A stretch of DNA of 64,000 nucleotides from Polyangia bacterium (GCA_050287845.1 JBNKCR010000025.1:1-64000), one strand, 5' to 3'; counted from the stretch's first letter, positions 1-64,000 are shown. The notes: a model not told the origin generated them from the letters alone. Made by a program: numbers and translations.

Positions 1-665
1 GCAAGGGCATCCGGTGTAAAGATGGGTTCCGGAGCGCCCGCCAGTTTCATGTGCTTTTCGACGTATTCCACCGTTTCATCCGGAGCGAGAGGGGGCATGG
101 TGTGACGCAGGGCAATCCGTTGAGAAAATGCCTCCATTACAGATAAATCCATGCAGCTCCGCAGTTCAATCTGTCCCGAGAGAATCAGAATGAAAGGGTC
201 GAAGGAATCCATTCTGAAATTGGTCAGCAGACGCAATTCCTGCAGGGATGATGTTTTCAGCAGATGCGCTTCATCAATGATAATCACCATTGTTTTACCC
301 CGCTGCTCTTTGCAGTCGAGGATTTCCCGCTGAATCTGCTGATACACTGCCGCCTTGGATGCGCGCCGCTCCAGTCCCATTCTTTCGTTGAGATGACGCA
401 GTAAGTCAGCGCCCTTCAGAGTGGAGAGCGGCGTATACAGCGGTTTGAAAATGTTTTCGTTCAGCCCGTGCACAAATCGTCTCAGCGCGATTGTCTTGCC
501 CACTCCCGGGTCGCCGGTGAGCAGCATGATGCCACCGCGATGTTTGATGAAAGCCAGTCTTGACGCACATTCTTTGGCCGGGCCGGTGTCCAGCACCTTT
601 TCCGATTTAATGCTTTTATCAAATGGCATGCGCTTCAGGCCATGGTATGTCATCATCTCCCGCAT
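1..665 (-). CDS. ExeA/TniB-like AAA+ ATPase (transposition helper), runs off the window edge
   Basis: Manual translation, not in the ORF track: MREMMTYHGLKRMPF..., Walker A GDPGVGKT, Walker B IIIDEAH, LRLLTNFRMDS...LILSGQ. Its ATG overlaps the transposase stop (TAATG at 663-667). Confidence 0.9.
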   Translation of the reverse strand, partial: MREMMTYHGLKRMPFDKSIKSEKVLDTGPAKECASRLAFIKHRGGIMLLTGDPGVGKTIALRRFVHGLNENIFKPLYTPLSTLKGADLLRHLNERMGLERRASKAAVYQQIQREILDCKEQRGKTMVIIIDEAHLLKTSSLQELRLLTNFRMDSFDPFILILSGQIELRSCMDLSVMEAFSQRIALRHTMPPLAPDETVEYVEKHMKLAGAPEPIFTPDAL

Positions 666-1921
666 TAAAACAGATCACTTTCTGCAAACCGCACATCGGA
701 TTTTGGCTTTTCAGGGCGAAACACCCGTCCGTTTTCCATGGCGTCCAGACGTTTCAGCCGGGCGACCCTGGCACCGTTGTCGTACAGGGACAGCTCCTCC
801 GGCGCATCCACAGGATGACGGATTTCCACTTTCTGTCTGATGTACGCCGCCGGGACTTCGTAAATTTTCCCCTTAAAAGAAATGGTTGCGTCGTTGTTGA
901 CGATGCGCTCATGAGATGTCAGAAACGCTTCATCCAGCTCCGCTTTTGTCACCCGCCGGATGTCCGCATGATTCAGCGATTCCCGATACCGATCCATGGG
1001 CGTGCACCCGATGCCGCGATGTTCCTTATTGTGATAATCCTCTTTCAGCCAAAGACTGAAAGCCTCGTTCAGTTCATCCAGGGTTACCTTCTCTCCCACG
1101 CCGCTCAGGAATCGGTCACGCACCGTTCTGAAAAAGCGTTCGATTTTCCCGCGCGATGGCGAGTCGTATGGTTTTGAGTGGCACAGCGATATGCCACTGC
1201 GGGCGCACGCCAGATTCAGCAGCTCCGATGAAAACGCAGCGCCGTTGTCCACATACAGACGCCTCGGTAATCCGTGGGTTTCAAACGCCTCCTTCAGCAC
1301 CACCGTCAGCGCCGACACCGTTTCCTTTGTACTGAAGGCACTGCCCACTATCACCCGCGAATGATCATCAATGATTGCACACAGAATACTTTTCGCATTC
1401 TTCCCGTAGCTCAGTTCCACAGCTGGACCATGCATGAAATCACATGTCCACATCTCGTTGACCGCCGCCATTTCAAAACGTTTCCTCGCATCGCTGCGGC
1501 CCTCCGCCGGCAGCAGATTCTCCTGACGCACGATGCGCAGAAGCGTATTGTAACAAATCGGCTTCTCGCCCAGCTGATTCTGATTCAGCAGTTCCTCATA
1601 CAGTTTCTGCACCGACCAGTGCGGAAACGCACGGCACTTTCCCGCTATCGCCGCCATCTCCTTTTCGCCGATTCGCCGCGGCCTGCCGCCGTCGGCACGC
1701 TTCCTCGGCAGCAGACCGTCAAATCCCTTCTCCCGATACGCTTTCAGCCACAGCTTCATTGTCGACACCGCCACCTTTCTGGGTTTGCTGCCGGCAAACA
1801 CATGCTCCTTTTCGGCTATCTGTCTGAAGTACTCATTGCGGTTGCGTCCTGTTTCCATCAGCACCGGGCTGATGATTTTGTATCGCTGAAGCGCTGTCTG
1901 TTTTCTGATTTCGTCATTCAT
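665..1921 (-). CDS. DDE transposase/integrase (rve core, Mu-transposase-like C-terminus)
   Basis: N-terminal HTH region; WTCDFMHG, IIDDHSR, LYVDNGAAF and GKIERFFRT motifs. Confidence 0.93.
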   Translation of the reverse strand: MNDEIRKQTALQRYKIISPVLMETGRNRNEYFRQIAEKEHVFAGSKPRKVAVSTMKLWLKAYREKGFDGLLPRKRADGGRPRRIGEKEMAAIAGKCRAFPHWSVQKLYEELLNQNQLGEKPICYNTLLRIVRQENLLPAEGRSDARKRFEMAAVNEMWTCDFMHGPAVELSYGKNAKSILCAIIDDHSRVIVGSAFSTKETVSALTVVLKEAFETHGLPRRLYVDNGAAFSSELLNLACARSGISLCHSKPYDSPSRGKIERFFRTVRDRFLSGVGEKVTLDELNEAFSLWLKEDYHNKEHRGIGCTPMDRYRESLNHADIRRVTKAELDEAFLTSHERIVNNDATISFKGKIYEVPAAYIRQKVEIRHPVDAPEELSLYDNGARVARLKRLDAMENGRVFRPEKPKSDVRFAESDLF

Positions 1922-2152
1922 CCTGATTTCCTCCTGTTAAAAGTTCTGAGTCGTTGCGACACATTCATCGTGTCGACCACAGGAGGCTATAACCCGTAAT
2001 ATCAAAGGGATAACACCGCTCTGATCACTTCTGACCAAAACCGTCTCGCCATTACTCACATCCAAACCTGGTCAGACAATCTCTGTTATTCCCTGCACTT
2101 TTTGGGGCGGCCGCTTTGATGATTCCTGCCGAAATCCTGCCGCAAATCTGTT

Positions 2153-2827
2153 TCAGTGCGCATTTCGACGACTTTGGGAAGGACACCCAAACATAAACCG
2201 TCCCGTAATCTGACTGTAAAGATGCAACGTCGTCACTACAGCCGATACCCGCACCGGTGGACCACGGGAAAATGCCGTCACGTAACCGTGGACCGTCTCA
2301 AGATGACCCGCAATGCCTTCCGCCCACGAAACCGATGAAAAATCATAGCGCGCGCACAGCTCACCATGGGCGGCAAGAAGGCCGTATCGTATCACCAGTA
2401 GCCACTTGCGAAGCTGCCAGGGCGTCACATCCGTCTCCCCTGACAAGGTCTGCACCACATGGTAGGCCGACACAGGCTCACTCCGTTCCCGGCTGTACTC
2501 AAACCATACCAGCAATGCCCTGATAATTGTTTCCACCGTATAACGCTGATATGGAATCAGCTGATTCGGCAGCATCGAAAACGTTCGGCCGGTATGCGCG
2601 CCACGACATTGAAATCGCGATATCGGCACCTCTCCTTTTTTCTCAGGCCACACTTCCTCCACAAAACGATAGTACTCCGTCAGCTCCCGATATCCGCAAC
2701 TGTCTCTGCAAATCGGACAATATGGTCCTATCACCGATTTCCAATCGATCTTTTCTGAAAAAAACGCTTCTTCGTACTCCCAAATGGAGCGGAAGCTGTT
2801 AGTGTAGACAAGCTGGATAGACGACAT
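2153..2827 (-). CDS. DUF6431-like zinc-ribbon transposon accessory protein
   Basis: CPxC...RFxC...TFSMLPNQLIPYQRYTVETI pattern; upstream of the DDE gene on the same strand. Confidence 0.7.
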   Translation of the reverse strand: MSSIQLVYTNSFRSIWEYEEAFFSEKIDWKSVIGPYCPICRDSCGYRELTEYYRFVEEVWPEKKGEVPISRFQCRGAHTGRTFSMLPNQLIPYQRYTVETIIRALLVWFEYSRERSEPVSAYHVVQTLSGETDVTPWQLRKWLLVIRYGLLAAHGELCARYDFSSVSWAEGIAGHLETVHGYVTAFSRGPPVRVSAVVTTLHLYSQITGRFMFGCPSQSRRNAH

Positions 2828-3003
2828 CCAGCATCCGGGAGTAACGGTGTTGCAGCACCGTCTCCCACTTTTTAAATTTTACCACCGGTCAGCTTACCGT
2901 TGTACCAATCCCTACAACGCTCCTCTGACCGGTCTTATATATCCAGTCAGAATATTTCTCCAATTTTCCGCCTAAACGCGCATCCGCAACGTGGGGATTA
3001 ACA

Positions 3004-3423
3004 TCTGCAAAGCAGATCGCGCAGACCTACGCGGCGCGCTGGGAGGTCGAGCTGCTGTTCAAAGAGTTGAAAAATAACTATCGGATGGACAATCTGCCCA
3101 GCAGGAAAAAGCATGTCGTCGAAGCCCTGGTGTACGCAGCGATTCTCACTTTGATTGTAAGTAGAAAAATTTTGCAGCAATTGAGAATACAGAGAAGCAT
3201 CCCGCCGAAACGATTGCCCAGGCTGCGGTGGGCGACGCTTCTTGAGTCGGTTGCCACGTTACTATTGCTGGTGATGATACGTCCGCCTTCTCAGACCGAC
3301 CAATTGGCGTCACTGATAACGAGCATGCTGATTCACGAAGCGCCAGACCCCAACAAATCTCGAACAGGATTGCTGAACCGGGTAGAAAACGGAACCCATG
3401 AATATGAGCGGAGACTCCGATGA
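3004..3423 (+). pseudogene. IS4-family transposase, C-terminal remnant
   Basis: Frame from 3004 reads SAKQIAQTYAARWEVELLFKELK, the IS4 Y(2)R(3)E(6)K signature; the N-terminal part is missing. Confidence 0.85.
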
Positions 3424-3451
3424 TTACAGGAGGAAACCGACTTCAGGCATT

Positions 3452-3470
3452 GCTTAACCGATCACGCATG
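3452..3470 (-). mobile_element. Putative right terminal inverted repeat of the IS4 remnant
   Basis: Reverse complement CATGCGTGATCGGTTAAGC resembles IS231/ISH8-type ends (CAT...TTAAG); about 30 bp after the transposase stop. Confidence 0.6.
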
Positions 3471-3474
3471 TTAG

Positions 3475-4800
3475 CTAGTTCAACACTCCCATTGCCGCCA
3501 TCCACGATGCAACACGTATGTCGTACCAGTTGTCAATTGCCTCAAGCCATTGACCTGCCATGAATTCTGCACCTGCCTGATTTGGGTGAGTCCAGCTTCC
3601 ATTCTGATCGAGCAGCATCGTATCAGTATCAAAATTACTGTAATGATCGACTACTATCACAGGGGATTCATGCGTGTTCAGTTCAACTGCAACATTGGCG
3701 ATTCTGTCGTTGAAATCTGCAATTCCATTGCTAATTGGAGCAGGGTCTCCATCGACGGTCACTCTGCCATTTGGAATTATTTTAGCGACAAAAATCACTA
3801 CTTTCGGATTATGGTCTCGCAAAATGTCAACAACCTCTTTATAATCATTTATCAAATCGGACAGCTGGTGACCGTGCAAAGGATACCCCCCGAGATCATT
3901 GGTCCCGAGGTGGATGAGCGCAATATCAAATTCATAACCTTGATTCGCCCCTCTTCCTTCTATGAAATCAACCAGATTTCTACCTTCTTCCGCACCACAA
4001 CTCTCAAGTACATTTTTTCGACAGTGGTAATCACTATCTGCCCTTTTTCCATTTATGCCCCATGCAAATTCGCATGTCGTCCGACCCGCTCTGCTCTCAT
4101 GCGAAATTTCCGTAAAGGTACCATCAACAATCGGAGGCGAATCAACTAACTGATAGCATTCTTCAGAGGTCCCACCATTGGTTCCTCTACGTGAGCCAAC
4201 AAATGTGAAATTTATATTCTGGCTCTTCAGTAATGCTTCCAAATAACGTCTATAGCAATACGTCGGATTCATCTCAGTAATTGAATCTCCAATGGGCAGA
4301 ATCTTCAGTACATTTGCAGGCGGCGCATGATCTGGGACACGGTAATTTCCTGACTTCGTCAGTAGCCTATTGTACTCACTTGTTTCGCTGATACCGTGAA
4401 TGTAAATACTTTTTGTTGCATATGAACTGATTTCATCTTCCGATAATGGGATTCTGAATCTGTAGTTTCCGAAATTGGTTCCACATTGATTCGCAACGGC
4501 CGCTGAAGACGGAAAATTCGCCGCTACTGACCGAATAAACGTCCCAGTTCGGGCAGGCCCCCCCACATACAGATGGACATCTACCGAGTACGCTTTCCCC
4601 TCCTGGCAAGCCCAGCCGACAATACTGTAGCTGCCATTATCCAGGCGTATTCCATCCACATATCCTTTGATGGGATAATCCTCTGCAGATGCGAGGGCAG
4701 GCACAAGCAAGCTTACATAAACAAGCAGTAGCGCTCGTTGAGATATTACTTTCATTTTCACTTTTTGTCTCCTGAAGTCCGTCGTATGACCGTCACTCAA
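3475..4800 (-). CDS. Secreted SGNH/GDSL esterase with N-terminal beta-sandwich domain (start probably near MKVISQR)
   Basis: Signal peptide; ILPIGDSIT, HLGTND and THPNQAG blocks. Confidence 0.85.
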   Translation of the reverse strand: MSDGHTTDFRRQKVKMKVISQRALLLVYVSLLVPALASAEDYPIKGYVDGIRLDNGSYSIVGWACQEGKAYSVDVHLYVGGPARTGTFIRSVAANFPSSAAVANQCGTNFGNYRFRIPLSEDEISSYATKSIYIHGISETSEYNRLLTKSGNYRVPDHAPPANVLKILPIGDSITEMNPTYCYRRYLEALLKSQNINFTFVGSRRGTNGGTSEECYQLVDSPPIVDGTFTEISHESRAGRTTCEFAWGINGKRADSDYHCRKNVLESCGAEEGRNLVDFIEGRGANQGYEFDIALIHLGTNDLGGYPLHGHQLSDLINDYKEVVDILRDHNPKVVIFVAKIIPNGRVTVDGDPAPISNGIADFNDRIANVAVELNTHESPVIVVDHYSNFDTDTMLLDQNGSWTHPNQAGAEFMAGQWLEAIDNWYDIRVASWMAAMGVLN

Positions 4801-4835
4801 CTGTTACTAAAACTAGACAGGGGCAACCTGTAACA

Positions 4836-7256
4836 TCAATGCAACACCGAAAGCGCAGCTGTTATTGATGCGAAACTGTACAGCTGATTCACCTGAACAT
4901 TATCTACAAAGGCTGTGGTGTCTTTATTGGTATCTGACTCAGTTCCAGCCAATTTGATACCGTGGAAGCCATCCGTGACGGAAAAGTTACCTGATGTAAA
5001 ACCATCAGGATCGTAAATGCTAGAATTGGGATCACTGAATTCAAGCTGCCCCACTAAAACACCATCTATAAGTACGCTCAGCTGCTGTGTTGTGTCATAA
5101 TTCTGGCGCAGCGCAGCTAAAAGAGAAACATTGTACATACCCGGTTCGAAATATACAGCTTGAGCCGCAAAACCAGTTCCTTGCAAGAACAAGACCTGGT
5201 CTCCATCAGGGGCATCATCGTTTTTGTTTGTGAAAGCGGTGCGATTTTTACTATACCCGGAAGTGGTACCCGGAGGTCCAAAATACCAGGGCGTTCCACC
5301 CGGGCGATATTGGTATCCATCATTGTTCGGATCATTGAATTCCGCTTCAAAACTACCATCCAATACATATGGATAGCCAATGTACGCCACATTTTTTTGA
5401 TCGATAGGATCTGCCCACAAGACGTTTGCGTTGTAGTTCGCGCTGCCTTTGTAGATTTTATTCCCACGTCCAATAAAAATATTCTCTGCGTTCTCTATCT
5501 CGATTGCGGTTTTTACAACGATGTCTGTTGCCACATCCAAATTATCCCGCGTCACAATTGTGTTGTCATATAATCTGATGTCCTTCACAAGTCTCGTGTT
5601 TGCCGGACCGCTGGAAGAATGTATTTTGATGGGAGACAATCGGGTATTCCGAATGTCGTTATTGCGAATATCGACGTTTCTTGGAAATGGTCCTTCTTTA
5701 TGTGTACTGTACTCATTTTCCAGTACAATTCCATTTCCTCGAACATCCCGAATCGTATTTCCACTGATTGTTCCGCCTTCTCCCTTCGCGTATATGGCAT
5801 GACGGCGCTGTGCCTGAAAAACGTTGTTTCGAACTATGTACCCGGTGTTGCTGGCATTCATATTGTAAAAATGTGTCGCATCTGCCGGTGTCAGTACCAT
5901 CTCTTCTGCGTCATAACTTACCAAAGGTTTTACTTCAGGAATCTTTTTATTGAATGTAACCGTTTTGCCATCTACTGCGGTTACCCGGAACAATCCATTA
6001 TCAGTGTCACTGACATCGGTACCGTCGCTGTATTTCCCCGTGTCAGGATAAAAAACCTTAAATACGTCACCTATTTTTATTGGCGGATATGCCCCCCCAA
6101 CAATATCCAACTCAAATTTGTTCTCGTAAATTTTACTGGTTGCAAATAAAGTCATCTGGGTCAAATTGATGCTGTCGTCCAGCATGCGTTCAAAATAGCA
6201 ATTCTCGATAATCGGTCCAACCCGATTATTCTCACAGTGTACACCATCTCTCCAATTGGACACCACGCGATCGGTGCCGGGCTTGGGTTTCACCTGGAAT
6301 CCACGAATTGTGATTGGGCCAGTATTATTCACTACCCATGAACTCATCGCGCTTCGCCCACTGTAAAGTATGACATTTTCGAGCAGGCAATCACTGCTAT
6401 GCTTTATGGAAATGTTATGGGCAGAATCTATGAAAAAAAGTGGCTGAAAATAAATGTCTCCATTTTTTACCTTGATTAATTGTCTCTTGTAATCGTCATT
6501 TACCCGAATCCAATAGGTGCTTCCATCGTCATCACTGGTATATGATTTCGCATGCATCGGGAAAAATTGGGCTGCCATATTCCAACGAATAACTTCCTTT
6601 TTTTGATCGATAAATGCGCCCCAGGTTAACCTGGCATCGCCGGGAATCTTGGGATAACCCGACATTCTTTTGATTAAAAATTTGCCTGAACCTACATCTT
6701 TATCGATAACTTTTCCCTGTGTATATCCAAGGGGGGCCTGATCGATAACAAGATTTTTCACTGTACACTCATTGCAGTTATTCATCTCAATGGACGCCAT
6801 GTGTGGGTCGTTCAGCAACATCGCACCTTTCCCATCAACAGTGACATTATCCATCCCATTGAGATTTATCTGATACCTATTAGAATCCCGAGAACTGTCA
6901 TATTTGAATTGAAAGGTTCGGCCAGCACACGAAGTGCCGCGACAGAAATCGAGTCTACCGACATTCAGATCGGTATCGTTCAGGGCGGCCATAGCTCTTT
7001 TCATTGCAGGGGTATAGTCAGAGTCAGGATCTGTGTCTGCAACACAAGACTCCAAGTATACAGTATTTCCCTCTATGCAGCCTTCTGGGTAAGTCGTGTT
7101 CGTGAGAGCCTTCGCAGGCATGGATCCCGCTACAAGGTCTTCAGAAAAATCGGTGTATTCCTCGCAAGCAATTGCAAGCAGCAGGAAGCTGCCTATCACG
7201 GACAGACAACAACAGCGATGCAAACGGCGTAGTTGATACATATCAATCCCTTTCAA
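4836..7256 (-). CDS. Right-handed beta-helix lipoprotein, GH110 (alpha-galactosidase)-like, with C-terminal galactose-binding-like domain
   Basis: Lipobox LAIAC; DGVHC...IIENCYFERMLDDSIN resembles the GH110 catalytic region; repeated ISGNTI/IRNNDI beta-helix coils. Confidence 0.7.
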   Translation of the reverse strand: MKGIDMYQLRRLHRCCCLSVIGSFLLLAIACEEYTDFSEDLVAGSMPAKALTNTTYPEGCIEGNTVYLESCVADTDPDSDYTPAMKRAMAALNDTDLNVGRLDFCRGTSCAGRTFQFKYDSSRDSNRYQINLNGMDNVTVDGKGAMLLNDPHMASIEMNNCNECTVKNLVIDQAPLGYTQGKVIDKDVGSGKFLIKRMSGYPKIPGDARLTWGAFIDQKKEVIRWNMAAQFFPMHAKSYTSDDDGSTYWIRVNDDYKRQLIKVKNGDIYFQPLFFIDSAHNISIKHSSDCLLENVILYSGRSAMSSWVVNNTGPITIRGFQVKPKPGTDRVVSNWRDGVHCENNRVGPIIENCYFERMLDDSINLTQMTLFATSKIYENKFELDIVGGAYPPIKIGDVFKVFYPDTGKYSDGTDVSDTDNGLFRVTAVDGKTVTFNKKIPEVKPLVSYDAEEMVLTPADATHFYNMNASNTGYIVRNNVFQAQRRHAIYAKGEGGTISGNTIRDVRGNGIVLENEYSTHKEGPFPRNVDIRNNDIRNTRLSPIKIHSSSGPANTRLVKDIRLYDNTIVTRDNLDVATDIVVKTAIEIENAENIFIGRGNKIYKGSANYNANVLWADPIDQKNVAYIGYPYVLDGSFEAEFNDPNNDGYQYRPGGTPWYFGPPGTTSGYSKNRTAFTNKNDDAPDGDQVLFLQGTGFAAQAVYFEPGMYNVSLLAALRQNYDTTQQLSVLIDGVLVGQLEFSDPNSSIYDPDGFTSGNFSVTDGFHGIKLAGTESDTNKDTTAFVDNVQVNQLYSFASITAALSVLH

Positions 7257-7485
7257 AACGCAGAGTTCAAGTCACTCGTGTACAGATTTTAACCCAAGAA
7301 GTTATTTATCCCTTAGTTGCTCGCCTAGTCGCTCGCCATTCAAAACATTTCCAAGCAATGGAATCACATTGAAACCAATCCGTTGGGCAGAAATCGATTA
7401 TTCCATCGACGATTCGCCGTTCAGGTTCACTTCCAACGCGAACACCTAAGATTTCGCAGGCAATGTTCAGTAAACGAATAAACAA

Positions 7486-7803
7486 TTACCAAGCAACCAA
7501 CTTCACCCCATAGAAGCCAATTGAAGACGATGAATCAGCTTTAATTTTAACTCTTTTCCCAGACAGCAAAGCCGCTGTGAACAATGATTCCATTTGAGAT
7601 AATCGATTTTCAGACGTGAGGTCTCCCGGTGTAGTGAAGTAGTTCCAGTATTTACCACTTAACTTTACAGAAAGTTGCGTATAGTCCCCCTTATCTATGA
7701 CGTCCACCGCTTCCATATTCAATTCATCTGACTCCCAAGCAAAAGCTGGCATAGCCAACGCAATAAAAGTAGACAACAACACCCATGAAATAATTCGTCT
7801 CAT
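7486..7803 (-). CDS. Small secreted hypothetical protein
   Basis: SD AAGGAG before ATG 7803; signal peptide ending AFA. Confidence 0.7.
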   Translation of the reverse strand: MRRIISWVLLSTFIALAMPAFAWESDELNMEAVDVIDKGDYTQLSVKLSGKYWNYFTTPGDLTSENRLSQMESLFTAALLSGKRVKIKADSSSSIGFYGVKLVAW

Positions 7804-7957
7804 TTCAGCTCCTTGGTTATGTTTTACACTGTACAGATAAAAACCCGCTTTTCTGCGGAAACAACTCACAAATATCTTCTGTTTTTCTTCTGAAATTCAA
7901 AGTTATATAATCGGGCTATCAGTGCAACGTCATATTTGTGACGCCACGATGGGACGC

Positions 7958-8629
7958 CTACAAACGCATGCGGCCATAACCGGAACAAATGGTGAGCAAT
8001 TGAACCAGGCCCGCTCGATTTTTCAGTCCCAAAGTTTTTTCAATTCTTGAGAAACGTTTTACCAACGCATTTTCGCTGACATTCATAATATCTGCTAATA
8101 CATATAAGTCTGGGAAACCGTTGTTCGCATATTGCTCAAGTAAATCCAGCTGTGAATCGCAGAGCCCCCGAGTTCGTAAAATACTTTGCGCAGAAAAATT
8201 ATTGGCTTTTGAATAGTCAACCCATGATTTTGTAAGGATGTGTTTCATCTGAACAAGAGGACCTGGATTCATCGCTCCTTTCCAGATATAGTCGTTCGCA
8301 CCTGCCAATAATGCCTCGAGAAGTATATCCGTGCTATTGTCCCCAGTGAGCATGCAAATGATGGCTTTTTTCCGTCGAGTTCGAATACTGTGAACCAACG
8401 ATACTCCTTTGGGATGACCGGGCCCCAGCTCATTGTCGATGAACATGTGAGTAAAGTCATGTTCGTACAGACTCAACTCCGCTTCCTGAATCGTGGGGAC
8501 TGAAATGACACAACTATCTGAATCCGACAGCTTCTGCTTCACCAATTTTCGAATCAGTGGATCATCGTCCACCAATAAAATGCTTTTGAAGGATGAATTG
8601 GGTGTGTAAATGCACATGAGTAACCTCAA
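7958..8629 (-). CDS. Response regulator with C-terminal LuxR-like HTH
   Basis: ILLVDDD, FID, MLTG, GANDYIWK receiver motifs; C-terminus ...KTLGLKNRAGLV. Confidence 0.8.
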   Translation of the reverse strand: MRLLMCIYTPNSSFKSILLVDDDPLIRKLVKQKLSDSDSCVISVPTIQEAELSLYEHDFTHMFIDNELGPGHPKGVSLVHSIRTRRKKAIICMLTGDNSTDILLEALLAGANDYIWKGAMNPGPLVQMKHILTKSWVDYSKANNFSAQSILRTRGLCDSQLDLLEQYANNGFPDLYVLADIMNVSENALVKRFSRIEKTLGLKNRAGLVQLLTICSGYGRMRL

Positions 8630-9215
8630 CCAATAAAAGTAGGTTTGAAAACAGCTTTATATTGAATAACGATATACTATTTGCTGCCTTGAAAGTTGTC
8701 AAGTTTATTTCCAACAACCCGCGGTATTTTAAAACAAAGTTTTCAGGCGGTAACCCAAGTGCAGTAAAAGAAATTTTCAAGGCGTAACCACGATAGTTTT
8801 TATATCAACTTCGTTATAGTCTGGGCGTATTGTCGAAACGGGCTTGGAGCGAAGCCTCGAACAGGGCGCCTTGTAGGAGAAATTTCAGCTGGCGGGTGCC
8901 ATGAAATATTCCAGTAATCCGCCGAAAAAGATTCATCCATATATCCGACTGTCAATCACATTTATTACAGACCTTGATTGCGGCCAGAAGTCCGCACGGG
9001 CAAGCTACCGTGCCTTTACCCATTCCGATTGGCCGGTCCCACGGATTTTCTCATTGCGTTTGTATATTTACCATTTCAATGGACTCCACGGCCTGGCTAC
9101 GGAAAAAAAACTTTGTAGACAGGGGGGGCCGGGGTGGGATATATTGAGGTGTCTCTGGCTGCGCGAATCTGCAGCAGCATTTACTGAAATAGTTTCAGAT
9201 GTGGGGGAAGATTAA

Positions 9216-9237
9216 AAAGTCCACCCGGGTGGACTTT
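9216..9237. repeat. Perfect 22-bp palindrome upstream of ligA
   Basis: AAAGTCCACCCGGGTGGACTTT equals its own reverse complement. Confidence 0.85.
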
Positions 9238-9335
9238 CTGGACTGAGGTATTCAAATGTAGTAAAATTGAACACCTGTGGGCGGAACCATTTCATCCGCG
9301 TTGACGGCGAAGCGGCTATCAGATATTCATGCGTT

Positions 9336-11603
9336 ATGACGGATAATGCGCATATCGAAGAGGAAATGCGGCGGCTTGAGGCGGAAATCAATCGGCACAA
9401 CCGGTTGTATTACCGGGACGCCAGACCGGAAATTACGGATTATGAATATGACCAGCTGCTGAAAAAGCTCGAAGCGCTTGAAGCGGAATACCCCGAGCTG
9501 GCATCTGTCACGTCTCCCACGTTGCGGGTGGGGGGCGCGCCCCTGGATGGCTTTGAAAGTGTGGCCCATGCCGAGCCCATGAAAAGCCTGTCCAATACAT
9601 ACAATAAAGATGAGCTGACGGATTTTGATGAGCGCATCCGCAAGCTTATTCCCGATACCGCCTTTACCTATGTGCTGGAACCCAAGATTGACGGCGTGGC
9701 CATTTCGTTGCGTTACGAAAGCGGCGTTCTGGCGCAGGCCCTCACCCGGGGCGACGGCGTGAAAGGCGACAATGTCACCGCCAACATTCGCACCATCAAG
9801 TCGATTCCCCTGAAGCTTTCGATGGCGAATCCCCCTGATGTGCTGGAGGTGCGCGGCGAAATCTACATGGATAAAACCGGGTTCCGGAGGCTGAATGAAC
9901 AGCGACAGGAAGACGGTCTGGAGCCGTTTGCCAATCCCCGCAACGCCTGCGCTGGGTCGTTGAAGCAGCTGGATTCCAGAGAAGTGGCCAGACGTCCCCT
10001 GGACGCGGTATTCTACGCGGCGGGGTTGCTGTCGGGCATTTCATTTGAAACCCATGCCGAACTGCTTTTAGAATTGGAGAATTTCGGACTTCCCACTGCC
10101 CCCACGTTCTGGCAGTTGAAGACCATTGACGAAGTGGCAGCCCGACTGGATGAACTCCACGTCATGCAGGAGTCGTTTCCTTTTGAAATGGACGGCGCGG
10201 TCATCAAGGTGAACGAACGCCACCTGTATGACGTGCTCGGGTTCACTGCCAAAAGTCCGAGATGGGCGGTGGCGTACAAGTATGCCCCGGAGCAGGCCGA
10301 AACAAAACTGTTGGATATTACTGTACAGGTGGGCCGTACCGGCGTGCTGACCCCCGTGGCCGAACTGGAAGCGGTTCAGTTGTCAGGCACCACGGTGCGT
10401 CGCGCCACCCTGCACAATGCCGAAGAGATTGAGCGCAAGGACGTGCGCATCGGTGATGTGGTGGTAGTTGAAAAGGCCGGTGAAATCATCCCCGCAGTGG
10501 TCCGGGTGGTCACCGAAAAGCGCTCGGGAACCGAGAAGCCGTTTGAAATGCCTTCGAGTTGCCCGGTCTGCCGTGGTGAAGTGGCGAAGCGCGATGGTGA
10601 GGTCGCCATTCGATGCATGAACCTGCAGTGCCCCGCGCAGCTTAAAACCTGGCTGGAACACTTTGTGTCCCGGGATGCGCTCGACATTGAAGGCGCAGGC
10701 GGCATCGTTTGCGACAATCTGATTGAGAAGGCGCTGGTGAAAAATCCCCTGGATTTGTTTGAGTTGTCCGCCGATGATTTGAACACATTCAACCTGGGCA
10801 CCGATGATTCCCCCCGGATGCTGGGGGAAAAAAATGCCGCAAAAATTCTCTCGTCCGTGGCGGCGGCCAGAACGAAACCCCTTTCCAACTGGCTGTTTGC
10901 CCTGGGCATTCCCCGGCTGGGCAAGGTGGGGGCGCAGATTATTGCCGAAAAACACGAATCCCTTCAGGCAGTGGCCGACTCACAGATGCTGCGCGATATT
11001 GTGATCCTTGCCGGCGAATCCGAAAAAATCAGGGCACTGAAAAATGATGACCCGGTGGCCTATGGCAAAAGGTGCGACGAACTGGAAGCCATTGGCGATG
11101 GTCTGGTGGCTGCGGGGTGGTATAAAAAAGCGGCATCCACATCAAAAACGCGCACCCTGGCGAAGTACACATTGAAAAATCAGCAGGGGGTGGGCGCAAA
11201 AGCGGCGGAATCTGTGCTGGAATTCATGGACAGCGAACGGGGAAAAACGTTGCTCGCCCGCATCGCCGCGTTGGGAATTTCCCCCAGTGTCACGCAGAAA
11301 TCATCGGCGATGCTTTCTGGGAAATCGTTCGTGATCACCGGCACGCTGCCTTCCATGGGGCGAAGTGAGGTATCCAAACTGATTGTGCAACATGGGGGAA
11401 CCGTATCGTCGAGTGTGTCCAAAAATACAGATTATCTGCTGGCCGGAGAAAAAGCGGGCTCTAAACTGACCAGAGCCCAGTCCCTGGGAGTGAAAGTGAT
11501 TTCTGAAACAGGGTTGCAGGAACTGTTGACCACCGGTGAGACCGCACAGAAGGATGTGTCGGCCAACGAAGATCAGGAAAAAGAGCAGTTGCACTTTTTA
11601 TGA
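9336..11603 (+). CDS. ligA: NAD-dependent DNA ligase
   Basis: EPKIDG adenylation motif, TRGDG, EVRGE, C4 zinc finger, HhH repeats, BRCT (VITGTL...AGEKAGSKL). Confidence 0.97.
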   Translation: MTDNAHIEEEMRRLEAEINRHNRLYYRDARPEITDYEYDQLLKKLEALEAEYPELASVTSPTLRVGGAPLDGFESVAHAEPMKSLSNTYNKDELTDFDERIRKLIPDTAFTYVLEPKIDGVAISLRYESGVLAQALTRGDGVKGDNVTANIRTIKSIPLKLSMANPPDVLEVRGEIYMDKTGFRRLNEQRQEDGLEPFANPRNACAGSLKQLDSREVARRPLDAVFYAAGLLSGISFETHAELLLELENFGLPTAPTFWQLKTIDEVAARLDELHVMQESFPFEMDGAVIKVNERHLYDVLGFTAKSPRWAVAYKYAPEQAETKLLDITVQVGRTGVLTPVAELEAVQLSGTTVRRATLHNAEEIERKDVRIGDVVVVEKAGEIIPAVVRVVTEKRSGTEKPFEMPSSCPVCRGEVAKRDGEVAIRCMNLQCPAQLKTWLEHFVSRDALDIEGAGGIVCDNLIEKALVKNPLDLFELSADDLNTFNLGTDDSPRMLGEKNAAKILSSVAAARTKPLSNWLFALGIPRLGKVGAQIIAEKHESLQAVADSQMLRDIVILAGESEKIRALKNDDPVAYGKRCDELEAIGDGLVAAGWYKKAASTSKTRTLAKYTLKNQQGVGAKAAESVLEFMDSERGKTLLARIAALGISPSVTQKSSAMLSGKSFVITGTLPSMGRSEVSKLIVQHGGTVSSSVSKNTDYLLAGEKAGSKLTRAQSLGVKVISETGLQELLTTGETAQKDVSANEDQEKEQLHFL

Positions 11604-11691
11604 TATGATAAAAATTGGCATCCCGGCTGGCACGGAAATGGATGAAGAAAGCACTGAGTTAACTGAGCTATATGAACGTTAGGAGGGCTCT

Positions 11692-12759
11692 ATGGAGAAG
11701 ATTGAAATGATTCGACATACCGGTTATTACATTGTCATCTCTGCCGCGTGTCTGATGGTCTTCGGGTGTGAGCCATCCAATGGTGTCGGTATCCCGGCCG
11801 TTGATACGTATTCAAACACGAGTACACAGTCTGGCACAAACGAGACTGAAGAAATTCCTGCCACAGACTCCGATTCAGAGGTGAAGACCGACCCCTGGAC
11901 AGAAATGGAAACAGAAACAGAAACGGAAACGGAATCGAAAATAGAAACGGAAACAGAAACCGAAACGGAATCGAAAATAGAAACGGAAACAGAAACCGAA
12001 ACAGAAACAGAAACCGATGATGGACTATGCACTGATCCGTACCTGTGCAGCGCGGTTACCCCGGACAATCCCGTTATCGGGGAGGAAGTCAGCCGCGGCT
12101 CGGTGACCACATACGGATCTCCGGACAAGCCAGAAAACAGTGTGGGGGGGGCTTGTAATTACGGGCAGACGGGCATCAAGTATTATGCGGCGATACATGT
12201 GCATGTGTCGGCGGCGGACAGCGATTTTCTCGGTCCCTGGGAGGGCGGACACGCCTGCGGTGGGTGCATGCATGTCCGAACCCGAACGGCGGATGGCTGG
12301 CTGGATAGCTTTGCGCGGATCACCGACCGCTGTGCCGACGAATTCTGTGGAATCGATCTCGGCGGGGCCCCCGCTGCGGATGTGATGCCTCTCGGCCCCG
12401 GTCGCTACGATGGGGAGTGGTGGTGGGAAAGTTGCGAAGGGCACCCCGAGGTATTCGATGGTCCCACTGCACTGTATGTAAAAGATGGTTCCAATGATTC
12501 CTGGGCACTGGTTCAGGTCCGCAATCCCCCCTCCCGGATTTCCGGGCTATTTTATGCGAACGGAGAAAACCCGGATGCAACCGCTTTCATGGCCATGGAG
12601 TGGGCCATTGAAGCAGAAAATTTCTACCGTGTCCCCCCGGAGATACTTCAGGACGAAGGACTGGTTACCATTCGGATTGACTACGCCATGGCGGAATCCC
12701 AGACCGTGGTGGTGAAAGGCACCGATTTGGCCGTGGCAGAAAAATCCATCACCATTTAA
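11692..12759 (+). CDS. Expansin-like (DPBB + CBM63-like) lipoprotein with Glu/Thr linker
   Basis: Lipobox VFGC; GGACNYG, CGGC, ITDRC...CGIDL and WALVQVRN motifs of bacterial expansins. Confidence 0.78.
   Translation: MEKIEMIRHTGYYIVISAACLMVFGCEPSNGVGIPAVDTYSNTSTQSGTNETEEIPATDSDSEVKTDPWTEMETETETETESKIETETETETESKIETETETETETETDDGLCTDPYLCSAVTPDNPVIGEEVSRGSVTTYGSPDKPENSVGGACNYGQTGIKYYAAIHVHVSAADSDFLGPWEGGHACGGCMHVRTRTADGWLDSFARITDRCADEFCGIDLGGAPAADVMPLGPGRYDGEWWWESCEGHPEVFDGPTALYVKDGSNDSWALVQVRNPPSRISGLFYANGENPDATAFMAMEWAIEAENFYRVPPEILQDEGLVTIRIDYAMAESQTVVVKGTDLAVAEKSITI
11908..12016 (+). repeat. (Glu-Thr)n coding repeat with exact 36-bp tandem duplication (11926-11961, 11962-11997)
   Basis: GAAACN hexamers; unit GAAACGGAATCGAAAATAGAAACGGAAACAGAAACC twice. 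Confidence 0.9.
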
Positions 12760-12856
12760 TCACCATCATTCCTCATCGATTGACAGCAGGGATCGCGCGT
12801 CAGTGGTGCAGCCCCACATGCTCGCAATCACGACCCGTCTTTTTGTCTGGAATTTT

Positions 12857-12902
12857 GTTTGACAATCAAACTATTTGATAATACATTATTTTGAGAGTCA
12901 AA
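12857..12902 (+). promoter_or_regulatory. Sigma70 promoter overlapped by two TTTGA-N3-TCAAA operator boxes
   Basis: TTGACA (12859-64)-17 nt-TACATT (12882-87); palindromes GTTTGACAATCAAAC (12857-71) and TTTGAGAGTCAAA (12890-902) upstream of marR. Confidence 0.7.
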
Positions 12903-12936
12903 CAATTTAACCGGGACTGGACGGGAGATTGGTGCA

Positions 12937-13359
12937 ATGAAACAGACGTTAAAAGCCGACTTTGGCCACGTGCTGCTCGAAGTGTATGAACGATTGAGCG
13001 CCTGGGAACAGGGGGTGGTTGCCGAGGGAAATCTGTCTGCGGCCCAGATGCACGCACTGGAAATGCTCGGTCATCTGGGAGCGCCCACCATGAAGGCGTT
13101 GGCCGGACGCCTCGGCGTGACCACCGGCACGGTCACCGCCATGATAGACCGACTCGAAAAAGAAAATCTGGTGAAACGTCAGAAAAATCCCCATGACCGG
13201 CGCAGTACGATTCTGGCCCTCACCGACACCGGCAGGCAGCAGTTTGAACAGCATCATCAGTTTCATATTCAACTCACCGAGGAACTGTCCGCATGCTTCA
13301 ACGAAGAAGAGCTGGCCCATTTCAACGAATACCTCAACCGAATTGTGGATCGCATCTGA
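12937..13359 (+). CDS. MarR-family regulator (His-rich helix 5)
   Basis: wHTH TMKALAGRLGVTTGTVTAMIDRLE, DRR motif, FEQHHQFH. Confidence 0.92.
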   Translation: MKQTLKADFGHVLLEVYERLSAWEQGVVAEGNLSAAQMHALEMLGHLGAPTMKALAGRLGVTTGTVTAMIDRLEKENLVKRQKNPHDRRSTILALTDTGRQQFEQHHQFHIQLTEELSACFNEEELAHFNEYLNRIVDRI

Positions 13360-13373
13360 AGAAGGAATCTGTC

Positions 13374-14312
13374 ATGGCATATCAGGAATCAATCTGCACG
13401 CTGCATCGGGCCCCGGAGAGACGCGGGGAACGCAAACTGCTGACGATTATCGCAATCTCCCTTATTACCATGGTAGGAGAAATTGTCAGCGGCACCGTGT
13501 ACGGCTCTCTGGCACTGCTGGCTGATGGGTGGCATATGGGAACCCATGTCCTGGCCCTCGGAATTGCTTTTGCCGCATGCGTGCTGGCAAAGCGGATTGC
13601 CGCTGACCGGCGTTTCGGATTCGGTCCGGCCAAAGTGGGCGCCCTTGGAGGATTCGCCGGCGCGATTCTTCTTGGGGCGGTGGCGTTTGAAATGTTGGCG
13701 GAGGGCATTCATCGTCTGTTGGCGCCGGAAAGCATCCAGTTCACCGAAGCAATGATGGTGGCAGGCATCGGGCTGATGGTCAACGTCGTTGGCGCTCTAC
13801 TGCTTCACGATGGCGGCCATTCCCACCACGCCCACGAACACGGCACATCCGGAGACGTGCATCATCACGCCCCTCGTGGTGGACACGGGTACGACGTTAA
13901 TATGCGCTCCGCCTATCTGCATGTCATTACCGATGCCCTGACATCGGTAATGGCCATTGTGGCCTTGCTGCTGGGGCAGCAGTTCGGCTGGATTTGGGCG
14001 GATGCCGCTGTGGCCATGCTGGGGGGAGTGATTATTCTCAGATGGGCGTATGGGTTGCTCCGGGACGCAGGGGCCACACTCCTTGATTTTGTTCCGGATA
14101 AAGCGATGCATGATGAAATCGAAGCCGCAATACGCGGCAGCGCCGACAATCAGATAACGGATTTACATATCTGGCCCCAGGGCAATGAGTACGGTGTACT
14201 TGCAACGGTCAAAAATCCGGGACCAATCGACCCCCCCCAGTGCATTCATGAACGACTCCGGAAACTGGGATATCTGGATCACATTACAATTGAAGTACGC
14301 TGCGGACGATGA
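13374..14312 (+). CDS. dmeF: Cation diffusion facilitator, DmeF-like Co/Ni/Zn exporter
   Basis: SLALLADGWHMGTH, His-rich loop, NMRSAYLHVITDALTS, DLHIW. Confidence 0.85.
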   Translation: MAYQESICTLHRAPERRGERKLLTIIAISLITMVGEIVSGTVYGSLALLADGWHMGTHVLALGIAFAACVLAKRIAADRRFGFGPAKVGALGGFAGAILLGAVAFEMLAEGIHRLLAPESIQFTEAMMVAGIGLMVNVVGALLLHDGGHSHHAHEHGTSGDVHHHAPRGGHGYDVNMRSAYLHVITDALTSVMAIVALLLGQQFGWIWADAAVAMLGGVIILRWAYGLLRDAGATLLDFVPDKAMHDEIEAAIRGSADNQITDLHIWPQGNEYGVLATVKNPGPIDPPQCIHERLRKLGYLDHITIEVRCGR

Positions 14313-14514
14313 TTCAATCTATCTGCTGAAACCATATTATCGTTAGGCATGCCGAAAAAAGAAGTGCATGGCTAATCGTGTTGTTTTACCATGTAGATGA
14401 TTAATTTTAAAAAGACAAAATTTTCAGCAATATCCCTGGTGGGCTATAAAGTATTTCCTCCAGTATCCGTTTCCTTTTGCAGATTTGGTTTTATTGCTGA
14501 AGTTGAGATGAACA

Positions 14515-15978
14515 GTGCAAAAATTTAATGAAGTAACCAGACTTCCGATTCGCAACGGAAGCGGAACTGAACAGACTCAAACCGAAGACATCATCGGGAA
14601 CGGCGTACATGTGCTGGTCGTCGATGATGACACCACCTCTTTGCGAAGTGTGGAACGTATTCTCAGAGCGCGCGGTTTTGAGGTGTTAACTGCTGCAGAT
14701 GGCGCCACCGCGCTGGAGGTGGTCAATTCTGACGCCATTGACGTGATGCTCCTCGATTTGGTGATGCCGGGAATGAGCGGGCTGGATGTTCTCCGAAAGA
14801 CAAAGCTGCAGAAAGAGCAGATTCAGGTGGTCATGATGACGGCCTTCGGGGATGTGGACGCAGCGGTTGCGGCGGTGAAGGCGGGCGCCTACGACTTTTT
14901 GACCAAACCATTTCAGTCGCCGGATGCACTGGCGCTGTCGGTGTCCAAAGCCGCAGAACATTCCAAACTGCTGTGTCGGGCCCGGGAGCTGGAAAAAGAA
15001 CTCGAAATCCACGAAAAATACGGAGACATTGTAGGGTCTTCCGCACCCATGATGGAAGTTTATCGGATGGTGGAATCCGTGGCGCACTCCGTATCCACGG
15101 TATTGTTGCAGGGCGAATCCGGAACCGGTAAGGAACTGGTTGCCAGAGCCATCCATAACCAGGGGCCCAGGGCCAACAAGCCATTTATTCCGGTCAACTG
15201 TTCGGCCATTCCCGAAACGCTAGTGGAAGCCGAACTGTTCGGTCACGTTCGCGGTGCGTTTACCGGCGCCGTCGAAAGCCGCAAGGGAATGTTTGAAACG
15301 GCGGATGGCGGCACCATCATGCTCGATGAGATTGGCGATCTGCCACTCCAGGTGCAGGTGAAACTGCTGCGGGCACTGCAGGATGGCGAAATAAAACGAG
15401 TCGGTTCCAGTGAATCCATCAAGGTGGATACCCGGGTGATTGCCGCCACGAATGTAAATCTGACCGAGGCAATGGAGCTGGGAATTTTCAGACAGGATTT
15501 GTATTACCGTTTGAGCGTCATTACCATTCCGCTGCCTCCGCTCCGGGATCGGTCTGAAGACATTCCGCTGCTCGCCTACCATTTTCTGAAAAAATATGCG
15601 TCGCGATCGGGTCGCGATATTTCCCGGATTTCCCTGGAGGCAATGCGGGCGCTGCGAACCCATTCATGGCCCGGCAACGTGCGGGAACTTGAAAACGCCA
15701 TTGAACGCGCAGTGGTCATGGCCCGGGGGGATGCCATTCTACCCGGTGACCTGCCGCCATCCGTGGTGGATACCCGGGCGCCATCAGTACCTCAGAATCT
15801 GCTCCTGGATTTGCCCTTCAATGAGGCAAAGAAAAAAGCGGTGGAACAGTTCGAATCAAGCTATGTGGAATCCATGCTGAAACGGGCTGGTGGCAATGTG
15901 AGTGAAGCAGCCCGGCAGGCCGGCATGGATCGCAGCAACTTCCGCCGAGTCCTTCGCAAGTACAAGCACGGCGGTTGA
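14515..15978 (+). CDS. Sigma54-dependent response regulator (NtrC/AtoC type)
   Basis: Receiver domain, GESGTGKE, GAFTGA, WPGNVRELEN, Fis-type HTH. Confidence 0.95.
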   Translation: MQKFNEVTRLPIRNGSGTEQTQTEDIIGNGVHVLVVDDDTTSLRSVERILRARGFEVLTAADGATALEVVNSDAIDVMLLDLVMPGMSGLDVLRKTKLQKEQIQVVMMTAFGDVDAAVAAVKAGAYDFLTKPFQSPDALALSVSKAAEHSKLLCRARELEKELEIHEKYGDIVGSSAPMMEVYRMVESVAHSVSTVLLQGESGTGKELVARAIHNQGPRANKPFIPVNCSAIPETLVEAELFGHVRGAFTGAVESRKGMFETADGGTIMLDEIGDLPLQVQVKLLRALQDGEIKRVGSSESIKVDTRVIAATNVNLTEAMELGIFRQDLYYRLSVITIPLPPLRDRSEDIPLLAYHFLKKYASRSGRDISRISLEAMRALRTHSWPGNVRELENAIERAVVMARGDAILPGDLPPSVVDTRAPSVPQNLLLDLPFNEAKKKAVEQFESSYVESMLKRAGGNVSEAARQAGMDRSNFRRVLRKYKHGG

Positions 15979-16013
15979 CCCCGAAGCTGCCCCCATCCCG
16001 AAAAAACGCTATT

Positions 16014-17972
16014 TTATCCGTGAAGAATTTCGCGAACCCGCAAACAGAGCGCCTCTGAAGAAAATGGCTTCTGAATGTACGACTGGCCCTTATTGAAAAC
16101 ACCATGCTGCATGAGTGTATCATCGGCGTATCCGGACATGAACAGGGTTTTCATTTTGCCATTTTTCAGCGCAGCCATCTCCGACAACTGCCTGCCGTTC
16201 ATCCGCGGCATCACCACATCGGTAATGAGGAGATGAATGGCAGAATTATATTTTTCTATGAAATTGACGGCATCCTGTCCGTCGCTGGCTTCAAAAACTT
16301 TGTAGCCATTTTTCCGAAGCATACGGCTGATCAGGTTGCGGAGCATCTGTTCGTCCTCCACCACAAGAATGGTTTCGGTACCGTGGTGGGACATTCTCTG
16401 CTCGGCAATAATTTCCTGTTCTTCGGTAATTTCCTCCACCGCCGGCATATACACCCGAAAAACAGTGCCGCTGCCGGGAGAAGAATCCACGGTGATGACG
16501 CCCTCACTCTGTTTTACAATACCAAACACCGTGGAGAGACCGAGACCAGTGCCCTTACCCTTTTCCTTGGTCGTGAAGAACGGTTCAAAAATGTGAGACA
16601 GCACTTCTTCGTTCATTCCGGCGCCGGTATCTTCGACTTCGAGAATGATACAATCACCGCTGATAGAATTCTGAAAATCCCGCACTGCATTTTCTATGGG
16701 AATGCGGGCGTTGGATGTGCGGATGTGCAACTGTCCGCCAGCGGGCATGGCGTCCCGGGCGTTCACCACCAGATTCATGATGACCTGCTCCATCTGAACA
16801 GGATCAGCTCTGGTGGTATTGAGCTCCGGATCCAGACTGGTTTCCAGATGAATGTCTTCACCAATCAGTCTGCCAAGCATCCGTTTGGCACCTTCCACAA
16901 CGCCATTCAGATTGAAAACCTGCGGTTGCATCACCTGTTTACGGCTGAAGACCAGCAATTGCCGGGTCAACTCAGCTGCACGTTTGGCTGCGCGGGAAAT
17001 TTCGAGGATGTCTTCCCGGAGCGGATCGCCTTTCTTCACATCGAGCAGCATGACATCGGAGTATCCCAGGATGGCCCCCAACAGATTGTTGAAATCGTGG
17101 GCCACGCCACCTGCAAGTCGGCCGATGGCTTCCATTTTCTGTGAGAGACGAAGCTGCGCTTCTGTTTCTTCCAGAACTTCCTGGCTCCTTTTTTTCTCAC
17201 TGATGTCCCGCATGATCACCAGCAGAAAGTCTTCCCGACCTCGGGTTCCGTAGGACACGGAAAACTCCACCGGCAGACGCTTTCCATCCCGGGTCAGGGC
17301 ATCCACTTCGATGGTATTGCCCACAATGCGATGGGACGGGACGCCGGCAGAACTCTGAGAAGCGACGAAAAAATTCACATCCGCACGGAACTCCGGGGCG
17401 ATGAGCATATCGATGGATTTGCCAATCACCTCTGTCCACTGGTACTTCAGCATCCGGGAAGCAGCCTGATTGAACAGAGAGATGGAGCCGTCCATATCCA
17501 CGGAGATCAGGGTATCAATACTGGCATCCACCACGGTACGGAACCGCTCCTCGCTTCGGCGCAGTGCCTCTTCTGAACGCTTGCGCTCTCTGCGCTCCCG
17601 GGCCTCCCGCAATTCCCGCTCGATGGCGGGAACGAGACGGATGAGATTGTCCTTGGTCACATAGTCGTGAGCGCCGGCCTCCATTGCGGCCACGGCGGTA
17701 TGCTCATCGATGGTTCCCGACACAATGATAAATGGAATATCGACCCCTTCACTCTTGAGCAGAGCCAGGGCTTCAGGGGCACTGAAATCGGGAAGCGCAT
17801 AATCGGCCAATACCAAATCCCACGAGGCGGAGGTCAACCGGGTATACATATCATCGTATGTTTCCACCCGATCTGAAATGATGTCATACCCTTTTTTTTT
17901 CAGTTGGCGAAGAATGATGATGGCGTCATCTTCTCTGTCTTCGACCATCAGGACTCGTAATGGAACCCCCAT
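16014..17972 (-). CDS. Hybrid histidine kinase (REC-PAS-HisKA-HATPase-REC)
   Basis: GGVAHDFNN, NLVVNARDAM, DTGAGM, FEPFFTTK, GTGLGL; two receiver domains. Confidence 0.95.
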   Translation of the reverse strand: MGVPLRVLMVEDREDDAIIILRQLKKKGYDIISDRVETYDDMYTRLTSASWDLVLADYALPDFSAPEALALLKSEGVDIPFIIVSGTIDEHTAVAAMEAGAHDYVTKDNLIRLVPAIERELREARERRERKRSEEALRRSEERFRTVVDASIDTLISVDMDGSISLFNQAASRMLKYQWTEVIGKSIDMLIAPEFRADVNFFVASQSSAGVPSHRIVGNTIEVDALTRDGKRLPVEFSVSYGTRGREDFLLVIMRDISEKKRSQEVLEETEAQLRLSQKMEAIGRLAGGVAHDFNNLLGAILGYSDVMLLDVKKGDPLREDILEISRAAKRAAELTRQLLVFSRKQVMQPQVFNLNGVVEGAKRMLGRLIGEDIHLETSLDPELNTTRADPVQMEQVIMNLVVNARDAMPAGGQLHIRTSNARIPIENAVRDFQNSISGDCIILEVEDTGAGMNEEVLSHIFEPFFTTKEKGKGTGLGLSTVFGIVKQSEGVITVDSSPGSGTVFRVYMPAVEEITEEQEIIAEQRMSHHGTETILVVEDEQMLRNLISRMLRKNGYKVFEASDGQDAVNFIEKYNSAIHLLITDVVMPRMNGRQLSEMAALKNGKMKTLFMSGYADDTLMQHGVFNKGQSYIQKPFSSEALCLRVREILHG

Positions 17973-18014
17973 TGAATTCCTTTCCGCTGGTTGAGCTGCT
18001 CAAAGGGGACAGGT

Positions 18015-18503
18015 TCATGTATCAGATTGAGACCCTCCAGGACGCGCGATGATTCTGGAAAGTGCTGCCACGGTAGCACTTACCTGCTCTCTGGGCGGCA
18101 TCGGCGGGATGGCAGAAACGATTTTTCCCTCGTCGTTTACCAGCCAGGAACCGATGGCTTCTTCGGTTTTACCACCATTGACCGACTCGTGAATGGCACC
18201 GTCTACATCTGAAATCAGCAGAAACGGCAGGTCCTCCGCCTCCCGGACCGAGGCAAGGACATCCTCGGATGCCATCGATACCACGACCGGGCTGCATTCA
18301 AATTCGAGAAATTCATCCACACGGCGCTTGAGATTTTTCAACATTGTGATTTCAATGCGTTCCAGCGCCCTGCCCGTGAAAAAAACCGCCAGCGCCCGTC
18401 CGTTGAAATCCGCAAGGGAGATGGGCGTTCCCTCATCCGTTCTGCCGGATATATCCGGTATTTCATCGTCGATGATCAGGGGCCTGCTATTGCTTTTGCT
18501 CAT
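18015..18503 (-). CDS. Peroxiredoxin Bcp-like redoxin lacking the peroxidatic Cys
   Basis: ISLADFNGRALAVFF...VVVSM...LPFLLISDVDG...WLVNDEGKI matches the AhpC/TSA pattern; PxxxTxxC is absent. Confidence 0.65.
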   Translation of the reverse strand: MSKSNSRPLIIDDEIPDISGRTDEGTPISLADFNGRALAVFFTGRALERIEITMLKNLKRRVDEFLEFECSPVVVSMASEDVLASVREAEDLPFLLISDVDGAIHESVNGGKTEEAIGSWLVNDEGKIVSAIPPMPPREQVSATVAALSRIIARPGGSQSDT

Positions 18504-18622
18504 GTGATGAACCGCCCTTCTCCGTGGAATTTAATCGTGCGCATAATGTGTACGTTACAATCGGCGGTTGTCAAATATTATGGTGGAGTTTCCGATGGAT
18601 TTCGTTGGACGCATGGGGAAAT

Positions 18623-19048
18623 TCAGGACGATTTTACCCAATCCACTTCACAGTGTGCCCCGGTGAACTGTGAACTTTCTGGGGTGTACTGGTGAAACTC
18701 AATATCGTTTCCGTTGGGGTCTTTAAACCAGAACTGGTACGTCTTATCGCATCCTCTGGTAATTTCCGTGGTGACAATACCCGCCTGGTTCAACCGGTCG
18801 CGCATCGCTTCAATATCATCTGTTTCCAGACACAGATGACGCAGAGGCCCCCGGTTTTCGGCGTCAAACTCCGCGTTCAGAAATACCTCGATATAGTTGC
18901 CCGGAGACATTTCCAGATAGAATCCATACAGACTGCCATTCAGGGTGAAATCAAACACTTTTTTCATCCCCAGACCGTCACAGTAAAACTTTCGGCTGGT
19001 TTCGAGATCCCGGGTATAGATACAGACATGAGCGATGGATATTTTCAT
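18623..19048 (-). CDS. VOC/glyoxalase family protein
   Basis: IAHVCIYTRDLETSRKFY, RHLCLETDDI, FKDPNGNDIEF. Confidence 0.9.
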   Translation of the reverse strand: MKISIAHVCIYTRDLETSRKFYCDGLGMKKVFDFTLNGSLYGFYLEMSPGNYIEVFLNAEFDAENRGPLRHLCLETDDIEAMRDRLNQAGIVTTEITRGCDKTYQFWFKDPNGNDIEFHQYTPESSQFTGAHCEVDWVKSS

Positions 19049-19085
19049 CTTGCTTCTCCTGAGTATGAATCGGCCCCTTCGGGCG

Positions 19086-19754
19086 TCACGATGTCTTCTT
19101 GATGAACAGGGCCACATTGTCGGCGCTGATTTGGAGTTCGGCGTTCAACTGATTCGCCAGATACTCGAATGGCTCAGTGGAAAAAAAGCACACATGCGTC
19201 TCATCATTTTTATAAAACCACTTTTCCACTTGTATTTCCGCGGGTAAAAACTGCGTCATGATTCCGAGGACACCCCCGGGATGGAGAAGCGCCCACAACC
19301 TGCGCAGCACGTCGGCCGGGTGATGCAGATGCTCCACCACTTCAGACAGAGTGATGAAATGGTACTGTCTGCATAGGGCCGCCTCGTCCGGAAAAAACGC
19401 CGGGTCATAGATGGACATGGGGTGGCCGGCCTCTTCAAACAGCAGATGCAGTGTCGGGCCGGGGCCGCAGCCAAAATCCAATCCGCTGCTCCCCCCGGAA
19501 AGTTGGGCATGCACCGGTTCGAACAGCTGCTTCAGAAAAGTGCGATATCCGTTATCGAGGGGAGAATTCTGATGATGCCGATAGTTCGCCCGTTCGTCAT
19601 CAAGGGACAGATACTGTCTGGGAGAAACAAACACCAACGCGCATTCCATACACTTGAAGAACGAACGCCGACTGTCTTTGCCCACCAGAACGGGCGCCCG
19701 GTTCCGGCAGAGGGGACAGTGTCTGACACCAGGAGATTCGCGGTGAAAGGTCAT
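19086..19754 (-). CDS. Class I SAM methyltransferase with N-terminal zinc ribbon
   Basis: CPLC...CMEC; GLDFGCGPGP; EVVEHL. Confidence 0.88.
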   Translation of the reverse strand: MTFHRESPGVRHCPLCRNRAPVLVGKDSRRSFFKCMECALVFVSPRQYLSLDDERANYRHHQNSPLDNGYRTFLKQLFEPVHAQLSGGSSGLDFGCGPGPTLHLLFEEAGHPMSIYDPAFFPDEAALCRQYHFITLSEVVEHLHHPADVLRRLWALLHPGGVLGIMTQFLPAEIQVEKWFYKNDETHVCFFSTEPFEYLANQLNAELQISADNVALFIKKTS

Positions 19755-19842
19755 AATGTTTGCTGAGTATCATGAACCCGCACCCCTGAGAAGGCAGGAG
19801 TGCCGCCACATCCGCAGAAGTAAAAGATTTAACGGTTCCGCG

Positions 19843-20682
19843 TCAACCACCCATCAGGGCAACCGCGACCGCAGGAAGCTGATTGGCCTGGGCCAGAACC
19901 GATGTACCCGCCTGGGTCAGAATCTGGTTTCTGGCCAAATCCGCCGTTTCCTGCGCCACGTCCACATCCGCGATTCGACTGTTGGCAGCCGCAATATTTT
20001 CCCGCTCCACCGCCAGATTGTTCATGGTGCTGACGAGGGTATTCTGTTTGGCGCCCAACTCACTGCGAACCGAAGAAATCTGATTCATGGCGTTGTCGAG
20101 CACATTGAGTGCATCCAGCGCCCCTTCGGCAGTGTCCATGGACAGTTTGTCCATGGTGGTGGTACCATCACCGAGGGTGCTGGAATTCAATGCGCCGATC
20201 TGAATGCTGACCTTCTGGTTGTCGCCGCTGCGGGTACCGGCCTGTATGCTGACATCAGCGGTGCCATCCAGCAATTTCTGGCCGTTGAACTCAGTGATCG
20301 CAGCAGTTCTGTCAATTTCTTCGCGCAGGGCGCTGAATTCCTTCATAATCATGGAGCGATCATCGGCGGACAGGGTACCATTGGCCGCCTGAACCGCCAG
20401 CTCCCGCATTCGGGCAATGTTGTCCGTCATCTCGCCGGTCGCTCCTTCGGCGGTCTGAATCATCGAAACCCCGTCCATTGTGTTCCGTTGTGCCTGATTC
20501 AGACTTCGCAGCTGCGCCATCAGTTTTTCGGAAATGGCCAGCTCCGCCGTGCCATCCTTCGCGGAGACCAGCTTCTTTCCAGATGCCAGCTTCGACAGAT
20601 TGTTCGCCAGTAGACTGTTTGATTTGTTCAGATTTTCCTGCGCGTTGAGTGCAGGAATGTTTGTGTTGATTCTGATCGCCAT
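19843..20682 (-). CDS. fliC: Flagellin (short, D0-D1 only)
   Basis: MAIRINTNIPAL, SMIQTAEGA, RMRELAVQAANGT, SRIADVDVA, QILTQAGTSVLAQANQ. Confidence 0.93.
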   Translation of the reverse strand: MAIRINTNIPALNAQENLNKSNSLLANNLSKLASGKKLVSAKDGTAELAISEKLMAQLRSLNQAQRNTMDGVSMIQTAEGATGEMTDNIARMRELAVQAANGTLSADDRSMIMKEFSALREEIDRTAAITEFNGQKLLDGTADVSIQAGTRSGDNQKVSIQIGALNSSTLGDGTTTMDKLSMDTAEGALDALNVLDNAMNQISSVRSELGAKQNTLVSTMNNLAVERENIAAANSRIADVDVAQETADLARNQILTQAGTSVLAQANQLPAVAVALMGG

Positions 20683-20728
20683 GGCATTACCTAACCTTCC
20701 GTAGTTAAAAATCGCCGTTACAAAACAA

Positions 20729-20745
20729 AGCAAATTCCGTGCCCT
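20729..20745 (-). promoter_or_regulatory. Sigma54 (-24/-12) promoter of flagellin
   Basis: Minus strand AGGGCACGGAATTTGCT fits GGCAC-N5-TTGC, about 47 bp upstream of the ATG. Confidence 0.75.
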
Positions 20746-20940
20746 GGAATATCGAATGAATCCAATTCATCCAATAACCTATAATAACAGCTGAATTCCA
20801 CACTTTCCATACCTTTGAGCATTTTAATCAGCGGGTAAATTTTCACCCATTATTCATTTTCTGGCCTATTTCTGACCCGGTCATCACTGTGGAACTCGCC
20901 CCGATATTTTTCATTTACTTAACCGGCAAGTGTTTGTACC

Positions 20941-21255
20941 GTGTGTTCCGTTATGGGGTTCATTGCAACTCAAAGTATTTCCGCGGCAGAGCTGTGGATA
21001 CAGTTGGTGGCCACGCTGGCGATTCTCGGCGTGGTGGCGGCTGTGTCCTGGCTGACAGTTCGATATTTCAGACCACGGAGCGCCGGCAATGACATCGCCG
21101 GCAGAATGGCCGTGGTGTCCAGACTTTCGCTGGCATCCGGCAAAAATCTGTATCTCGTGCGCATTGATAATCGGGAACTGATTCTCGGAATATCCGAAAA
21201 CAACATGATATTGCTCGGGGAAGTGCAAAAGGGGGAGGAGCGCACCGATGGTTGA
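20941..21255 (+). CDS. fliO: FliO-like protein
   Basis: Single TM helix then VVSRLSLASGKNLYLVRIDNRELILGISEN; overlaps the fliP-like gene. Confidence 0.75.
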   Translation: MCSVMGFIATQSISAAELWIQLVATLAILGVVAAVSWLTVRYFRPRSAGNDIAGRMAVVSRLSLASGKNLYLVRIDNRELILGISENNMILLGEVQKGEERTDG

Positions 21256-21925
21256 ACAGAGCTGGCTGGCCCACATCGGTATTCTGGCTTTTCTCGCTAT
21301 TGTGCCATTCCTGGTGGTGGCATGCACATCATTTGCAAAGGTGACCATTGTCCTTGGCATCGTCCGGAATTCTCTCGGGGGGCAGGGCGTGATTCCGGTG
21401 ACGGTGATCAGTGCGCTCTCCGCAGTGATCACTCTGTTTATCATGGGACCGGTGGTGGATGACATGCTCGACACCAGCCTGCCCCAGACCCAGTCCGGTA
21501 CAGAATCCGGGGAGGACGCCTCCGGGAACAAAGCGGACACCGGGCGGATTTTTGACAATGCGATGGCCATCTATAATGCGATGTCGCCCCCTCTGATTCA
21601 ATTTCTGAGGCAGAATACGCCTGAAGAGGAACTCACGTTCTTTGCCAATCTGGACCGGGGGAAAAATGCGGATGTGTCGTCGGTGCGGGTGCTGACCATG
21701 GCATTCGCTTCCAGTGAGCTGCTCGAAGCGCTGGCGCTGGGGGTTCTGGTGCTGATTCCCTTTCTGGTGCTGGACCTCATTGTTGCCAACACGCTTTCCG
21801 CACTGGGACTGGTCAGCTTCTCCCCGGCAGCAGTTGCACTGCCATTGAAACTGTTGCTGTTTATCGCTGCAGACGGATGGCATCTTCTGGTAAATGCGTT
21901 AATCATTTCCTACGGAATTCCATAA
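21248..21925 (+). CDS. fliP: FliP/SctR-family export-gate protein, divergent
   Basis: TSFAKVTIVLGIVRNSLG, AFASSEL, IPFLVLDLIVANTL, LPLKLLLF...DGW. Confidence 0.8.
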   Translation: MVEQSWLAHIGILAFLAIVPFLVVACTSFAKVTIVLGIVRNSLGGQGVIPVTVISALSAVITLFIMGPVVDDMLDTSLPQTQSGTESGEDASGNKADTGRIFDNAMAIYNAMSPPLIQFLRQNTPEEELTFFANLDRGKNADVSSVRVLTMAFASSELLEALALGVLVLIPFLVLDLIVANTLSALGLVSFSPAAVALPLKLLLFIAADGWHLLVNALIISYGIP

Positions 21926-22043
21926 ACTTGACTTTCGTGGAGTCTGAATACCAAATAATACGGAAAGATGGCAGAGCTCAGAAGTTCGGCAGAAAAAATT
22001 CGTGATCGATATCGAACTGGATAATTGTTTGGAGGCGGCCAAT

Positions 22044-24506
22044 ATGGGCGAAAAAGATAACAGAACCATACTTCTTGATGATGAAGGAAATCCGGTGACC
22101 TTGCCGGAGATGGAACACGACAGCGACTCCCAGGAAATTCAACCAGACCGGCACCGACCATCGACGCTGATTGTGGTGCCATTGAACGAGAATGTCCTTT
22201 TCCCCGGGATGACCATCCCAATGGTGCTCGAATCGTCGAGTTCCCAGAATGCGGTGGAATTCGCCATGACACAGGGACCGTATATTGCGTTGGTCCCGAG
22301 GATAGATCCCCTGCCCAACGAAGTGGAAGAAATTCCCACGCCGGAGCCCAGAGATGTGGCCACCTTCGGGGTCATCGGCCGGGCGCTGAAAATGTTGAAC
22401 CTTCCGGATGGCAACCGTTCCGTGGTGGTGGAGTGCATGGCGCGAGTGAAGATTACAAGGTACATCCGGACCAAACCGTTTCTGATTGCCCGGGTGGAGT
22501 ACCCCACGGATACCTATCGGGACACCAAGGCCAACAGGGCGCTCTGGCGCGCCGCCCGCATGAGCTTGCAGGAACTGTTCAAGGAAATCCCCGGTCTGCC
22601 CGAAGGATTCAATGTGGCAGCGGCGAATCTGGATGGACCGGCGCAATTGACCGATTTTGTGGCGGCCCATATCGATTTGCCCCGGGAAGAGCGATTTGGT
22701 CTGCTGACGGAGCTTCGGGTGGAAAAACGTCTGGCAATAGTGGCGGAGGCGCTGACCCGTGAACTGGAGCTGGCACGGCTGGCGGGTCGGATTCGGGATG
22801 AGATTCGCGAAAAGGTTGAAAAGACCCAACGGGAATACTACCTGCGTGAGCAGCTCAAAGCCATTCGTCGGGAGCTGGGAGAGGAAGTGGACCAGAAAGA
22901 CCTTCTTACCCGGGATCTGGAAGAAAAAATTGAACAGGAAGGATTCCCCGAAGAAGCAGCCAAGCGGGCGCGCAAGGAACTGAAACGTCTGGAGGTGCTG
23001 AACCCGGAGTCGCCGGAATATAACGTCATTCACACCTATCTGGACTGGATCATTTCTCTCCCCTGGGCTTCGGAAACCGTGGATTCCGACAATCTCAATG
23101 ACGCCAGAAAAATTCTGGACGAGGACCATTACGGCCTCAAGGAGGTCAAGGAACGGATAATTGAGTTCCTGGCTGTCAAGAAGCTGAAACCCGAACGAAA
23201 AGGGGCGCTGCTGTGTTTTGCCGGTCCGCCCGGTGTGGGGAAAACCAGTCTGGGCCAGTCTATTGCCCGATGCCTTGGCCGAAAATTTTATCGATTCAGC
23301 CTGGGGGGAATGCGGGATGAAGCGGAAATCAAGGGACACCGCCGAACCTATATCGGTGCGATGCCCGGAAAAATTCTGCAGGGACTCAAGTCCGTTGAGG
23401 TGCGCAATCCCATTTTCATGCTCGATGAAATCGACAAGCTGGGGAGCAACAGTATCAGCGGCGATCCGTCCAGTGCCATGCTGGAAGTGCTCGACCCGGC
23501 GCAGAATGCCGGGTTTCTGGATCACTATCTCGACATTCCCTTTGATTTATCCAAAGTGATGTTTATCTGCACCGCCAATGTCAAGACCAACATTCCCGGT
23601 CCGCTCCTCGATCGGATGGAGGTAATTGATATTCCCGGGTATATTGTAGACGAAAAAGTTGCCATTGCGGAGCGACATCTGGTGCCCAGGCAAATCGACG
23701 CCAACGGATTGAAGCCGTCGCAGATCAATTTTGGTCGCACCGTACTGCATGCCATTATCGAAGGTTGGACGGCAGAGGCAGGGGTCCGGAATCTGGAGCG
23801 CGCGGTGGGCCGGGTATGCCGGAAGGTGGCTGCGAAGGTGGCTTCCAACGAAGTGAAAAGAAAGGTGACAGTCTCGAAAAAGTCACTGCCGGATTACCTT
23901 GGTGGACGACGGGTGAATAAGGAATCATTGCGAAGTCCCAAGGTGGGAACGGCGGTGGGACTGGCCTGGACGCCGGTGGGGGGCGATATTCTGCGGATAG
24001 AAACCACCCGGATGCCGGGCAAGGGACGTTTCAGGGTCACCGGTCACCTGGGCGAAGTTATGCGTGAGTCGGTGGATATCGCCGTCTCTTATATCCGTGC
24101 GCATCACACGGATTTGGATGTGGCGCCCAGAATTTTTGAAACCGAAGACCTGCATGTTCATTTTCCGGCGGGTGCGGTTCCCAAGGATGGTCCTTCCGCG
24201 GGCGTGACCATTACCAGTGCGCTGGTATCACTTCTGGCGGGAAAAAAAGGCGTAAAACCAAGGGGACGGATTGCCATGACCGGCGAGATGACCCTCTCAG
24301 GTGACGTATTGCCGGTGGGGGGGATTCGAGAGAAGGTACTGGCCGCGCAGGCTGCCGGTGTCCAGACTGTGATTGTGCCCCATGACAACCGGAAAGATGT
24401 GGCCGAAATACCTCCCCACACCATCAAGGGGCTGCAGTTCGTCTATGCGAAAACCTACCATGATGTGTTGAATGTGGCGTTGAACATGCAGTCCGGTGCC
24501 AAATAA
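22044..24506 (+). CDS. lon: Lon protease
   Basis: SD GGAGG; QREYYLREQLKAI, GPPGVGKTS, PKDGPSAG, GGIREK. Confidence 0.96.
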   Translation: MGEKDNRTILLDDEGNPVTLPEMEHDSDSQEIQPDRHRPSTLIVVPLNENVLFPGMTIPMVLESSSSQNAVEFAMTQGPYIALVPRIDPLPNEVEEIPTPEPRDVATFGVIGRALKMLNLPDGNRSVVVECMARVKITRYIRTKPFLIARVEYPTDTYRDTKANRALWRAARMSLQELFKEIPGLPEGFNVAAANLDGPAQLTDFVAAHIDLPREERFGLLTELRVEKRLAIVAEALTRELELARLAGRIRDEIREKVEKTQREYYLREQLKAIRRELGEEVDQKDLLTRDLEEKIEQEGFPEEAAKRARKELKRLEVLNPESPEYNVIHTYLDWIISLPWASETVDSDNLNDARKILDEDHYGLKEVKERIIEFLAVKKLKPERKGALLCFAGPPGVGKTSLGQSIARCLGRKFYRFSLGGMRDEAEIKGHRRTYIGAMPGKILQGLKSVEVRNPIFMLDEIDKLGSNSISGDPSSAMLEVLDPAQNAGFLDHYLDIPFDLSKVMFICTANVKTNIPGPLLDRMEVIDIPGYIVDEKVAIAERHLVPRQIDANGLKPSQINFGRTVLHAIIEGWTAEAGVRNLERAVGRVCRKVAAKVASNEVKRKVTVSKKSLPDYLGGRRVNKESLRSPKVGTAVGLAWTPVGGDILRIETTRMPGKGRFRVTGHLGEVMRESVDIAVSYIRAHHTDLDVAPRIFETEDLHVHFPAGAVPKDGPSAGVTITSALVSLLAGKKGVKPRGRIAMTGEMTLSGDVLPVGGIREKVLAAQAAGVQTVIVPHDNRKDVAEIPPHTIKGLQFVYAKTYHDVLNVALNMQSGAK

Positions 24507-24532
24507 CACTGAATCCCCCAGACGCCGGGGCG

Positions 24533-24805
24533 TCAGCAATCGCAGCCGCTGCCCGGTGACAGCACACTGCCAATGATGGCGGCGGCACACCCGACACCGG
24601 CATTCACGGTGATGGCATTGAACCGACAATTGCGCTGACAGGCGCCACATTCCATACAGTCATCGGGGGAAGCAATCTCCACGATGCGTGTTTCTTTTTT
24701 GAACACCCCGTGGGGGCAGACCTGAAGACATTCCTCACAACCGGTGCACTTTTCCCGGTCGAGTTTCAGGGTCGATACATTTGGCAGGTATTGCAGATGG
24801 GTCAT
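24533..24805 (-). CDS. hgcB: Mercury methylation ferredoxin HgcB
   Basis: Two CxxCxxCxxxC motifs including CMECGAC, GVGCAAAII, C-terminal Cys; directly downstream of hgcA. Confidence 0.93.
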   Translation of the reverse strand: MTHLQYLPNVSTLKLDREKCTGCEECLQVCPHGVFKKETRIVEIASPDDCMECGACQRNCRFNAITVNAGVGCAAAIIGSVLSPGSGCDC

Positions 24806-24817
24806 GGTGTGTTTTCC

Positions 24818-26098
24818 CTAACGTATGATGATGGAAGCAATCCACAGACATATACCGGATGATGCCGCTGCAATCTGTACCGGTATGGCGTATTTCATTT
24901 CTTTTTTTACCCCCGACACCGATGTATACGTGGAGGCGCCGGTGAAGTTCATTGCCGCGTAGGCGGCGAGTGCCGCGGCGATCAGCACCAGAGAGAGCAG
25001 CTCAATGAATTCCACCTGGTCCCGAAGCGCAACCGAAAGCAATCCCAGACTGGCAACGGACGGCAGGATGCTTTTGGCAGAAAATGCGCGTCCCGGCAGA
25101 AATGGCAGAAGCAGCGGCGTTGCAACTGCCCCCGCAACCACCCCGGTCACTGCAAAGAGAGAAAAAAGAACAAAGTAATGCACAACCCCGGAAAGATACG
25201 CCGCCGGCCATCCAATGGCGGCCAGGGGCGCCAGCACCAGCAGGGCGAGAAAAACCACTTTAAGGGCTGGGCGCAATTCAATGGGCAACAGCGCCAGCCG
25301 TTCGAAGAAGGGGAACTCCTTTGTGCGCATTCCGGGGGTGGCCACACCGTCCCGGGCCAGAAATTCTTTCAGGTGTCGCGCTTCCACCGGTCCCCACACC
25401 ACCGAAAACCCGGTCTGTTTTTTCACTTCATACCCGGCAACTCCCGGTGCACCAAGCTGGGGCAGTATGATACGGCGGGTGGTCACTTTCTGTGCGAGGT
25501 TGGATTTTCGGATTTGACGGATTACTTCCGCCGTGCCAAAAGTTCCCTTTCCAGCGGCGCACCATACATTGATGCCCCGGGTATCGAGCACCAGAATCCA
25601 CAGATGGCATCCATCCAGGTGGCTGCGCAGGTAATCGAAAGACAACTTGTAATTCGCTGTGACCAGCACGGAACTGTCCGCATCGGGAGACCCCAGAGCG
25701 TAAAGTCCCGGGGCGATGGCATAATTCATTCGAAACTTTCCAAGACGTGCCCGGAACGCGCCGTAGCGGTCGGTCCGAAAAAGAGTTGATGTCACATGGG
25801 GGATGCCGTCGCGGATGTCGGTGGTCACCTTCCGGTAGGTCAATTGGGGCATGACACGGGGGCCGCAACACGGAACGCCGGGTGCGGTGGTAGCCGATGC
25901 GCCAGCGTCTGAATTCACCGAAACGGAAGATGAACAACATGCACCATCTGCAGAAGAGGCAGCGTCCTTCGTCGCCGGAGGACAGCAGGGGGTGCGAGGT
26001 TGCAATATGTGTTCAACCAGGGGTTGCAGTGCATTGACCTTTTCAACCTGCGCATTGGACAATTCGATATTCAAATGCTTATTTTTTTTCGGATTCAT
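24818..26098 (-). CDS. hgcA: Mercury methylation corrinoid protein HgcA
   Basis: Cap-helix motif NVWCAAGK (25547-25570), TANYKLSFD, LPQLGAPGV, C-terminal TM helices, MNFTGASTYTS.SGVKKEM. Confidence 0.96.
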   Translation of the reverse strand: MNPKKNKHLNIELSNAQVEKVNALQPLVEHILQPRTPCCPPATKDAASSADGACCSSSVSVNSDAGASATTAPGVPCCGPRVMPQLTYRKVTTDIRDGIPHVTSTLFRTDRYGAFRARLGKFRMNYAIAPGLYALGSPDADSSVLVTANYKLSFDYLRSHLDGCHLWILVLDTRGINVWCAAGKGTFGTAEVIRQIRKSNLAQKVTTRRIILPQLGAPGVAGYEVKKQTGFSVVWGPVEARHLKEFLARDGVATPGMRTKEFPFFERLALLPIELRPALKVVFLALLVLAPLAAIGWPAAYLSGVVHYFVLFSLFAVTGVVAGAVATPLLLPFLPGRAFSAKSILPSVASLGLLSVALRDQVEFIELLSLVLIAAALAAYAAMNFTGASTYTSVSGVKKEMKYAIPVQIAAASSGICLWIASIIIR

Positions 26099-26499
26099 TG
26101 GGCGCCTTCTTTTTCAGTTGCACAGGCATCGTTGCCGCCGCAGCAGTTTTCAAGCGCTGCCGCCATACGCTTCAACACGTCTGCCAGATTGGTTGCATTC
26201 ACCATGTACAACATCTCTTTGCCGTTTTTTCGGGCGTTCAGCACCTGTGCGTCACGCAGAATTTTCAGATGCCTCGACACAACTGAAAAGTTCAAGTCAA
26301 AAAGTTCTGCAATGCGGGAGACGGATTGTTCGCAACTGCAAATGGACAACGTGGCCAGAATGGCAATGCGATTGGGATCGGACAGTGCTTTAAAGAGGAC
26401 CGGATCAAACAGCGACGAAATTTCAGCGCAGCAAGCGCGTGGATTCGGTTTTTCGGAAATATTATTGATGACGGTCCCGGGTGTGAATTTTGTTTGCAT
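26095..26499 (-). CDS. arsR: ArsR/SmtB-family repressor (start 26499 or 26517)
   Basis: FKALSDPNRIAIL, SVVSRHLKILRDA; CC pairs at both termini; stop overlaps the hgcA start. Confidence 0.88.
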   Translation of the reverse strand: MQTKFTPGTVINNISEKPNPRACCAEISSLFDPVLFKALSDPNRIAILATLSICSCEQSVSRIAELFDLNFSVVSRHLKILRDAQVLNARKNGKEMLYMVNATNLADVLKRMAAALENCCGGNDACATEKEGAQ

Positions 26500-26536
26500 G
26501 ATTGTGCAAATATGCAATCTTTTTCGTCCATGTCAA
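26493..26536 (-). promoter_or_regulatory. arsR-hgcAB promoter with inverted-repeat operator
   Basis: Minus strand TTGACA-16 nt-CATATT overlapping TTTGCA-caatca-TGCAAA (26493-26510). Confidence 0.65.
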
Positions 26537-26631
26537 CTGTTCAGGTGCAAATGGTCTGTTGTTCAACCGGAATCTTGCGTCGGCAGCTGAATTGATGGCA
26601 CTATACCCCGGATAATTCCCTTTAAGGAGAA

Positions 26632-27714
26632 ATGATAATGAAGCAGGAAAAGTTCAATAAATATCTGCTTGGCGCGGTAAAGGCCGGCGCATCTGATCTG
26701 CATTTCAAACCGGGACGGGCTGCCGCGTTCCGGGTGAAAGGACAACTGCTTCCCACCACAGGAGATACTTTAACGGACCAGGATACGGTGGACATCTGCC
26801 GTTTTGTGATTCGCAATGAGGAAATTTCTGGTCAGCTCTCTTCGCTGATGGATTATGACACCTCGTATGTGTTGCCGGGGCACGCCCGTTTCCGGGTGAA
26901 TATTTACCGCCAGAAAGGCTGTCTGTCGCTGGTATTACGCGCCATCCCGGATGCTGTGCCCTCTTTTGAGGAACTGCTGCTGCCGCCCCAGGTGGAAGAT
27001 TTCGCGAAATACGAAAACGGGCTTGTACTGGTCACCGGCGCCACGGGGACCGGAAAATCGTCGACCCTTGCCGCGCTGATCGGGTATATCAACGAGCACA
27101 AATCCTGCCATATTATTACCATCGAAGATCCCATCGAATTTGTGCATCGCGACCGGCGCTCCTCGGTCTCGCAGCGGGAGGTCGGAGCGGATACCACCGA
27201 TTTCAACCGCGCCCTCCGCGCCGCATTGCGCCAGGATCCCGATGTGATTCTGGTTGGAGAGATGCGCGATCTGGAAACCATCGACATCGCACTGAAGGCG
27301 GCGGAGACCGGCCACATGGTATTTTCAACGGTGCATACCCCGGATGTATCCAAAACCATCGGCCGGCTCATCGGGGTATTTCCCCCGGAGGAACAGGCGA
27401 ATGTGCGAATCAGGCTTGCAGAAAACCTCAAAGGAATCATGAGTCAGCGTCTGGTTCCCCGCTCTGACGACAGCGGAATGATCGTGGCAACGGAAATTAT
27501 GAAAATGACGGGAATGGTGGAAGATGCCATTCGAAATCCGGCGCTGACTTCAACTATCAAGGACATTATGGAACGCTCAAGAGACCAGTACGGCATGATG
27601 TCATTTGACCAGGCCCTGACGGATTTGTACCGCGGTGAGCTCATTACCCTGAAAGTTGCAAAGCGATTCAGCAGCAATCCTTCCGACTTTGAACGCAATT
27701 TACATTTTGAATAA
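26632..27714 (+). CDS. pilT: Type IV pilus retraction ATPase PilT/PilU family
   Basis: ASDLH, GATGTGKSST, TIEDPIE, ALRQDPDVILVGEMRD, AAETGH. Confidence 0.88.
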   Translation: MIMKQEKFNKYLLGAVKAGASDLHFKPGRAAAFRVKGQLLPTTGDTLTDQDTVDICRFVIRNEEISGQLSSLMDYDTSYVLPGHARFRVNIYRQKGCLSLVLRAIPDAVPSFEELLLPPQVEDFAKYENGLVLVTGATGTGKSSTLAALIGYINEHKSCHIITIEDPIEFVHRDRRSSVSQREVGADTTDFNRALRAALRQDPDVILVGEMRDLETIDIALKAAETGHMVFSTVHTPDVSKTIGRLIGVFPPEEQANVRIRLAENLKGIMSQRLVPRSDDSGMIVATEIMKMTGMVEDAIRNPALTSTIKDIMERSRDQYGMMSFDQALTDLYRGELITLKVAKRFSSNPSDFERNLHFE

Positions 27715-28023
27715 ATTTCATTGTCATTTCTGTTGCATGGCCTCCAATGCGGCCCTGGAAACACTTTTTCGGGGAGATGGAGACTGGCAGCGGGGACCAA
27801 GGCTGTTTTTTTCAGAATTAACGCCAGATTGGAAATATTGCCCCCGGTTTGTGCATTCACATTTCGTTCAGATATACACACAATGTAGTAGATGAAATTA
27901 CAGTATATCTGAAAAAAATTCAGAAGAGGACAATATCCATCATTGACAGATAACTTACACAGAGGCATTTATCTGTGTTATTTTCTTTTTTCTGGATAAG
28001 TCTTAGTTTATTGGAGTATCACA

Positions 28024-28374
28024 ATGAAAAAATTTACGAATTATTTTGTGTTGATTGCGGCACTATCTGTCTCCGCACCGGGGTGCGACTATATGGAGGC
28101 GGATGACGAATGCATGCCCAATCCGGAGCGGATCATCGAATCCTGCAGGGACCTGGATGATGATCTGGATTTGTGTGACCCGGATGCAGAGACCTATGTA
28201 CCGGGTTGCCACATTGGATTCGAAAACTGTGATTCCAATGGTAAAAACTGCAGGGAATTCTGCGACGGGGACCCCGTTCCGTGTGATGTTCTCGATGAGA
28301 ATGAATGCTATGCCGCAGACAATTGCTCCTGGTACTACGACCCCAATAATGTTGACAGACAAGTTGAAAATTAG
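28024..28374 (+). CDS. Small acidic Cys-rich lipoprotein
   Basis: SD GGAG; signal peptide with APGC lipobox; 10 further Cys. Confidence 0.7.
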   Translation: MKKFTNYFVLIAALSVSAPGCDYMEADDECMPNPERIIESCRDLDDDLDLCDPDAETYVPGCHIGFENCDSNGKNCREFCDGDPVPCDVLDENECYAADNCSWYYDPNNVDRQVEN

Positions 28375-28676
28375 CCTTCTCACTCCCTTTCGTTTTTGAA
28401 CGGTGTGTTCCCGTGACCAAGCCAACCCAACGACAGAGCCATGGAATTTCAGCGTTTTCTTTCGCACGCCAACAGCGCTTCGTGAATAATGGAAAATTCG
28501 CCGGATTGTCCATGTGCCGGTGTGGCGTTGCACCGAAGCGATGCTAAATTCCTTGTGCGTCTCTTAAATGTTAACAGTTATGTCGATTTGGGGTACACTG
28601 GCCGGGTTTCACGTTCACAATATGACAATGTGACAAAAGGAAGTGCAATGTGGCTGATTCCAATGGAAAGGGTTGA

Positions 28677-29414
28677 ATGAGATTCGGAATTTTAAGTGAT
28701 ATCCATGCGAACATTGAAGCATTGAACGCTGTTCTGACCGCGTACGAAAAGGAGGGGATAGATCGTTTTCTCTGTGCTGGCGATGTGGTGGGATACGGGG
28801 CCAATCCGAACGAATGTGTGGATATTATCCGAGATTTGACCGATTCTGTCGTAGTTGGAAATCATGATGCAGCTGTAGCGGGAATGATGGATTATTCGTA
28901 CTACTACGACGCTGCCCGCAAGGTGCTGGACGCGCACAAGAATGCACTCACCCCTGAAAATATGACGTGGCTGCGAAATCTGCCATATACCAAACGGTTC
29001 AATGAATATGACATAATGCTCTGTCACGGATCGCCGATAGATGTTGAGGAATTTGATTACATCTTTTTACCGGAGCAGGCGTATGCATTGCTGCCGTATT
29101 ATGACAGCCTCAGTCATGTTACCTTCATTGGTCACTCTCACCTGTGCCGGGTGTTTGAGCTGGGGCGGACCAACGTCAATGAAATTGCCACCAAGAGCTT
29201 TTCGCTCGCTCCGGATAAAAAATATGTGATTTCCGTGGGATCGGTTGGCCAACCCCGCGATTACGACAATCGCGCGAGTTATACCATTTTCGACCACGAA
29301 GCGCAGACCTTCCATTTTAAACGTGTGGAGTACGACATCGAAACCGCCGCGACAAAAATTTTCCGGCTTGGTCTGGAGCGTAATTTTGGGAACCGTCTGT
29401 TCATCGGCGTGTAG
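28677..29414 (+). CDS. Calcineurin-like metallophosphoesterase
   Basis: DIHAN, GDVVGYG, GNHD, HGSP, GHSH, GSVGQPRD. Confidence 0.92.
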   Translation: MRFGILSDIHANIEALNAVLTAYEKEGIDRFLCAGDVVGYGANPNECVDIIRDLTDSVVVGNHDAAVAGMMDYSYYYDAARKVLDAHKNALTPENMTWLRNLPYTKRFNEYDIMLCHGSPIDVEEFDYIFLPEQAYALLPYYDSLSHVTFIGHSHLCRVFELGRTNVNEIATKSFSLAPDKKYVISVGSVGQPRDYDNRASYTIFDHEAQTFHFKRVEYDIETAATKIFRLGLERNFGNRLFIGV

Positions 29415-29558
29415 TGGTTGCCTTTCTTCGGTGGTTTCGGCGACAGTGATATTGATATAATCGACCAGAGCGAATCAACGTTATGTTGAGTGAAGCGAAC
29501 GACTGCTGAAATCGTTTATTCAGCAGGATGCGTTCAGGAACGATTCACTGAGAATTGC

Positions 29559-31892
29559 ATGAGTCCGGTTGTGAAAAATGCATATCGAAAAATAGACGCG
29601 GTTGTCGCGAACTGGGAAGACCGCCTGCGTGGTGAGATAACAGCCAAAACGGTAACCGCCGCCAACGACCCCACACTGAAGGGATTCCCCACCTGGCTGC
29701 ACCACGATATCATGGCCGGTCTGACCAGTGTGGGGATTCAGCAACCCTACAGTCATCAGGTGGCGGCATGGAATATGCTGCACAGTGGCAACGATCTGGT
29801 CATTGCCACGCCCACCGCGTCCGGAAAAACACTCTGCTACAATGTCCCGGTTGCCCACGCCCTGCTCAATGAACCGGATGCCCGGGCACTGTACCTCTTT
29901 CCCACCAAGGCGCTGGCCCGGGATCAGGAATCGACGGTGCGAAAGCTGCTGTCCCTGTGCGGTCTGGATCAGAAAGCTGTGGTATATGATGGCGATACGC
30001 CGTCGGATATTCGCCGGGCGGCCAGAAAGACGGCGAGTGTCATTATTTCCAATCCGGACATGCTGCACACGGGTATCCTGCCTCACCACGCATCCTGGGC
30101 CGGTTTTTTCTCGAATCTGAAGTATGTGGTGGTGGACGAACTCCATCAGTATCGCGGGGTTTTCGGCTCCCATGTGGCCAACGTGTTTCGCAGGTTGGCC
30201 AGAATCTGCGAATTCTATGGCGCCAGACCGCGGTATGTGGGGTGCTCGGCCACCATCGGTAATCCTGGGGAGCTCGCGGAAAAGGTGCTTGGAAAGAATG
30301 TGGTGGCCATTACCGAAAGTGGCGCGCCGTCGGGGAAGCGCACCTTTGTGTTGTATAACCCGGAAGTAGTGGATCCGGTTATGGGCACCAGAGCATCGGC
30401 ATTCCGGACAGCGGCCAGACTGGCAGCGGATCTGGTGAAGGAAGATATAACCACACTGGTATTCTGTCAGACCCGCCGAGGAGTGGAAATTGTATTGCAT
30501 TACCTCAGAAGTCGGGTGCGCGTGGATGGAGATGTTACCGAAATGATCCGCGGTTATCGCGGGGGGTATCTGCCAAATCTGCGACGGGAAATCGAATCTG
30601 ATTTGCGGGAAGGCCGATTGAAAGCCGTGGTGGCGACCAATGCACTGGAACTGGGCATTGACGTGGGGGAACTGGATGCCGTCCTTCTTGCCGGATACCC
30701 GGGCACCATTGCGGCCACGCATCAGCGAAGTGGCCGGGCCGGACGGCGGCAGCATCCATCATTGTCGGTACTGATTTCCCGCAGCACGCCCATGGATCAG
30801 TTTCTGGCGAGGCACCCCCAATATCTGTTTGAAGGATCTCCTGAAAAGGCGCAGGTCCAGCCCGACAACGTTGAGATTCTGCTTTCTCATCTGCGCTGTG
30901 CTGCATTTGAACTGCCCTTTGGCGAGGTCGAGTGCTTCGGCTCGTTGCTGGTGACCGATGCCCAGGCTGCACTGTCGGTGCTGGCGGATGAGGGGCTGCT
31001 CAAAAAGAGCGGCCAGCGGTTTCACTATGTGGCAGACGGGTATCCGGCGGCAGAAGTGAATCTGCGGGTGGCCATGATGCAGAATGTGGTGGTGTACAAC
31101 CTGCTGAACAACGAGCCCCTGGCCGAGGTGGCGGCCCACAGCGCCCGGTTCGAGCTGCACAGGGACGCCATTTACCAGCACGAAGGAAGTACGTATGAGG
31201 TGGTTCGCTTTGATCCGGAGCAGTCCAGGGCATTTGTGAACCCGGTGGAGCCGGTGTATTACACCACCGCCGTTGACCAGACCCGCATCAATCAGTTGCA
31301 GACGCGACGGGAAAAACAGATTGGTAACTCCACGCTCATCGCCGGAGATGTGGAAGTGGTGGAAAATGTTGTGGGCTTTAAAAAAATCAAATTTCAGACC
31401 CATGAAAATCTGGGATACGGGGACATCTCCTTGCCCCCTTTAACCATGGAAACCGAATCGACATGGCTGATATGTCATCCGTCTATCACCGGGCAGCTGA
31501 ACCCGGTAACCGCCGCGGCTGCCCTGGATGGCGTTGCCAATGCGTTGTCGCAGGTGATATCGCTCCGATTGATGTGCGACCCCAGGGATATTGCCCTGAG
31601 CGTCCAGACCGCCACGCCGGACGGGGGCGAACAGACCCACTGGCAACCGGTGATGTATATATATGATACACACGAAGGGGGCGTGGGACTTTCGGAAAGG
31701 GCGTTTGACGAAATGCCGCTGCTGCTTGCGGATGCATCCGCCCTGGTGAACGGATGCAAGTGTCTGGAGGGATGCCCGGTCTGCATCGGACCACCCGTTG
31801 CTGAAAACCAGACGGCCATCAAAGATACAGCGCGTACGATTCTTGCATTGCTTCTGGCAGGTTCATCCACAGATACGGAGGTGTGCAATTGA
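29559..31892 (+). CDS. DEXH helicase with DUF1998 (MrfA/YprA/SftH family)
   Basis: TPTASGKT, PTKALARDQ, DELH, SAT, ALELGIDVG, QRSGRAGR, C-terminal CKCLEGCPVC. Confidence 0.9.
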   Translation: MSPVVKNAYRKIDAVVANWEDRLRGEITAKTVTAANDPTLKGFPTWLHHDIMAGLTSVGIQQPYSHQVAAWNMLHSGNDLVIATPTASGKTLCYNVPVAHALLNEPDARALYLFPTKALARDQESTVRKLLSLCGLDQKAVVYDGDTPSDIRRAARKTASVIISNPDMLHTGILPHHASWAGFFSNLKYVVVDELHQYRGVFGSHVANVFRRLARICEFYGARPRYVGCSATIGNPGELAEKVLGKNVVAITESGAPSGKRTFVLYNPEVVDPVMGTRASAFRTAARLAADLVKEDITTLVFCQTRRGVEIVLHYLRSRVRVDGDVTEMIRGYRGGYLPNLRREIESDLREGRLKAVVATNALELGIDVGELDAVLLAGYPGTIAATHQRSGRAGRRQHPSLSVLISRSTPMDQFLARHPQYLFEGSPEKAQVQPDNVEILLSHLRCAAFELPFGEVECFGSLLVTDAQAALSVLADEGLLKKSGQRFHYVADGYPAAEVNLRVAMMQNVVVYNLLNNEPLAEVAAHSARFELHRDAIYQHEGSTYEVVRFDPEQSRAFVNPVEPVYYTTAVDQTRINQLQTRREKQIGNSTLIAGDVEVVENVVGFKKIKFQTHENLGYGDISLPPLTMETESTWLICHPSITGQLNPVTAAAALDGVANALSQVISLRLMCDPRDIALSVQTATPDGGEQTHWQPVMYIYDTHEGGVGLSERAFDEMPLLLADASALVNGCKCLEGCPVCIGPPVAENQTAIKDTARTILALLLAGSSTDTEVCN

Positions 31893-33322
31893 GCCGATTA
31901 CAGGGAAAATTGAGTCGTCGCAGACAACGGGCTGACAATGACGGGCAGCGTGAACAGCAGATAGACGAGCCGGAAGCCCCATTGGCGCAACCTGTTTCTC
32001 CGAACGATAAAACAGGCGACGTGGCGGGAAGCAAGTCCGATATTATTGCCCAGCTGCAGCGCCGGATGGAGAAGATTCAGCAACAGCCGGTAAAGGTATT
32101 TGGTACCAGAAACCGGAAACCCCGAATAAATTCAGATTGGCCAGCGCCTGAAGATGTGCCGGAGACGGAGATTCCGAACGAGGCGAAAGCCCCGAAAGAT
32201 TCGCTGACGATTCAGCCGGAAGCCCTGTTGCCCGGGGGCGTGCTGGATACGGAAATGGGAGAAATCTGGCAACACCGGAAAACGTATCCCGGATACTTTC
32301 ACGGCAATGCCCCGGTGAATCGGTTTTTATCAGTGGGCCCGGCCATGGGCGTATTTGCCAAAGACAATCGATTGTCCGCCATGCCGCCGGAGGGGGCGCT
32401 CTTCATCGATACGGAAACCACCGGCCTGAGCAGTGGCGCGGGTACCCTGGCTTTTTTGATTGGCTGTGGTTTTTTTGAAGATGGCGTGTTTGTGGTGGAG
32501 CAGTATTTCTGTCGGGAACCGGCGGAGGAGCCGGCACAGCTGGCCGCATTGGCCAACCGGCTGGCGAGTGCGACGTATCTGGTATCGTTCAATGGAAAGG
32601 CGTTTGACATTCCGCTCATCAACACCCGATTTATTCTCAACCGAACAAAGAATCCGGCATACAACCTGCCTCATCTGGATTTGCTTCACGTGTGCCGGCG
32701 TATTTTCAAAAGACGGCTCAACGATCGCTCGCTGCAGAATCTGGAAAGGGTGCTGCTGGGATTCACACGTGAGGGAGATATTCCCGGAGCGTTGATTCCC
32801 GAAGCGTATCGGGACTATCTTTTCGGCCATGGCGAAGACCGGATTGCGGCCATTCTGGAACACAACCAGCTCGACATCGTGGCGCTGGCTGCCCTGGGGG
32901 GCATGCTCGACGAAATTTACAATGACCCCCGTGCGGTGGCTCATGCGGCCGACCATCTGGGCCTGGCCAAAGAAGCCTTTGGCGCCGGTGAAACGTTTAT
33001 TGGCGACTGGCATCTGAATGCCGCCGACGATGTAGGAATGGCGGACGACCGGAAAGTTGCGTTGCACATGAAAGCCAGGGAGACGCTCCGGCGCAGGCAG
33101 TATTCGCAGGCGGCAACGCTGTACCACGAAATTCTCGGGATGGATGAGGCCGATAGCCTGGCGCATCTGCAACTGGCCAAACTGTACGAGCATCGTCTGA
33201 AAGACTACGACCGGGCCCTGCATCATGCAGGGGCAGTGACCGATTTGGAAGGCGACGATGCAACGGACCATCGCATGAAACGCATTGAAAAAAAGAGGAG
33301 TAAAAATGCCGGACGCAAGTAA
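31883..33322 (+). CDS. RNase_H_2/DEDD exonuclease with TPR (MrfB/YprB-like)
   Basis: FIDTETTGL, SFNGKAFDIP, HLDLLH, HNQLD, LAKLYEH; overlaps the helicase. Confidence 0.88.
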   Translation: MQLSRLQGKLSRRRQRADNDGQREQQIDEPEAPLAQPVSPNDKTGDVAGSKSDIIAQLQRRMEKIQQQPVKVFGTRNRKPRINSDWPAPEDVPETEIPNEAKAPKDSLTIQPEALLPGGVLDTEMGEIWQHRKTYPGYFHGNAPVNRFLSVGPAMGVFAKDNRLSAMPPEGALFIDTETTGLSSGAGTLAFLIGCGFFEDGVFVVEQYFCREPAEEPAQLAALANRLASATYLVSFNGKAFDIPLINTRFILNRTKNPAYNLPHLDLLHVCRRIFKRRLNDRSLQNLERVLLGFTREGDIPGALIPEAYRDYLFGHGEDRIAAILEHNQLDIVALAALGGMLDEIYNDPRAVAHAADHLGLAKEAFGAGETFIGDWHLNAADDVGMADDRKVALHMKARETLRRRQYSQAATLYHEILGMDEADSLAHLQLAKLYEHRLKDYDRALHHAGAVTDLEGDDATDHRMKRIEKKRSKNAGRK

Positions 33323-34310
33323 CGGACGGAACAGAACAGACGGCGCGTTTCCGGGAATACCGGTGGTCATATCTGTCCTGATAATCATCGCCTGCGGCAG
33401 AGACGGGAATGCGGCGGGTGCAAAAACGCCGAAGCCGGAATCCCCCATTGAATCGCCGGCGACCCCGGATAAAACGTCGACAACTGTATTTGCGGATACC
33501 AGAGTTGTTTTTTTTGAATGGTGTCCCACCACGGGATTTCATGGTTCCTATTCGCTCAGTGAGCAGGCGGATCAGCATCGCATAGTGATTCCGGCTGGGA
33601 TACAGAAAGGGAAGTCGTACCCGGTGGTCATCGGGTTTCACGGGCAGCCCAGACGGGGAAAAGACCCCAGAGACTACATGTTCATGGCGCCGGTCCAGCG
33701 CACAGTGCTTCGGCTGGTGGAATCCGGGGACATTGAGCCGGTCATTCTGGTGATGCCGGTGTTTCGTTTTCTGGGGACCAATTGGCCCCGGTTCAATCCG
33801 CGTCTGTTTCAGAAAAAAGTGATGGAATTGTTGGCCCAGGAGGGGATTGAAGCCAGAGAATGGTACGCGTTTGGCTATTCCGGCGCCGCGGGATGCGGGG
33901 GCGACGGGTTGAATCAGATTCATGGGATTTCTCCCGACGGGGTGGGATTTTTCGATACCTGTCTTGGGGAAAGCTGGCAACTGGAGGTGAAACAGCTGCA
34001 GAAGGCGGGGGTGAAAACCTTCAACATTCACTCGGTGGAAACCGCCGGATTCAAACCGAAGCAGCGGCCGGAATACCAGGCAAATTTCGATTTTGGAAGG
34101 GCATATGCGCCCCTTGGCATTGAACCGGTACCCTGTCCGAAGGTTCATCCGGGGGCCAGACTGAGAAAGCTCCCCTACCGTTGCAGCGCCACCAGCGATG
34201 GCCTGATTCAGAGTTTCGTGGTGGATACCGGCGAAGGCGAAGCGGCCCACAAAGCCATTCTGGAGCCGGCCATTACCTACTTTCTGAAGTATTTTCTCGC
34301 TGTGAAATAA
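33306..34310 (+). CDS. Hypothetical lipoprotein, possible alpha/beta-hydrolase fold
   Basis: Lipobox IIAC; YPVVIGFHG and FGYSGAAG motifs. Confidence 0.6.
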   Translation: MPDASNGRNRTDGAFPGIPVVISVLIIIACGRDGNAAGAKTPKPESPIESPATPDKTSTTVFADTRVVFFEWCPTTGFHGSYSLSEQADQHRIVIPAGIQKGKSYPVVIGFHGQPRRGKDPRDYMFMAPVQRTVLRLVESGDIEPVILVMPVFRFLGTNWPRFNPRLFQKKVMELLAQEGIEAREWYAFGYSGAAGCGGDGLNQIHGISPDGVGFFDTCLGESWQLEVKQLQKAGVKTFNIHSVETAGFKPKQRPEYQANFDFGRAYAPLGIEPVPCPKVHPGARLRKLPYRCSATSDGLIQSFVVDTGEGEAAHKAILEPAITYFLKYFLAVK

Positions 34311-34432
34311 ATTCCCCTGAAACATACACCTATATTGTAAATACATTTTGACGCTTCATTTGAGGTGCACAGGATATATTTACCGAATATTCATGCCCAT
34401 TGCGGCATTGGAATCGTCGTAACGACCATCGG

Positions 34433-35374
34433 TCACGGACAGAAGGTGACCTGTTCATCGAGATCGTAATTCTTCTGAATGGTGGAGAACCCCGCAGTGC
34501 TCGGGTGGGTGCAGATGGTGTTCATATTGCCACTGTACTCCGTATGAAATACCGCCTTGCCGGCGTCGATGAAAACGGAGAGCACATCGCATTCGTTCCA
34601 TTCGAAACATTCCTCATTCAATGCCCAGTCAAAGTCTGATACCAGCTGGTTCACCTGATCGAGGTCATTTTTAAGTCCGATGGACAATCCCCTGGTGTGG
34701 GCTTCGCTTGCCAGGAACCGATTGAAGTCCAGCTGCTGGGTCCCGGTGAGGCCAATGCCGTTGGCGTTGGCGTAACCATCCACATTGTCGGGTTCCACAC
34801 CATCGCATCCCTTTTCGACGGCCACATCCAATCGGGAGCGCATCAGTTCTCTCACCTTTGTGGCGGACACGTCCAACCAGTATTCCCCCTCCCATCCATC
34901 CAGGGGACTGCCAATCCAGTCGTCCGTTCCCGGACGCCACGACGCCGTATCCCCCCGCCAGTCTTCATACGAACCCGCCGAAAAGTAACAGACCACTTTT
35001 CGACCGGCGTCCTTGAGGGCCAGAATGGTTTCTTTCGGGGTGTCAAACAGATCAATGTCGTACATCTCCACATCATAGGAAGAATCCAGGGTTCCCGAAA
35101 GCTGCCATTGCCAGGTAGTCCCGGGAACCGGTTGCCAGATGTGAACAGCAGCATCAGTACCGGAATCGGTGCCCGTATCGCCGGCCGTCTCCGAATCGAT
35201 CGAGGAATCACTGTCTGTCTGCGTGGCAAAATCCGTTGCCGCAGCGGTTCCAGTATCCGTTCCATCCGTTCCTGTATCGGTGTCCGCCGCTGTTCCTGCA
35301 TCCCCGGCATCGGAGGATTCGGAGCCACACCCCAGCATCCCCACGATCAGTACTATCCATTGCCAATGTTTCAT
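34433..35374 (-). CDS. GH114 endo-alpha-1,4-polygalactosaminidase lipoprotein
   Basis: TWQWQL, DIDLFD, CYFSAGSYE, GCDGVEPDNVDGY, GLKNDLDQ, ALNEEC; D/T-rich linker after the lipobox. Confidence 0.92.
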   Translation of the reverse strand: MKHWQWIVLIVGMLGCGSESSDAGDAGTAADTDTGTDGTDTGTAAATDFATQTDSDSSIDSETAGDTGTDSGTDAAVHIWQPVPGTTWQWQLSGTLDSSYDVEMYDIDLFDTPKETILALKDAGRKVVCYFSAGSYEDWRGDTASWRPGTDDWIGSPLDGWEGEYWLDVSATKVRELMRSRLDVAVEKGCDGVEPDNVDGYANANGIGLTGTQQLDFNRFLASEAHTRGLSIGLKNDLDQVNQLVSDFDWALNEECFEWNECDVLSVFIDAGKAVFHTEYSGNMNTICTHPSTAGFSTIQKNYDLDEQVTFCP

Positions 35375-35561
35375 TCACACCTCCTCCGCGCACTTTTTTC
35401 GTGACGCGCCAGCACTCATTGTTGGCAGAAAATCCGTATTACTATACCCGACGCTGCAGATGCCGGCATATAAATCTGGATATATTAACTACTTCGCGCT
35501 TAAATGGAACTCCCCGATATTGAGATTGACAGCCGCTGGCCCTTTCTGATATTCACGCCGC

Positions 35562-35771
35562 GTTGCCGGTGGAGTTGTTATGAATATCAATTTCATACGC
35601 TCCTGAAAATGGGAACCTGGTGAGAATCCGGGACTGCCCCGCAGCGGTAAGTGGGAACGAAAACTGTCATTAAGCACTGGGTCATAGTGACCTGGGAAGC
35701 GACGGTGAGTAGGCACAGGGTGTGATGCCCTTTTCAATTTATGCCCACAAGTCCGAAGACCTGCCGGAAAC
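35562..35771 (+). ncRNA. Cobalamin (AdoCbl) riboswitch
   Basis: AATGGGAA..GGTGAGAATCC..GACTGCCCCGCAGCGGTAA, CACTG...GGGAAG, B12 box AAGTCCGAAGACCTGCC; upstream of a TonB receptor. Confidence 0.95.
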
Positions 35772-35955
35772 GATAACTGTTTGCCAGACCTTCGAGGGAG
35801 AGGACGGCGAAAATGATCAACAATCGTTTTCCTGAAAAAATATCTTTCGCAGCAATAATACCTGCGGCTCCGCTGAGAGTCCTCTGTTGTCTGGCATATC
35901 CCATTGATTGCGTTATCCATCACGCAATCTTGCCACCAACGGAGAACGCAACGCT

Positions 35956-38136
35956 GTGCAACGTTTGATTCCGATTTCGATTCCGCTGATTGCCTGGTCA
36001 ATGTTTCCCATTTGCGCCTCTGCCTTTGAGAATGATGGCGCACCTGAAGACATGAACGAGGATGTAGCGACCGTCACCGAAGACATTATCGTGGTTGGCG
36101 ATGGCGGAGACGGTTTCACCGATGACTTTGACAATTGGGACAGCATTTCTGAATTTGCTGAAGAAGATCTGATATTCGAAACAAAAGTCAGAGACTTTCA
36201 AATTCATCATACCGACGAGGTCACGGGATTTGCCGAAACGATTGATGTAACCGAAGAAAGCAAAGGCGTTACAGACCTGTCAGAAGTGCTTTCAAATTCC
36301 GTGGGCGTTCAGGTGCGCAGTATGGGCGGGCTCGGTTCGTATGGCGCGGCAAGTATTCGCGGCTCAACCCCAAATCAGGTGCCGGTTTTTCTGGATAATG
36401 TGCAGCTCAATACCGGGGGATTCTCTGCTGTGAATCTGGGCGACTTTTCTCTTGACGTGCTTGATTCGATTGAAGTGTACAGAGGCAGTACTCCCCTTGC
36501 CCCTGGAACGGGCGGTATTGGTGGCGCCATTGTGTTGCACACACGCGTCCTCAAAGAGCCGGTCATCGAAGTCGCTGGTAGCTATGGTTCATGGAATACC
36601 TGGCGGGGATTCGGGCTCTGGGGTGATTCGGTTGGAAAAACAGATGTGCTGACCATTGCCTCAGTACAGCATTCGGATGGAGACTTCTGGTATTTCAATC
36701 AGCAGGGCACTTTCAGGAATCCGGACGATGATGTGTTTCAGTACCGTACGAACAATGACCACACTGCGTATTCCACAATGCTTAAGTTACGGCGTGATGT
36801 GGGCCATTGGAACGTCACAGCAATGGACCATTTTTACCATAGCGAATTGGGGCTCGCTGGTCTGGACTCGTTTGCCGGGCGAAGCAATGCCAGAATGTAC
36901 ACCATTCGAAACAGTGCCCATTTCCAGTTTGAGCGACCGGCTGGCAATAAATCCAAAATTGATTTGGGGGTTTCGTACCTGCTGTTATGGGAGCTATTTG
37001 ATGATCGGGACGGACTCATCGGCACCGGCCACCAGGATCACAAATACCGCACCGATGGTCTTGGCGGATCCGCGCTGTTAAAAACCGAATACAGCGACAT
37101 GCACAGCACGGTTTTCCGAATCGCAAGCCGGTTTGAAAGATACGGTGAGTTTCGCAAGGGAAGATCACTGGAAGACCAGCAGAGTCCAACCTATAGAGTG
37201 AAAACAGAAATGGGGGGGGAATACGATTTTCATCCATGGTCACCATTTCATGTTGTTCCAACGCTGCGGGGAGAACTGCTGTATTCGTATTTTGGAGGTG
37301 GCCGCATCACGTCTTATGTGGATGAATTTGAGGCCACAGACAAAACGGACTTTTACTTTTCGCCGTCGATTGGGGCGCGGTACGAACCTGTAAAGGGGTT
37401 GCAATGGAGAGCCAATGGCGGGCGATATGTGCGCACCCCGGATTTGACAGAACTGTTTGGGGACAGAGGCGCGGTGATTGGCAATCCTGATCTTGTTGCG
37501 GAGTCGGGATACAACATGGATGTCGGTGTGACATGGAAGCATATTGGAGAATCCGTTCTGGATTGTTGGCGTCTGGATGCGGTCTGGTTTGTCAACTGGG
37601 TGGATGACCTGATTTCTCTGGAACAAAACTCTCAGAGTACCTCTCGTCCGGTAAATGTGGGCAAAGCGCGAATTCGGGGGGTTGAGCTGGCATTCAACGT
37701 GACGATGGCGGACCTGATAACGTTTACGGGAAACTACACCCTGTTTCAGGGCGTCGACAAAACGGGATTGCCACAGTACGACGGGAAGAAACTGCCGGTA
37801 CGCCCCACCCATGAAATGTATGGGTGCATCAAACTTGAAAAGAAACTGGGCCCCATCGTCCTGGGGGGATGGTTCGATGCGGACTATGCTGGAAAAGCAT
37901 ATCTGGGCAGGTACAACAACGAAAACTATGTCTCAAAGCATTATCACCTCGGGATTGGCAGCCGCGTTGCGCATCCGGGGTCCGGGTTAACCTTTACCTT
38001 TGAAATTAAAAATATTTTGGACAAATTGCGGTTTAAAAACGATGACGGCGACTGGCGTGCCATGACCGACTACGGGCGGTATCCGCTTCCGGGTCGCACA
38101 CTCATGGCAACGTTGCATTGGAAATTACCCAGATAG
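35956..38136 (+). CDS. TonB-dependent receptor, BtuB-like (start 35956 or 35908)
   Basis: Plug motifs VGVQVRSMGGLG...SIRGS...LDNVQLN...SIEVYRG; RTPDLTELFG...GNPDLVAE; YPLPGRT. Confidence 0.9.
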   Translation: MQRLIPISIPLIAWSMFPICASAFENDGAPEDMNEDVATVTEDIIVVGDGGDGFTDDFDNWDSISEFAEEDLIFETKVRDFQIHHTDEVTGFAETIDVTEESKGVTDLSEVLSNSVGVQVRSMGGLGSYGAASIRGSTPNQVPVFLDNVQLNTGGFSAVNLGDFSLDVLDSIEVYRGSTPLAPGTGGIGGAIVLHTRVLKEPVIEVAGSYGSWNTWRGFGLWGDSVGKTDVLTIASVQHSDGDFWYFNQQGTFRNPDDDVFQYRTNNDHTAYSTMLKLRRDVGHWNVTAMDHFYHSELGLAGLDSFAGRSNARMYTIRNSAHFQFERPAGNKSKIDLGVSYLLLWELFDDRDGLIGTGHQDHKYRTDGLGGSALLKTEYSDMHSTVFRIASRFERYGEFRKGRSLEDQQSPTYRVKTEMGGEYDFHPWSPFHVVPTLRGELLYSYFGGGRITSYVDEFEATDKTDFYFSPSIGARYEPVKGLQWRANGGRYVRTPDLTELFGDRGAVIGNPDLVAESGYNMDVGVTWKHIGESVLDCWRLDAVWFVNWVDDLISLEQNSQSTSRPVNVGKARIRGVELAFNVTMADLITFTGNYTLFQGVDKTGLPQYDGKKLPVRPTHEMYGCIKLEKKLGPIVLGGWFDADYAGKAYLGRYNNENYVSKHYHLGIGSRVAHPGSGLTFTFEIKNILDKLRFKNDDGDWRAMTDYGRYPLPGRTLMATLHWKLPR

Positions 38137-38183
38137 TGTCTGGGCTGACATTTCCATTCAGGGAGATTCCAGGGAGATTCTAA

Positions 38184-39455
38184 ATGATAAAAAAACAAAG
38201 AGAAAAAGTAACGGGCGGACAGCGAACAATGCACCTGTGGTTGCCAATTACGATCCTGACATGCGGCCTTGCTTCAGCGTCCTGTGATGACGATGAAAAC
38301 GACCCAGCTGATACAGCCAGTACGGATACTGCTACAGGCGGTGATAGTACGACAGGCAGTGACAGTGCGACAGGCAGTGACAGTACTACAACCGACACGA
38401 GTAGCGATACAGATTCCGATACCGGCGTTGTTGCCAAACCGGCTACCGGTGTTCTGGTGATTACCACAGATTACCAGACTGGCGCATATTCAACCGTATC
38501 ACTCAATGGCAAGGTCGTGACCCAAGACGTGGACATCATTCACTCCGATGCGGTTTGCCATGTGGATGGCGCTACCGGTACGCCTTTTATTTTGCAACGG
38601 CTGAGTGCGGACGCGGTGGATGTGTTGAATCCCACAAATTTTGCTATCACAAAAGAGTTTTCGGTTGAACCGTCTTCGAATCCCCACGACATCGAGCTGG
38701 TTGCGGCTGATAAGGCCTATGTCACTCGCTTTGGATCGCCTCTGATACTTATTATCAATCCCACAACTGGCGCTCAGACAGATACGGTGGATGTAAGCGC
38801 GCTGGCGGACGCAGATGGCATTCCAGAGATTTCCGGAATGGTGAACATGAAAGGCAAACTGTACGTGACGGTATCCCGGCTGGACAGGGACAATGGATGG
38901 GAACCCGTAGGCGACAGTTATATTGTTTTCATAGACGCAGCAACCGGCGCCGTGGAAGGGAACGTAAAAGTTCAGGGAACAAATATTGTGGGGCAGCCGG
39001 AATGGTCTGCCGCTTTAGGCAAATTCGTTATCTCACAGGTGGGTTCATATGGCACTCTGGCAGATGGCGGTGTGCAGCTACTCGATCCGGCGACCAATAC
39101 CCTCGGCGCGTTTGTCATTACCGAAGCAACCCTGGGCGGTAGTTTGAACAAAGTGGTGTGCGCAACGGAAACCAAGTGTTTTGCCATTATCGGCGTTACC
39201 GGCGACAGCGGCAGCAATACGCATCTGGTTGAGTTCAATCCCCAGACAGGTACAGTAACCGGCACCCTTGCCGCAGGGTCTGGCTGGATGTACGGCGATA
39301 TCGCGTTGAATGACGACAACAGTGAACTGTGGCTCGCCGACCGAACAGCTGATGCATCGGGACTCCGCATTTTTAATGTGGCAACAAGCACAGAAAAAAC
39401 AACCGCGCCAATAAATGTTGGATTGCCGCCGAGCGACATCTGTTTCACCAGGTAG
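38184..39455 (+). CDS. Surface beta-propeller lipoprotein (YncE/BtuG-like)
   Basis: Lipobox ASASC, D/T/S linker, SNPHDIELVAADKAYVT blades, C-terminal GLPPSDICF. Confidence 0.72.
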   Translation: MIKKQREKVTGGQRTMHLWLPITILTCGLASASCDDDENDPADTASTDTATGGDSTTGSDSATGSDSTTTDTSSDTDSDTGVVAKPATGVLVITTDYQTGAYSTVSLNGKVVTQDVDIIHSDAVCHVDGATGTPFILQRLSADAVDVLNPTNFAITKEFSVEPSSNPHDIELVAADKAYVTRFGSPLILIINPTTGAQTDTVDVSALADADGIPEISGMVNMKGKLYVTVSRLDRDNGWEPVGDSYIVFIDAATGAVEGNVKVQGTNIVGQPEWSAALGKFVISQVGSYGTLADGGVQLLDPATNTLGAFVITEATLGGSLNKVVCATETKCFAIIGVTGDSGSNTHLVEFNPQTGTVTGTLAAGSGWMYGDIALNDDNSELWLADRTADASGLRIFNVATSTEKTTAPINVGLPPSDICFTR

Positions 39456-39508
39456 GAGGACGCGAACATTTCGATTGTAACAACAACCGCATGAGTGAAG
39501 AGGCACTA

Positions 39509-42500
39509 ATGAAAGCTATTTTCGTATTTTCCCATCCCACATTGTTCCCAGTTTGGGACCGAACAGTTGCAGACCTGCAGCAGCAGGGCATCACAGCAGT
39601 AGTTACCAGTCAAATGGCAGATATGGATTGGGAAACATTTGCTGTTGAAGAGATAGCGGGCGCTGATGCAGTGTACCTGAATTTGAGCGGGCACTTTCCC
39701 AGTTTCAAGACACTCATCGCGGCAGCGAAAGGTCCGCCGGTTGTGGTTCCCGGGGGCGCAGAAACAATCGCAGCCATGACTGGTCAAGGCATCGTGAATG
39801 GTGATCTGTCTTTTGGGGCTGCCATTGAGGGATATATAAAATCGGGCAGTGCGTCAGATTTGGCCAACGCCGTAAAGCTTTTGCTGCACCATGCCAAAAA
39901 ATTGAGAGATGCGCCTCCAAAGCCAATAGAACCGGTGCTTTGTGGCATCTTCGACGAAAAGTCGAATCAGCTGCAAGAGGATGTAGCGGGTGCTATTGAG
40001 GATAAGCGGCAGTCGGTTGTTGCCCTGTGTTTTGGCCGCAGTCTCTATGTGGAAGACGACATGGCGCTGCCGGCTTTTGCCGCGAGAGCCCTTGAAAAAA
40101 AAGGCTTTTTTCCTCTGCTGATATTTTGTGACTGGGAACTGGCCACACAGTTTGGAAAAAGTGACACTCACCCCCTTCACCGCATCCTTTCAGCCTGCGG
40201 CGGTCAGCTTACCTGCATATGGAATGGACTGTTTTCTCATACCGGGGCGCATGAAGATAACATTTCCCCATTTGAACAGTTTGGTGTGCCGGTGTTTCAG
40301 GTGATTCGCAACTACAGCAGTACCGCTGAAGGATGGGCGCAAAGTTCAGACGGACTTTCACCCATGTCAGTTTGTTACAGCCTGACCCAACCGGAAATGC
40401 TGGGTTGTATTGAGCCCACAGTGCTGGCCTGCAATCAGCAAAAAGAGTCAAAACGGGTTTCCGGCAAAGTGAATCTGGCGGATGTGGTTGAAGACCGCGT
40501 GGAAACGCTGGCCGAACGCACCATGCGTTGGCACATTCTTTCCTGCAACGCGCCCACAGAAAAACGGGTGGCCATCATGTTGCATAATTCTCCCTGCAAA
40601 AGTGTCGAAGCCACTCTGGCAAGCGCCGCCGGGCTGGATGCCGCAGAAAGCGCGGTGCGTTTAATGCGTCGCCTGGGGCAGGTTGGGTATCGGGTGGATG
40701 ATATTCCCGAGAGTGGTCAGGCGCTTATCGAACTGTTTCTTGAAAGAAAAGCCTTTTCAGAGTTTCGCTGGACCGCAGTGGATGAAATCGTGCGGAAGAA
40801 TGGCGCTCTGGCTTTTGTGGATGCCGCGGAATACAATGATGATTTTTTAAAGTTGGATGTTGAAGTGCAGGCAGCGGTCAATGACGCATGGGGAGCATTT
40901 CCCGCTGAAGCGATGGTGCATTCCGATGAAACAGGGGCGCCATCCCTGGTGATTACCGGTATTGAATTTGGAAATATTCTGGTGATGATTGACCCCAAAC
41001 GAGGTTGTTATGGTCCCAAATGCGATGGGGAGGTGTGCCGTATTTTGCATCAGCCCGATATTCCACCTACTCATCATTTTCTGGCGACGTACTTTTATTT
41101 GCAAAAACACGTGGATGCCATTGTTTCAATGGGCGCGGAAAGTTCGGTGGAATACCTGCCAGGCAAGCGGGCGGGGCTCAGTAAAAACTGTTATTCGGAA
41201 ATTGCCCTTGGAACCCTGCCGGTTATATATCCATACATTGTCACCGCCACAGGCGAAGGGCTGATTGCCAAACGGAGAGGCAGAGGAGTGCTCATCGATC
41301 ATCTGTCTCCCGCGAAGAAAAAAGTGAGCGATTTTTCCAGTCGTCTGGACGAAATTGAAGATCTTCATCGGCAGGTACTGGCGGCAAGCACGGTGAACGA
41401 CAAAATGCGGCTTGGTAAAGCAGAAGAGCAGTTGCGACAGAAGTGTGTGCTGTCTAATCTGCTGCCGCCGGAACAGGACGAACAGGAGTTTAAAACTTTT
41501 TTTGAAATGCTGCCCGCCAAACTGTCCAGGCTACGAAATCGCAAGGTGGATGGCAAATCCCATGTCATGGGGCAAATTCCGGACGATGAAGCACGATTGC
41601 TTTATGAAGCCGAAGTTGAACAGTTCAGCAACACCGATTGGAACCGGGAATTATTCCACACATCCCTTGGCCGGACTGAAAATGAATTACACAGCGTTAT
41701 ACACGCGCTGGAGGGGAGGTTCATTGCCCCCGGCCCCAGTGGGCATTTGTCCCGGGGCAAAGTGGACACTGTTCCCACCGGCCGAAACTTCTATGGGCTT
41801 GACTTAAAAACAGTACCCACTCGCACCGCATGGGATGTGGGACATCTGATGGGAGAGCAATTACTGCAAAAGTATCTTAAGGAAGAAAATCGTTTCCCCA
41901 AAGCCATTGGCATTACCCTGTGGTCCAGCGATGTGTTTCGCTCCGAGGGGGAGTTAATCAGTCAGATACTTTGGCTCCTTGGTTGTGAACCACAGTGGAT
42001 GTCGGGTGGCAAGGTGAAAGGGATTCGTCCCCTTGCCCAGGATGAGCTCACCATGGAAGGTATTGATGGCAAAAAGATTTCGCGTCCCAGAATTGATGTT
42101 CTGGTGCAGATGAGCGGCGTGGTGCGGGACACGCTGCCGGTCTTTTATCAGATGTTGGATAGCGCTGTATTAAAAGTGTCTGAATTGGATGAATCCGATG
42201 ACGTGAATTTTGTTCGCGCACACATCCAGAAACAGCTCGCTGAATTACAGAATACCGTGGCCTCTGAAGAACTGCCGTTTCTCAAAAAGATGGCGGCAAA
42301 GCGGGTGTTCTCTTCGAAGCCGGGCAGCTACGGCGTCGGTGTCAATCTGGCGATTGATGCCGCCGCCTGGCAGGATGACGCGGATTTGGCGGAAGCGTTC
42401 ATTAACTGGACGGGATACGCCTTTGGCAGCGGAATGGACAATCAGAATGAGCAAATGGAAAACGCGGCGATAGCGCACTACGCCGGTTTATTGAAGTCAC

Positions 42501-43135
42501 TGGATGTGTCGTACCAGAAAGCGAGCGCAGCGGAATACGATGCCCTGTCGTGTGGGTGTTACTCCGGGTTTCAGGGAGGAATGGCCGCGGCCAAACGGGG
42601 TCTTGGCGGGGGGGAAACCAAACTGTACTGGGGTGACTCGGTCACCAGCGAATCACCGGAAATTCGCGACCTGTCTGAAGAGATTGATTTGGGATTTTCG
42701 TCACGCCTGCTCAATCCCGACTGGGTGGAAAATCAAAAGGAACAGGGATACCGAGGCGCGTTTGCGGTTTCCACCATGGTCAACGCCGTCCATGCATGGT
42801 CGGCGACCACTCATGTGGTCACCAAAGAACAGTTCGATGGCATTTGCCGTGTGTACGTGGAGAACCAGGAAAACCGGCAGTGGTTGAGAGACGCCAATAT
42901 TTATGCGTTTGAGGAAATCACGCGGCGACTTTTAGAAGCGCAGGCGCGGGGGTTGTGGCGGGCGGATACGCAGCAGCTGGAATCTGTACAGGCAGCTGCG
43001 CTCTCCGTTGAGGGCGATCTCGAAGAATGCATTGGCGAAACCAGCGGCGAATTTCAGGGGGGCAGTGTGGATATTCTGACCGCTGATCAGGTGGAGAAGT
43101 GGCAATACCGGTATCGTATTGAGAAAGACAATTAA
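39509..43135 (+). CDS. CobN/BchH-family chelatase large subunit, degenerate paralog
   Basis: SLTQPEMLG, PKRGC...CDGEVC, GPSGHLSRG...PTGRNFY, RPRIDV, SGVVRD; HxGxHG replaced by SMGAES. Confidence 0.88.
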   Translation: MKAIFVFSHPTLFPVWDRTVADLQQQGITAVVTSQMADMDWETFAVEEIAGADAVYLNLSGHFPSFKTLIAAAKGPPVVVPGGAETIAAMTGQGIVNGDLSFGAAIEGYIKSGSASDLANAVKLLLHHAKKLRDAPPKPIEPVLCGIFDEKSNQLQEDVAGAIEDKRQSVVALCFGRSLYVEDDMALPAFAARALEKKGFFPLLIFCDWELATQFGKSDTHPLHRILSACGGQLTCIWNGLFSHTGAHEDNISPFEQFGVPVFQVIRNYSSTAEGWAQSSDGLSPMSVCYSLTQPEMLGCIEPTVLACNQQKESKRVSGKVNLADVVEDRVETLAERTMRWHILSCNAPTEKRVAIMLHNSPCKSVEATLASAAGLDAAESAVRLMRRLGQVGYRVDDIPESGQALIELFLERKAFSEFRWTAVDEIVRKNGALAFVDAAEYNDDFLKLDVEVQAAVNDAWGAFPAEAMVHSDETGAPSLVITGIEFGNILVMIDPKRGCYGPKCDGEVCRILHQPDIPPTHHFLATYFYLQKHVDAIVSMGAESSVEYLPGKRAGLSKNCYSEIALGTLPVIYPYIVTATGEGLIAKRRGRGVLIDHLSPAKKKVSDFSSRLDEIEDLHRQVLAASTVNDKMRLGKAEEQLRQKCVLSNLLPPEQDEQEFKTFFEMLPAKLSRLRNRKVDGKSHVMGQIPDDEARLLYEAEVEQFSNTDWNRELFHTSLGRTENELHSVIHALEGRFIAPGPSGHLSRGKVDTVPTGRNFYGLDLKTVPTRTAWDVGHLMGEQLLQKYLKEENRFPKAIGITLWSSDVFRSEGELISQILWLLGCEPQWMSGGKVKGIRPLAQDELTMEGIDGKKISRPRIDVLVQMSGVVRDTLPVFYQMLDSAVLKVSELDESDDVNFVRAHIQKQLAELQNTVASEELPFLKKMAAKRVFSSKPGSYGVGVNLAIDAAAWQDDADLAEAFINWTGYAFGSGMDNQNEQMENAAIAHYAGLLKSLDVSYQKASAAEYDALSCGCYSGFQGGMAAAKRGLGGGETKLYWGDSVTSESPEIRDLSEEIDLGFSSRLLNPDWVENQKEQGYRGAFAVSTMVNAVHAWSATTHVVTKEQFDGICRVYVENQENRQWLRDANIYAFEEITRRLLEAQARGLWRADTQQLESVQAAALSVEGDLEECIGETSGEFQGGSVDILTADQVEKWQYRYRIEKDN

Positions 43136-43136
43136 T

Positions 43137-45128
43137 ATGATGCAAACGAGGGGAACACACACTGACATCTATCCGTTCGCCGCCATCGCCGGGCAGTCGC
43201 AGATGAAGCTCGCGCTGATTCTGAATACCATTGCGCCCGCCATTGGCGGGGTGCTCATTCGCGGACACAAAGGCACCGCCAAATCCACTGCCGTACGTGG
43301 CCTTTCACAATTACTTAAAAGTGACAATGGCAACGCACTGCTGACGGAGCTGCCTCTGGGCGCCACCGAAGATATGGTGGTGGGCGCCATCGATATGGAA
43401 GCCGCGATAAAAGAGGGAAAGAAAAAGTTCCAACCGGGAATACTGAAGCGCGCAAATGGGGGAATGCTTTATGTGGACGAAGTGAATCTGCTGGATGACC
43501 ATCTGGTGGAGTGCATTCTGGATGCTGCGGAAACAGGTATGAACCGGGTCGAGCGGGAAGGACTGTGCACTGCTCACGCTGCGCGTTTTTCGCTGGTAGG
43601 CAGCATGAACCCCGAAGAAGGCGAATTGAGACCTCAGCTGCTCGATCGTTTTGGTCTTGCGGTTCAGGTGGAAGGGGAAACCGACACTGCCCTGCGAGTG
43701 GAACTGATGCGTCGGCGAGAGCAGTTTGACAATAACCCGGGTGAAATCATTTCAGTATATAGTACTGAAAGTCGTAGTCTGAGTGAACGAATTGAAAAGG
43801 CGCGTGGCTTTTTACCCAAAGTGACTGTCCCGTCCCATTTGTTGCGCTTTATCGCCGAAATCGCAGAGGTAAACAATGTGGCCGGGCATCGGGCGGATTT
43901 GGTTATTGAACGGGCGGCCCGCGCCCATGCCGCCTGGTGTGGTCGTGATATTGTTTCTGTAGTGGATATTCAGACAGTCGCTCCGATGGCACTGCTGCAC
44001 CGAACCAGAGAGCAGGCACCGCCGCATATGCCGCCTTCGCCGCCCCCAGAAGCATCAGAAAACAACTCGGACGACAATTCAGAACAGGAAAAAGAGGAAG
44101 AGTCGTCTACAAAACCGCCGCCACCAGAAGGAAATAACGAAACGTCTCAAAACGGGCCTATGGATTCGAGGGACAATCAAGGCGCATCAGATGATGAGAC
44201 AACTGATAATGACGGCAATAACCCGGACGAGACGCCTGACAATAAGTCTGCCAGAAAAGAGGATTCCCCGGGGGACGAACATGTTTTCGGAGTGGGAGCG
44301 CCCTTTAAAGTAAAACCGCTTGTGTCGGATACAGACAGCCAGCGGCGCACCGGCTCCGGGCGTCGCAGTCGTTCGCGGTCTGCCAACAAGCAGGGACGCT
44401 ACATTAAAAGTACATCCCGCAGGCAAAATGGAGACCTGGCGCTGGACGCCACGTTGAGAGCGGCGGCACCTTTTCAGAAAAACAGACGGGAAACCATGGC
44501 GTCGCCAATGGCCGTACATGTTCGCGAAAGTGATATACGTGAAAAGATTCGCGAGCGGCGTATGGGCAACATTCTGGTGTTTGTGGTGGATGGGTCGGGT
44601 TCGATGGGCGCACATAAGCGCATGGTGGAAACCAAGGCAGCGGTATTGAGTGTTTTAATGGACGCGTACCAAAAAAGAGATCAGGTGGCGGTAATTGTGT
44701 TTCGGGGAAAAGACGCAAGTGTTGCCCTGCCCCCAACCAGTTCGGTTGAACTGGCCAGTAGAATGTTGACCGATATGCCCATTGGCGGCAGGACGCCACT
44801 TTCCGCAGGAATTGGAAGGATGTCGGATTTACTGACACAGATTCATCGCAAAAATCCGCTTGCCCGGCCTATCGCGATTCTGCTGACAGATGGGAAAGCC
44901 AACGCCGCACTCGGCGTGGGTCCGGCACATCTGGAAGCGATTGCCATGGCGAAAAAAGTGGCGCAGCACCATAGCGATGTGCGTTTCATTGTGGTGGATA
45001 CGGAGTCTCCGGGGGCGATTCGTCTGCGACTGGCGCAGAAGCTGGCGTCTGCATTGAACGCCAGTTACTTCGAACCAGAAAATTTGCGCGCAAAAGAAAT
45101 TGTCAATGTCATTAAGGAGATTGTGTAA
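43137..45128 (+). CDS. Chelatase medium subunit ChlD/BchD-like (AAA+, acidic/Pro linker, vWA)
   Basis: [54 protein letters not shown]. Confidence 0.92.
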
Positions 45129-46159
45129 TGCATCATCAAACATTTATAGCGGACAGGCCCAGTTTTCCATTTTCCGCCATCGTTGGCCAGGACAGGTTGA
45201 AAATGGGATTGTTTTTAAATGTCATCAACCCGACCATCTCCGGGCTTTTAATACGTGGAGAAAAAGGTACCGCCAAATCAACCGCGGTTCGCGCGCTGGC
45301 AGATATTTTGCCATATATTGAAGTCGTCAAAGGATGCCCCTTTCAATGCGACCCCAATGCGAAGGCGTCACTTTGCTTTCAATGTCAAAGCCGTGTGGCA
45401 AAGGGCGAAACACTGGAATCAGTGATGCGAAAGGTAAAGGTGGTGGAATTGCCTTTGTCGGCGACGGAAGACCGCGTGGTGGGAACGTTGAATATGGAAC
45501 ACGCTTTAAAACATGGAGAAAAAAAGTTTGAGCCGGGTATTCTTTCGGCAGCGCATCGCGGCATTCTGTATATTGATGAAGTCAATCTGCTGGATGACCA
45601 CGTGGTGGATGTATTGCTGGATTGTGCAGCTATGGGGGTGAATACCGTGGAACGTGAAGGTATCAGTTTTTCCCATCCCGCGAAATTCACCCTGGTGGGC
45701 ACCATGAATCCTGAAGAAGGCGAGCTTAGACCGCAATTGCAAGACAGATTTGGTCTTTGTGTTCAGGTGGAGGGAATCACAGACCCACACCAGCGTGTGG
45801 AGATTGTGAAACGCCGCGCCGCTTTCGAGGTGGACCCCGTCGGTTTTTCCAAACAATTTGAAACCGAATCAGTTGAGTTGTCACAGCAGATTGACGCGGC
45901 GATACAAATCTATGATGATGTGGAGGCGGACGACGACATTCTGTTTGAGATTGCGCGCCTGGCTATCGAAGCTGGGGTGGATGGTCACAGAAGTGACATT
46001 GTTATGCTCAAAACCGCCAAGGCGCTTACCGCGTTCCACAGTAAAAAACAGGTCAGCATGGACGAAGTGGCAGAGGCCGCGTTGCTGGTGCTTCCCCATC
46101 GCATGCGCCGCCTGCCGTTTGAGGATGTACTGAATATGGGGTCCAGGAAAGTCGGGTAG
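45128..46159 (+). CDS. Chelatase ATPase ChlI/BchI-like
   Basis: [48 protein letters not shown]. Confidence 0.93.
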
Positions 46160-46167
46160 AAACGCGC

Positions 46168-48141
46168 GTGACAGGTTTTCTGAAAAGTGTTTTTCGGCAT
46201 GAAATCGTAGGGGCGGGTCTCTGTGTCCGCCCTGTTTCAAATGCTGGGCACCCACAGGGAGGCGCCCCTACCATGATATTGGTATTCGCGTTTCTTCTCT
46301 TTTCTGCCTGCGCCTGCTCTCCCAGACCCAGGGTCACATCCCAGACCCTTTCCGCCCAGTTTGAATTGCCGGGGGTTTTAAAAGTAATAAATGCAATAGA
46401 CGTTAAGAGTGTGGCTGTTAAAAATGCAACTGGCCAAACAGTGGCAAAGGTGTTCACCTTTGGCAGGACTGACTTTGAAATACGATTCGATTGGCAGGTC
46501 CGTCAGACGTACACAGTGGTCCCCAGTTCCGGCAGGGCTATTACCATTACATCGCCAAAGCAAAAACCGGAGTTCGCCCTGCGTATTCATGCGCCGCTGG
46601 GTCAGAACCGGTATGACTATTTTTTATCGTCTCTAAAGGATGCCTCAGTGCCATCTCCCATTGCCATCCAGGCCGACAAAGGGGAGAACGTCGATATTTT
46701 AATAGAAGTCGAAAAGCTATCGGGCGAACGACCCATTGTACTGAATGTCTCTTTGATATCCACTGGGATGTCCGATGGTGGGCCTGATGGCAATGCTCCC
46801 CATGACGCCCTGCTGTCCCCTGCCATAAATAGCAAAAGCGCAACATTGCGGTTTGAGTTTGACAAAGCCATTTGGCAAAGCCGATTGTCGCTGAAAAAGG
46901 GGTTACCCGGCAACATGGCATTTATAGCGCTGGAGCGAAATGGTCAGCCGTTTAAAGTGCCTGTGGTGGTTACCCAAAGAGATGCAGATGCATCCACAGT
47001 CGTGGTAAAAAACTGGGAAATGCCTGTGGACGCATTGGGTCTTTACCAGCCCCAAAGGTTGCCAGAGCAAATTGCACTGCCCAATCCGGTGTGGCACAGA
47101 ATTGGCACCTTTTTCAACGTACAGACCGAACAGATTAACTTTTTCGAACCGTTTGTTTATCAGCGACTGGATATTGAAAACAAACAGGTATATCCCCTCA
47201 ACCTTCTGTTAAAAAGCAAAGTGGTGGATGAGCGTACCGGCAAAGGGATAAGCTGGTTTTCAGCGCCTGATTTTTCGATGAGCAAGGGCTCTAAAAAAAA
47301 TGAGGGGATTTTGGGATACTGCCAGATTCCGGCCCAATCCAAGGGAAACTGCGTTTTACCCATTTATATGAAACCCGACACACCTGCCGGTACCTACACT
47401 CGTCAAATCGAAGTGTATCCTACGGGGTCAAGCAGGCGTATAAAGCTAATCAAAAAACCATTCAGCGTGGTTCGGTCTAACTCGCTACTGTCGTTTTGGC
47501 TCGTAATGGTAGTTATCATCAGTCTGGGATGGCTCGGAATAACGATTGTTTTTCACAGACGAATGGTCAATCGTTTCGGTGTCCGTCTCCTTGTGTTGAT
47601 TTCACTTCTGGGCGCCATACAGTTTTGTCTGGAATTTGGCAGTCGTCTGATGTCCACGGCGTTGCACGCTTTTTTAGGACCGTTCAACTGCCTCGTTGGC
47701 GGGCTTCTCTCTGAAGTGGTGACGTATCTGATTATTACCTCAGTGCTGCATCTTTCGCCCCGAGTGGGGACCATCACCCTTGCCGGTATCATCAGCTATT
47801 TGATGGGCGGCATCTTGTTTGGTTCTTTTGGGCTCACTGACATTTTGTTTACGGGATCCACTATCGCATTTCGAGAAATACTGTTGTTTTCAATGGGGGT
47901 TACCAAAATGACGCCTTCTGTGGATTATATTCCCCCCATCGTTCCTATGATGTTCGCCCTTGGCATGGCGGACGCCATGAGCACGTTCACATCTCTTACG
48001 CTCCACGCCGTGTTTTATCGATTGTTTTACGCCGACTGGTACATCGCTTTGAATGTGGTGGTCACCGGATTCCTTTACACGGTGATTGGTGTCTTCTGGG
48101 GACGAAAACTGGGGCGCAATCTGCGCAAGGTGCATGCATGA
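46168..48141 (+). CDS. Membrane protein: large extracytoplasmic N-terminal region plus about 7 C-terminal TM helices (putative ECF substrate-binding component); start 46168 or 46273
   Basis: Hydrophobic signal/lipobox-like FSACAC; hydrophobic last ~220 aa; stop overlaps the ECF ATPase start. Confidence 0.65.
   Translation: MTGFLKSVFRHEIVGAGLCVRPVSNAGHPQGGAPTMILVFAFLLFSACACSPRPRVTSQTLSAQFELPGVLKVINAIDVKSVAVKNATGQTVAKVFTFGRTDFEIRFDWQVRQTYTVVPSSGRAITITSPKQKPEFALRIHAPLGQNRYDYFLSSLKDASVPSPIAIQADKGENVDILIEVEKLSGERPIVLNVSLISTGMSDGGPDGNAPHDALLSPAINSKSATLRFEFDKAIWQSRLSLKKGLPGNMAFIALERNGQPFKVPVVVTQRDADASTVVVKNWEMPVDALGLYQPQRLPEQIALPNPVWHRIGTFFNVQTEQINFFEPFVYQRLDIENKQVYPLNLLLKSKVVDERTGKGISWFSAPDFSMSKGSKKNEGILGYCQIPAQSKGNCVLPIYMKPDTPAGTYTRQIEVYPTGSSRRIKLIKKPFSVVRSNSLLSFWLVMVVIISLGWLGITIVFHRRMVNRFGVRLLVLISLLGAIQFCLEFGSRLMSTALHAFLGPFNCLVGGLLSEVVTYLIITSVLHLSPRVGTITLAGIISYLMGGILFGSFGLTDILFTGSTIAFREILLFSMGVTKMTPSVDYIPPIVPMMFALGMADAMSTFTSLTLHAVFYRLFYADWYIALNVVVTGFLYTVIGVFWGRKLGRNLRKVHA
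46207..46271. repeat. GTAG-type REP doublet
   Basis: GTAGGGGCGGGTCTCTGTGTCCGCCC...GGGCACCCACAGGGAGGCGCCCCTAC. Confidence 0.75.
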
Positions 48142-49745
48142 TTCACATTAAAAACCTTTCGGTGACATACCCAGTCCAGAGCCATCCGGTGCTGACGCAG
48201 ATAAATGTTCGCATTGAAAGAAACGAATTTGTGCTCATTTGCGGACCGAGCGGTTGTGGTAAGTCTTCGCTGATGCTGTGTATGAATGGCATTATGCATC
48301 ATGCGACAAATGCAAAAGTTGAAGGCGCCGTCAGTCTAAACGGAACCGACATCAAAGAGTATTCATTGCCAAACATTTGCCGGGTTGCCGGCAGCGTGTT
48401 TCAAAATCCGGCCGTTCAGCTGTGTACATCCGTGGTGGAAACCGAAGTGGCATTTGGACTTGAGAATCTTAATACGCCACGTCGGCTGATGGAAAAGCGC
48501 ATTCACCATGCGCTCGAGTTGACGGGGTTAAAGGAGATGCGCCGCCACAAAGTCCATGAGCTGTCCGGTGGTCAGCAACAGCGGCTGGCCATTGCCTGCG
48601 CCCTTGCGCTGGAGCCACAGGTGTTGCTGCTGGACGAGCCCACAAGTCAACTGGACCCAATGGGGGCAAAGGATATTCTTGAAATCATCTCACGTTTAAA
48701 AGACGCCAGCGAACTGACGGTGGTTGTTATAGAACATCGACTCGAAATTCCCCTTCGACTGGCGGACAGAGTGCTCATTATGGATAGAGGTAGCGTCCTT
48801 CGTGACACTACGCCTTTTGAGGTGCTCAAAGACTCGAAAGTATTTCGCAGGCTGGGGCTGCATGCGCCTTCTTTGCCAGCCCTTTTCGAAAAACTGGGAC
48901 GCGCTGAACGTCCGGTTCTAGCGAAGGATGCCCCACCGATTAAACTGGTAGGACTACCAAAGAATAATGTCGTACCGCTGCATTCGCACATGCTGTTATC
49001 GGTAAATGCATTGCAGTTTACCTATCCCAGGGCCAATGCACCTGTGCTTCGCAACATATCTTTCGAGATTTACAGGGGGGATCGCATTGCACTGATGGGC
49101 GCCAATGGTGCCGGCAAATCAACTCTCCTCCACCTGCTTTCGGGGACATTGAAGCCGGATAGAGGAAAAATCTTTGGGGAGAACGGGGCGCGTCCTGTAA
49201 CCGGAATGATTTCGCAAAACCCCGATGTGATGTTGTTTTCAGAAACGGTTGAACAGGAGATTGCGTTTGCGCCATCGCAACGGGGTGAACACGGCGAAAC
49301 GCTTGATCTGCGCATGGAAGATGTTTTGTCCAGGTTTTCTTTGTCTTCTCTTAAACACCGTGCTCCATTTACGCTTTCGAGGGGCGAGCGACAGAGAACG
49401 GCTGTGGGTTCTGTGATGACGCTGGATGCGCCGCTGGTTCTGCTGGATGAACCCACAACCGGTCAGGACAGGGCGCGGATTGAAAAAATGATGGATGCGA
49501 TTGTTTCCCATTCAAACGCCATTGTTTTTTCAACCCACGATATTGAAATGGCGTTTCATTTTGCCAATCGCATTATTCTTCTGTGCGGCGCTTATATCTC
49601 TGCGATGGGTCCGCCGGACGAAGTGCTTAAACAAGTGGATGTGTTGGCCCATGGCGGGGTTTGTCTTACCCAGCTGCAACAGTTTTCCATCGCAAACGGG
49701 CTGAGACTTTTTCATATTGATGAAATGGTGGAGGGGGCTGGATGA
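48138..49745 (+). CDS. ECF transporter duplicated ATPase (EcfAA')
   Basis: GPSGCGKS, FQNP, EVAFGLEN, LSGGQQQR, LDEPTSQLD; second GANGAGKS, LSRGERQR, LDEPTTGQD. Confidence 0.93.
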   Translation: MIHIKNLSVTYPVQSHPVLTQINVRIERNEFVLICGPSGCGKSSLMLCMNGIMHHATNAKVEGAVSLNGTDIKEYSLPNICRVAGSVFQNPAVQLCTSVVETEVAFGLENLNTPRRLMEKRIHHALELTGLKEMRRHKVHELSGGQQQRLAIACALALEPQVLLLDEPTSQLDPMGAKDILEIISRLKDASELTVVVIEHRLEIPLRLADRVLIMDRGSVLRDTTPFEVLKDSKVFRRLGLHAPSLPALFEKLGRAERPVLAKDAPPIKLVGLPKNNVVPLHSHMLLSVNALQFTYPRANAPVLRNISFEIYRGDRIALMGANGAGKSTLLHLLSGTLKPDRGKIFGENGARPVTGMISQNPDVMLFSETVEQEIAFAPSQRGEHGETLDLRMEDVLSRFSLSSLKHRAPFTLSRGERQRTAVGSVMTLDAPLVLLDEPTTGQDRARIEKMMDAIVSHSNAIVFSTHDIEMAFHFANRIILLCGAYISAMGPPDEVLKQVDVLAHGGVCLTQLQQFSIANGLRLFHIDEMVEGAG

Positions 49746-50611
49746 CGGCTTTTATTGGAAGCAATTCTCATTCCCTGATAGGGCGTTTGAATGTGCGTTT
49801 AAAGCTGGCGCTGGGTTTCAGTATATCGATGATGGCGATAGCTGTGGATAGTCTCTACTTTTTAACCGGTTTAATGCTGGCCGGCGCTTTGATTTTTATT
49901 GCAACCATGCCTTCCCGTGTGCAGGTGCGGCTGATTGTGCTGCTGTGCCTGCTGATTGTGTGGGGCGCCATGTTCAGTCAGGCGATTTTTTACAACCGGT
50001 TTCCAAGGGATGTCCTGTTTACAATTATCGAACCCAATACCATGTTCAGCGGCGGGCTTCATGTGTATCATCAGGGCATCTATTATGGCGCAGTTCAATC
50101 TTTTCGGATGGTCGCCGTGTTGCTGACAGGTTATGCCATCTGTTTTTCAACCAGTGATGAGCAGTTTTTACGTGGCTTTGTGGCGTTAAAAATTCCCTAC
50201 GCTATTTCATTTATGGCGGTTTCTGCAATTCAGTTTGTGCCGGTCGCGGTGGCGGAGTTTCGTCAGGTGCGTACGGCGATGAGACTCAAAGGATATCGAC
50301 CTTTTAAAACGGGTTTTCGCGGCACATTAAAAACAGAGCTGGGAGCACTTGGAACGATGCTGGCCGGCGCCATCCGTCATTCGGAGGAAAAAGCAGTATC
50401 TATTTTAACGCGGGGATTCAGTGTGAATGGCGTTCGGTCATCCTTCCGGGAAGACACGTTGAGTATAAAGGAAAAAGTCGCTATATCTACAATGTTGTCA
50501 GTGGTTGGTGGCATTGTGGCAATGCGGGTGCTGTTCTGGTGCTATCAGTACCAGTTGATTTATATGCCCGAACTTCGGTGGGTGTATGGCTTTGTGAGGA
50601 ATTGGTTGTGA
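49742..50611 (+). CDS. ECF transporter T component (CbiQ/EcfT)
   Basis: TM helices; QVRTAMRLKG and SILTRGF correspond to the two ARG-like coupling motifs. Confidence 0.85.
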   Translation: MTAFIGSNSHSLIGRLNVRLKLALGFSISMMAIAVDSLYFLTGLMLAGALIFIATMPSRVQVRLIVLLCLLIVWGAMFSQAIFYNRFPRDVLFTIIEPNTMFSGGLHVYHQGIYYGAVQSFRMVAVLLTGYAICFSTSDEQFLRGFVALKIPYAISFMAVSAIQFVPVAVAEFRQVRTAMRLKGYRPFKTGFRGTLKTELGALGTMLAGAIRHSEEKAVSILTRGFSVNGVRSSFREDTLSIKEKVAISTMLSVVGGIVAMRVLFWCYQYQLIYMPELRWVYGFVRNWL

Positions 50612-52155
50612 AACGCGACGCCATTTTATTATTTCCGCGTGCTAAAGTATCTTTTAGACGGTTGTTCGCATTGCTGCTTGGCGGGATACTTGTCGTTCCA
50701 ATCCCTTCTGTTTACGCCGGTGACACCTGGCCGGCGATACAGAAGAATTCGTCCCACTGCAGACATCAGCGCGATACTGGTGCGCCATCAATTCCATGCC
50801 CTATCGATCAGATTGACCTTGAAGATGTGTCTTTTTATGTTCGTGGTCGCTGGCAGCCCGACACGTTTGTGAAGTTCTCTCCCAACGGCCGGTTGCTGGG
50901 AATTGGTTCTTATACGGGTAAAATGCGCCTTTGGGATGTGTACGGGCAAAAAATGCTCTGGGAAAAAGATATTGCCGAAGGCATTGTAAAAAGAATTGAT
51001 TTTTCGAACGATGGAAAACGCGTCTGTTTTGGCGAACAGAGCGTGGATGGATTTATTTACTGCGCGAATACGAACACCGGGGATGTGCAGTGGCGGTTTC
51101 GCCTGGCTAACGATTTGCAGACGAGCAAACCCCCGGCCAAAGATGATTCCTACGGCATTTTCACTTTACCTGCGCCGTATGGTCTGAAGGTACTGGATAA
51201 TGGCGATGTGCTTGTGCTTGGCATTCATTCCTGGAACGACGAAAATACATTTCGCGACCGGACTATGTTATCCAGAATTTATCGACTGTCGCCGGAAGGA
51301 AACGTTCGTTGGATCTATCCGAAAGAGGCGCCGTTGCCGATGACTGTCATTGATATGGATTCTGATAGCAGAGGAGACAATATTGCTTTTTTAATCACTA
51401 AAAAGAGCGCTCAACCGGATGTGGTGGCGCCGTATGCCGAAGGAACGATGGTGGTACTGGATGGGCGCGCCGGCAAGCCGGTCTGGCAATACACATTTGA
51501 GCCATTGTCGCCTTTTTTTAACAGCGTGGGGTTTTGGGAATCCATCTCGGTGGCGCCGGATGGAACTCGCGCATCGGTGGGCCTCTTTGATGGACGTACC
51601 ATGCTGTTTGACATCGCCCATAAGCGTGTGGAGAAAGTGTTCGATTTTGGCGCGCCCATCTCCATCAGCGGCGTGCCGGTGAGCGCCAGCGCCACTTACA
51701 ATCATCTTGCGAGTGACGGAATGGCCTATTTTCAAACAGGCACCTCCTCTGTTCCCATGGCAAGCACTATGGCCCATGTGGTAGCGCCTCCTGGACCGCA
51801 TCCCAATGCCACAATGCTGACGGCGGTGGACCCTGAAGGAAAGATTCAATGGCGATATCGCAGTGGTCACAGTTTTCAAAATTTTTGGAGCAGCAACGAC
51901 GGCAGATGGCTGCTGACAGCAGTACAGAGAGATGATGACCAATTCGGGTGGGAGTCCGGGGCCATGCTTTTCGATACCCATCGCAAAGGGGGAGGCACAT
52001 CAAAATTGGTATATTTTTACCAGGTTGAAGGAAAAACCCATTTTCACGCAGACATTGCGAGTGACGGTGCTGCGTTCGCATTGGTGGAGACCCCTTATCG
52101 GGACCCGCAAACAGAGCGCATCGTGGGCAGCTACCAGGTGCATGTGGTGAGGTAA
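50608..52155 (+). CDS. Secreted WD40/PQQ-like beta-propeller protein
   Basis: GTG overlapping the ecfT stop; signal peptide (VYAG); FSPNGRLL, FSNDGKRV, GDVQWRF, GNVRWIY, GKIQWRY blades. Confidence 0.78.
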   Translation: MKRDAILLFPRAKVSFRRLFALLLGGILVVPIPSVYAGDTWPAIQKNSSHCRHQRDTGAPSIPCPIDQIDLEDVSFYVRGRWQPDTFVKFSPNGRLLGIGSYTGKMRLWDVYGQKMLWEKDIAEGIVKRIDFSNDGKRVCFGEQSVDGFIYCANTNTGDVQWRFRLANDLQTSKPPAKDDSYGIFTLPAPYGLKVLDNGDVLVLGIHSWNDENTFRDRTMLSRIYRLSPEGNVRWIYPKEAPLPMTVIDMDSDSRGDNIAFLITKKSAQPDVVAPYAEGTMVVLDGRAGKPVWQYTFEPLSPFFNSVGFWESISVAPDGTRASVGLFDGRTMLFDIAHKRVEKVFDFGAPISISGVPVSASATYNHLASDGMAYFQTGTSSVPMASTMAHVVAPPGPHPNATMLTAVDPEGKIQWRYRSGHSFQNFWSSNDGRWLLTAVQRDDDQFGWESGAMLFDTHRKGGGTSKLVYFYQVEGKTHFHADIASDGAAFALVETPYRDPQTERIVGSYQVHVVR

Positions 52156-52159
52156 CGGG

Positions 52160-53155
52160 ATGAAAGATGTCTCTGATACCCAAAGGAGAAACCTGACAGG
52201 ACATCCTGTTATTCGGTACCTGGTCATGTTTGTCACCGGTAAATGCAATTTACAATGCCGATATTGCTACGCCCATGATTTGCTGCAATTTGGTGCAATG
52301 CCATTCGACATTGCTGTGGAGGCATTGAATATTGTGGCTTCATCGAACCGACCTTTTCATGTGCAGTTCACTGGCGGCGAACCCCTGCTGGAACCGCAGC
52401 TGTTAGGAAGCATTTGCGACTTTATTCAGGGAAAAAATATCAACATCTCGATGGGCGTCCAGACCAATGGCACGTTGATTAATGAACAGAACGCCCGAAT
52501 GTTTCAACATTACGGACTGGAAGTGGGGCTTAGTATTGATGGCATTGCGGATATTCATAATCTGCAGAGAGGCAGGTTCGATTCAACCATCCGCGGGTTA
52601 CAGGTACTTGCGCAACATGACATTCCCTGTCGAGTCACTACCGTCGTTACCGAGGCAAATGTATTGCATCTGGATAAGCTGGCGCTGATGCTGGCCGGGT
52701 TTTCCAACGTGAGAGGAATTGGGCTGGATTTACTGGTAAATAAGGGCAGTGCGGTCGTTCACCATTTAAAACCGCCGAGTCCCGGATGTCTCAGTAAGGG
52801 CGTGCAGGCCCTGAAGAAGATGCTGAATGTGGTGAACACCAGGCGAACGCTACCTCTACAGGTGCGCGAGCTGAATATGCATGGCAGGCGTAGGGATGTA
52901 CTGTGTCATGGGGCAAAAGGCGAAAGCATGGCTGTGTTACCCAATGGCAGTGTGTATCCCTGCAGTCAGACTGCTGGTGACCCGAATTTTAACTGCGGCA
53001 CTGTTCACAGTATCAACTGGAAACGGCTGCGAATGAGCGTTCAAGGTGACGATTGTCCCAGCCGGACACACTACAATCTGGGGGAGAACCTGATTCTGCA
53101 CACCGCCCTGCAGCGAGAGACACCGGGAAACAAAACTGAAAGAAATTTTGAATGA
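52160..53155 (+). CDS. Radical SAM protein with truncated SPASM/twitch domain
   Basis: CNLQCRYC, FTGGEPLL, QTNGTL, SIDG; C...LPNGSVYPC...CPSR. Confidence 0.9.
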   Translation: MKDVSDTQRRNLTGHPVIRYLVMFVTGKCNLQCRYCYAHDLLQFGAMPFDIAVEALNIVASSNRPFHVQFTGGEPLLEPQLLGSICDFIQGKNINISMGVQTNGTLINEQNARMFQHYGLEVGLSIDGIADIHNLQRGRFDSTIRGLQVLAQHDIPCRVTTVVTEANVLHLDKLALMLAGFSNVRGIGLDLLVNKGSAVVHHLKPPSPGCLSKGVQALKKMLNVVNTRRTLPLQVRELNMHGRRRDVLCHGAKGESMAVLPNGSVYPCSQTAGDPNFNCGTVHSINWKRLRMSVQGDDCPSRTHYNLGENLILHTALQRETPGNKTERNFE

Positions 53156-56100
53156 ACGAATTCAAGTTATGTTATTTCAGTGCAACTTCAATGGAGCTTC
53201 CGTCTCTGGGACATGCGGTGCGTGCCTACCGGAATACCGGTCAGGAAATTTCAGTGTTCTCGCGGACCCCGTCCCAGCTTTTTGCAGAAAATGAAATCAC
53301 GCGATTTGTAAAAAAAGCGATGGACTGCCACGTGGTATACGTCGCACTTCATGGCGGAAAGATGTCTTGTCCTGCGTTTGACCCGCTCGTTGCTGCTATG
53401 GAAGACGCAAAGAAGCAGGGCGATTCACGACCGCTGTTTGTGATTCAATCGGTGGGGGGGGACGAAGAGGCAGTTCTTTTGGCAAAGGAATATGGCGATC
53501 TCAATGACAGGGAAGGGGTTGCGCGAGTCAGTGAATATTTTACAAAAGGCGGCACTGAGAACTTTTTAAGGCTTCTTCAGTACTTGCACAGTATTTATTT
53601 CGATACTGGAGTCGAAATCCCTGCCCCGGTGTCGATTCCATGTCAGGGAATTTATCATCCGAAAATTAGTGGTGCAATGAATTTGGCTGCATGGGAATCA
53701 GAGATAAGAATCCCGGACAAACCAACGATAGGTATCTGGTTTTATCAGGGATTCTGGCTGAATCAGAATCTTGCCCATGTGAATGCATTCATCGCGGAAG
53801 TCGAAAAACAGGGGAACAATGCGCTTGCTGTCTTTTCGTACCGGTTAAAGGATGTGGCGCTGGGGAACCTTGGGGCAGACGACATTGTCGCGAAGTATTT
53901 TTGCCGCGATGGTAAACCGATGATAGATGCGCTGGTGAGTTTAATGGGGATGTCCATGAGCATTGCTCAACCGGAGTATGCCAATGTGCTCCCTGCGTTA
54001 AACGTTCCCTATCTGCAGGGACTGGTAAGCTCATCGCCCTGTGCCGTGTGGAAAGATAGCGACAAAGGTGTCTCCACAATGGATGTGACTTTTCAGGCAG
54101 CGCAGCCGGAGTTTGATGGCGCCCTGATTACGGTGCCGGTTGCAACAAGAGAAGAAAACGAAGTGTGTCCGGTAACTGGCGCCATGTTGTCTCACAACGT
54201 GCCGATTCCAGAACGCACGGCAAAACTGGTATCGCTCGCTCGAAACTGGGCACAGTTGCGACATGTTTCAAATGACCAGAAAAAGGTTGCGATTATTTTT
54301 CATCATTATCCCCCCAGAAACGATCGCATTGGATGCGCCGCCGGACTGGACAGTTTTGCCAGTGTGAAGCACATGGTCGATGCGTTGCAGGCAGCCGGTT
54401 ACACAATAGACGACACCTACGAAGACGGGGATGATTTAGCCAATAGATTGCTTGAAAAAATGACATGCGACCGGCGGTATCTGACGCCGGATAAGATGGC
54501 TTTGCGCGCTGAGGTGCAGATGGAAAGCGAACTGTTTGATAGTTTTCACAAACAGTTTCCGGAGTCGGCACGCACTGAAATGACAGCAGACTGGGGAACG
54601 CCGCCCGGGGAGTTGTTTGTTCATGACAACAAACTGCTGATGCCGGGCATTATGAATGGCAATGTGTTTATCAGTATTCAGCCTCCAAGGGGTTATCTGG
54701 AAAACCCCGAGGCGATTTTACACGATCTTCATTTATCGCCGCCTCATCATTATCTGGCGTACTACTGGTACATTCGGCATGTGTTTAAAGCCAACGCGGT
54801 CATTCACGTAGGCAAGCACGGTTCACTGGAATGGTTGCCGGGAAAAGCGCTGGGATTGAGCAACACCTGTTATCCCGACCTGGCCATCCAGGATTTGCCC
54901 AATATTTATCCATACATCATTAACGACCCAGGCGAGGGCACTCAGGCGAAGCGGCGATCGTATTGCGCCATCGTGGATCATCTGACACCGGTGTTTACCA
55001 ACGCGGACCTGTACGAGGAAATGAACGATGTGGATAGAATGCTCACAGAAATAAAAGACGCGGAAAGGCAGGATCCGGGAAAGCTGACTGTGCTTCGCCC
55101 CATGCTGTATGAGGCGGTAGTGAAAGCGGATTTGCACGAGGACCTTTCAATTTCTGAACAGGACGCCCTGGAGAAAACCGATGAGGTCACAGGCAAACTG
55201 CATGCCTACCTGTCTGAATTGTCCGACAACATGATTAACGATGGCCTGCACATAATGGGGCAGTCACCCAGAGGCAGTCAGCTGGTGGAATTGGTTGTTC
55301 AGATGACACGCCACGAAAATGGAGGCGTGCCGTCTTTGCGGGAGTCTGTCACTGCCGCATTGGGATACTGTTATGACGATGCGTTCAAAAATCGAGGTAC
55401 CGCCTTTCCCGGCAGCAAAGGGTTGACGGGTGGAGCGATTATACATCGGGCCCATGAGCTTTGTTTAAAACTGGTAACGTTACTGGAGGAGAATGATTTT
55501 AACGTTTTTTCTCCCGGGAACGCGGAGCTTCAGCTCCGCCCTGATATAATCGGACAGTTTGCGGAGCAGGAGCTCCGCGTTCCCGGATTTGGGAACAACA
55601 TACTCCGTGTCCTCAACTACATCTGCAATACACTGGTTCCCAATATCCGCCGAGTCACTGACGAGCTCTATGCGACGTTAAACGGTTTAAATGGCGGATT
55701 TATCTCTCCGGGCCCCAGCGGAGCCCCTACCCGGGGACAGGCAGACATTTTGCCAACCGGGCGAAACTTTTTTTCAGTTGATCCCCGGGTGATTCCGTCA
55801 AAATCCGCATGGGAAGTGGGGGTCAGTCTGGGGGATGCGTTGCTTTCTCGATACAAAGGTGAAACCGGTAAATACCCTCAGAGCATCGGCATGATTGTTT
55901 ATGGCGGCAACACCATGCGCACCAGAGGCGACGACATTGCGGAGATTTTGTATCTGATGGGGCTGCGGCCGGTTTGGGACCAACACGGTATTGTAAAAGG
56001 GCTTGAAGTCATTCCATACAAACAACTGAAGCGCCCCAGAATTGACGTGATGCCGCGTATCTCCGGCTTTTTTCGCGACGCCTTTCCCAATTTGGTGGCG

Positions 56101-56964
56101 TTGATTGATGACGCGGTCAATATGGTGGCAACACTTTTAGAACCTCAGGAAGTGAATTTCATTCGGGCGCATGTGGAAACAGATGCGTTGGAATATAAAA
56201 CGAGAGGCAAAAGCGATGCAGAGGCGAGAGCGCTGGCGTCCATTCGCGTGTTCGGGTGTCCGCTAGGCACATACGGCGCCGGCGTTGCGGAACTGATTGA
56301 ATCCAAACAGTGGGAAACCAAAGAAGATCTGGCCAACAACTACATTCGCTATTCGGCCCATGCCTATAGCAGAAACGCCTATGGCACGGTTCAGAAGGAC
56401 GCCTTTAAAAAAATGCTGAGCCGTATGGATGTAACGGTGAAAAACGAGGATTCCAGAGAATACGATATTTACTCCTGCACTGACTTTTACAATTACTATG
56501 GTGGGCTTATTGCCGCGGGCGCAGCGGTGCGGGGTATTGCGCCAAAATCGTACGTGGGCGACAGTACCGATCCCAAATGGGTAGGTTTGCGTTCTGTTGC
56601 GGAAGAAACGAAGTTCATTCTGCGCTCAAGGCTGCTCAATCCCAAATGGCTGGATGGCATGAAGCGACATGGCTATAAAGGCGCCGGCGATATTTCAAAA
56701 GTAATGGACATTATCATCGGATGGGACGCCACCGCCGATGTGATGGAAGACTGGATGTATGACCGGGTGGCAAAAACATACGCCCTGGATTCCGACATGC
56801 GAAAGTGGTTGAAGGAAGTGAACCCCCACGCTCTGTTAAACATTACCGAAAAGCTGCTTGAAACAATACAGCGCGGCATGTGGCAGACCGACGATGCGAC
56901 CGAAGAATATCTGCGTCAGACATATCTCGAAATTGAGGGTGATATTGAGGACTCTATTGGTTAG
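53152..56964 (+). CDS. cobN: Cobaltochelatase CobN
   Basis: QPEFDG, QPPRG, HVGKHGSLEWLPGK, NDPGEGTQAKRR, PTGRNFF, ISGFFRDAFP, LNPKW...GMKRHGYKG. Confidence 0.93.
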   Translation: MNEFKLCYFSATSMELPSLGHAVRAYRNTGQEISVFSRTPSQLFAENEITRFVKKAMDCHVVYVALHGGKMSCPAFDPLVAAMEDAKKQGDSRPLFVIQSVGGDEEAVLLAKEYGDLNDREGVARVSEYFTKGGTENFLRLLQYLHSIYFDTGVEIPAPVSIPCQGIYHPKISGAMNLAAWESEIRIPDKPTIGIWFYQGFWLNQNLAHVNAFIAEVEKQGNNALAVFSYRLKDVALGNLGADDIVAKYFCRDGKPMIDALVSLMGMSMSIAQPEYANVLPALNVPYLQGLVSSSPCAVWKDSDKGVSTMDVTFQAAQPEFDGALITVPVATREENEVCPVTGAMLSHNVPIPERTAKLVSLARNWAQLRHVSNDQKKVAIIFHHYPPRNDRIGCAAGLDSFASVKHMVDALQAAGYTIDDTYEDGDDLANRLLEKMTCDRRYLTPDKMALRAEVQMESELFDSFHKQFPESARTEMTADWGTPPGELFVHDNKLLMPGIMNGNVFISIQPPRGYLENPEAILHDLHLSPPHHYLAYYWYIRHVFKANAVIHVGKHGSLEWLPGKALGLSNTCYPDLAIQDLPNIYPYIINDPGEGTQAKRRSYCAIVDHLTPVFTNADLYEEMNDVDRMLTEIKDAERQDPGKLTVLRPMLYEAVVKADLHEDLSISEQDALEKTDEVTGKLHAYLSELSDNMINDGLHIMGQSPRGSQLVELVVQMTRHENGGVPSLRESVTAALGYCYDDAFKNRGTAFPGSKGLTGGAIIHRAHELCLKLVTLLEENDFNVFSPGNAELQLRPDIIGQFAEQELRVPGFGNNILRVLNYICNTLVPNIRRVTDELYATLNGLNGGFISPGPSGAPTRGQADILPTGRNFFSVDPRVIPSKSAWEVGVSLGDALLSRYKGETGKYPQSIGMIVYGGNTMRTRGDDIAEILYLMGLRPVWDQHGIVKGLEVIPYKQLKRPRIDVMPRISGFFRDAFPNLVALIDDAVNMVATLLEPQEVNFIRAHVETDALEYKTRGKSDAEARALASIRVFGCPLGTYGAGVAELIESKQWETKEDLANNYIRYSAHAYSRNAYGTVQKDAFKKMLSRMDVTVKNEDSREYDIYSCTDFYNYYGGLIAAGAAVRGIAPKSYVGDSTDPKWVGLRSVAEETKFILRSRLLNPKWLDGMKRHGYKGAGDISKVMDIIIGWDATADVMEDWMYDRVAKTYALDSDMRKWLKEVNPHALLNITEKLLETIQRGMWQTDDATEEYLRQTYLEIEGDIEDSIG
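55514..55586. repeat. REP-like inverted-repeat doublet inside cobN
   Basis: Arms 55514-39 and 55561-86 are 24/26 complementary, each internally palindromic; 21-nt spacer. Confidence 0.85.
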
Positions 56965-56976
56965 GAAACATCAAAT

Positions 56977-58161
56977 ATGAAAATTGATACATACTACGAC
57001 GCCATGGCGCTCCACCGCGAAGACAAAATCATTTATGCACACTTTCTGAAACCCCATCGGGTAATTTCCACCTGTTCCGCCGCGGGTGGGGTCACTGACG
57101 AGATGGCGTACATGTACAACCATCAGTCCTGCGAACCCACAAAGCACCATACCGCTGCGGACCGAATTATGAAGATGTCAGACGGACTGTACCGCGAGGA
57201 TGTGGCCACAAGATACGGCCTGCCATCTGAAAAATGTGCCACCCTGGGCACAGCGGCCAATATGAGATGTGCCGCGGTAGTCACAAAAAAATTCAGAGAC
57301 ACTGAAGTGGTGGTGGTTGCGACAGGTGGTGTGGAAGCAAACGGCGGCCGTGCAGGTGACCCGGCAACGGTGTATGAATGCGACGGAAAATTCGAGCGCA
57401 TCACCGGAGACGCGCCAACCCCCGGAACCATTAACACCATGATTTTCATCAGCAAAGAGCTAACCCAGGGCGCGCTGGTCCGTTCCGTTATTACCGCCAC
57501 TGAGGCGAAATCTGCTGCGCTCCAGGAATTAAGTGTACCATCCCGCTACTCAAACGGTCTGGCTACAGGGACGGGTACTGACCAGATTGGCGTGGCATGT
57601 CTGCTGGGTACCGGTCATCCCCTCCGCTCTTCAGGAAAACACAGCAAGCTGGGCGAATTGATCGGCTCGGCGGTACGAGAGGCCATTAAAGAAACACTCG
57701 TTCGTCAAAACGGATTGTCTCCGGAAAATCGATGTGACATGTCGGTTCATCTGCAACGTTTTGGCGGGTCTCTGTCGCAACTGAAGAATGACATCGTAAG
57801 GCATTTAAATAGCCACGACGCCGAACTGCTACGGAACAACATACTGTGCCTGAATCACGATCCGCTGGTAGTGGCTGCCGTCATAGCCATGGTTCATGTG
57901 CGGGACCAACTGGCATGGAACGTGCTGCCCATGTCGTGTTTGCCTGATTTATTTATCTCCCACGGACTTCATATTGCCATGGCGGTCGCGGGGTGTGATA
58001 AACATTATGAAGACTGGAAACATTCGCTGGCGGCATTAAATATCACTTTAGACGATGCTGACTTTATGGAAATGATATGCTGTGCGCTGGCCCTGGGATT
58101 CGCCGATAAATGGCGACACTGCAATACCGAAAGTGAATCGACATGCCCAAAAAAGGACTAA
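56977..58161 (+). CDS. cbiZ: Adenosylcobinamide amidohydrolase CbiZ
   Basis: NHQSCEP, LGTAANM, TGGVEANGGRAGDP, GTINT, TATEAK, ATGTGTDQ, GKHSKLGELIG. Confidence 0.9.
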   Translation: MKIDTYYDAMALHREDKIIYAHFLKPHRVISTCSAAGGVTDEMAYMYNHQSCEPTKHHTAADRIMKMSDGLYREDVATRYGLPSEKCATLGTAANMRCAAVVTKKFRDTEVVVVATGGVEANGGRAGDPATVYECDGKFERITGDAPTPGTINTMIFISKELTQGALVRSVITATEAKSAALQELSVPSRYSNGLATGTGTDQIGVACLLGTGHPLRSSGKHSKLGELIGSAVREAIKETLVRQNGLSPENRCDMSVHLQRFGGSLSQLKNDIVRHLNSHDAELLRNNILCLNHDPLVVAAVIAMVHVRDQLAWNVLPMSCLPDLFISHGLHIAMAVAGCDKHYEDWKHSLAALNITLDDADFMEMICCALALGFADKWRHCNTESESTCPKKD

Positions 58162-58670
58162 TCATTGTAAATACCGGCAACGGCAAAGGCAAGACTACCG
58201 CAGCACTGGGGCTCGCATTTCGAATGTTGGGACACAAAAACAAAAAAGTGGCGATTGTGCAGTTTATCAAAGGCTCCTGGAAATACGGTGAACTGGAAAG
58301 CGCCAAACGGTTTTCAGATACACTTGAAATTCAGGTGATGGGTCGTGGTTTTACCTACAAATCAGAGGATTTCAGCAAGGATGTGGCTGTGGCAAAAGAA
58401 GCCTGGCAGCGGGCCAAAGATGTGATTGCGGCAAACGAACACGACATGGTTATTCTCGATGAGCTGACCTACCTGATAACCCTGAACATGATTCCTGAAG
58501 CGGAAATCATTGAAGCGCTCATGAATAAGCCTGAACAGATGCATGTGGTGATCACCGGTCGCGGCGCAACCGAAAAACTGATTGATTTGGCAGATTTGGT
58601 GACGGAGATGATAGAGATAAAGCACCCGTATAAATCCGGGATTAAAGCGCAGCGGGGTATTGAGTTCTGA
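58143..58670 (+). CDS. cobO: Cob(I)yrinic acid a,c-diamide adenosyltransferase (CobO/BtuR)
   Basis: TGNGKGKTTAALG, QFIKG, LDE, TGR, KHPY...AQRGIEF. Confidence 0.95.
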   Translation: MPKKGLIIVNTGNGKGKTTAALGLAFRMLGHKNKKVAIVQFIKGSWKYGELESAKRFSDTLEIQVMGRGFTYKSEDFSKDVAVAKEAWQRAKDVIAANEHDMVILDELTYLITLNMIPEAEIIEALMNKPEQMHVVITGRGATEKLIDLADLVTEMIEIKHPYKSGIKAQRGIEF

Positions 58671-58791
58671 AAAGCAATCATGATCAAAAAAGAAGAGATG
58701 TCACATCGGAAGAAACACTGTCATTATCTGATTGCTCTGACACACCACTGCGACTGAAACGCATCTGTAATCAATGTAAAAAGAAGGCCAG

Positions 58792-59598
58792 CTACGAGTT
58801 TGAGTACGCGACGGTAAGCACTGAAAGATTAGGGGAGGCAGTGAGTACTGTTTGCATCTTCTGCAATAGCGAGGTGACATCTTCAAATATTGGCATTCCC
58901 GACGTTGACGGACGCTTAATAGCGATAACCCGACAATCGGTTTGCCTTGCCGCCTCAATTTTTTCCGGAAACCCGCCTTTTTCGCCACCGTCTTTGGTGA
59001 CCAGCACGCCGATATTAAATTGATGAATCAACGCAATGTTATTGGCAATGGAGAACGGTCCCTGTCCGACGATTATCCTGTCCCTGGAAATACCGGCTTT
59101 TCGACATGCGTCGATGGATTCAGCGCGGTCAAGCACCCGCGCGGCGAGAAGAATGCGGGTTTCCTTTGCTTTGACTGCATATGGCGCCACATTCAGTGCG
59201 CCAATGGTGAGCAGCACCGGCGCGCCTATGGCAAACGCCACCTCGGCTGCACTCTCGTGTCCCGTAACCATCATCATGTCACGGGAATTCATAACACTGG
59301 CAGGCCGCATATAACGGAAATACGGAATGCCCAATTCATGGGCGACATCGTGAGCCGCAGGACCTATCTTTTCAGCGTATGGATGGGTCGCATCAACAAC
59401 AGCGGTGATTCGTCGCTGTACAATGATGTCAGTCAGGCGATGGCGGTTCAATTTGCCGGAGCGTTTCTCAATTTGGGGGTGCGGCGCCAGAGAAAGCGGA
59501 TGGTTGGTTGCAGTGGATACCAGAGCTGAAAAGCCGTTATGAACAAGCGCTAAAGCGACTTCGTTCGTATCGGCGGTGCCTCCAAGCAACAGAATCAC
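58792..59598 (-). CDS. cbiJ: Cobalt-precorrin-6A reductase
   Basis: GTG overlapping the cbiH stop; LLLGGT, DATHPYA, GPFS, LVTKDGG..GG...K. Confidence 0.9.
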   Translation of the reverse strand: MILLLGGTADTNEVALALVHNGFSALVSTATNHPLSLAPHPQIEKRSGKLNRHRLTDIIVQRRITAVVDATHPYAEKIGPAAHDVAHELGIPYFRYMRPASVMNSRDMMMVTGHESAAEVAFAIGAPVLLTIGALNVAPYAVKAKETRILLAARVLDRAESIDACRKAGISRDRIIVGQGPFSIANNIALIHQFNIGVLVTKDGGEKGGFPEKIEAARQTDCRVIAIKRPSTSGMPIFEDVTSLLQKMQTVLTASPNLSVLTVAYSNS

Positions 59599-60308
59599 AG
59601 TGCATACCCCCGTGCGGTAACCATGTAAGGCCCGAGGCACCTTGTGCTTCTGGCACCCACGATAATGATGCTTTTCATATCTATTTCGCCTTTTAGAAAG
59701 TCAGACAGTTGGGTCAGGGTGACGCGCTCATCTTCTTTGCCCAGATTGCGGCCAATGCCCACAGGCGTCTCAGGAGCGCGATGGGCGCGCAATATTGATG
59801 CCGTTTCCTCAATCTGGGAAATCCTCTTTTTGCTTTTGGGATTGTACAGACACAGCACCATATCAAGGGGGGCGATGGCGGAAATTCGCATTTTTATTTC
59901 GTTCCAGGGCACCAGTAAGTCACTCAGGCTAATCACTGCGAAATCCAGCATCAATGGCGCGCCGAGTCTGGCCGCAGCGGTGGATGCGGCAGTGACCCCG
60001 GGAACCACTTCCAGTTCCACATTCAGAGATTCGGCCGCTGTCATTTCCATAGCGAGACCTGCCATACCGTAAACCCCCGCATCACCTGAAGAAACAAGCG
60101 CAACCGTTTGTCCGTTCCGTGCCAGTTTCAACGCTTCACGACATCGTCCCACTTCTGCGCGCATTCCGGAGGTCACTGTGTGTTGTCTCCCAATAATATC
60201 CCGCAGACTTTCCACATACGGGGTATACCCCACCACCACATCGCAGTTGCGTATGACTTCTGTTGCCCGGATGGTGCGGTCTTCGGGCGAACCCGGACCA
60301 ATGCCCAC
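59595..60308 (-). CDS. cbiH: Cobalt-precorrin-3B C17-methyltransferase (conserved frame extends into cbiG, see findings)
   Basis: GIGPG, SSGDAGVYGMAG, PGVTA, ISLSDLLVPW, YNPKSKKR, TARGY. Confidence 0.92.
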   Translation of the reverse strand: MGIGPGSPEDRTIRATEVIRNCDVVVGYTPYVESLRDIIGRQHTVTSGMRAEVGRCREALKLARNGQTVALVSSGDAGVYGMAGLAMEMTAAESLNVELEVVPGVTAASTAAARLGAPLMLDFAVISLSDLLVPWNEIKMRISAIAPLDMVLCLYNPKSKKRISQIEETASILRAHRAPETPVGIGRNLGKEDERVTLTQLSDFLKGEIDMKSIIIVGARSTRCLGPYMVTARGYAL

Positions 60309-61099
60309 TAAAAACAGTTTTCCTTTGCGATGGCCACCGTAACTCTCGGGTACTTCTGCTTTGGAACGACTAATATGGTTTTCCTTCCCGCAAGCAATGC
60401 TGCCGGCTCGGCAACACCGGGTAGTTTCACTTTTTCAAAAACAAATTGAGACTGCGCATTGTCTTTGGCGCAGCTTCTGATTTCATCTGACGGCATAAAT
60501 CGCAGCATTACGCCTGTGCGCCTCGCCGCTTCAATTAATCCGGATTCATCTGATTTTATATCGGCGCTGGCCCAGAGTCGTACGTTCTGAGACAGGTGCC
60601 CATGGTCGCTGAGTGTTTGATTTACAGCGGCATGTATCTCGTCTGCGCTGGTTCCTCTGCGACATCCGATCCCAACGACCAGGTATTTTTCGGCTTCTGT
60701 GGTAGTCGTTATCACCGGCTCTGCACCAATGATGTTTCCAACTTCAAGGGCCAGCTGGTTGGCGCCGCCCTCGTGACCACTGAGCAGACTGATGGCGTAA
60801 CGTGCGCCCACATCCACCACCACCACCGCCGGATCTTTTTTTTTGTGGCATATAACGGGAGCGATGGCCCGAACAGCAACCCCGATTGGCAGAATGAATA
60901 TGATATCGCTGTTTTTTTGAAACAACGATGCTGTCAGCGCGGCAATGCGATTAAATGAAATGTCGCCATTTTCCTTTTCCACTACACCGGCGTGGACATA
61001 AACATCGCAATTTGTAAAACCGCCTGCCAGCTGTCTGGCAACTGTTAAACCGTTGGCTGATAAAGTCACAAGGGCAATGGACCGCCGCGATACGTTCAT
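60308..61099 (-). CDS. cbiG: Cobalt-precorrin-5A hydrolase
   Basis: GVAVRAIAP...KKKDPAVVVVD, SLLSGHEGGAN, GIGCRRG, GVAEPAAL. Confidence 0.93.
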   Translation of the reverse strand: MNVSRRSIALVTLSANGLTVARQLAGGFTNCDVYVHAGVVEKENGDISFNRIAALTASLFQKNSDIIFILPIGVAVRAIAPVICHKKKDPAVVVVDVGARYAISLLSGHEGGANQLALEVGNIIGAEPVITTTTEAEKYLVVGIGCRRGTSADEIHAAVNQTLSDHGHLSQNVRLWASADIKSDESGLIEAARRTGVMLRFMPSDEIRSCAKDNAQSQFVFEKVKLPGVAEPAALLAGRKTILVVPKQKYPRVTVAIAKENCF

Positions 61100-61851
61100 T
61101 TTTCGCCTTTTCTGTATCCATGGGAAAACCCTGCGTCATACAGTTTCGATGGCACACCTGTTTCGGCTAACACCCGCCCGATAATAATCAGCGCTGTTTT
61201 TTCTATTTTAGCTTCCCGGGTCTTGCCAACGATGGTGTCGAGAGTGCCGAGCAGCCATTTTTCTTCAGGCCAGGTGGCTTTGTACACCACTGCGACCGGG
61301 CACTCTTTGCCCAATTGGGGTTGCACCTGCCGGACGACGTTTTCGATTTGATTGACAGACAGGTACAGACACAGGGTGGCGCCGGTGGCGGCGAAGGATA
61401 CAAGTTGTTCCATGGCCGGCATCGGTGTGCGTCCCTCGGCCCGTGTCAGCACCACAGATTGCGACAGCTTCGGCCGGGTCAACTCTATTTGCAGTGATGC
61501 CGCGGCGCCCTGAAACGCACTGACGCCCGGAATGATTTCAAATGAAATGTCTTGCGCCCTCAACTTATCCATCTGCTCCCCGATAGCGCCATATAACGCA
61601 GGGTCGCCTGTATGGAGCCGGGCTACGGTTTTTCCTGTGCGGTGTTCATGAACCATCTCTAAGACGATTTCATTCAGATTCATTTTAGATGAATCCAGCA
61701 CGCGAGCATTCTCGGGCAGCAGTTGTAAAATGTCTGGATTCACCAGCGATCCAGCCCAGATGCAGCAATGGGTCTGCTGCAGTATTTTTTGCGCTTTAAC
61801 TGTCAAAAGTTCAGGGTCTCCGGGTCCTGCGCCAACAAAATAAATGGTCAT
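61096..61851 (-). CDS. cbiF: Cobalt-precorrin-4 C11-methyltransferase
   Basis: FVGAGPGDPELLT, AGSLV, RLHTGDP..YGAI.EQ, SKLYDAGFSHGYR. Confidence 0.94.
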   Translation of the reverse strand: MTIYFVGAGPGDPELLTVKAQKILQQTHCCIWAGSLVNPDILQLLPENARVLDSSKMNLNEIVLEMVHEHRTGKTVARLHTGDPALYGAIGEQMDKLRAQDISFEIIPGVSAFQGAAASLQIELTRPKLSQSVVLTRAEGRTPMPAMEQLVSFAATGATLCLYLSVNQIENVVRQVQPQLGKECPVAVVYKATWPEEKWLLGTLDTIVGKTREAKIEKTALIIIGRVLAETGVPSKLYDAGFSHGYRKGEK

Positions 61852-62531
61852 TGTTTTCTGCCCTGTGTTGGGATTCCGGCGATAATCACCAGACCGCGTC
61901 CCTTTGGCGATGGTTTTCTTCTCTCAATGTCTGCCACTGTAATAGGGACAATCTGCTGGGTGTTCAGCGTCAGGTCTTCGCACCAGTACCAGCTTGCGTT
62001 GTCTGCCAGGGTCTGTGCATGGTCGGACAGCCGCTGGTAGCTTTGGGGGCCGCCCATGAAAAAGAGTGTTGGGTGAGAATGTGGTGAAATCCCCCTGCCC
62101 CACTTTGAAAAAAGGGGCCGGGGGGATTTCTCCACAACCTTCACATCCCCCCCATGAAGACTGACGAAATACGCATTCTCTTCCGATACGCCAATTTCTC
62201 TCAGCGCAACTTCCCCCGCACCAATTCCCGGAACAACCCGGCGTACCTGTTCACCAAATTTTTCTTTCACGGATTTCGCCAGACTGAACACCTCCGGATC
62301 GCCACTCACCATTACACCAACGGTGCCATTTTGGGCCAGTTGTTCGATTTGAAACAGCGCGTCTGCCACTTGCCCTTTCAGCACAGTGCCATCGATTCGA
62401 TACCTGGAAATCAAAGATAAAAGGCGTTTGGATCCGCAAAGATTTGTTTGCCCCTGAATTTCCAGGATGGCGTCTTCTGATACATATTCAGGCGCCCCCG
62501 GGCCACAACCGATGACAGTGATGGCATTCAT
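61848..62531 (-). CDS. cbiE: Cobalt-precorrin-7 C5-methyltransferase, divergent
   Basis: VIGCGPG, GSKRLL, VSGDP, VPGI, SLHG, CEDLT. Confidence 0.8.
   Translation of the reverse strand: MNAITVIGCGPGAPEYVSEDAILEIQGQTNLCGSKRLLSLISRYRIDGTVLKGQVADALFQIEQLAQNGTVGVMVSGDPEVFSLAKSVKEKFGEQVRRVVPGIGAGEVALREIGVSEENAYFVSLHGGDVKVVEKSPRPLFSKWGRGISPHSHPTLFFMGGPQSYQRLSDHAQTLADNASWYWCEDLTLNTQQIVPITVADIERRKPSPKGRGLVIIAGIPTQGRKQ
62081..62135. repeat. C/G-run palindromic element inside cbiE
   Basis: GTGGTGAAATCCCCC...GGGGGATTTCTCCAC (14/15 complementary) around an inner CTTT-GAAA-AAAG hairpin. Confidence 0.7.
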
Positions 62532-63601
62532 GTCCCAGGTTCCCTTGCAGACGCGGGCTCAGAACCGGCCAGGGAGCCATCCATGGCCACCAGCGATGTG
62601 CCAACCCGCAGACGCGGCGCGTTTTTTCTTCGCGCAAGGCGGCTGTTCACAGCCTGAGTGATTCTGCGGCACCACATCAGGCCAAGCATGACGCGCTTTT
62701 CCTGTGACAATGCACACAGAACCTCTTCGGCTGTGTTGGGTGTTGCGGGCACATCCACGTGCATCTCTCTGGCGGAGGCAGCCAGTATGGGCGCCACCGG
62801 TGTACCAAAACGGCTGTGCGTATTCCACACATCCCTGGTCAGTTTAATCAGTTTGCCCGGATGCCCCACAATGTGCAGCTCGCCGGTCTGTTTTGCAGGC
62901 AATGCGTCAAGGGCGAATCCCCAGTGATTGGCGACCTCCACCGTCTGTTCATCCGTCGCGCCGAAATGCGTTTTCGCCGCTGCAGCGCCAATGTTGCCAG
63001 GAACCATAAACATGATCCGTTGCGGCTGAGCGTTAAACACCGAAATCGATAACTCAATGGTGCGTTTCAGCGCTGCCTGGCATTTAGGTCGAACAATCCC
63101 CGTTGTGCCCAGGATGGAGATGCCGCCGATGACGCCAAGGCGTGGATTGTATGTCTGTTCTGCAATCGCTTCGCCTCCTTCCACCGATATGGTTACAACG
63201 GCATGGACAATACCGACTTCGGAAAGGGCGTTGGCTATCATTTTTCGGGGCACGGGATTAATGGCCGGTTCGCCTTTGGCAATACTCAATCCGTCTTTGG
63301 TGCAGATGCCCACTCCTTTACCTGCTTCAAATATTATTCCGCCACTGTGTTGCATTCGCACAGATGCGCACACGATGGCGCCATGGGTCACGTCGATGTC
63401 GCTGCCCGCATCTTTTTGTACCATCGCTGATGCATCGTTAAGTGCGTCTTCTTTTTGCATCTCTATTATTGGGAGCGTCAGTTGAATCCCCATGTCATTG
63501 GTGATGGTCACCTCCCATGGGGCGATTTTTTTCATTAACAGACATCCCGCCGCATACGCGGCTGCAGCAGCGCAGGCCCCGGTGGTATAGCCGGTTTTCA
63601 T
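62528..63601 (-). CDS. cbiD: Cobalt-precorrin-5B C1-methyltransferase
   Basis: GYTTGACAAAAA, KDAG.D.DVTHG, AINPVPRKMI, NPRLGVIGGISILGTTGIV, GHPGKLIKL. Confidence 0.94.
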   Translation of the reverse strand: MKTGYTTGACAAAAAYAAGCLLMKKIAPWEVTITNDMGIQLTLPIIEMQKEDALNDASAMVQKDAGSDIDVTHGAIVCASVRMQHSGGIIFEAGKGVGICTKDGLSIAKGEPAINPVPRKMIANALSEVGIVHAVVTISVEGGEAIAEQTYNPRLGVIGGISILGTTGIVRPKCQAALKRTIELSISVFNAQPQRIMFMVPGNIGAAAAKTHFGATDEQTVEVANHWGFALDALPAKQTGELHIVGHPGKLIKLTRDVWNTHSRFGTPVAPILAASAREMHVDVPATPNTAEEVLCALSQEKRVMLGLMWCRRITQAVNSRLARRKNAPRLRVGTSLVAMDGSLAGSEPASAREPGT

Positions 63602-64000
63602 GACAGTGCGACGTCCTTCCATCCGCACCTGTTCAGGTGCACAATTACTGTCGACATATATCCCGGTGTATCATTTTGCGCCTGTCGAAGGCTGCGGGTG
63701 GTGTACTGGCGAACCGCATCTTCTGCATAACAAACCAGACGCGCGTCCTGCGCTTTTCCTTTTTGCTCAAGCAGCGCACACAGGGCATCTATTCGTGGGC
63801 CAACTTTGTACAGCACAAGCGTTTCGCAGTGTGCCAACGCGGCTTCCACCCGGTTCATATCGGTGGCGGGCAACAGCATCATCCGGTCTTCCTGAACGGT
63901 GAGTGCTTCTTTGAACACGGCCGAGGCGGCCTGGAACGCGCTGATGCCAGGGATCACATGAACATTTCTATTGGGAAGCAGCCCCTCCAGTCCTCCAAGA
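63598..64000 (-). CDS. cbiL: Cobalt-precorrin-2 C20-methyltransferase, 5' end outside the window
   Basis: Frame open to the window edge; IPGISAFQA, LVLYKVG, GYMSTVIV; stop overlaps the cbiD ATG. Confidence 0.85.
   Translation of the reverse strand, partial: LGGLEGLLPNRNVHVIPGISAFQAASAVFKEALTVQEDRMMLLPATDMNRVEAALAHCETLVLYKVGPRIDALCALLEQKGKAQDARLVCYAEDAVRQYTTRSLRQAQNDTPGYMSTVIVHLNRCGWKDVALS

What the first reader, a model, noticed from the sequence alone, without database searches (positions are those of the whole stretch)
35562..58670. B12-riboswitch operon encoding a candidate undescribed corrinoid uptake, (de)metallation and remodelling system
Seen: 12 co-oriented, mostly overlapping or abutting genes: TonB receptor, surface propeller, His-less CobN, ChlD, ChlI, large S-like membrane protein, EcfAA', EcfT, secreted propeller, radical SAM, intact CobN, CbiZ, CobO; no BtuCDF. 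Known: CbiZ and CobO act in cobinamide salvage, CobN-type chelatases insert Co into a finished ring, and the convergent cbi cluster is the early-insertion route that does not need CobN. Inference: the operon imports non-native, metal-free or damaged corrinoids or other tetrapyrroles, exchanges or inserts the metal, and remodels them. At least four components have no assigned function.
Basis: partly seen in the sequence, partly recalled or inferred. Interest (0 to 1): 0.8.

Follow-up and report, generated by a model that had tools for sequence, protein, structure and literature searches.

The report
Two-module B12 import and salvage operon
A vitamin-B12-sensing RNA switch sits in front of 13 genes that join a likely new type of B12 importer to a widespread salvage set, in which a normal-looking cobalt chelatase is paired with a relative that has lost its catalytic histidine and carries four invariant cysteines, likely a metal or iron-sulfur site for repairing B12-like molecules.

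Summary
The operon is real: a cobalamin riboswitch and 13 (not 12) co-oriented genes. It is a composite of two modules that occur apart.

Module 1: BtuB-like receptor, BtuG-like lipoprotein, a secreted propeller, an ECF S-component with three Ig-like ectodomains, EcfAA' and EcfT. It occurs in 34 of 300 other genomes of the phylum. None of the 34 has CobN, 33 lack cbiC, and 9 have a BtuC-type permease against 257 of 266 others. It is likely an undescribed general corrinoid importer.

Module 2: His-less CobN ('CysN'), ChlD, ChlI, radical SAM, intact CobN, CbiZ, CobO. It recurs across anaerobes with Btu-type transporters, and its outline is published (Dehalobacter operon-2, Chlorobium). New here: CysN is a distinct clade with four invariant cysteines, three in the active-site gate loop. 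It lacks the catalytic His in 19 of 19 long loci with a second CobN and keeps it in 12 of 13 without one.

The genome has cbiK and a separate riboswitch-led btuFDC, so CobN is not needed for de novo synthesis. Best reading: salvage of corrinoids unusable as imported. The chemistry, including demetallation, is untested.

The parts
35526..35553 (+). Sigma-70-like promoter candidate directly upstream of the riboswitch
   Evidence: 10 of 12 match; consensus match only
35550..35782 (+). Cobalamin riboswitch aptamer (RF00174)
   Evidence: 97.3 bits, E 4.8e-23
35908..38136 (+). TonB-dependent receptor, BtuB-like by context; paralogue (35%) heads the C98 btuFDC operon
   Evidence: (below the TonB-B12 cut-off)
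38184..39455 (+). Propeller lipoprotein, distant BtuG-like surface binding protein
   Evidence: profile of 19 relatives hits BtuG structures 8okv, 8p97, 8bmx, 3dsm, 8blw at E 5e-6 to 1.5e-4, also NirF and YncE (ids checked in PMC10404256); single sequence finds nothing
39491..43135 (+). CysN: CobN/ChlH-fold large subunit without the catalytic His, with invariant Cys369, Cys506, Cys511, Cys516; no hydrophobic signal or membrane segment
40595..40597 (+). Codon of Cys369, the fourth invariant cysteine
   Evidence: C in 117 of 120 homologues, gap in 3
40997..41050 (+). Gate loop (Loop I equivalent) with the C-x4-C-x4-C triad 506/511/516, E514 and H520
   Evidence: each in 118 of 120 homologues, gap in 2; aligned to the CobN/ChlH loop; model pLDDT 62-67 here against a mean of 91
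41138..41140 (+). Glu550, at the place of ChlH His621 / CobN His522 / HmuS His538
   Evidence: His in 16 of 120 homologues
42557..42559 (+). Cys1023, at the place of ChlH His1174 (second cavity ligand; HmuS His1209 by motif)
   Evidence: alignment; C in 100 of 120, S in 15
43119..45128 (+). ChlD-type AAA+/vWA subunit with Walker A and MIDAS motif
45128..46159 (+). ChlI-type AAA+ subunit
46273..48141 (+). ECF S-component (residues 434-622) behind an extra membrane helix and three Ig-like domains; lipoprotein-like signal; no Pfam or NCBIfam family
   Evidence: topology inferred
48138..49745 (+). Fused EcfA-A' ATPase
   Evidence: TIGR04520 380 bits over cut-off 315, TIGR04521 338 over 330; two Walker A and two signature motifs
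49742..50611 (+). EcfT
   Evidence: PF02361 E 6.7e-18
50608..52155 (+). Secreted beta-propeller (longest ORF from 50539), likely periplasmic binding partner of the S protein
   Evidence: (beside the S gene in 30 of 34 loci)
52160..53155 (+). Radical SAM protein with a shortened SPASM domain
53152..56964 (+). CobN with the canonical His motif; no hydrophobic signal or membrane segment
   Evidence: TIGR02257 953.9 bits over cut-off 822
56977..58161 (+). CbiZ amidohydrolase
   Evidence: PF01955 E 3.4e-59
58143..58670 (+). CobO/BtuR adenosyltransferase
   Evidence: TIGR00708 and NF004637 over cut-off
58792..64000 (-). Convergent early-insertion cbi cluster (cbiJ, H, G, F, E, D, L; cbiK, cbiC, cbiA, cysG-like beyond the window). 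Context, not part of the operon

Best explanation
The operon is a riboswitch-led fusion of two separately conserved modules: a predicted ECF-type corrinoid importer, and a salvage set that likely turns imported corrinoids the cell cannot use as they come (metal-free, wrongly loaded or wrong-base) into adenosylcobyric acid. Inferred route when B12 is scarce: the BtuG-like lipoprotein and the TonB receptor bring the corrinoid into the periplasm; the secreted propeller docks on the Ig-like stalk of the S-component, which EcfAA'T drives across the inner membrane. In the cytoplasm the two large subunits share the ChlI/ChlD motor and divide the work. CysN likely holds a four-cysteine Fe-S (or metal-thiolate) site at the cavity gate and primes the ring by a reductive step (removing a ligand or a wrong metal); the His-type CobN likely inserts cobalt. 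CbiZ would cut off the nucleotide loop and CobO would adenosylate, and the C98 genes (cbiP/cobQ, cobD, cbiB, cobU, S, T) would rebuild the native cobamide. The radical SAM protein probably serves CysN. Shown here: gene content, riboswitch, folds, residue pattern, co-occurrence. Inferred: substrates, cofactor, order of steps, co-transcription. My odds: module 1 imports corrinoids 0.8; module 2 salvages with cobalt insertion 0.55; CysN does a reductive priming or demetallation step 0.3.
For: Importer: S family in 34 of 300 other phylum genomes; beside it the secreted propeller in 30 of 34 loci, EcfAA' in 30, EcfT in 22, the receptor in 17; cobalamin riboswitch within the fetched stretch (up to 20 kb) in 13 of 34. 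Full-length FecCD/BtuC (E below 1e-30, counted by eye) in 9 of 34 S-positive against 257 of 266 S-negative genomes; 12 of the 13 riboswitch-linked cases lack it; cbiC in 1 of 34. S fold: six different S-components at Z 9.2-14.1, best 5edl. Predicted S-propeller complex: weak support, score 0.56, best of 3 controls 0.00, runs agree in at least 52% of contacts, partner pLDDT at least 79; that mark was reached by 116 of 157 solved and 2 of 215 mismatched pairs, but at 0.60 or under by only 18 of the 157 and by both mismatches. Salvage set: of 25 non-redundant bacterial-type CysN loci of 17 kb or more, 19 hold a second CobN, 19 chlD, 18 chlI, 19 this radical SAM, 16 cbiZ, 16 a riboswitch, 8 cobO, 12 btuC. 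cbiK in this genome and next to CysN in L129, L136, L145, L151. CysN is one clade (support 0.965, midpoint root), sister to the operon-type His CobN. It keeps the fold (TM 0.84 to 7c6o) and the glutamates matching ChlH E625 and E660 (113 and 108 of 120). His lost in 19 of 19 long loci with a second CobN, kept in 12 of 13 without (see for the other de-duplication). In relative G305 the same operon has CysN cut to a 156-residue remnant fused to ChlD, and the radical SAM gene is gone too. Dehalobacter operon-2 (cbiZ, cobN, chlD, chlI, radical SAM) is induced 346-fold on corrinoid starvation (PMC4285132).
Against: No substrate, cofactor or activity was measured. The four cysteines were not shown to meet in space: the model gave no coordinates and the loop has low confidence. 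HmuS needs His538 to remove iron (PMC12583661), and CysN lacks that His, so HmuS-type dechelation is unlikely. Removing cobalt from a corrin is chemically hard (general knowledge). G305 keeps the operon without CysN, so CysN is dispensable there. Six of 25 long CysN loci lack the radical SAM gene. Its second-cluster cysteines are lost here and in the 13 closest homologues (99 of 120 keep the full motif). L124 has a His-less CysN with no second CobN within 10 kb, and L147 has two His-less CysN copies. Nine S-positive genomes do have a BtuC-type permease, 21 of 34 show no riboswitch near the module (many contigs are short), and FecCD permeases also carry iron complexes. Related genomes are not independent. 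The operon is patchy: S gene in 2 of 20 genomes of the same family.
Confidence: 0.5

Rival explanations
1. CysN is a second cobalt insertase with a thiolate active site and a different ring preference (for example amidated, nucleotide-bearing metal-free corrinoids), so the pair widens the range of metal-free substrates and nothing is demetallated.
For: Cavity residues matching ChlH E625 and E660 are kept and Cys1023 sits at the His1174 position. Lone CysN proteins with the His sit beside btuFCD and chlD and pass the NCBIfam CobN model NF004646 (3 of 3 tested). chlD is adjacent in most loci.
Against: ChlH His621 is listed as essential (PMC13297055). His loss tracks the presence of a His-type partner (19 of 19), which fits a split of steps better than two parallel enzymes.
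Confidence: 0.25
2. CysN is a cobalt carrier or store that feeds the His-type CobN through its cysteines, standing in for CobW.
For: CobNST needs CobW for cobalt supply in vivo (PMC7689651). No CobW-like motif pair was found in loci L088-L177, and the best PF02492 match in this genome is only E 1.2e-18. In lone CysN a gate-loop cobalt site beside the His would make sense.
Against: A 1,200-residue protein that keeps the ring cavity and its catalytic glutamates is more than a chaperone needs. The absence of CobW was tested only loosely.
Confidence: 0.15
3. The chelatase set is a late-insertion bypass for the cell's own synthesis (rescue of metal-free or mis-metallated home-made intermediates under cobalt shortage), and the transporter is a separate plain B12 importer under the same switch.
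For: The two modules occur apart. The operon abuts the cbi cluster here and in G305, and CysN loci L105-L107, L121, L129 lie among cbi genes.
Against: CysN loci carry uptake genes of one kind or another (btuC 12, binding protein 14, receptor 9 of 25) and cbiZ (16 of 25), a salvage enzyme. Dehalobacter restrictus, with a broken cbiH, keeps and induces a like operon (PMC4285132).
Confidence: 0.15
4. The set strips metal from non-corrin tetrapyrroles (F430, haem, sirohaem) as HmuS does, to win the metal or the ring.
For: Same fold as HmuS (TM 0.82-0.83). HmuS shows that the fold can dechelate with a reductant (PMC12583661).
Against: Control by a cobalamin riboswitch and linkage to cbiZ and cobO point to corrinoids. 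CysN lacks both HmuS histidines and the membrane anchors, and no hmuTUV-like genes are in the operon.
Confidence: 0.07

Closest known systems
Dehalobacter restrictus corrinoid operon-2 (Dehre_0281-0292; PMC4285132, passages and Table S1 part 1 of 2 read)
   Same: Cobalamin riboswitch; cbiZ, cobN, 657-aa and 348-aa chelatase subunits and a 347-aa radical SAM gene in one operon; strongly induced by corrinoid starvation; read as salvage.
   Different: It has one cobN (type not checked, sequence not fetched), two cbiZ, Fep/Btu-type ABC import and an ABC exporter pair. No ECF module, no cobO, no residue-level analysis.
Chlorobium cobN-bchH-bchI-bchD cluster beside TonB receptors (PMC8620254, passages)
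   Same: Two large subunits with ChlI/ChlD near cobalamin uptake genes, cbiZ and riboswitches; cobalt insertion into imported cobalamin was speculated. A Chlorobaculum parvum protein (P0239) is a His-less CysN.
   Different: Annotated as BchH; the cysteine set and the His loss are not mentioned in the passages read; uptake is by BtuCDF.
Class I chelatases CobNST / CobN-ChlID and ChlHID
   Same: Fold, AAA+ partners with MIDAS, cavity glutamates; the second CobN passes TIGR02257.
   Different: CysN lacks the His called strictly conserved in the superfamily (PMC12583661), has four invariant cysteines, and scores below every NCBIfam CobN or BchH cut-off. The host uses CbiK for de novo insertion.
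HmuS / BtuS dechelatases of Bacteroidota
   Same: Fold; a role in salvage of an imported tetrapyrrole; precedent for a reductive step in this scaffold.
   Different: HmuS is membrane-anchored, ATP-independent and uses His538 and His1209. CysN has no anchor, sits with ChlI/ChlD, and has Glu and Cys at those places.
ECF-CbrT vitamin B12 transporter (PMC5997447, passages) and group I ECF S-components such as 5edl
   Same: S + A-A' + T architecture; CbrT was likewise predicted from gene context and lack of BtuCDF.
   Different: Here the S-component is about 620 residues with three Ig-like ectodomains and an extra helix, is paired with a secreted propeller, and works behind a TonB receptor in a diderm. 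No sequence match to solved S-components.
BtuB-BtuG of Bacteroides (PMC10404256, passages)
   Same: TonB receptor followed by a propeller lipoprotein under a B12 switch; weak profile match to BtuG structures.
   Different: Similarity is remote (E about 1e-5, about 120 residues) and B12-binding residues were not tested; the same pair precedes either btuFDC (C98) or the ECF module.

Membership tests
Cobalamin riboswitch RF00174 | Covariance-model score above gathering threshold, upstream of and co-oriented with the genes | tested here: met
   97.3 bits against 31.5, full model
ECF transporter | S-component fold | tested here: met
   Residues 434-622 on 5edl Z 14.1, rmsd 2.8, 171 aligned; 4huq_S, 5kbw, 4hzu_S, 3p5n, 4z7f at Z 9.2-10.9. 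Helical bundles can reach Z about 13 by chance, but many S-components rank together
ECF transporter | A, A' and T components encoded with it | tested here: met
   TIGR04520 and TIGR04521 over cut-off; PF02361
ECF transporter | ATP-driven uptake of the substrate | not testable with these tools
   Needs a transport assay
CbrT (ECF B12 S-component) | Sequence family membership | tested here: inconclusive
   Profile of 140 members finds no S-component in the PDB by sequence; of 53 members scanned, one weak Trep_Strep and one weak ABC_cobalt hit, both under cut-off; CbrT is not among the 50 rows shown, which does not exclude it
CobN cobaltochelatase (53152-56964) | TIGR02257 over cut-off and His motif intact | tested here: met
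   953.9 against 822 bits; HVGKHG
CobN cobaltochelatase (53152-56964) | [quoted passage not shown] | not testable with these tools
   Genome has the CbiK route; substrate unknown
CobN cobaltochelatase (CysN, 39491-43135) | Class I large-subunit fold | tested here: met
   Model of residues 256-1190, TM 0.84 to 7c6o
CobN cobaltochelatase (CysN, 39491-43135) | Conserved cavity His (CobN H522 / ChlH H621 / HmuS H538) | tested here: not met
   Glu550
CobN cobaltochelatase (CysN, 39491-43135) | Score over a curated CobN model cut-off | tested here: not met
   Below all 9 NCBIfam models, best 849.7 against 1468
HmuS / BtuS dechelatase | His538 and His1209 pair | tested here: not met
   CysN has Glu and Cys; the second CobN has His and Asp. 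The His1209 position was matched by motif and through ChlH His1174
HmuS / BtuS dechelatase | N- and C-terminal membrane anchors, no AAA+ partners | tested here: not met
   No hydrophobic segment in either CobN; chlD and chlI adjacent
ChlH/BchH magnesium chelatase | H621, E660, H1174 and chlorophyll context | tested here: not met
   CysN keeps only E660 and is under the BchH cut-off
BtuG surface lipoprotein | Propeller lipoprotein beside btuB with similarity to BtuG | tested here: inconclusive
   Profile hits BtuG chains at E 5e-6 to 1.5e-4, with NirF among them
Radical SAM / SPASM | CxxxCxxC motif | tested here: met
Radical SAM / SPASM | Complete two-cluster SPASM cysteine set | tested here: not met
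   Second-cluster CxxC...C segment missing here and in the 13 closest homologues; 99 of 120 have it
Fe-S protein (CysN) | Four cysteines that meet in space and bind a cluster | not testable with these tools
   Invariance shown; no coordinates or spectra available

The most novel reading that the evidence does not exclude
CysN defines a new branch of class I chelatase-fold enzymes that carry an iron-sulfur cluster at the cavity gate and use the ChlI/ChlD motor for reductive removal of a wrong metal or ligand from finished corrinoids, handing the empty ring to a partner CobN: an ATP-driven metal-exchange and repair pathway for vitamin B12, fed here by a new ECF importer with an Ig stalk and a propeller binding protein.
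Probability: 0.22. Interest if true: 0.9.

Novelty: new variant of a known kind. Interest (0 to 1): 0.72.

Why it matters
It makes a long-standing puzzle testable: why anaerobes that insert cobalt early with CbiK, and probably methanogens, keep CobN-type chelatases under B12 control. The answer offered is a distinct cysteine-based subunit whose loss of the 'strictly conserved' His tracks the presence of a normal CobN, with five named residues to mutate. A corrinoid repair or metal-exchange route would change how cobamide sharing in anaerobic communities is read, and could give an enzymatic way to metal-free or metal-swapped B12 analogues. Separately, the ECF module fills the missing inner-membrane B12 importer in about a tenth of this phylum's genomes and adds an S-component with a large ectodomain and a binding partner, which bears on the toppling mechanism of ECF transport.

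Tried and rejected
Genome-collection scan with the single S protein found one locus only; broader evidence came from the genome search. Cluster look-up of 10 S homologues gave no names. Foldseek on the whole S model returned only Ig-like hits with TM below 0.2 of the query; the wide VIA search resolved the S domain. Sequence search of the S profile against the PDB found nothing significant. The plasmid collection gave 298 records, all under 60% identity, and the 20 listed matched at 46.8% as ordinary CobN; not followed. No RNA holder was listed for 39001-49000, which says nothing on expression; co-transcription is untested. The terminator scan gave 31 sites against 22.7 +/- 5.0 in shuffles and was not used. 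Folding of the leader (z -2.6) did not settle the expression platform. Rejected: CobN serves de novo synthesis (cbiK present). Rejected: the ECF module is specific to the chelatase system (0 of 34 S-positive genomes have CobN; 16 of 266 others do; Fisher p 0.23). Rejected: the short SPASM domain is a recent break in this genome (in-frame, and shared by the 13 closest homologues). Considered and left open: the radical SAM forms thioether links in the CysN loop (best NCBIfam hit PapB, 106 bits against cut-off 340; no test). G303 cannot test radical SAM co-loss because its operon is split across two contigs. Earlier-findings look-ups by sequence, by place and by eight words were empty.

Full report
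Observation. The window holds one Rfam match, a cobalamin riboswitch at 35550-35782 (+), 97.3 bits. Thirteen co-oriented ORFs follow from 35908 to 58670 with gaps of -73 to +47 nt. The host is probably a member of Myxococcota; this is inferred from the Atlas taxa and the family hits, and no call names the genome.

Genome context. The convergent cbi cluster runs on past the window and includes cbiK, cbiC, cbiA and a cysG-like gene, with its own riboswitch. Five cobalamin riboswitches were found (only 150 of 490 candidates were scored; a profile search found the same five). One on C98 leads a receptor, a paralogue of the propeller lipoprotein, btuF, btuD, btuC and then genes that I read from their sequences as cobU, cobT, cobS, cobQ, cobD and cbiB. 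So the cell has a de novo route and a standard uptake route; the operon in the window is an extra.

Module 1, the importer. The 622-residue membrane protein has no family (3 weak S-type or WxL hits and 1 unrelated among 53 relatives) but has 409 relatives among 50%-identity representatives. Its model (pLDDT 92.5) shows three beta-sandwich domains, an extra helix and a C-terminal bundle that matches ECF S-components, best 5edl at Z 14.1. A 13-sequence profile found it in 34 of 300 other genomes of the phylum, in 9 families. Around it, in stretches of up to 20 kb: the secreted propeller in 30 of 34, EcfAA' in 30, EcfT in 22, the receptor in 17, the lipoprotein in 17, cbiZ with cobO in 1, and CobN, ChlD or ChlI in 0 (BLAST-limited). 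A riboswitch lies in 13 of the 34 stretches (12 of these 13 seeded the profile, all 13 come from the covariance search). None of the 34 genomes has a CobN-family gene, against 16 of the other 266. One of 34 has cbiC. A full-length FecCD/BtuC permease (E below 1e-30, counted by eye) is in 9 of 34 against 257 of 266; the weak hits from model position 80 were not counted as BtuC. The contrast holds inside families that have both kinds (f17, f22, f33, f38, f39, f45), but kin are not independent and the Fisher value overstates. The simplest reading is an inner-membrane corrinoid importer that replaces BtuFCD in genomes that cannot make the ring. The same logic led to CbrT (PMC5997447, passages). 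A predicted complex of S (90-622) with the propeller gave weak support: 0.56, best control 0.00, at least 52% shared contacts, partner pLDDT at least 79; passes at 0.60 or under are more often wrong than right unless the guess was likely beforehand (18 of 157 solved pairs, and both of the 2 passing mismatches of 215). The lipoprotein profile hits BtuG structures weakly.

Module 2, the salvage set, and CysN. The first CobN has Glu550 where CobN has His522, ChlH His621 and HmuS His538. The HmuS paper calls this His strictly conserved across the superfamily and shows H538A to be inactive (PMC12583661; passages and sections 14, 15, 23 read; appendix and datasets not read). Among the 120 best homologues listed (of 1,742), Cys506, Cys511 and Cys516 are present in 118 (2 gaps) and Cys369 in 117 (3 gaps); the His in 16; the glutamates matching ChlH E625 and E660 in 113 and 108; and Cys1023, at ChlH His1174, in 100. 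The triad lies in the loop that gates the cavity in CobN, ChlH and HmuS. Named homologues come from Fibrobacter, Rhodospirillaceae, Propionivibrio, Telmatospirillum, Opitutales, Desulfacinum, Desulfobulbus, Chlorobaculum, Spirochaetes, Syntrophobacteraceae and Acidobacteriota. A tree of 99 large subunits of 1,000 residues or more places all four-cysteine proteins in one clade (0.965), sister to the operon-type His CobN (FastTree, midpoint root, no outgroup from solved structures). The model of residues 256-1190 keeps the fold (TM 0.84 to 7c6o) with low confidence only at the cysteine loop and the end; it gave no distances.

Neighbourhoods of CysN. A metagenome scan returned 80 of 94 loci; one of its patterns contains Cys516, so that residue is conserved there by construction. 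After removing duplicates, 65 remain; 32 are 17 kb or longer. I split them by eye into 25 bacterial-type and 7 lone-type. In the 25: second CobN 19, chlD 19, chlI 18, this radical SAM family 19, cbiZ 16, riboswitch 16, cobO 8, receptor 9, btuC 12, binding protein 14, ABC-2 permease 6 (the 'btuC/D' count of 17 includes unrelated ATPases and is not used); S family 0. The 7 lone-type loci have a His-keeping CysN, btuC/D in 7, chlD in 5, and no riboswitch, cbiZ or radical SAM; 3 of 3 tested pass NF004646, a model passed in 2 of 14 control genomes that the tool does not single out. I take most of them for methanogens from the look of the neighbours; this is not shown. Across the 32, CysN lacks the His in 19 of 19 loci with a second CobN and keeps it in 12 of 13 without (motifs; the exception is L124). 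One search removed duplicates before the size filter, which dropped L106 and L124 and left L175 unparsed, and gave 18 of 18 against 11 of 11; over all sizes, 23 of 23 paired are His-less, and of 40 unpaired 22 keep the His and 18, all on loci under 17 kb, do not. The tree needs several losses or one regain. The radical SAM follows CysN rather than the His CobN: it is in 5 of 6 long bacterial-type loci without a second CobN, and relative G305, with the same operon at the same place, has lost both CysN (156-residue remnant fused to ChlD) and the radical SAM gene while keeping the other 11 genes. That is one event. The fused operon is not unique to this genome: G303 has it up to EcfAA' on one contig and CobN-CbiZ on another, and identical longest-contig lengths link S, CysN and radical SAM entries (80,460 and 98,020), S and CysN (41,002), and S and radical SAM (11,154), which is indirect.

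How it likely works. Known steps, from established pathway knowledge: CbiZ cuts adenosylcobinamide or cobamides to cobyric acid, CobO adenosylates Co(I) corrinoids, and CobN with an AAA+ pair inserts cobalt into a finished metal-free ring. These make sense together only if the imported molecule can lack cobalt or carry the wrong base or metal. The lone form of CysN has both the His site and the cysteine site; the paired form keeps only the cysteine site and the cavity. I infer two steps on one ring, a cysteine-dependent one and a His-dependent insertion. Four invariant cysteines, a fifth at an axial position and a linked SPASM-type radical SAM suggest an Fe-S or thiolate redox site. Thiolate ligation strips cyanide from B12 in BtuM (PMC6072759, abstract only), and HmuS needs a reductant. 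I put the overall salvage reading at 0.5 and the reductive priming role at 0.3, against a second insertase (0.25 as a rival), a cobalt carrier (0.15), rescue of home-made intermediates (0.15) and non-corrin dechelation (0.07). These readings overlap in part, so the figures do not sum to one.

What is known and what is not. Dehalobacter operon-2 has cbiZ twice, cobN, 657- and 348-residue chelatase subunits and a 347-residue radical SAM gene under a riboswitch, induced 346-fold (PMC4285132; passages and Table S1 part 1 of 2). The Chlorobium cobN-bchH-bchI-bchD cluster and the idea of cobalt insertion into imported cobalamin are in PMC8620254 (passages). The HmuS paper says most superfamily clusters cannot be annotated. 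Also seen: PMC10846266, PMC7689651, PMC13297055, PMC8123684, PMC10404256 (passages each) and bioRxiv 10.64898/2026.07.21.739949 (abstract and outline). Rodionov 2003 and 2009 were not read; that they describe CobN-like BtuS and the ECF families is recalled or taken from citing passages. Ten full-text searches listed no paper whose title, abstract start or read passages describe a cysteine-type CobN clade or this ECF family; the library lacks most subscription papers, and unread supplements (HmuS datasets, RegPrecise-type tables) may hold either. Two earlier notes of this scan report a radical SAM-CobN pairing; they are unchecked leads, not support.

Verdict. Observation confirmed; interpretation partly supported. 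The operon is a new variant of a known kind: a published but uncharacterised salvage set, in which I find a distinct cysteine-based subunit with a clear evolutionary rule, joined to an ECF importer family that appears undescribed. Interest 0.72.

Noticed in passing
G000:C98:353585-366816 (+): Second riboswitch operon: receptor, propeller lipoprotein paralogue (38%), btuF, btuD, btuC, then nucleotide-loop genes. The same outer-membrane pair feeds either Btu or ECF.
   Followed up: partly
G000:C53:15201-17050 (-): Cobalamin riboswitch before a 469-aa radical SAM gene and a lipoprotein; may be a CbpB-type peptide maturase (label recalled, not tested).
   Followed up: no
G000:C148:58794-61930 (+): Cobalamin riboswitch before an NrdD-like ribonucleotide reductase and its activator, a B12-independent alternative; nrdD also follows several CysN loci (L112, L120, L126).
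   Followed up: no
G000:C151:54613-55020 (-): cobO paralogue, 79% identical, that matches only from residue 44; probably truncated.
   Followed up: no
G000:C25:68630-78833: TonB, ExbB/ExbD-like genes, three lipoproteins and a TonB receptor just beyond the cbi cluster and its riboswitch; could energise the operon's receptor or import cobalt.
   Followed up: no
L088:11387-13819 (G305): 156-residue N-terminal remnant of CysN fused in frame to ChlD; radical SAM gene absent.
   Followed up: yes
L106, L108, L110, L136, L145, L150: ABC-2 exporter permease in 6 of 25 long CysN loci, as in Dehalobacter operon-2; absent from this genome by tblastn. A TIM-barrel-like gene recurs in 4 of 25.
   Followed up: partly
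L147: Two His-less CysN copies with the radical SAM gene and no His-type CobN in 15 kb.
   Followed up: no
L092, L093, L094: A 690-705-aa CbiZ-domain protein beside a different His-type CobN clade in three genomes of the same family.
   Followed up: no
L185-L190: A further CobN-like clade in the phylum with Trp at the ChlH E625 position and Phe at the His1174 position.
   Followed up: no
   Followed up: no
window 24818-26098 (-): 426-aa protein with a partial CdhD (corrinoid Fe-S protein) match, E 4e-12, 10 kb upstream of the operon.
   Followed up: no
window 29490-33322 (+): MrfA-like DEAD helicase with Zn domain followed by an RNase_H_2/TPR protein.
   Followed up: no
window 34433-35374 (-): GH114 lipoprotein transcribed divergently from the riboswitch.
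   Followed up: no
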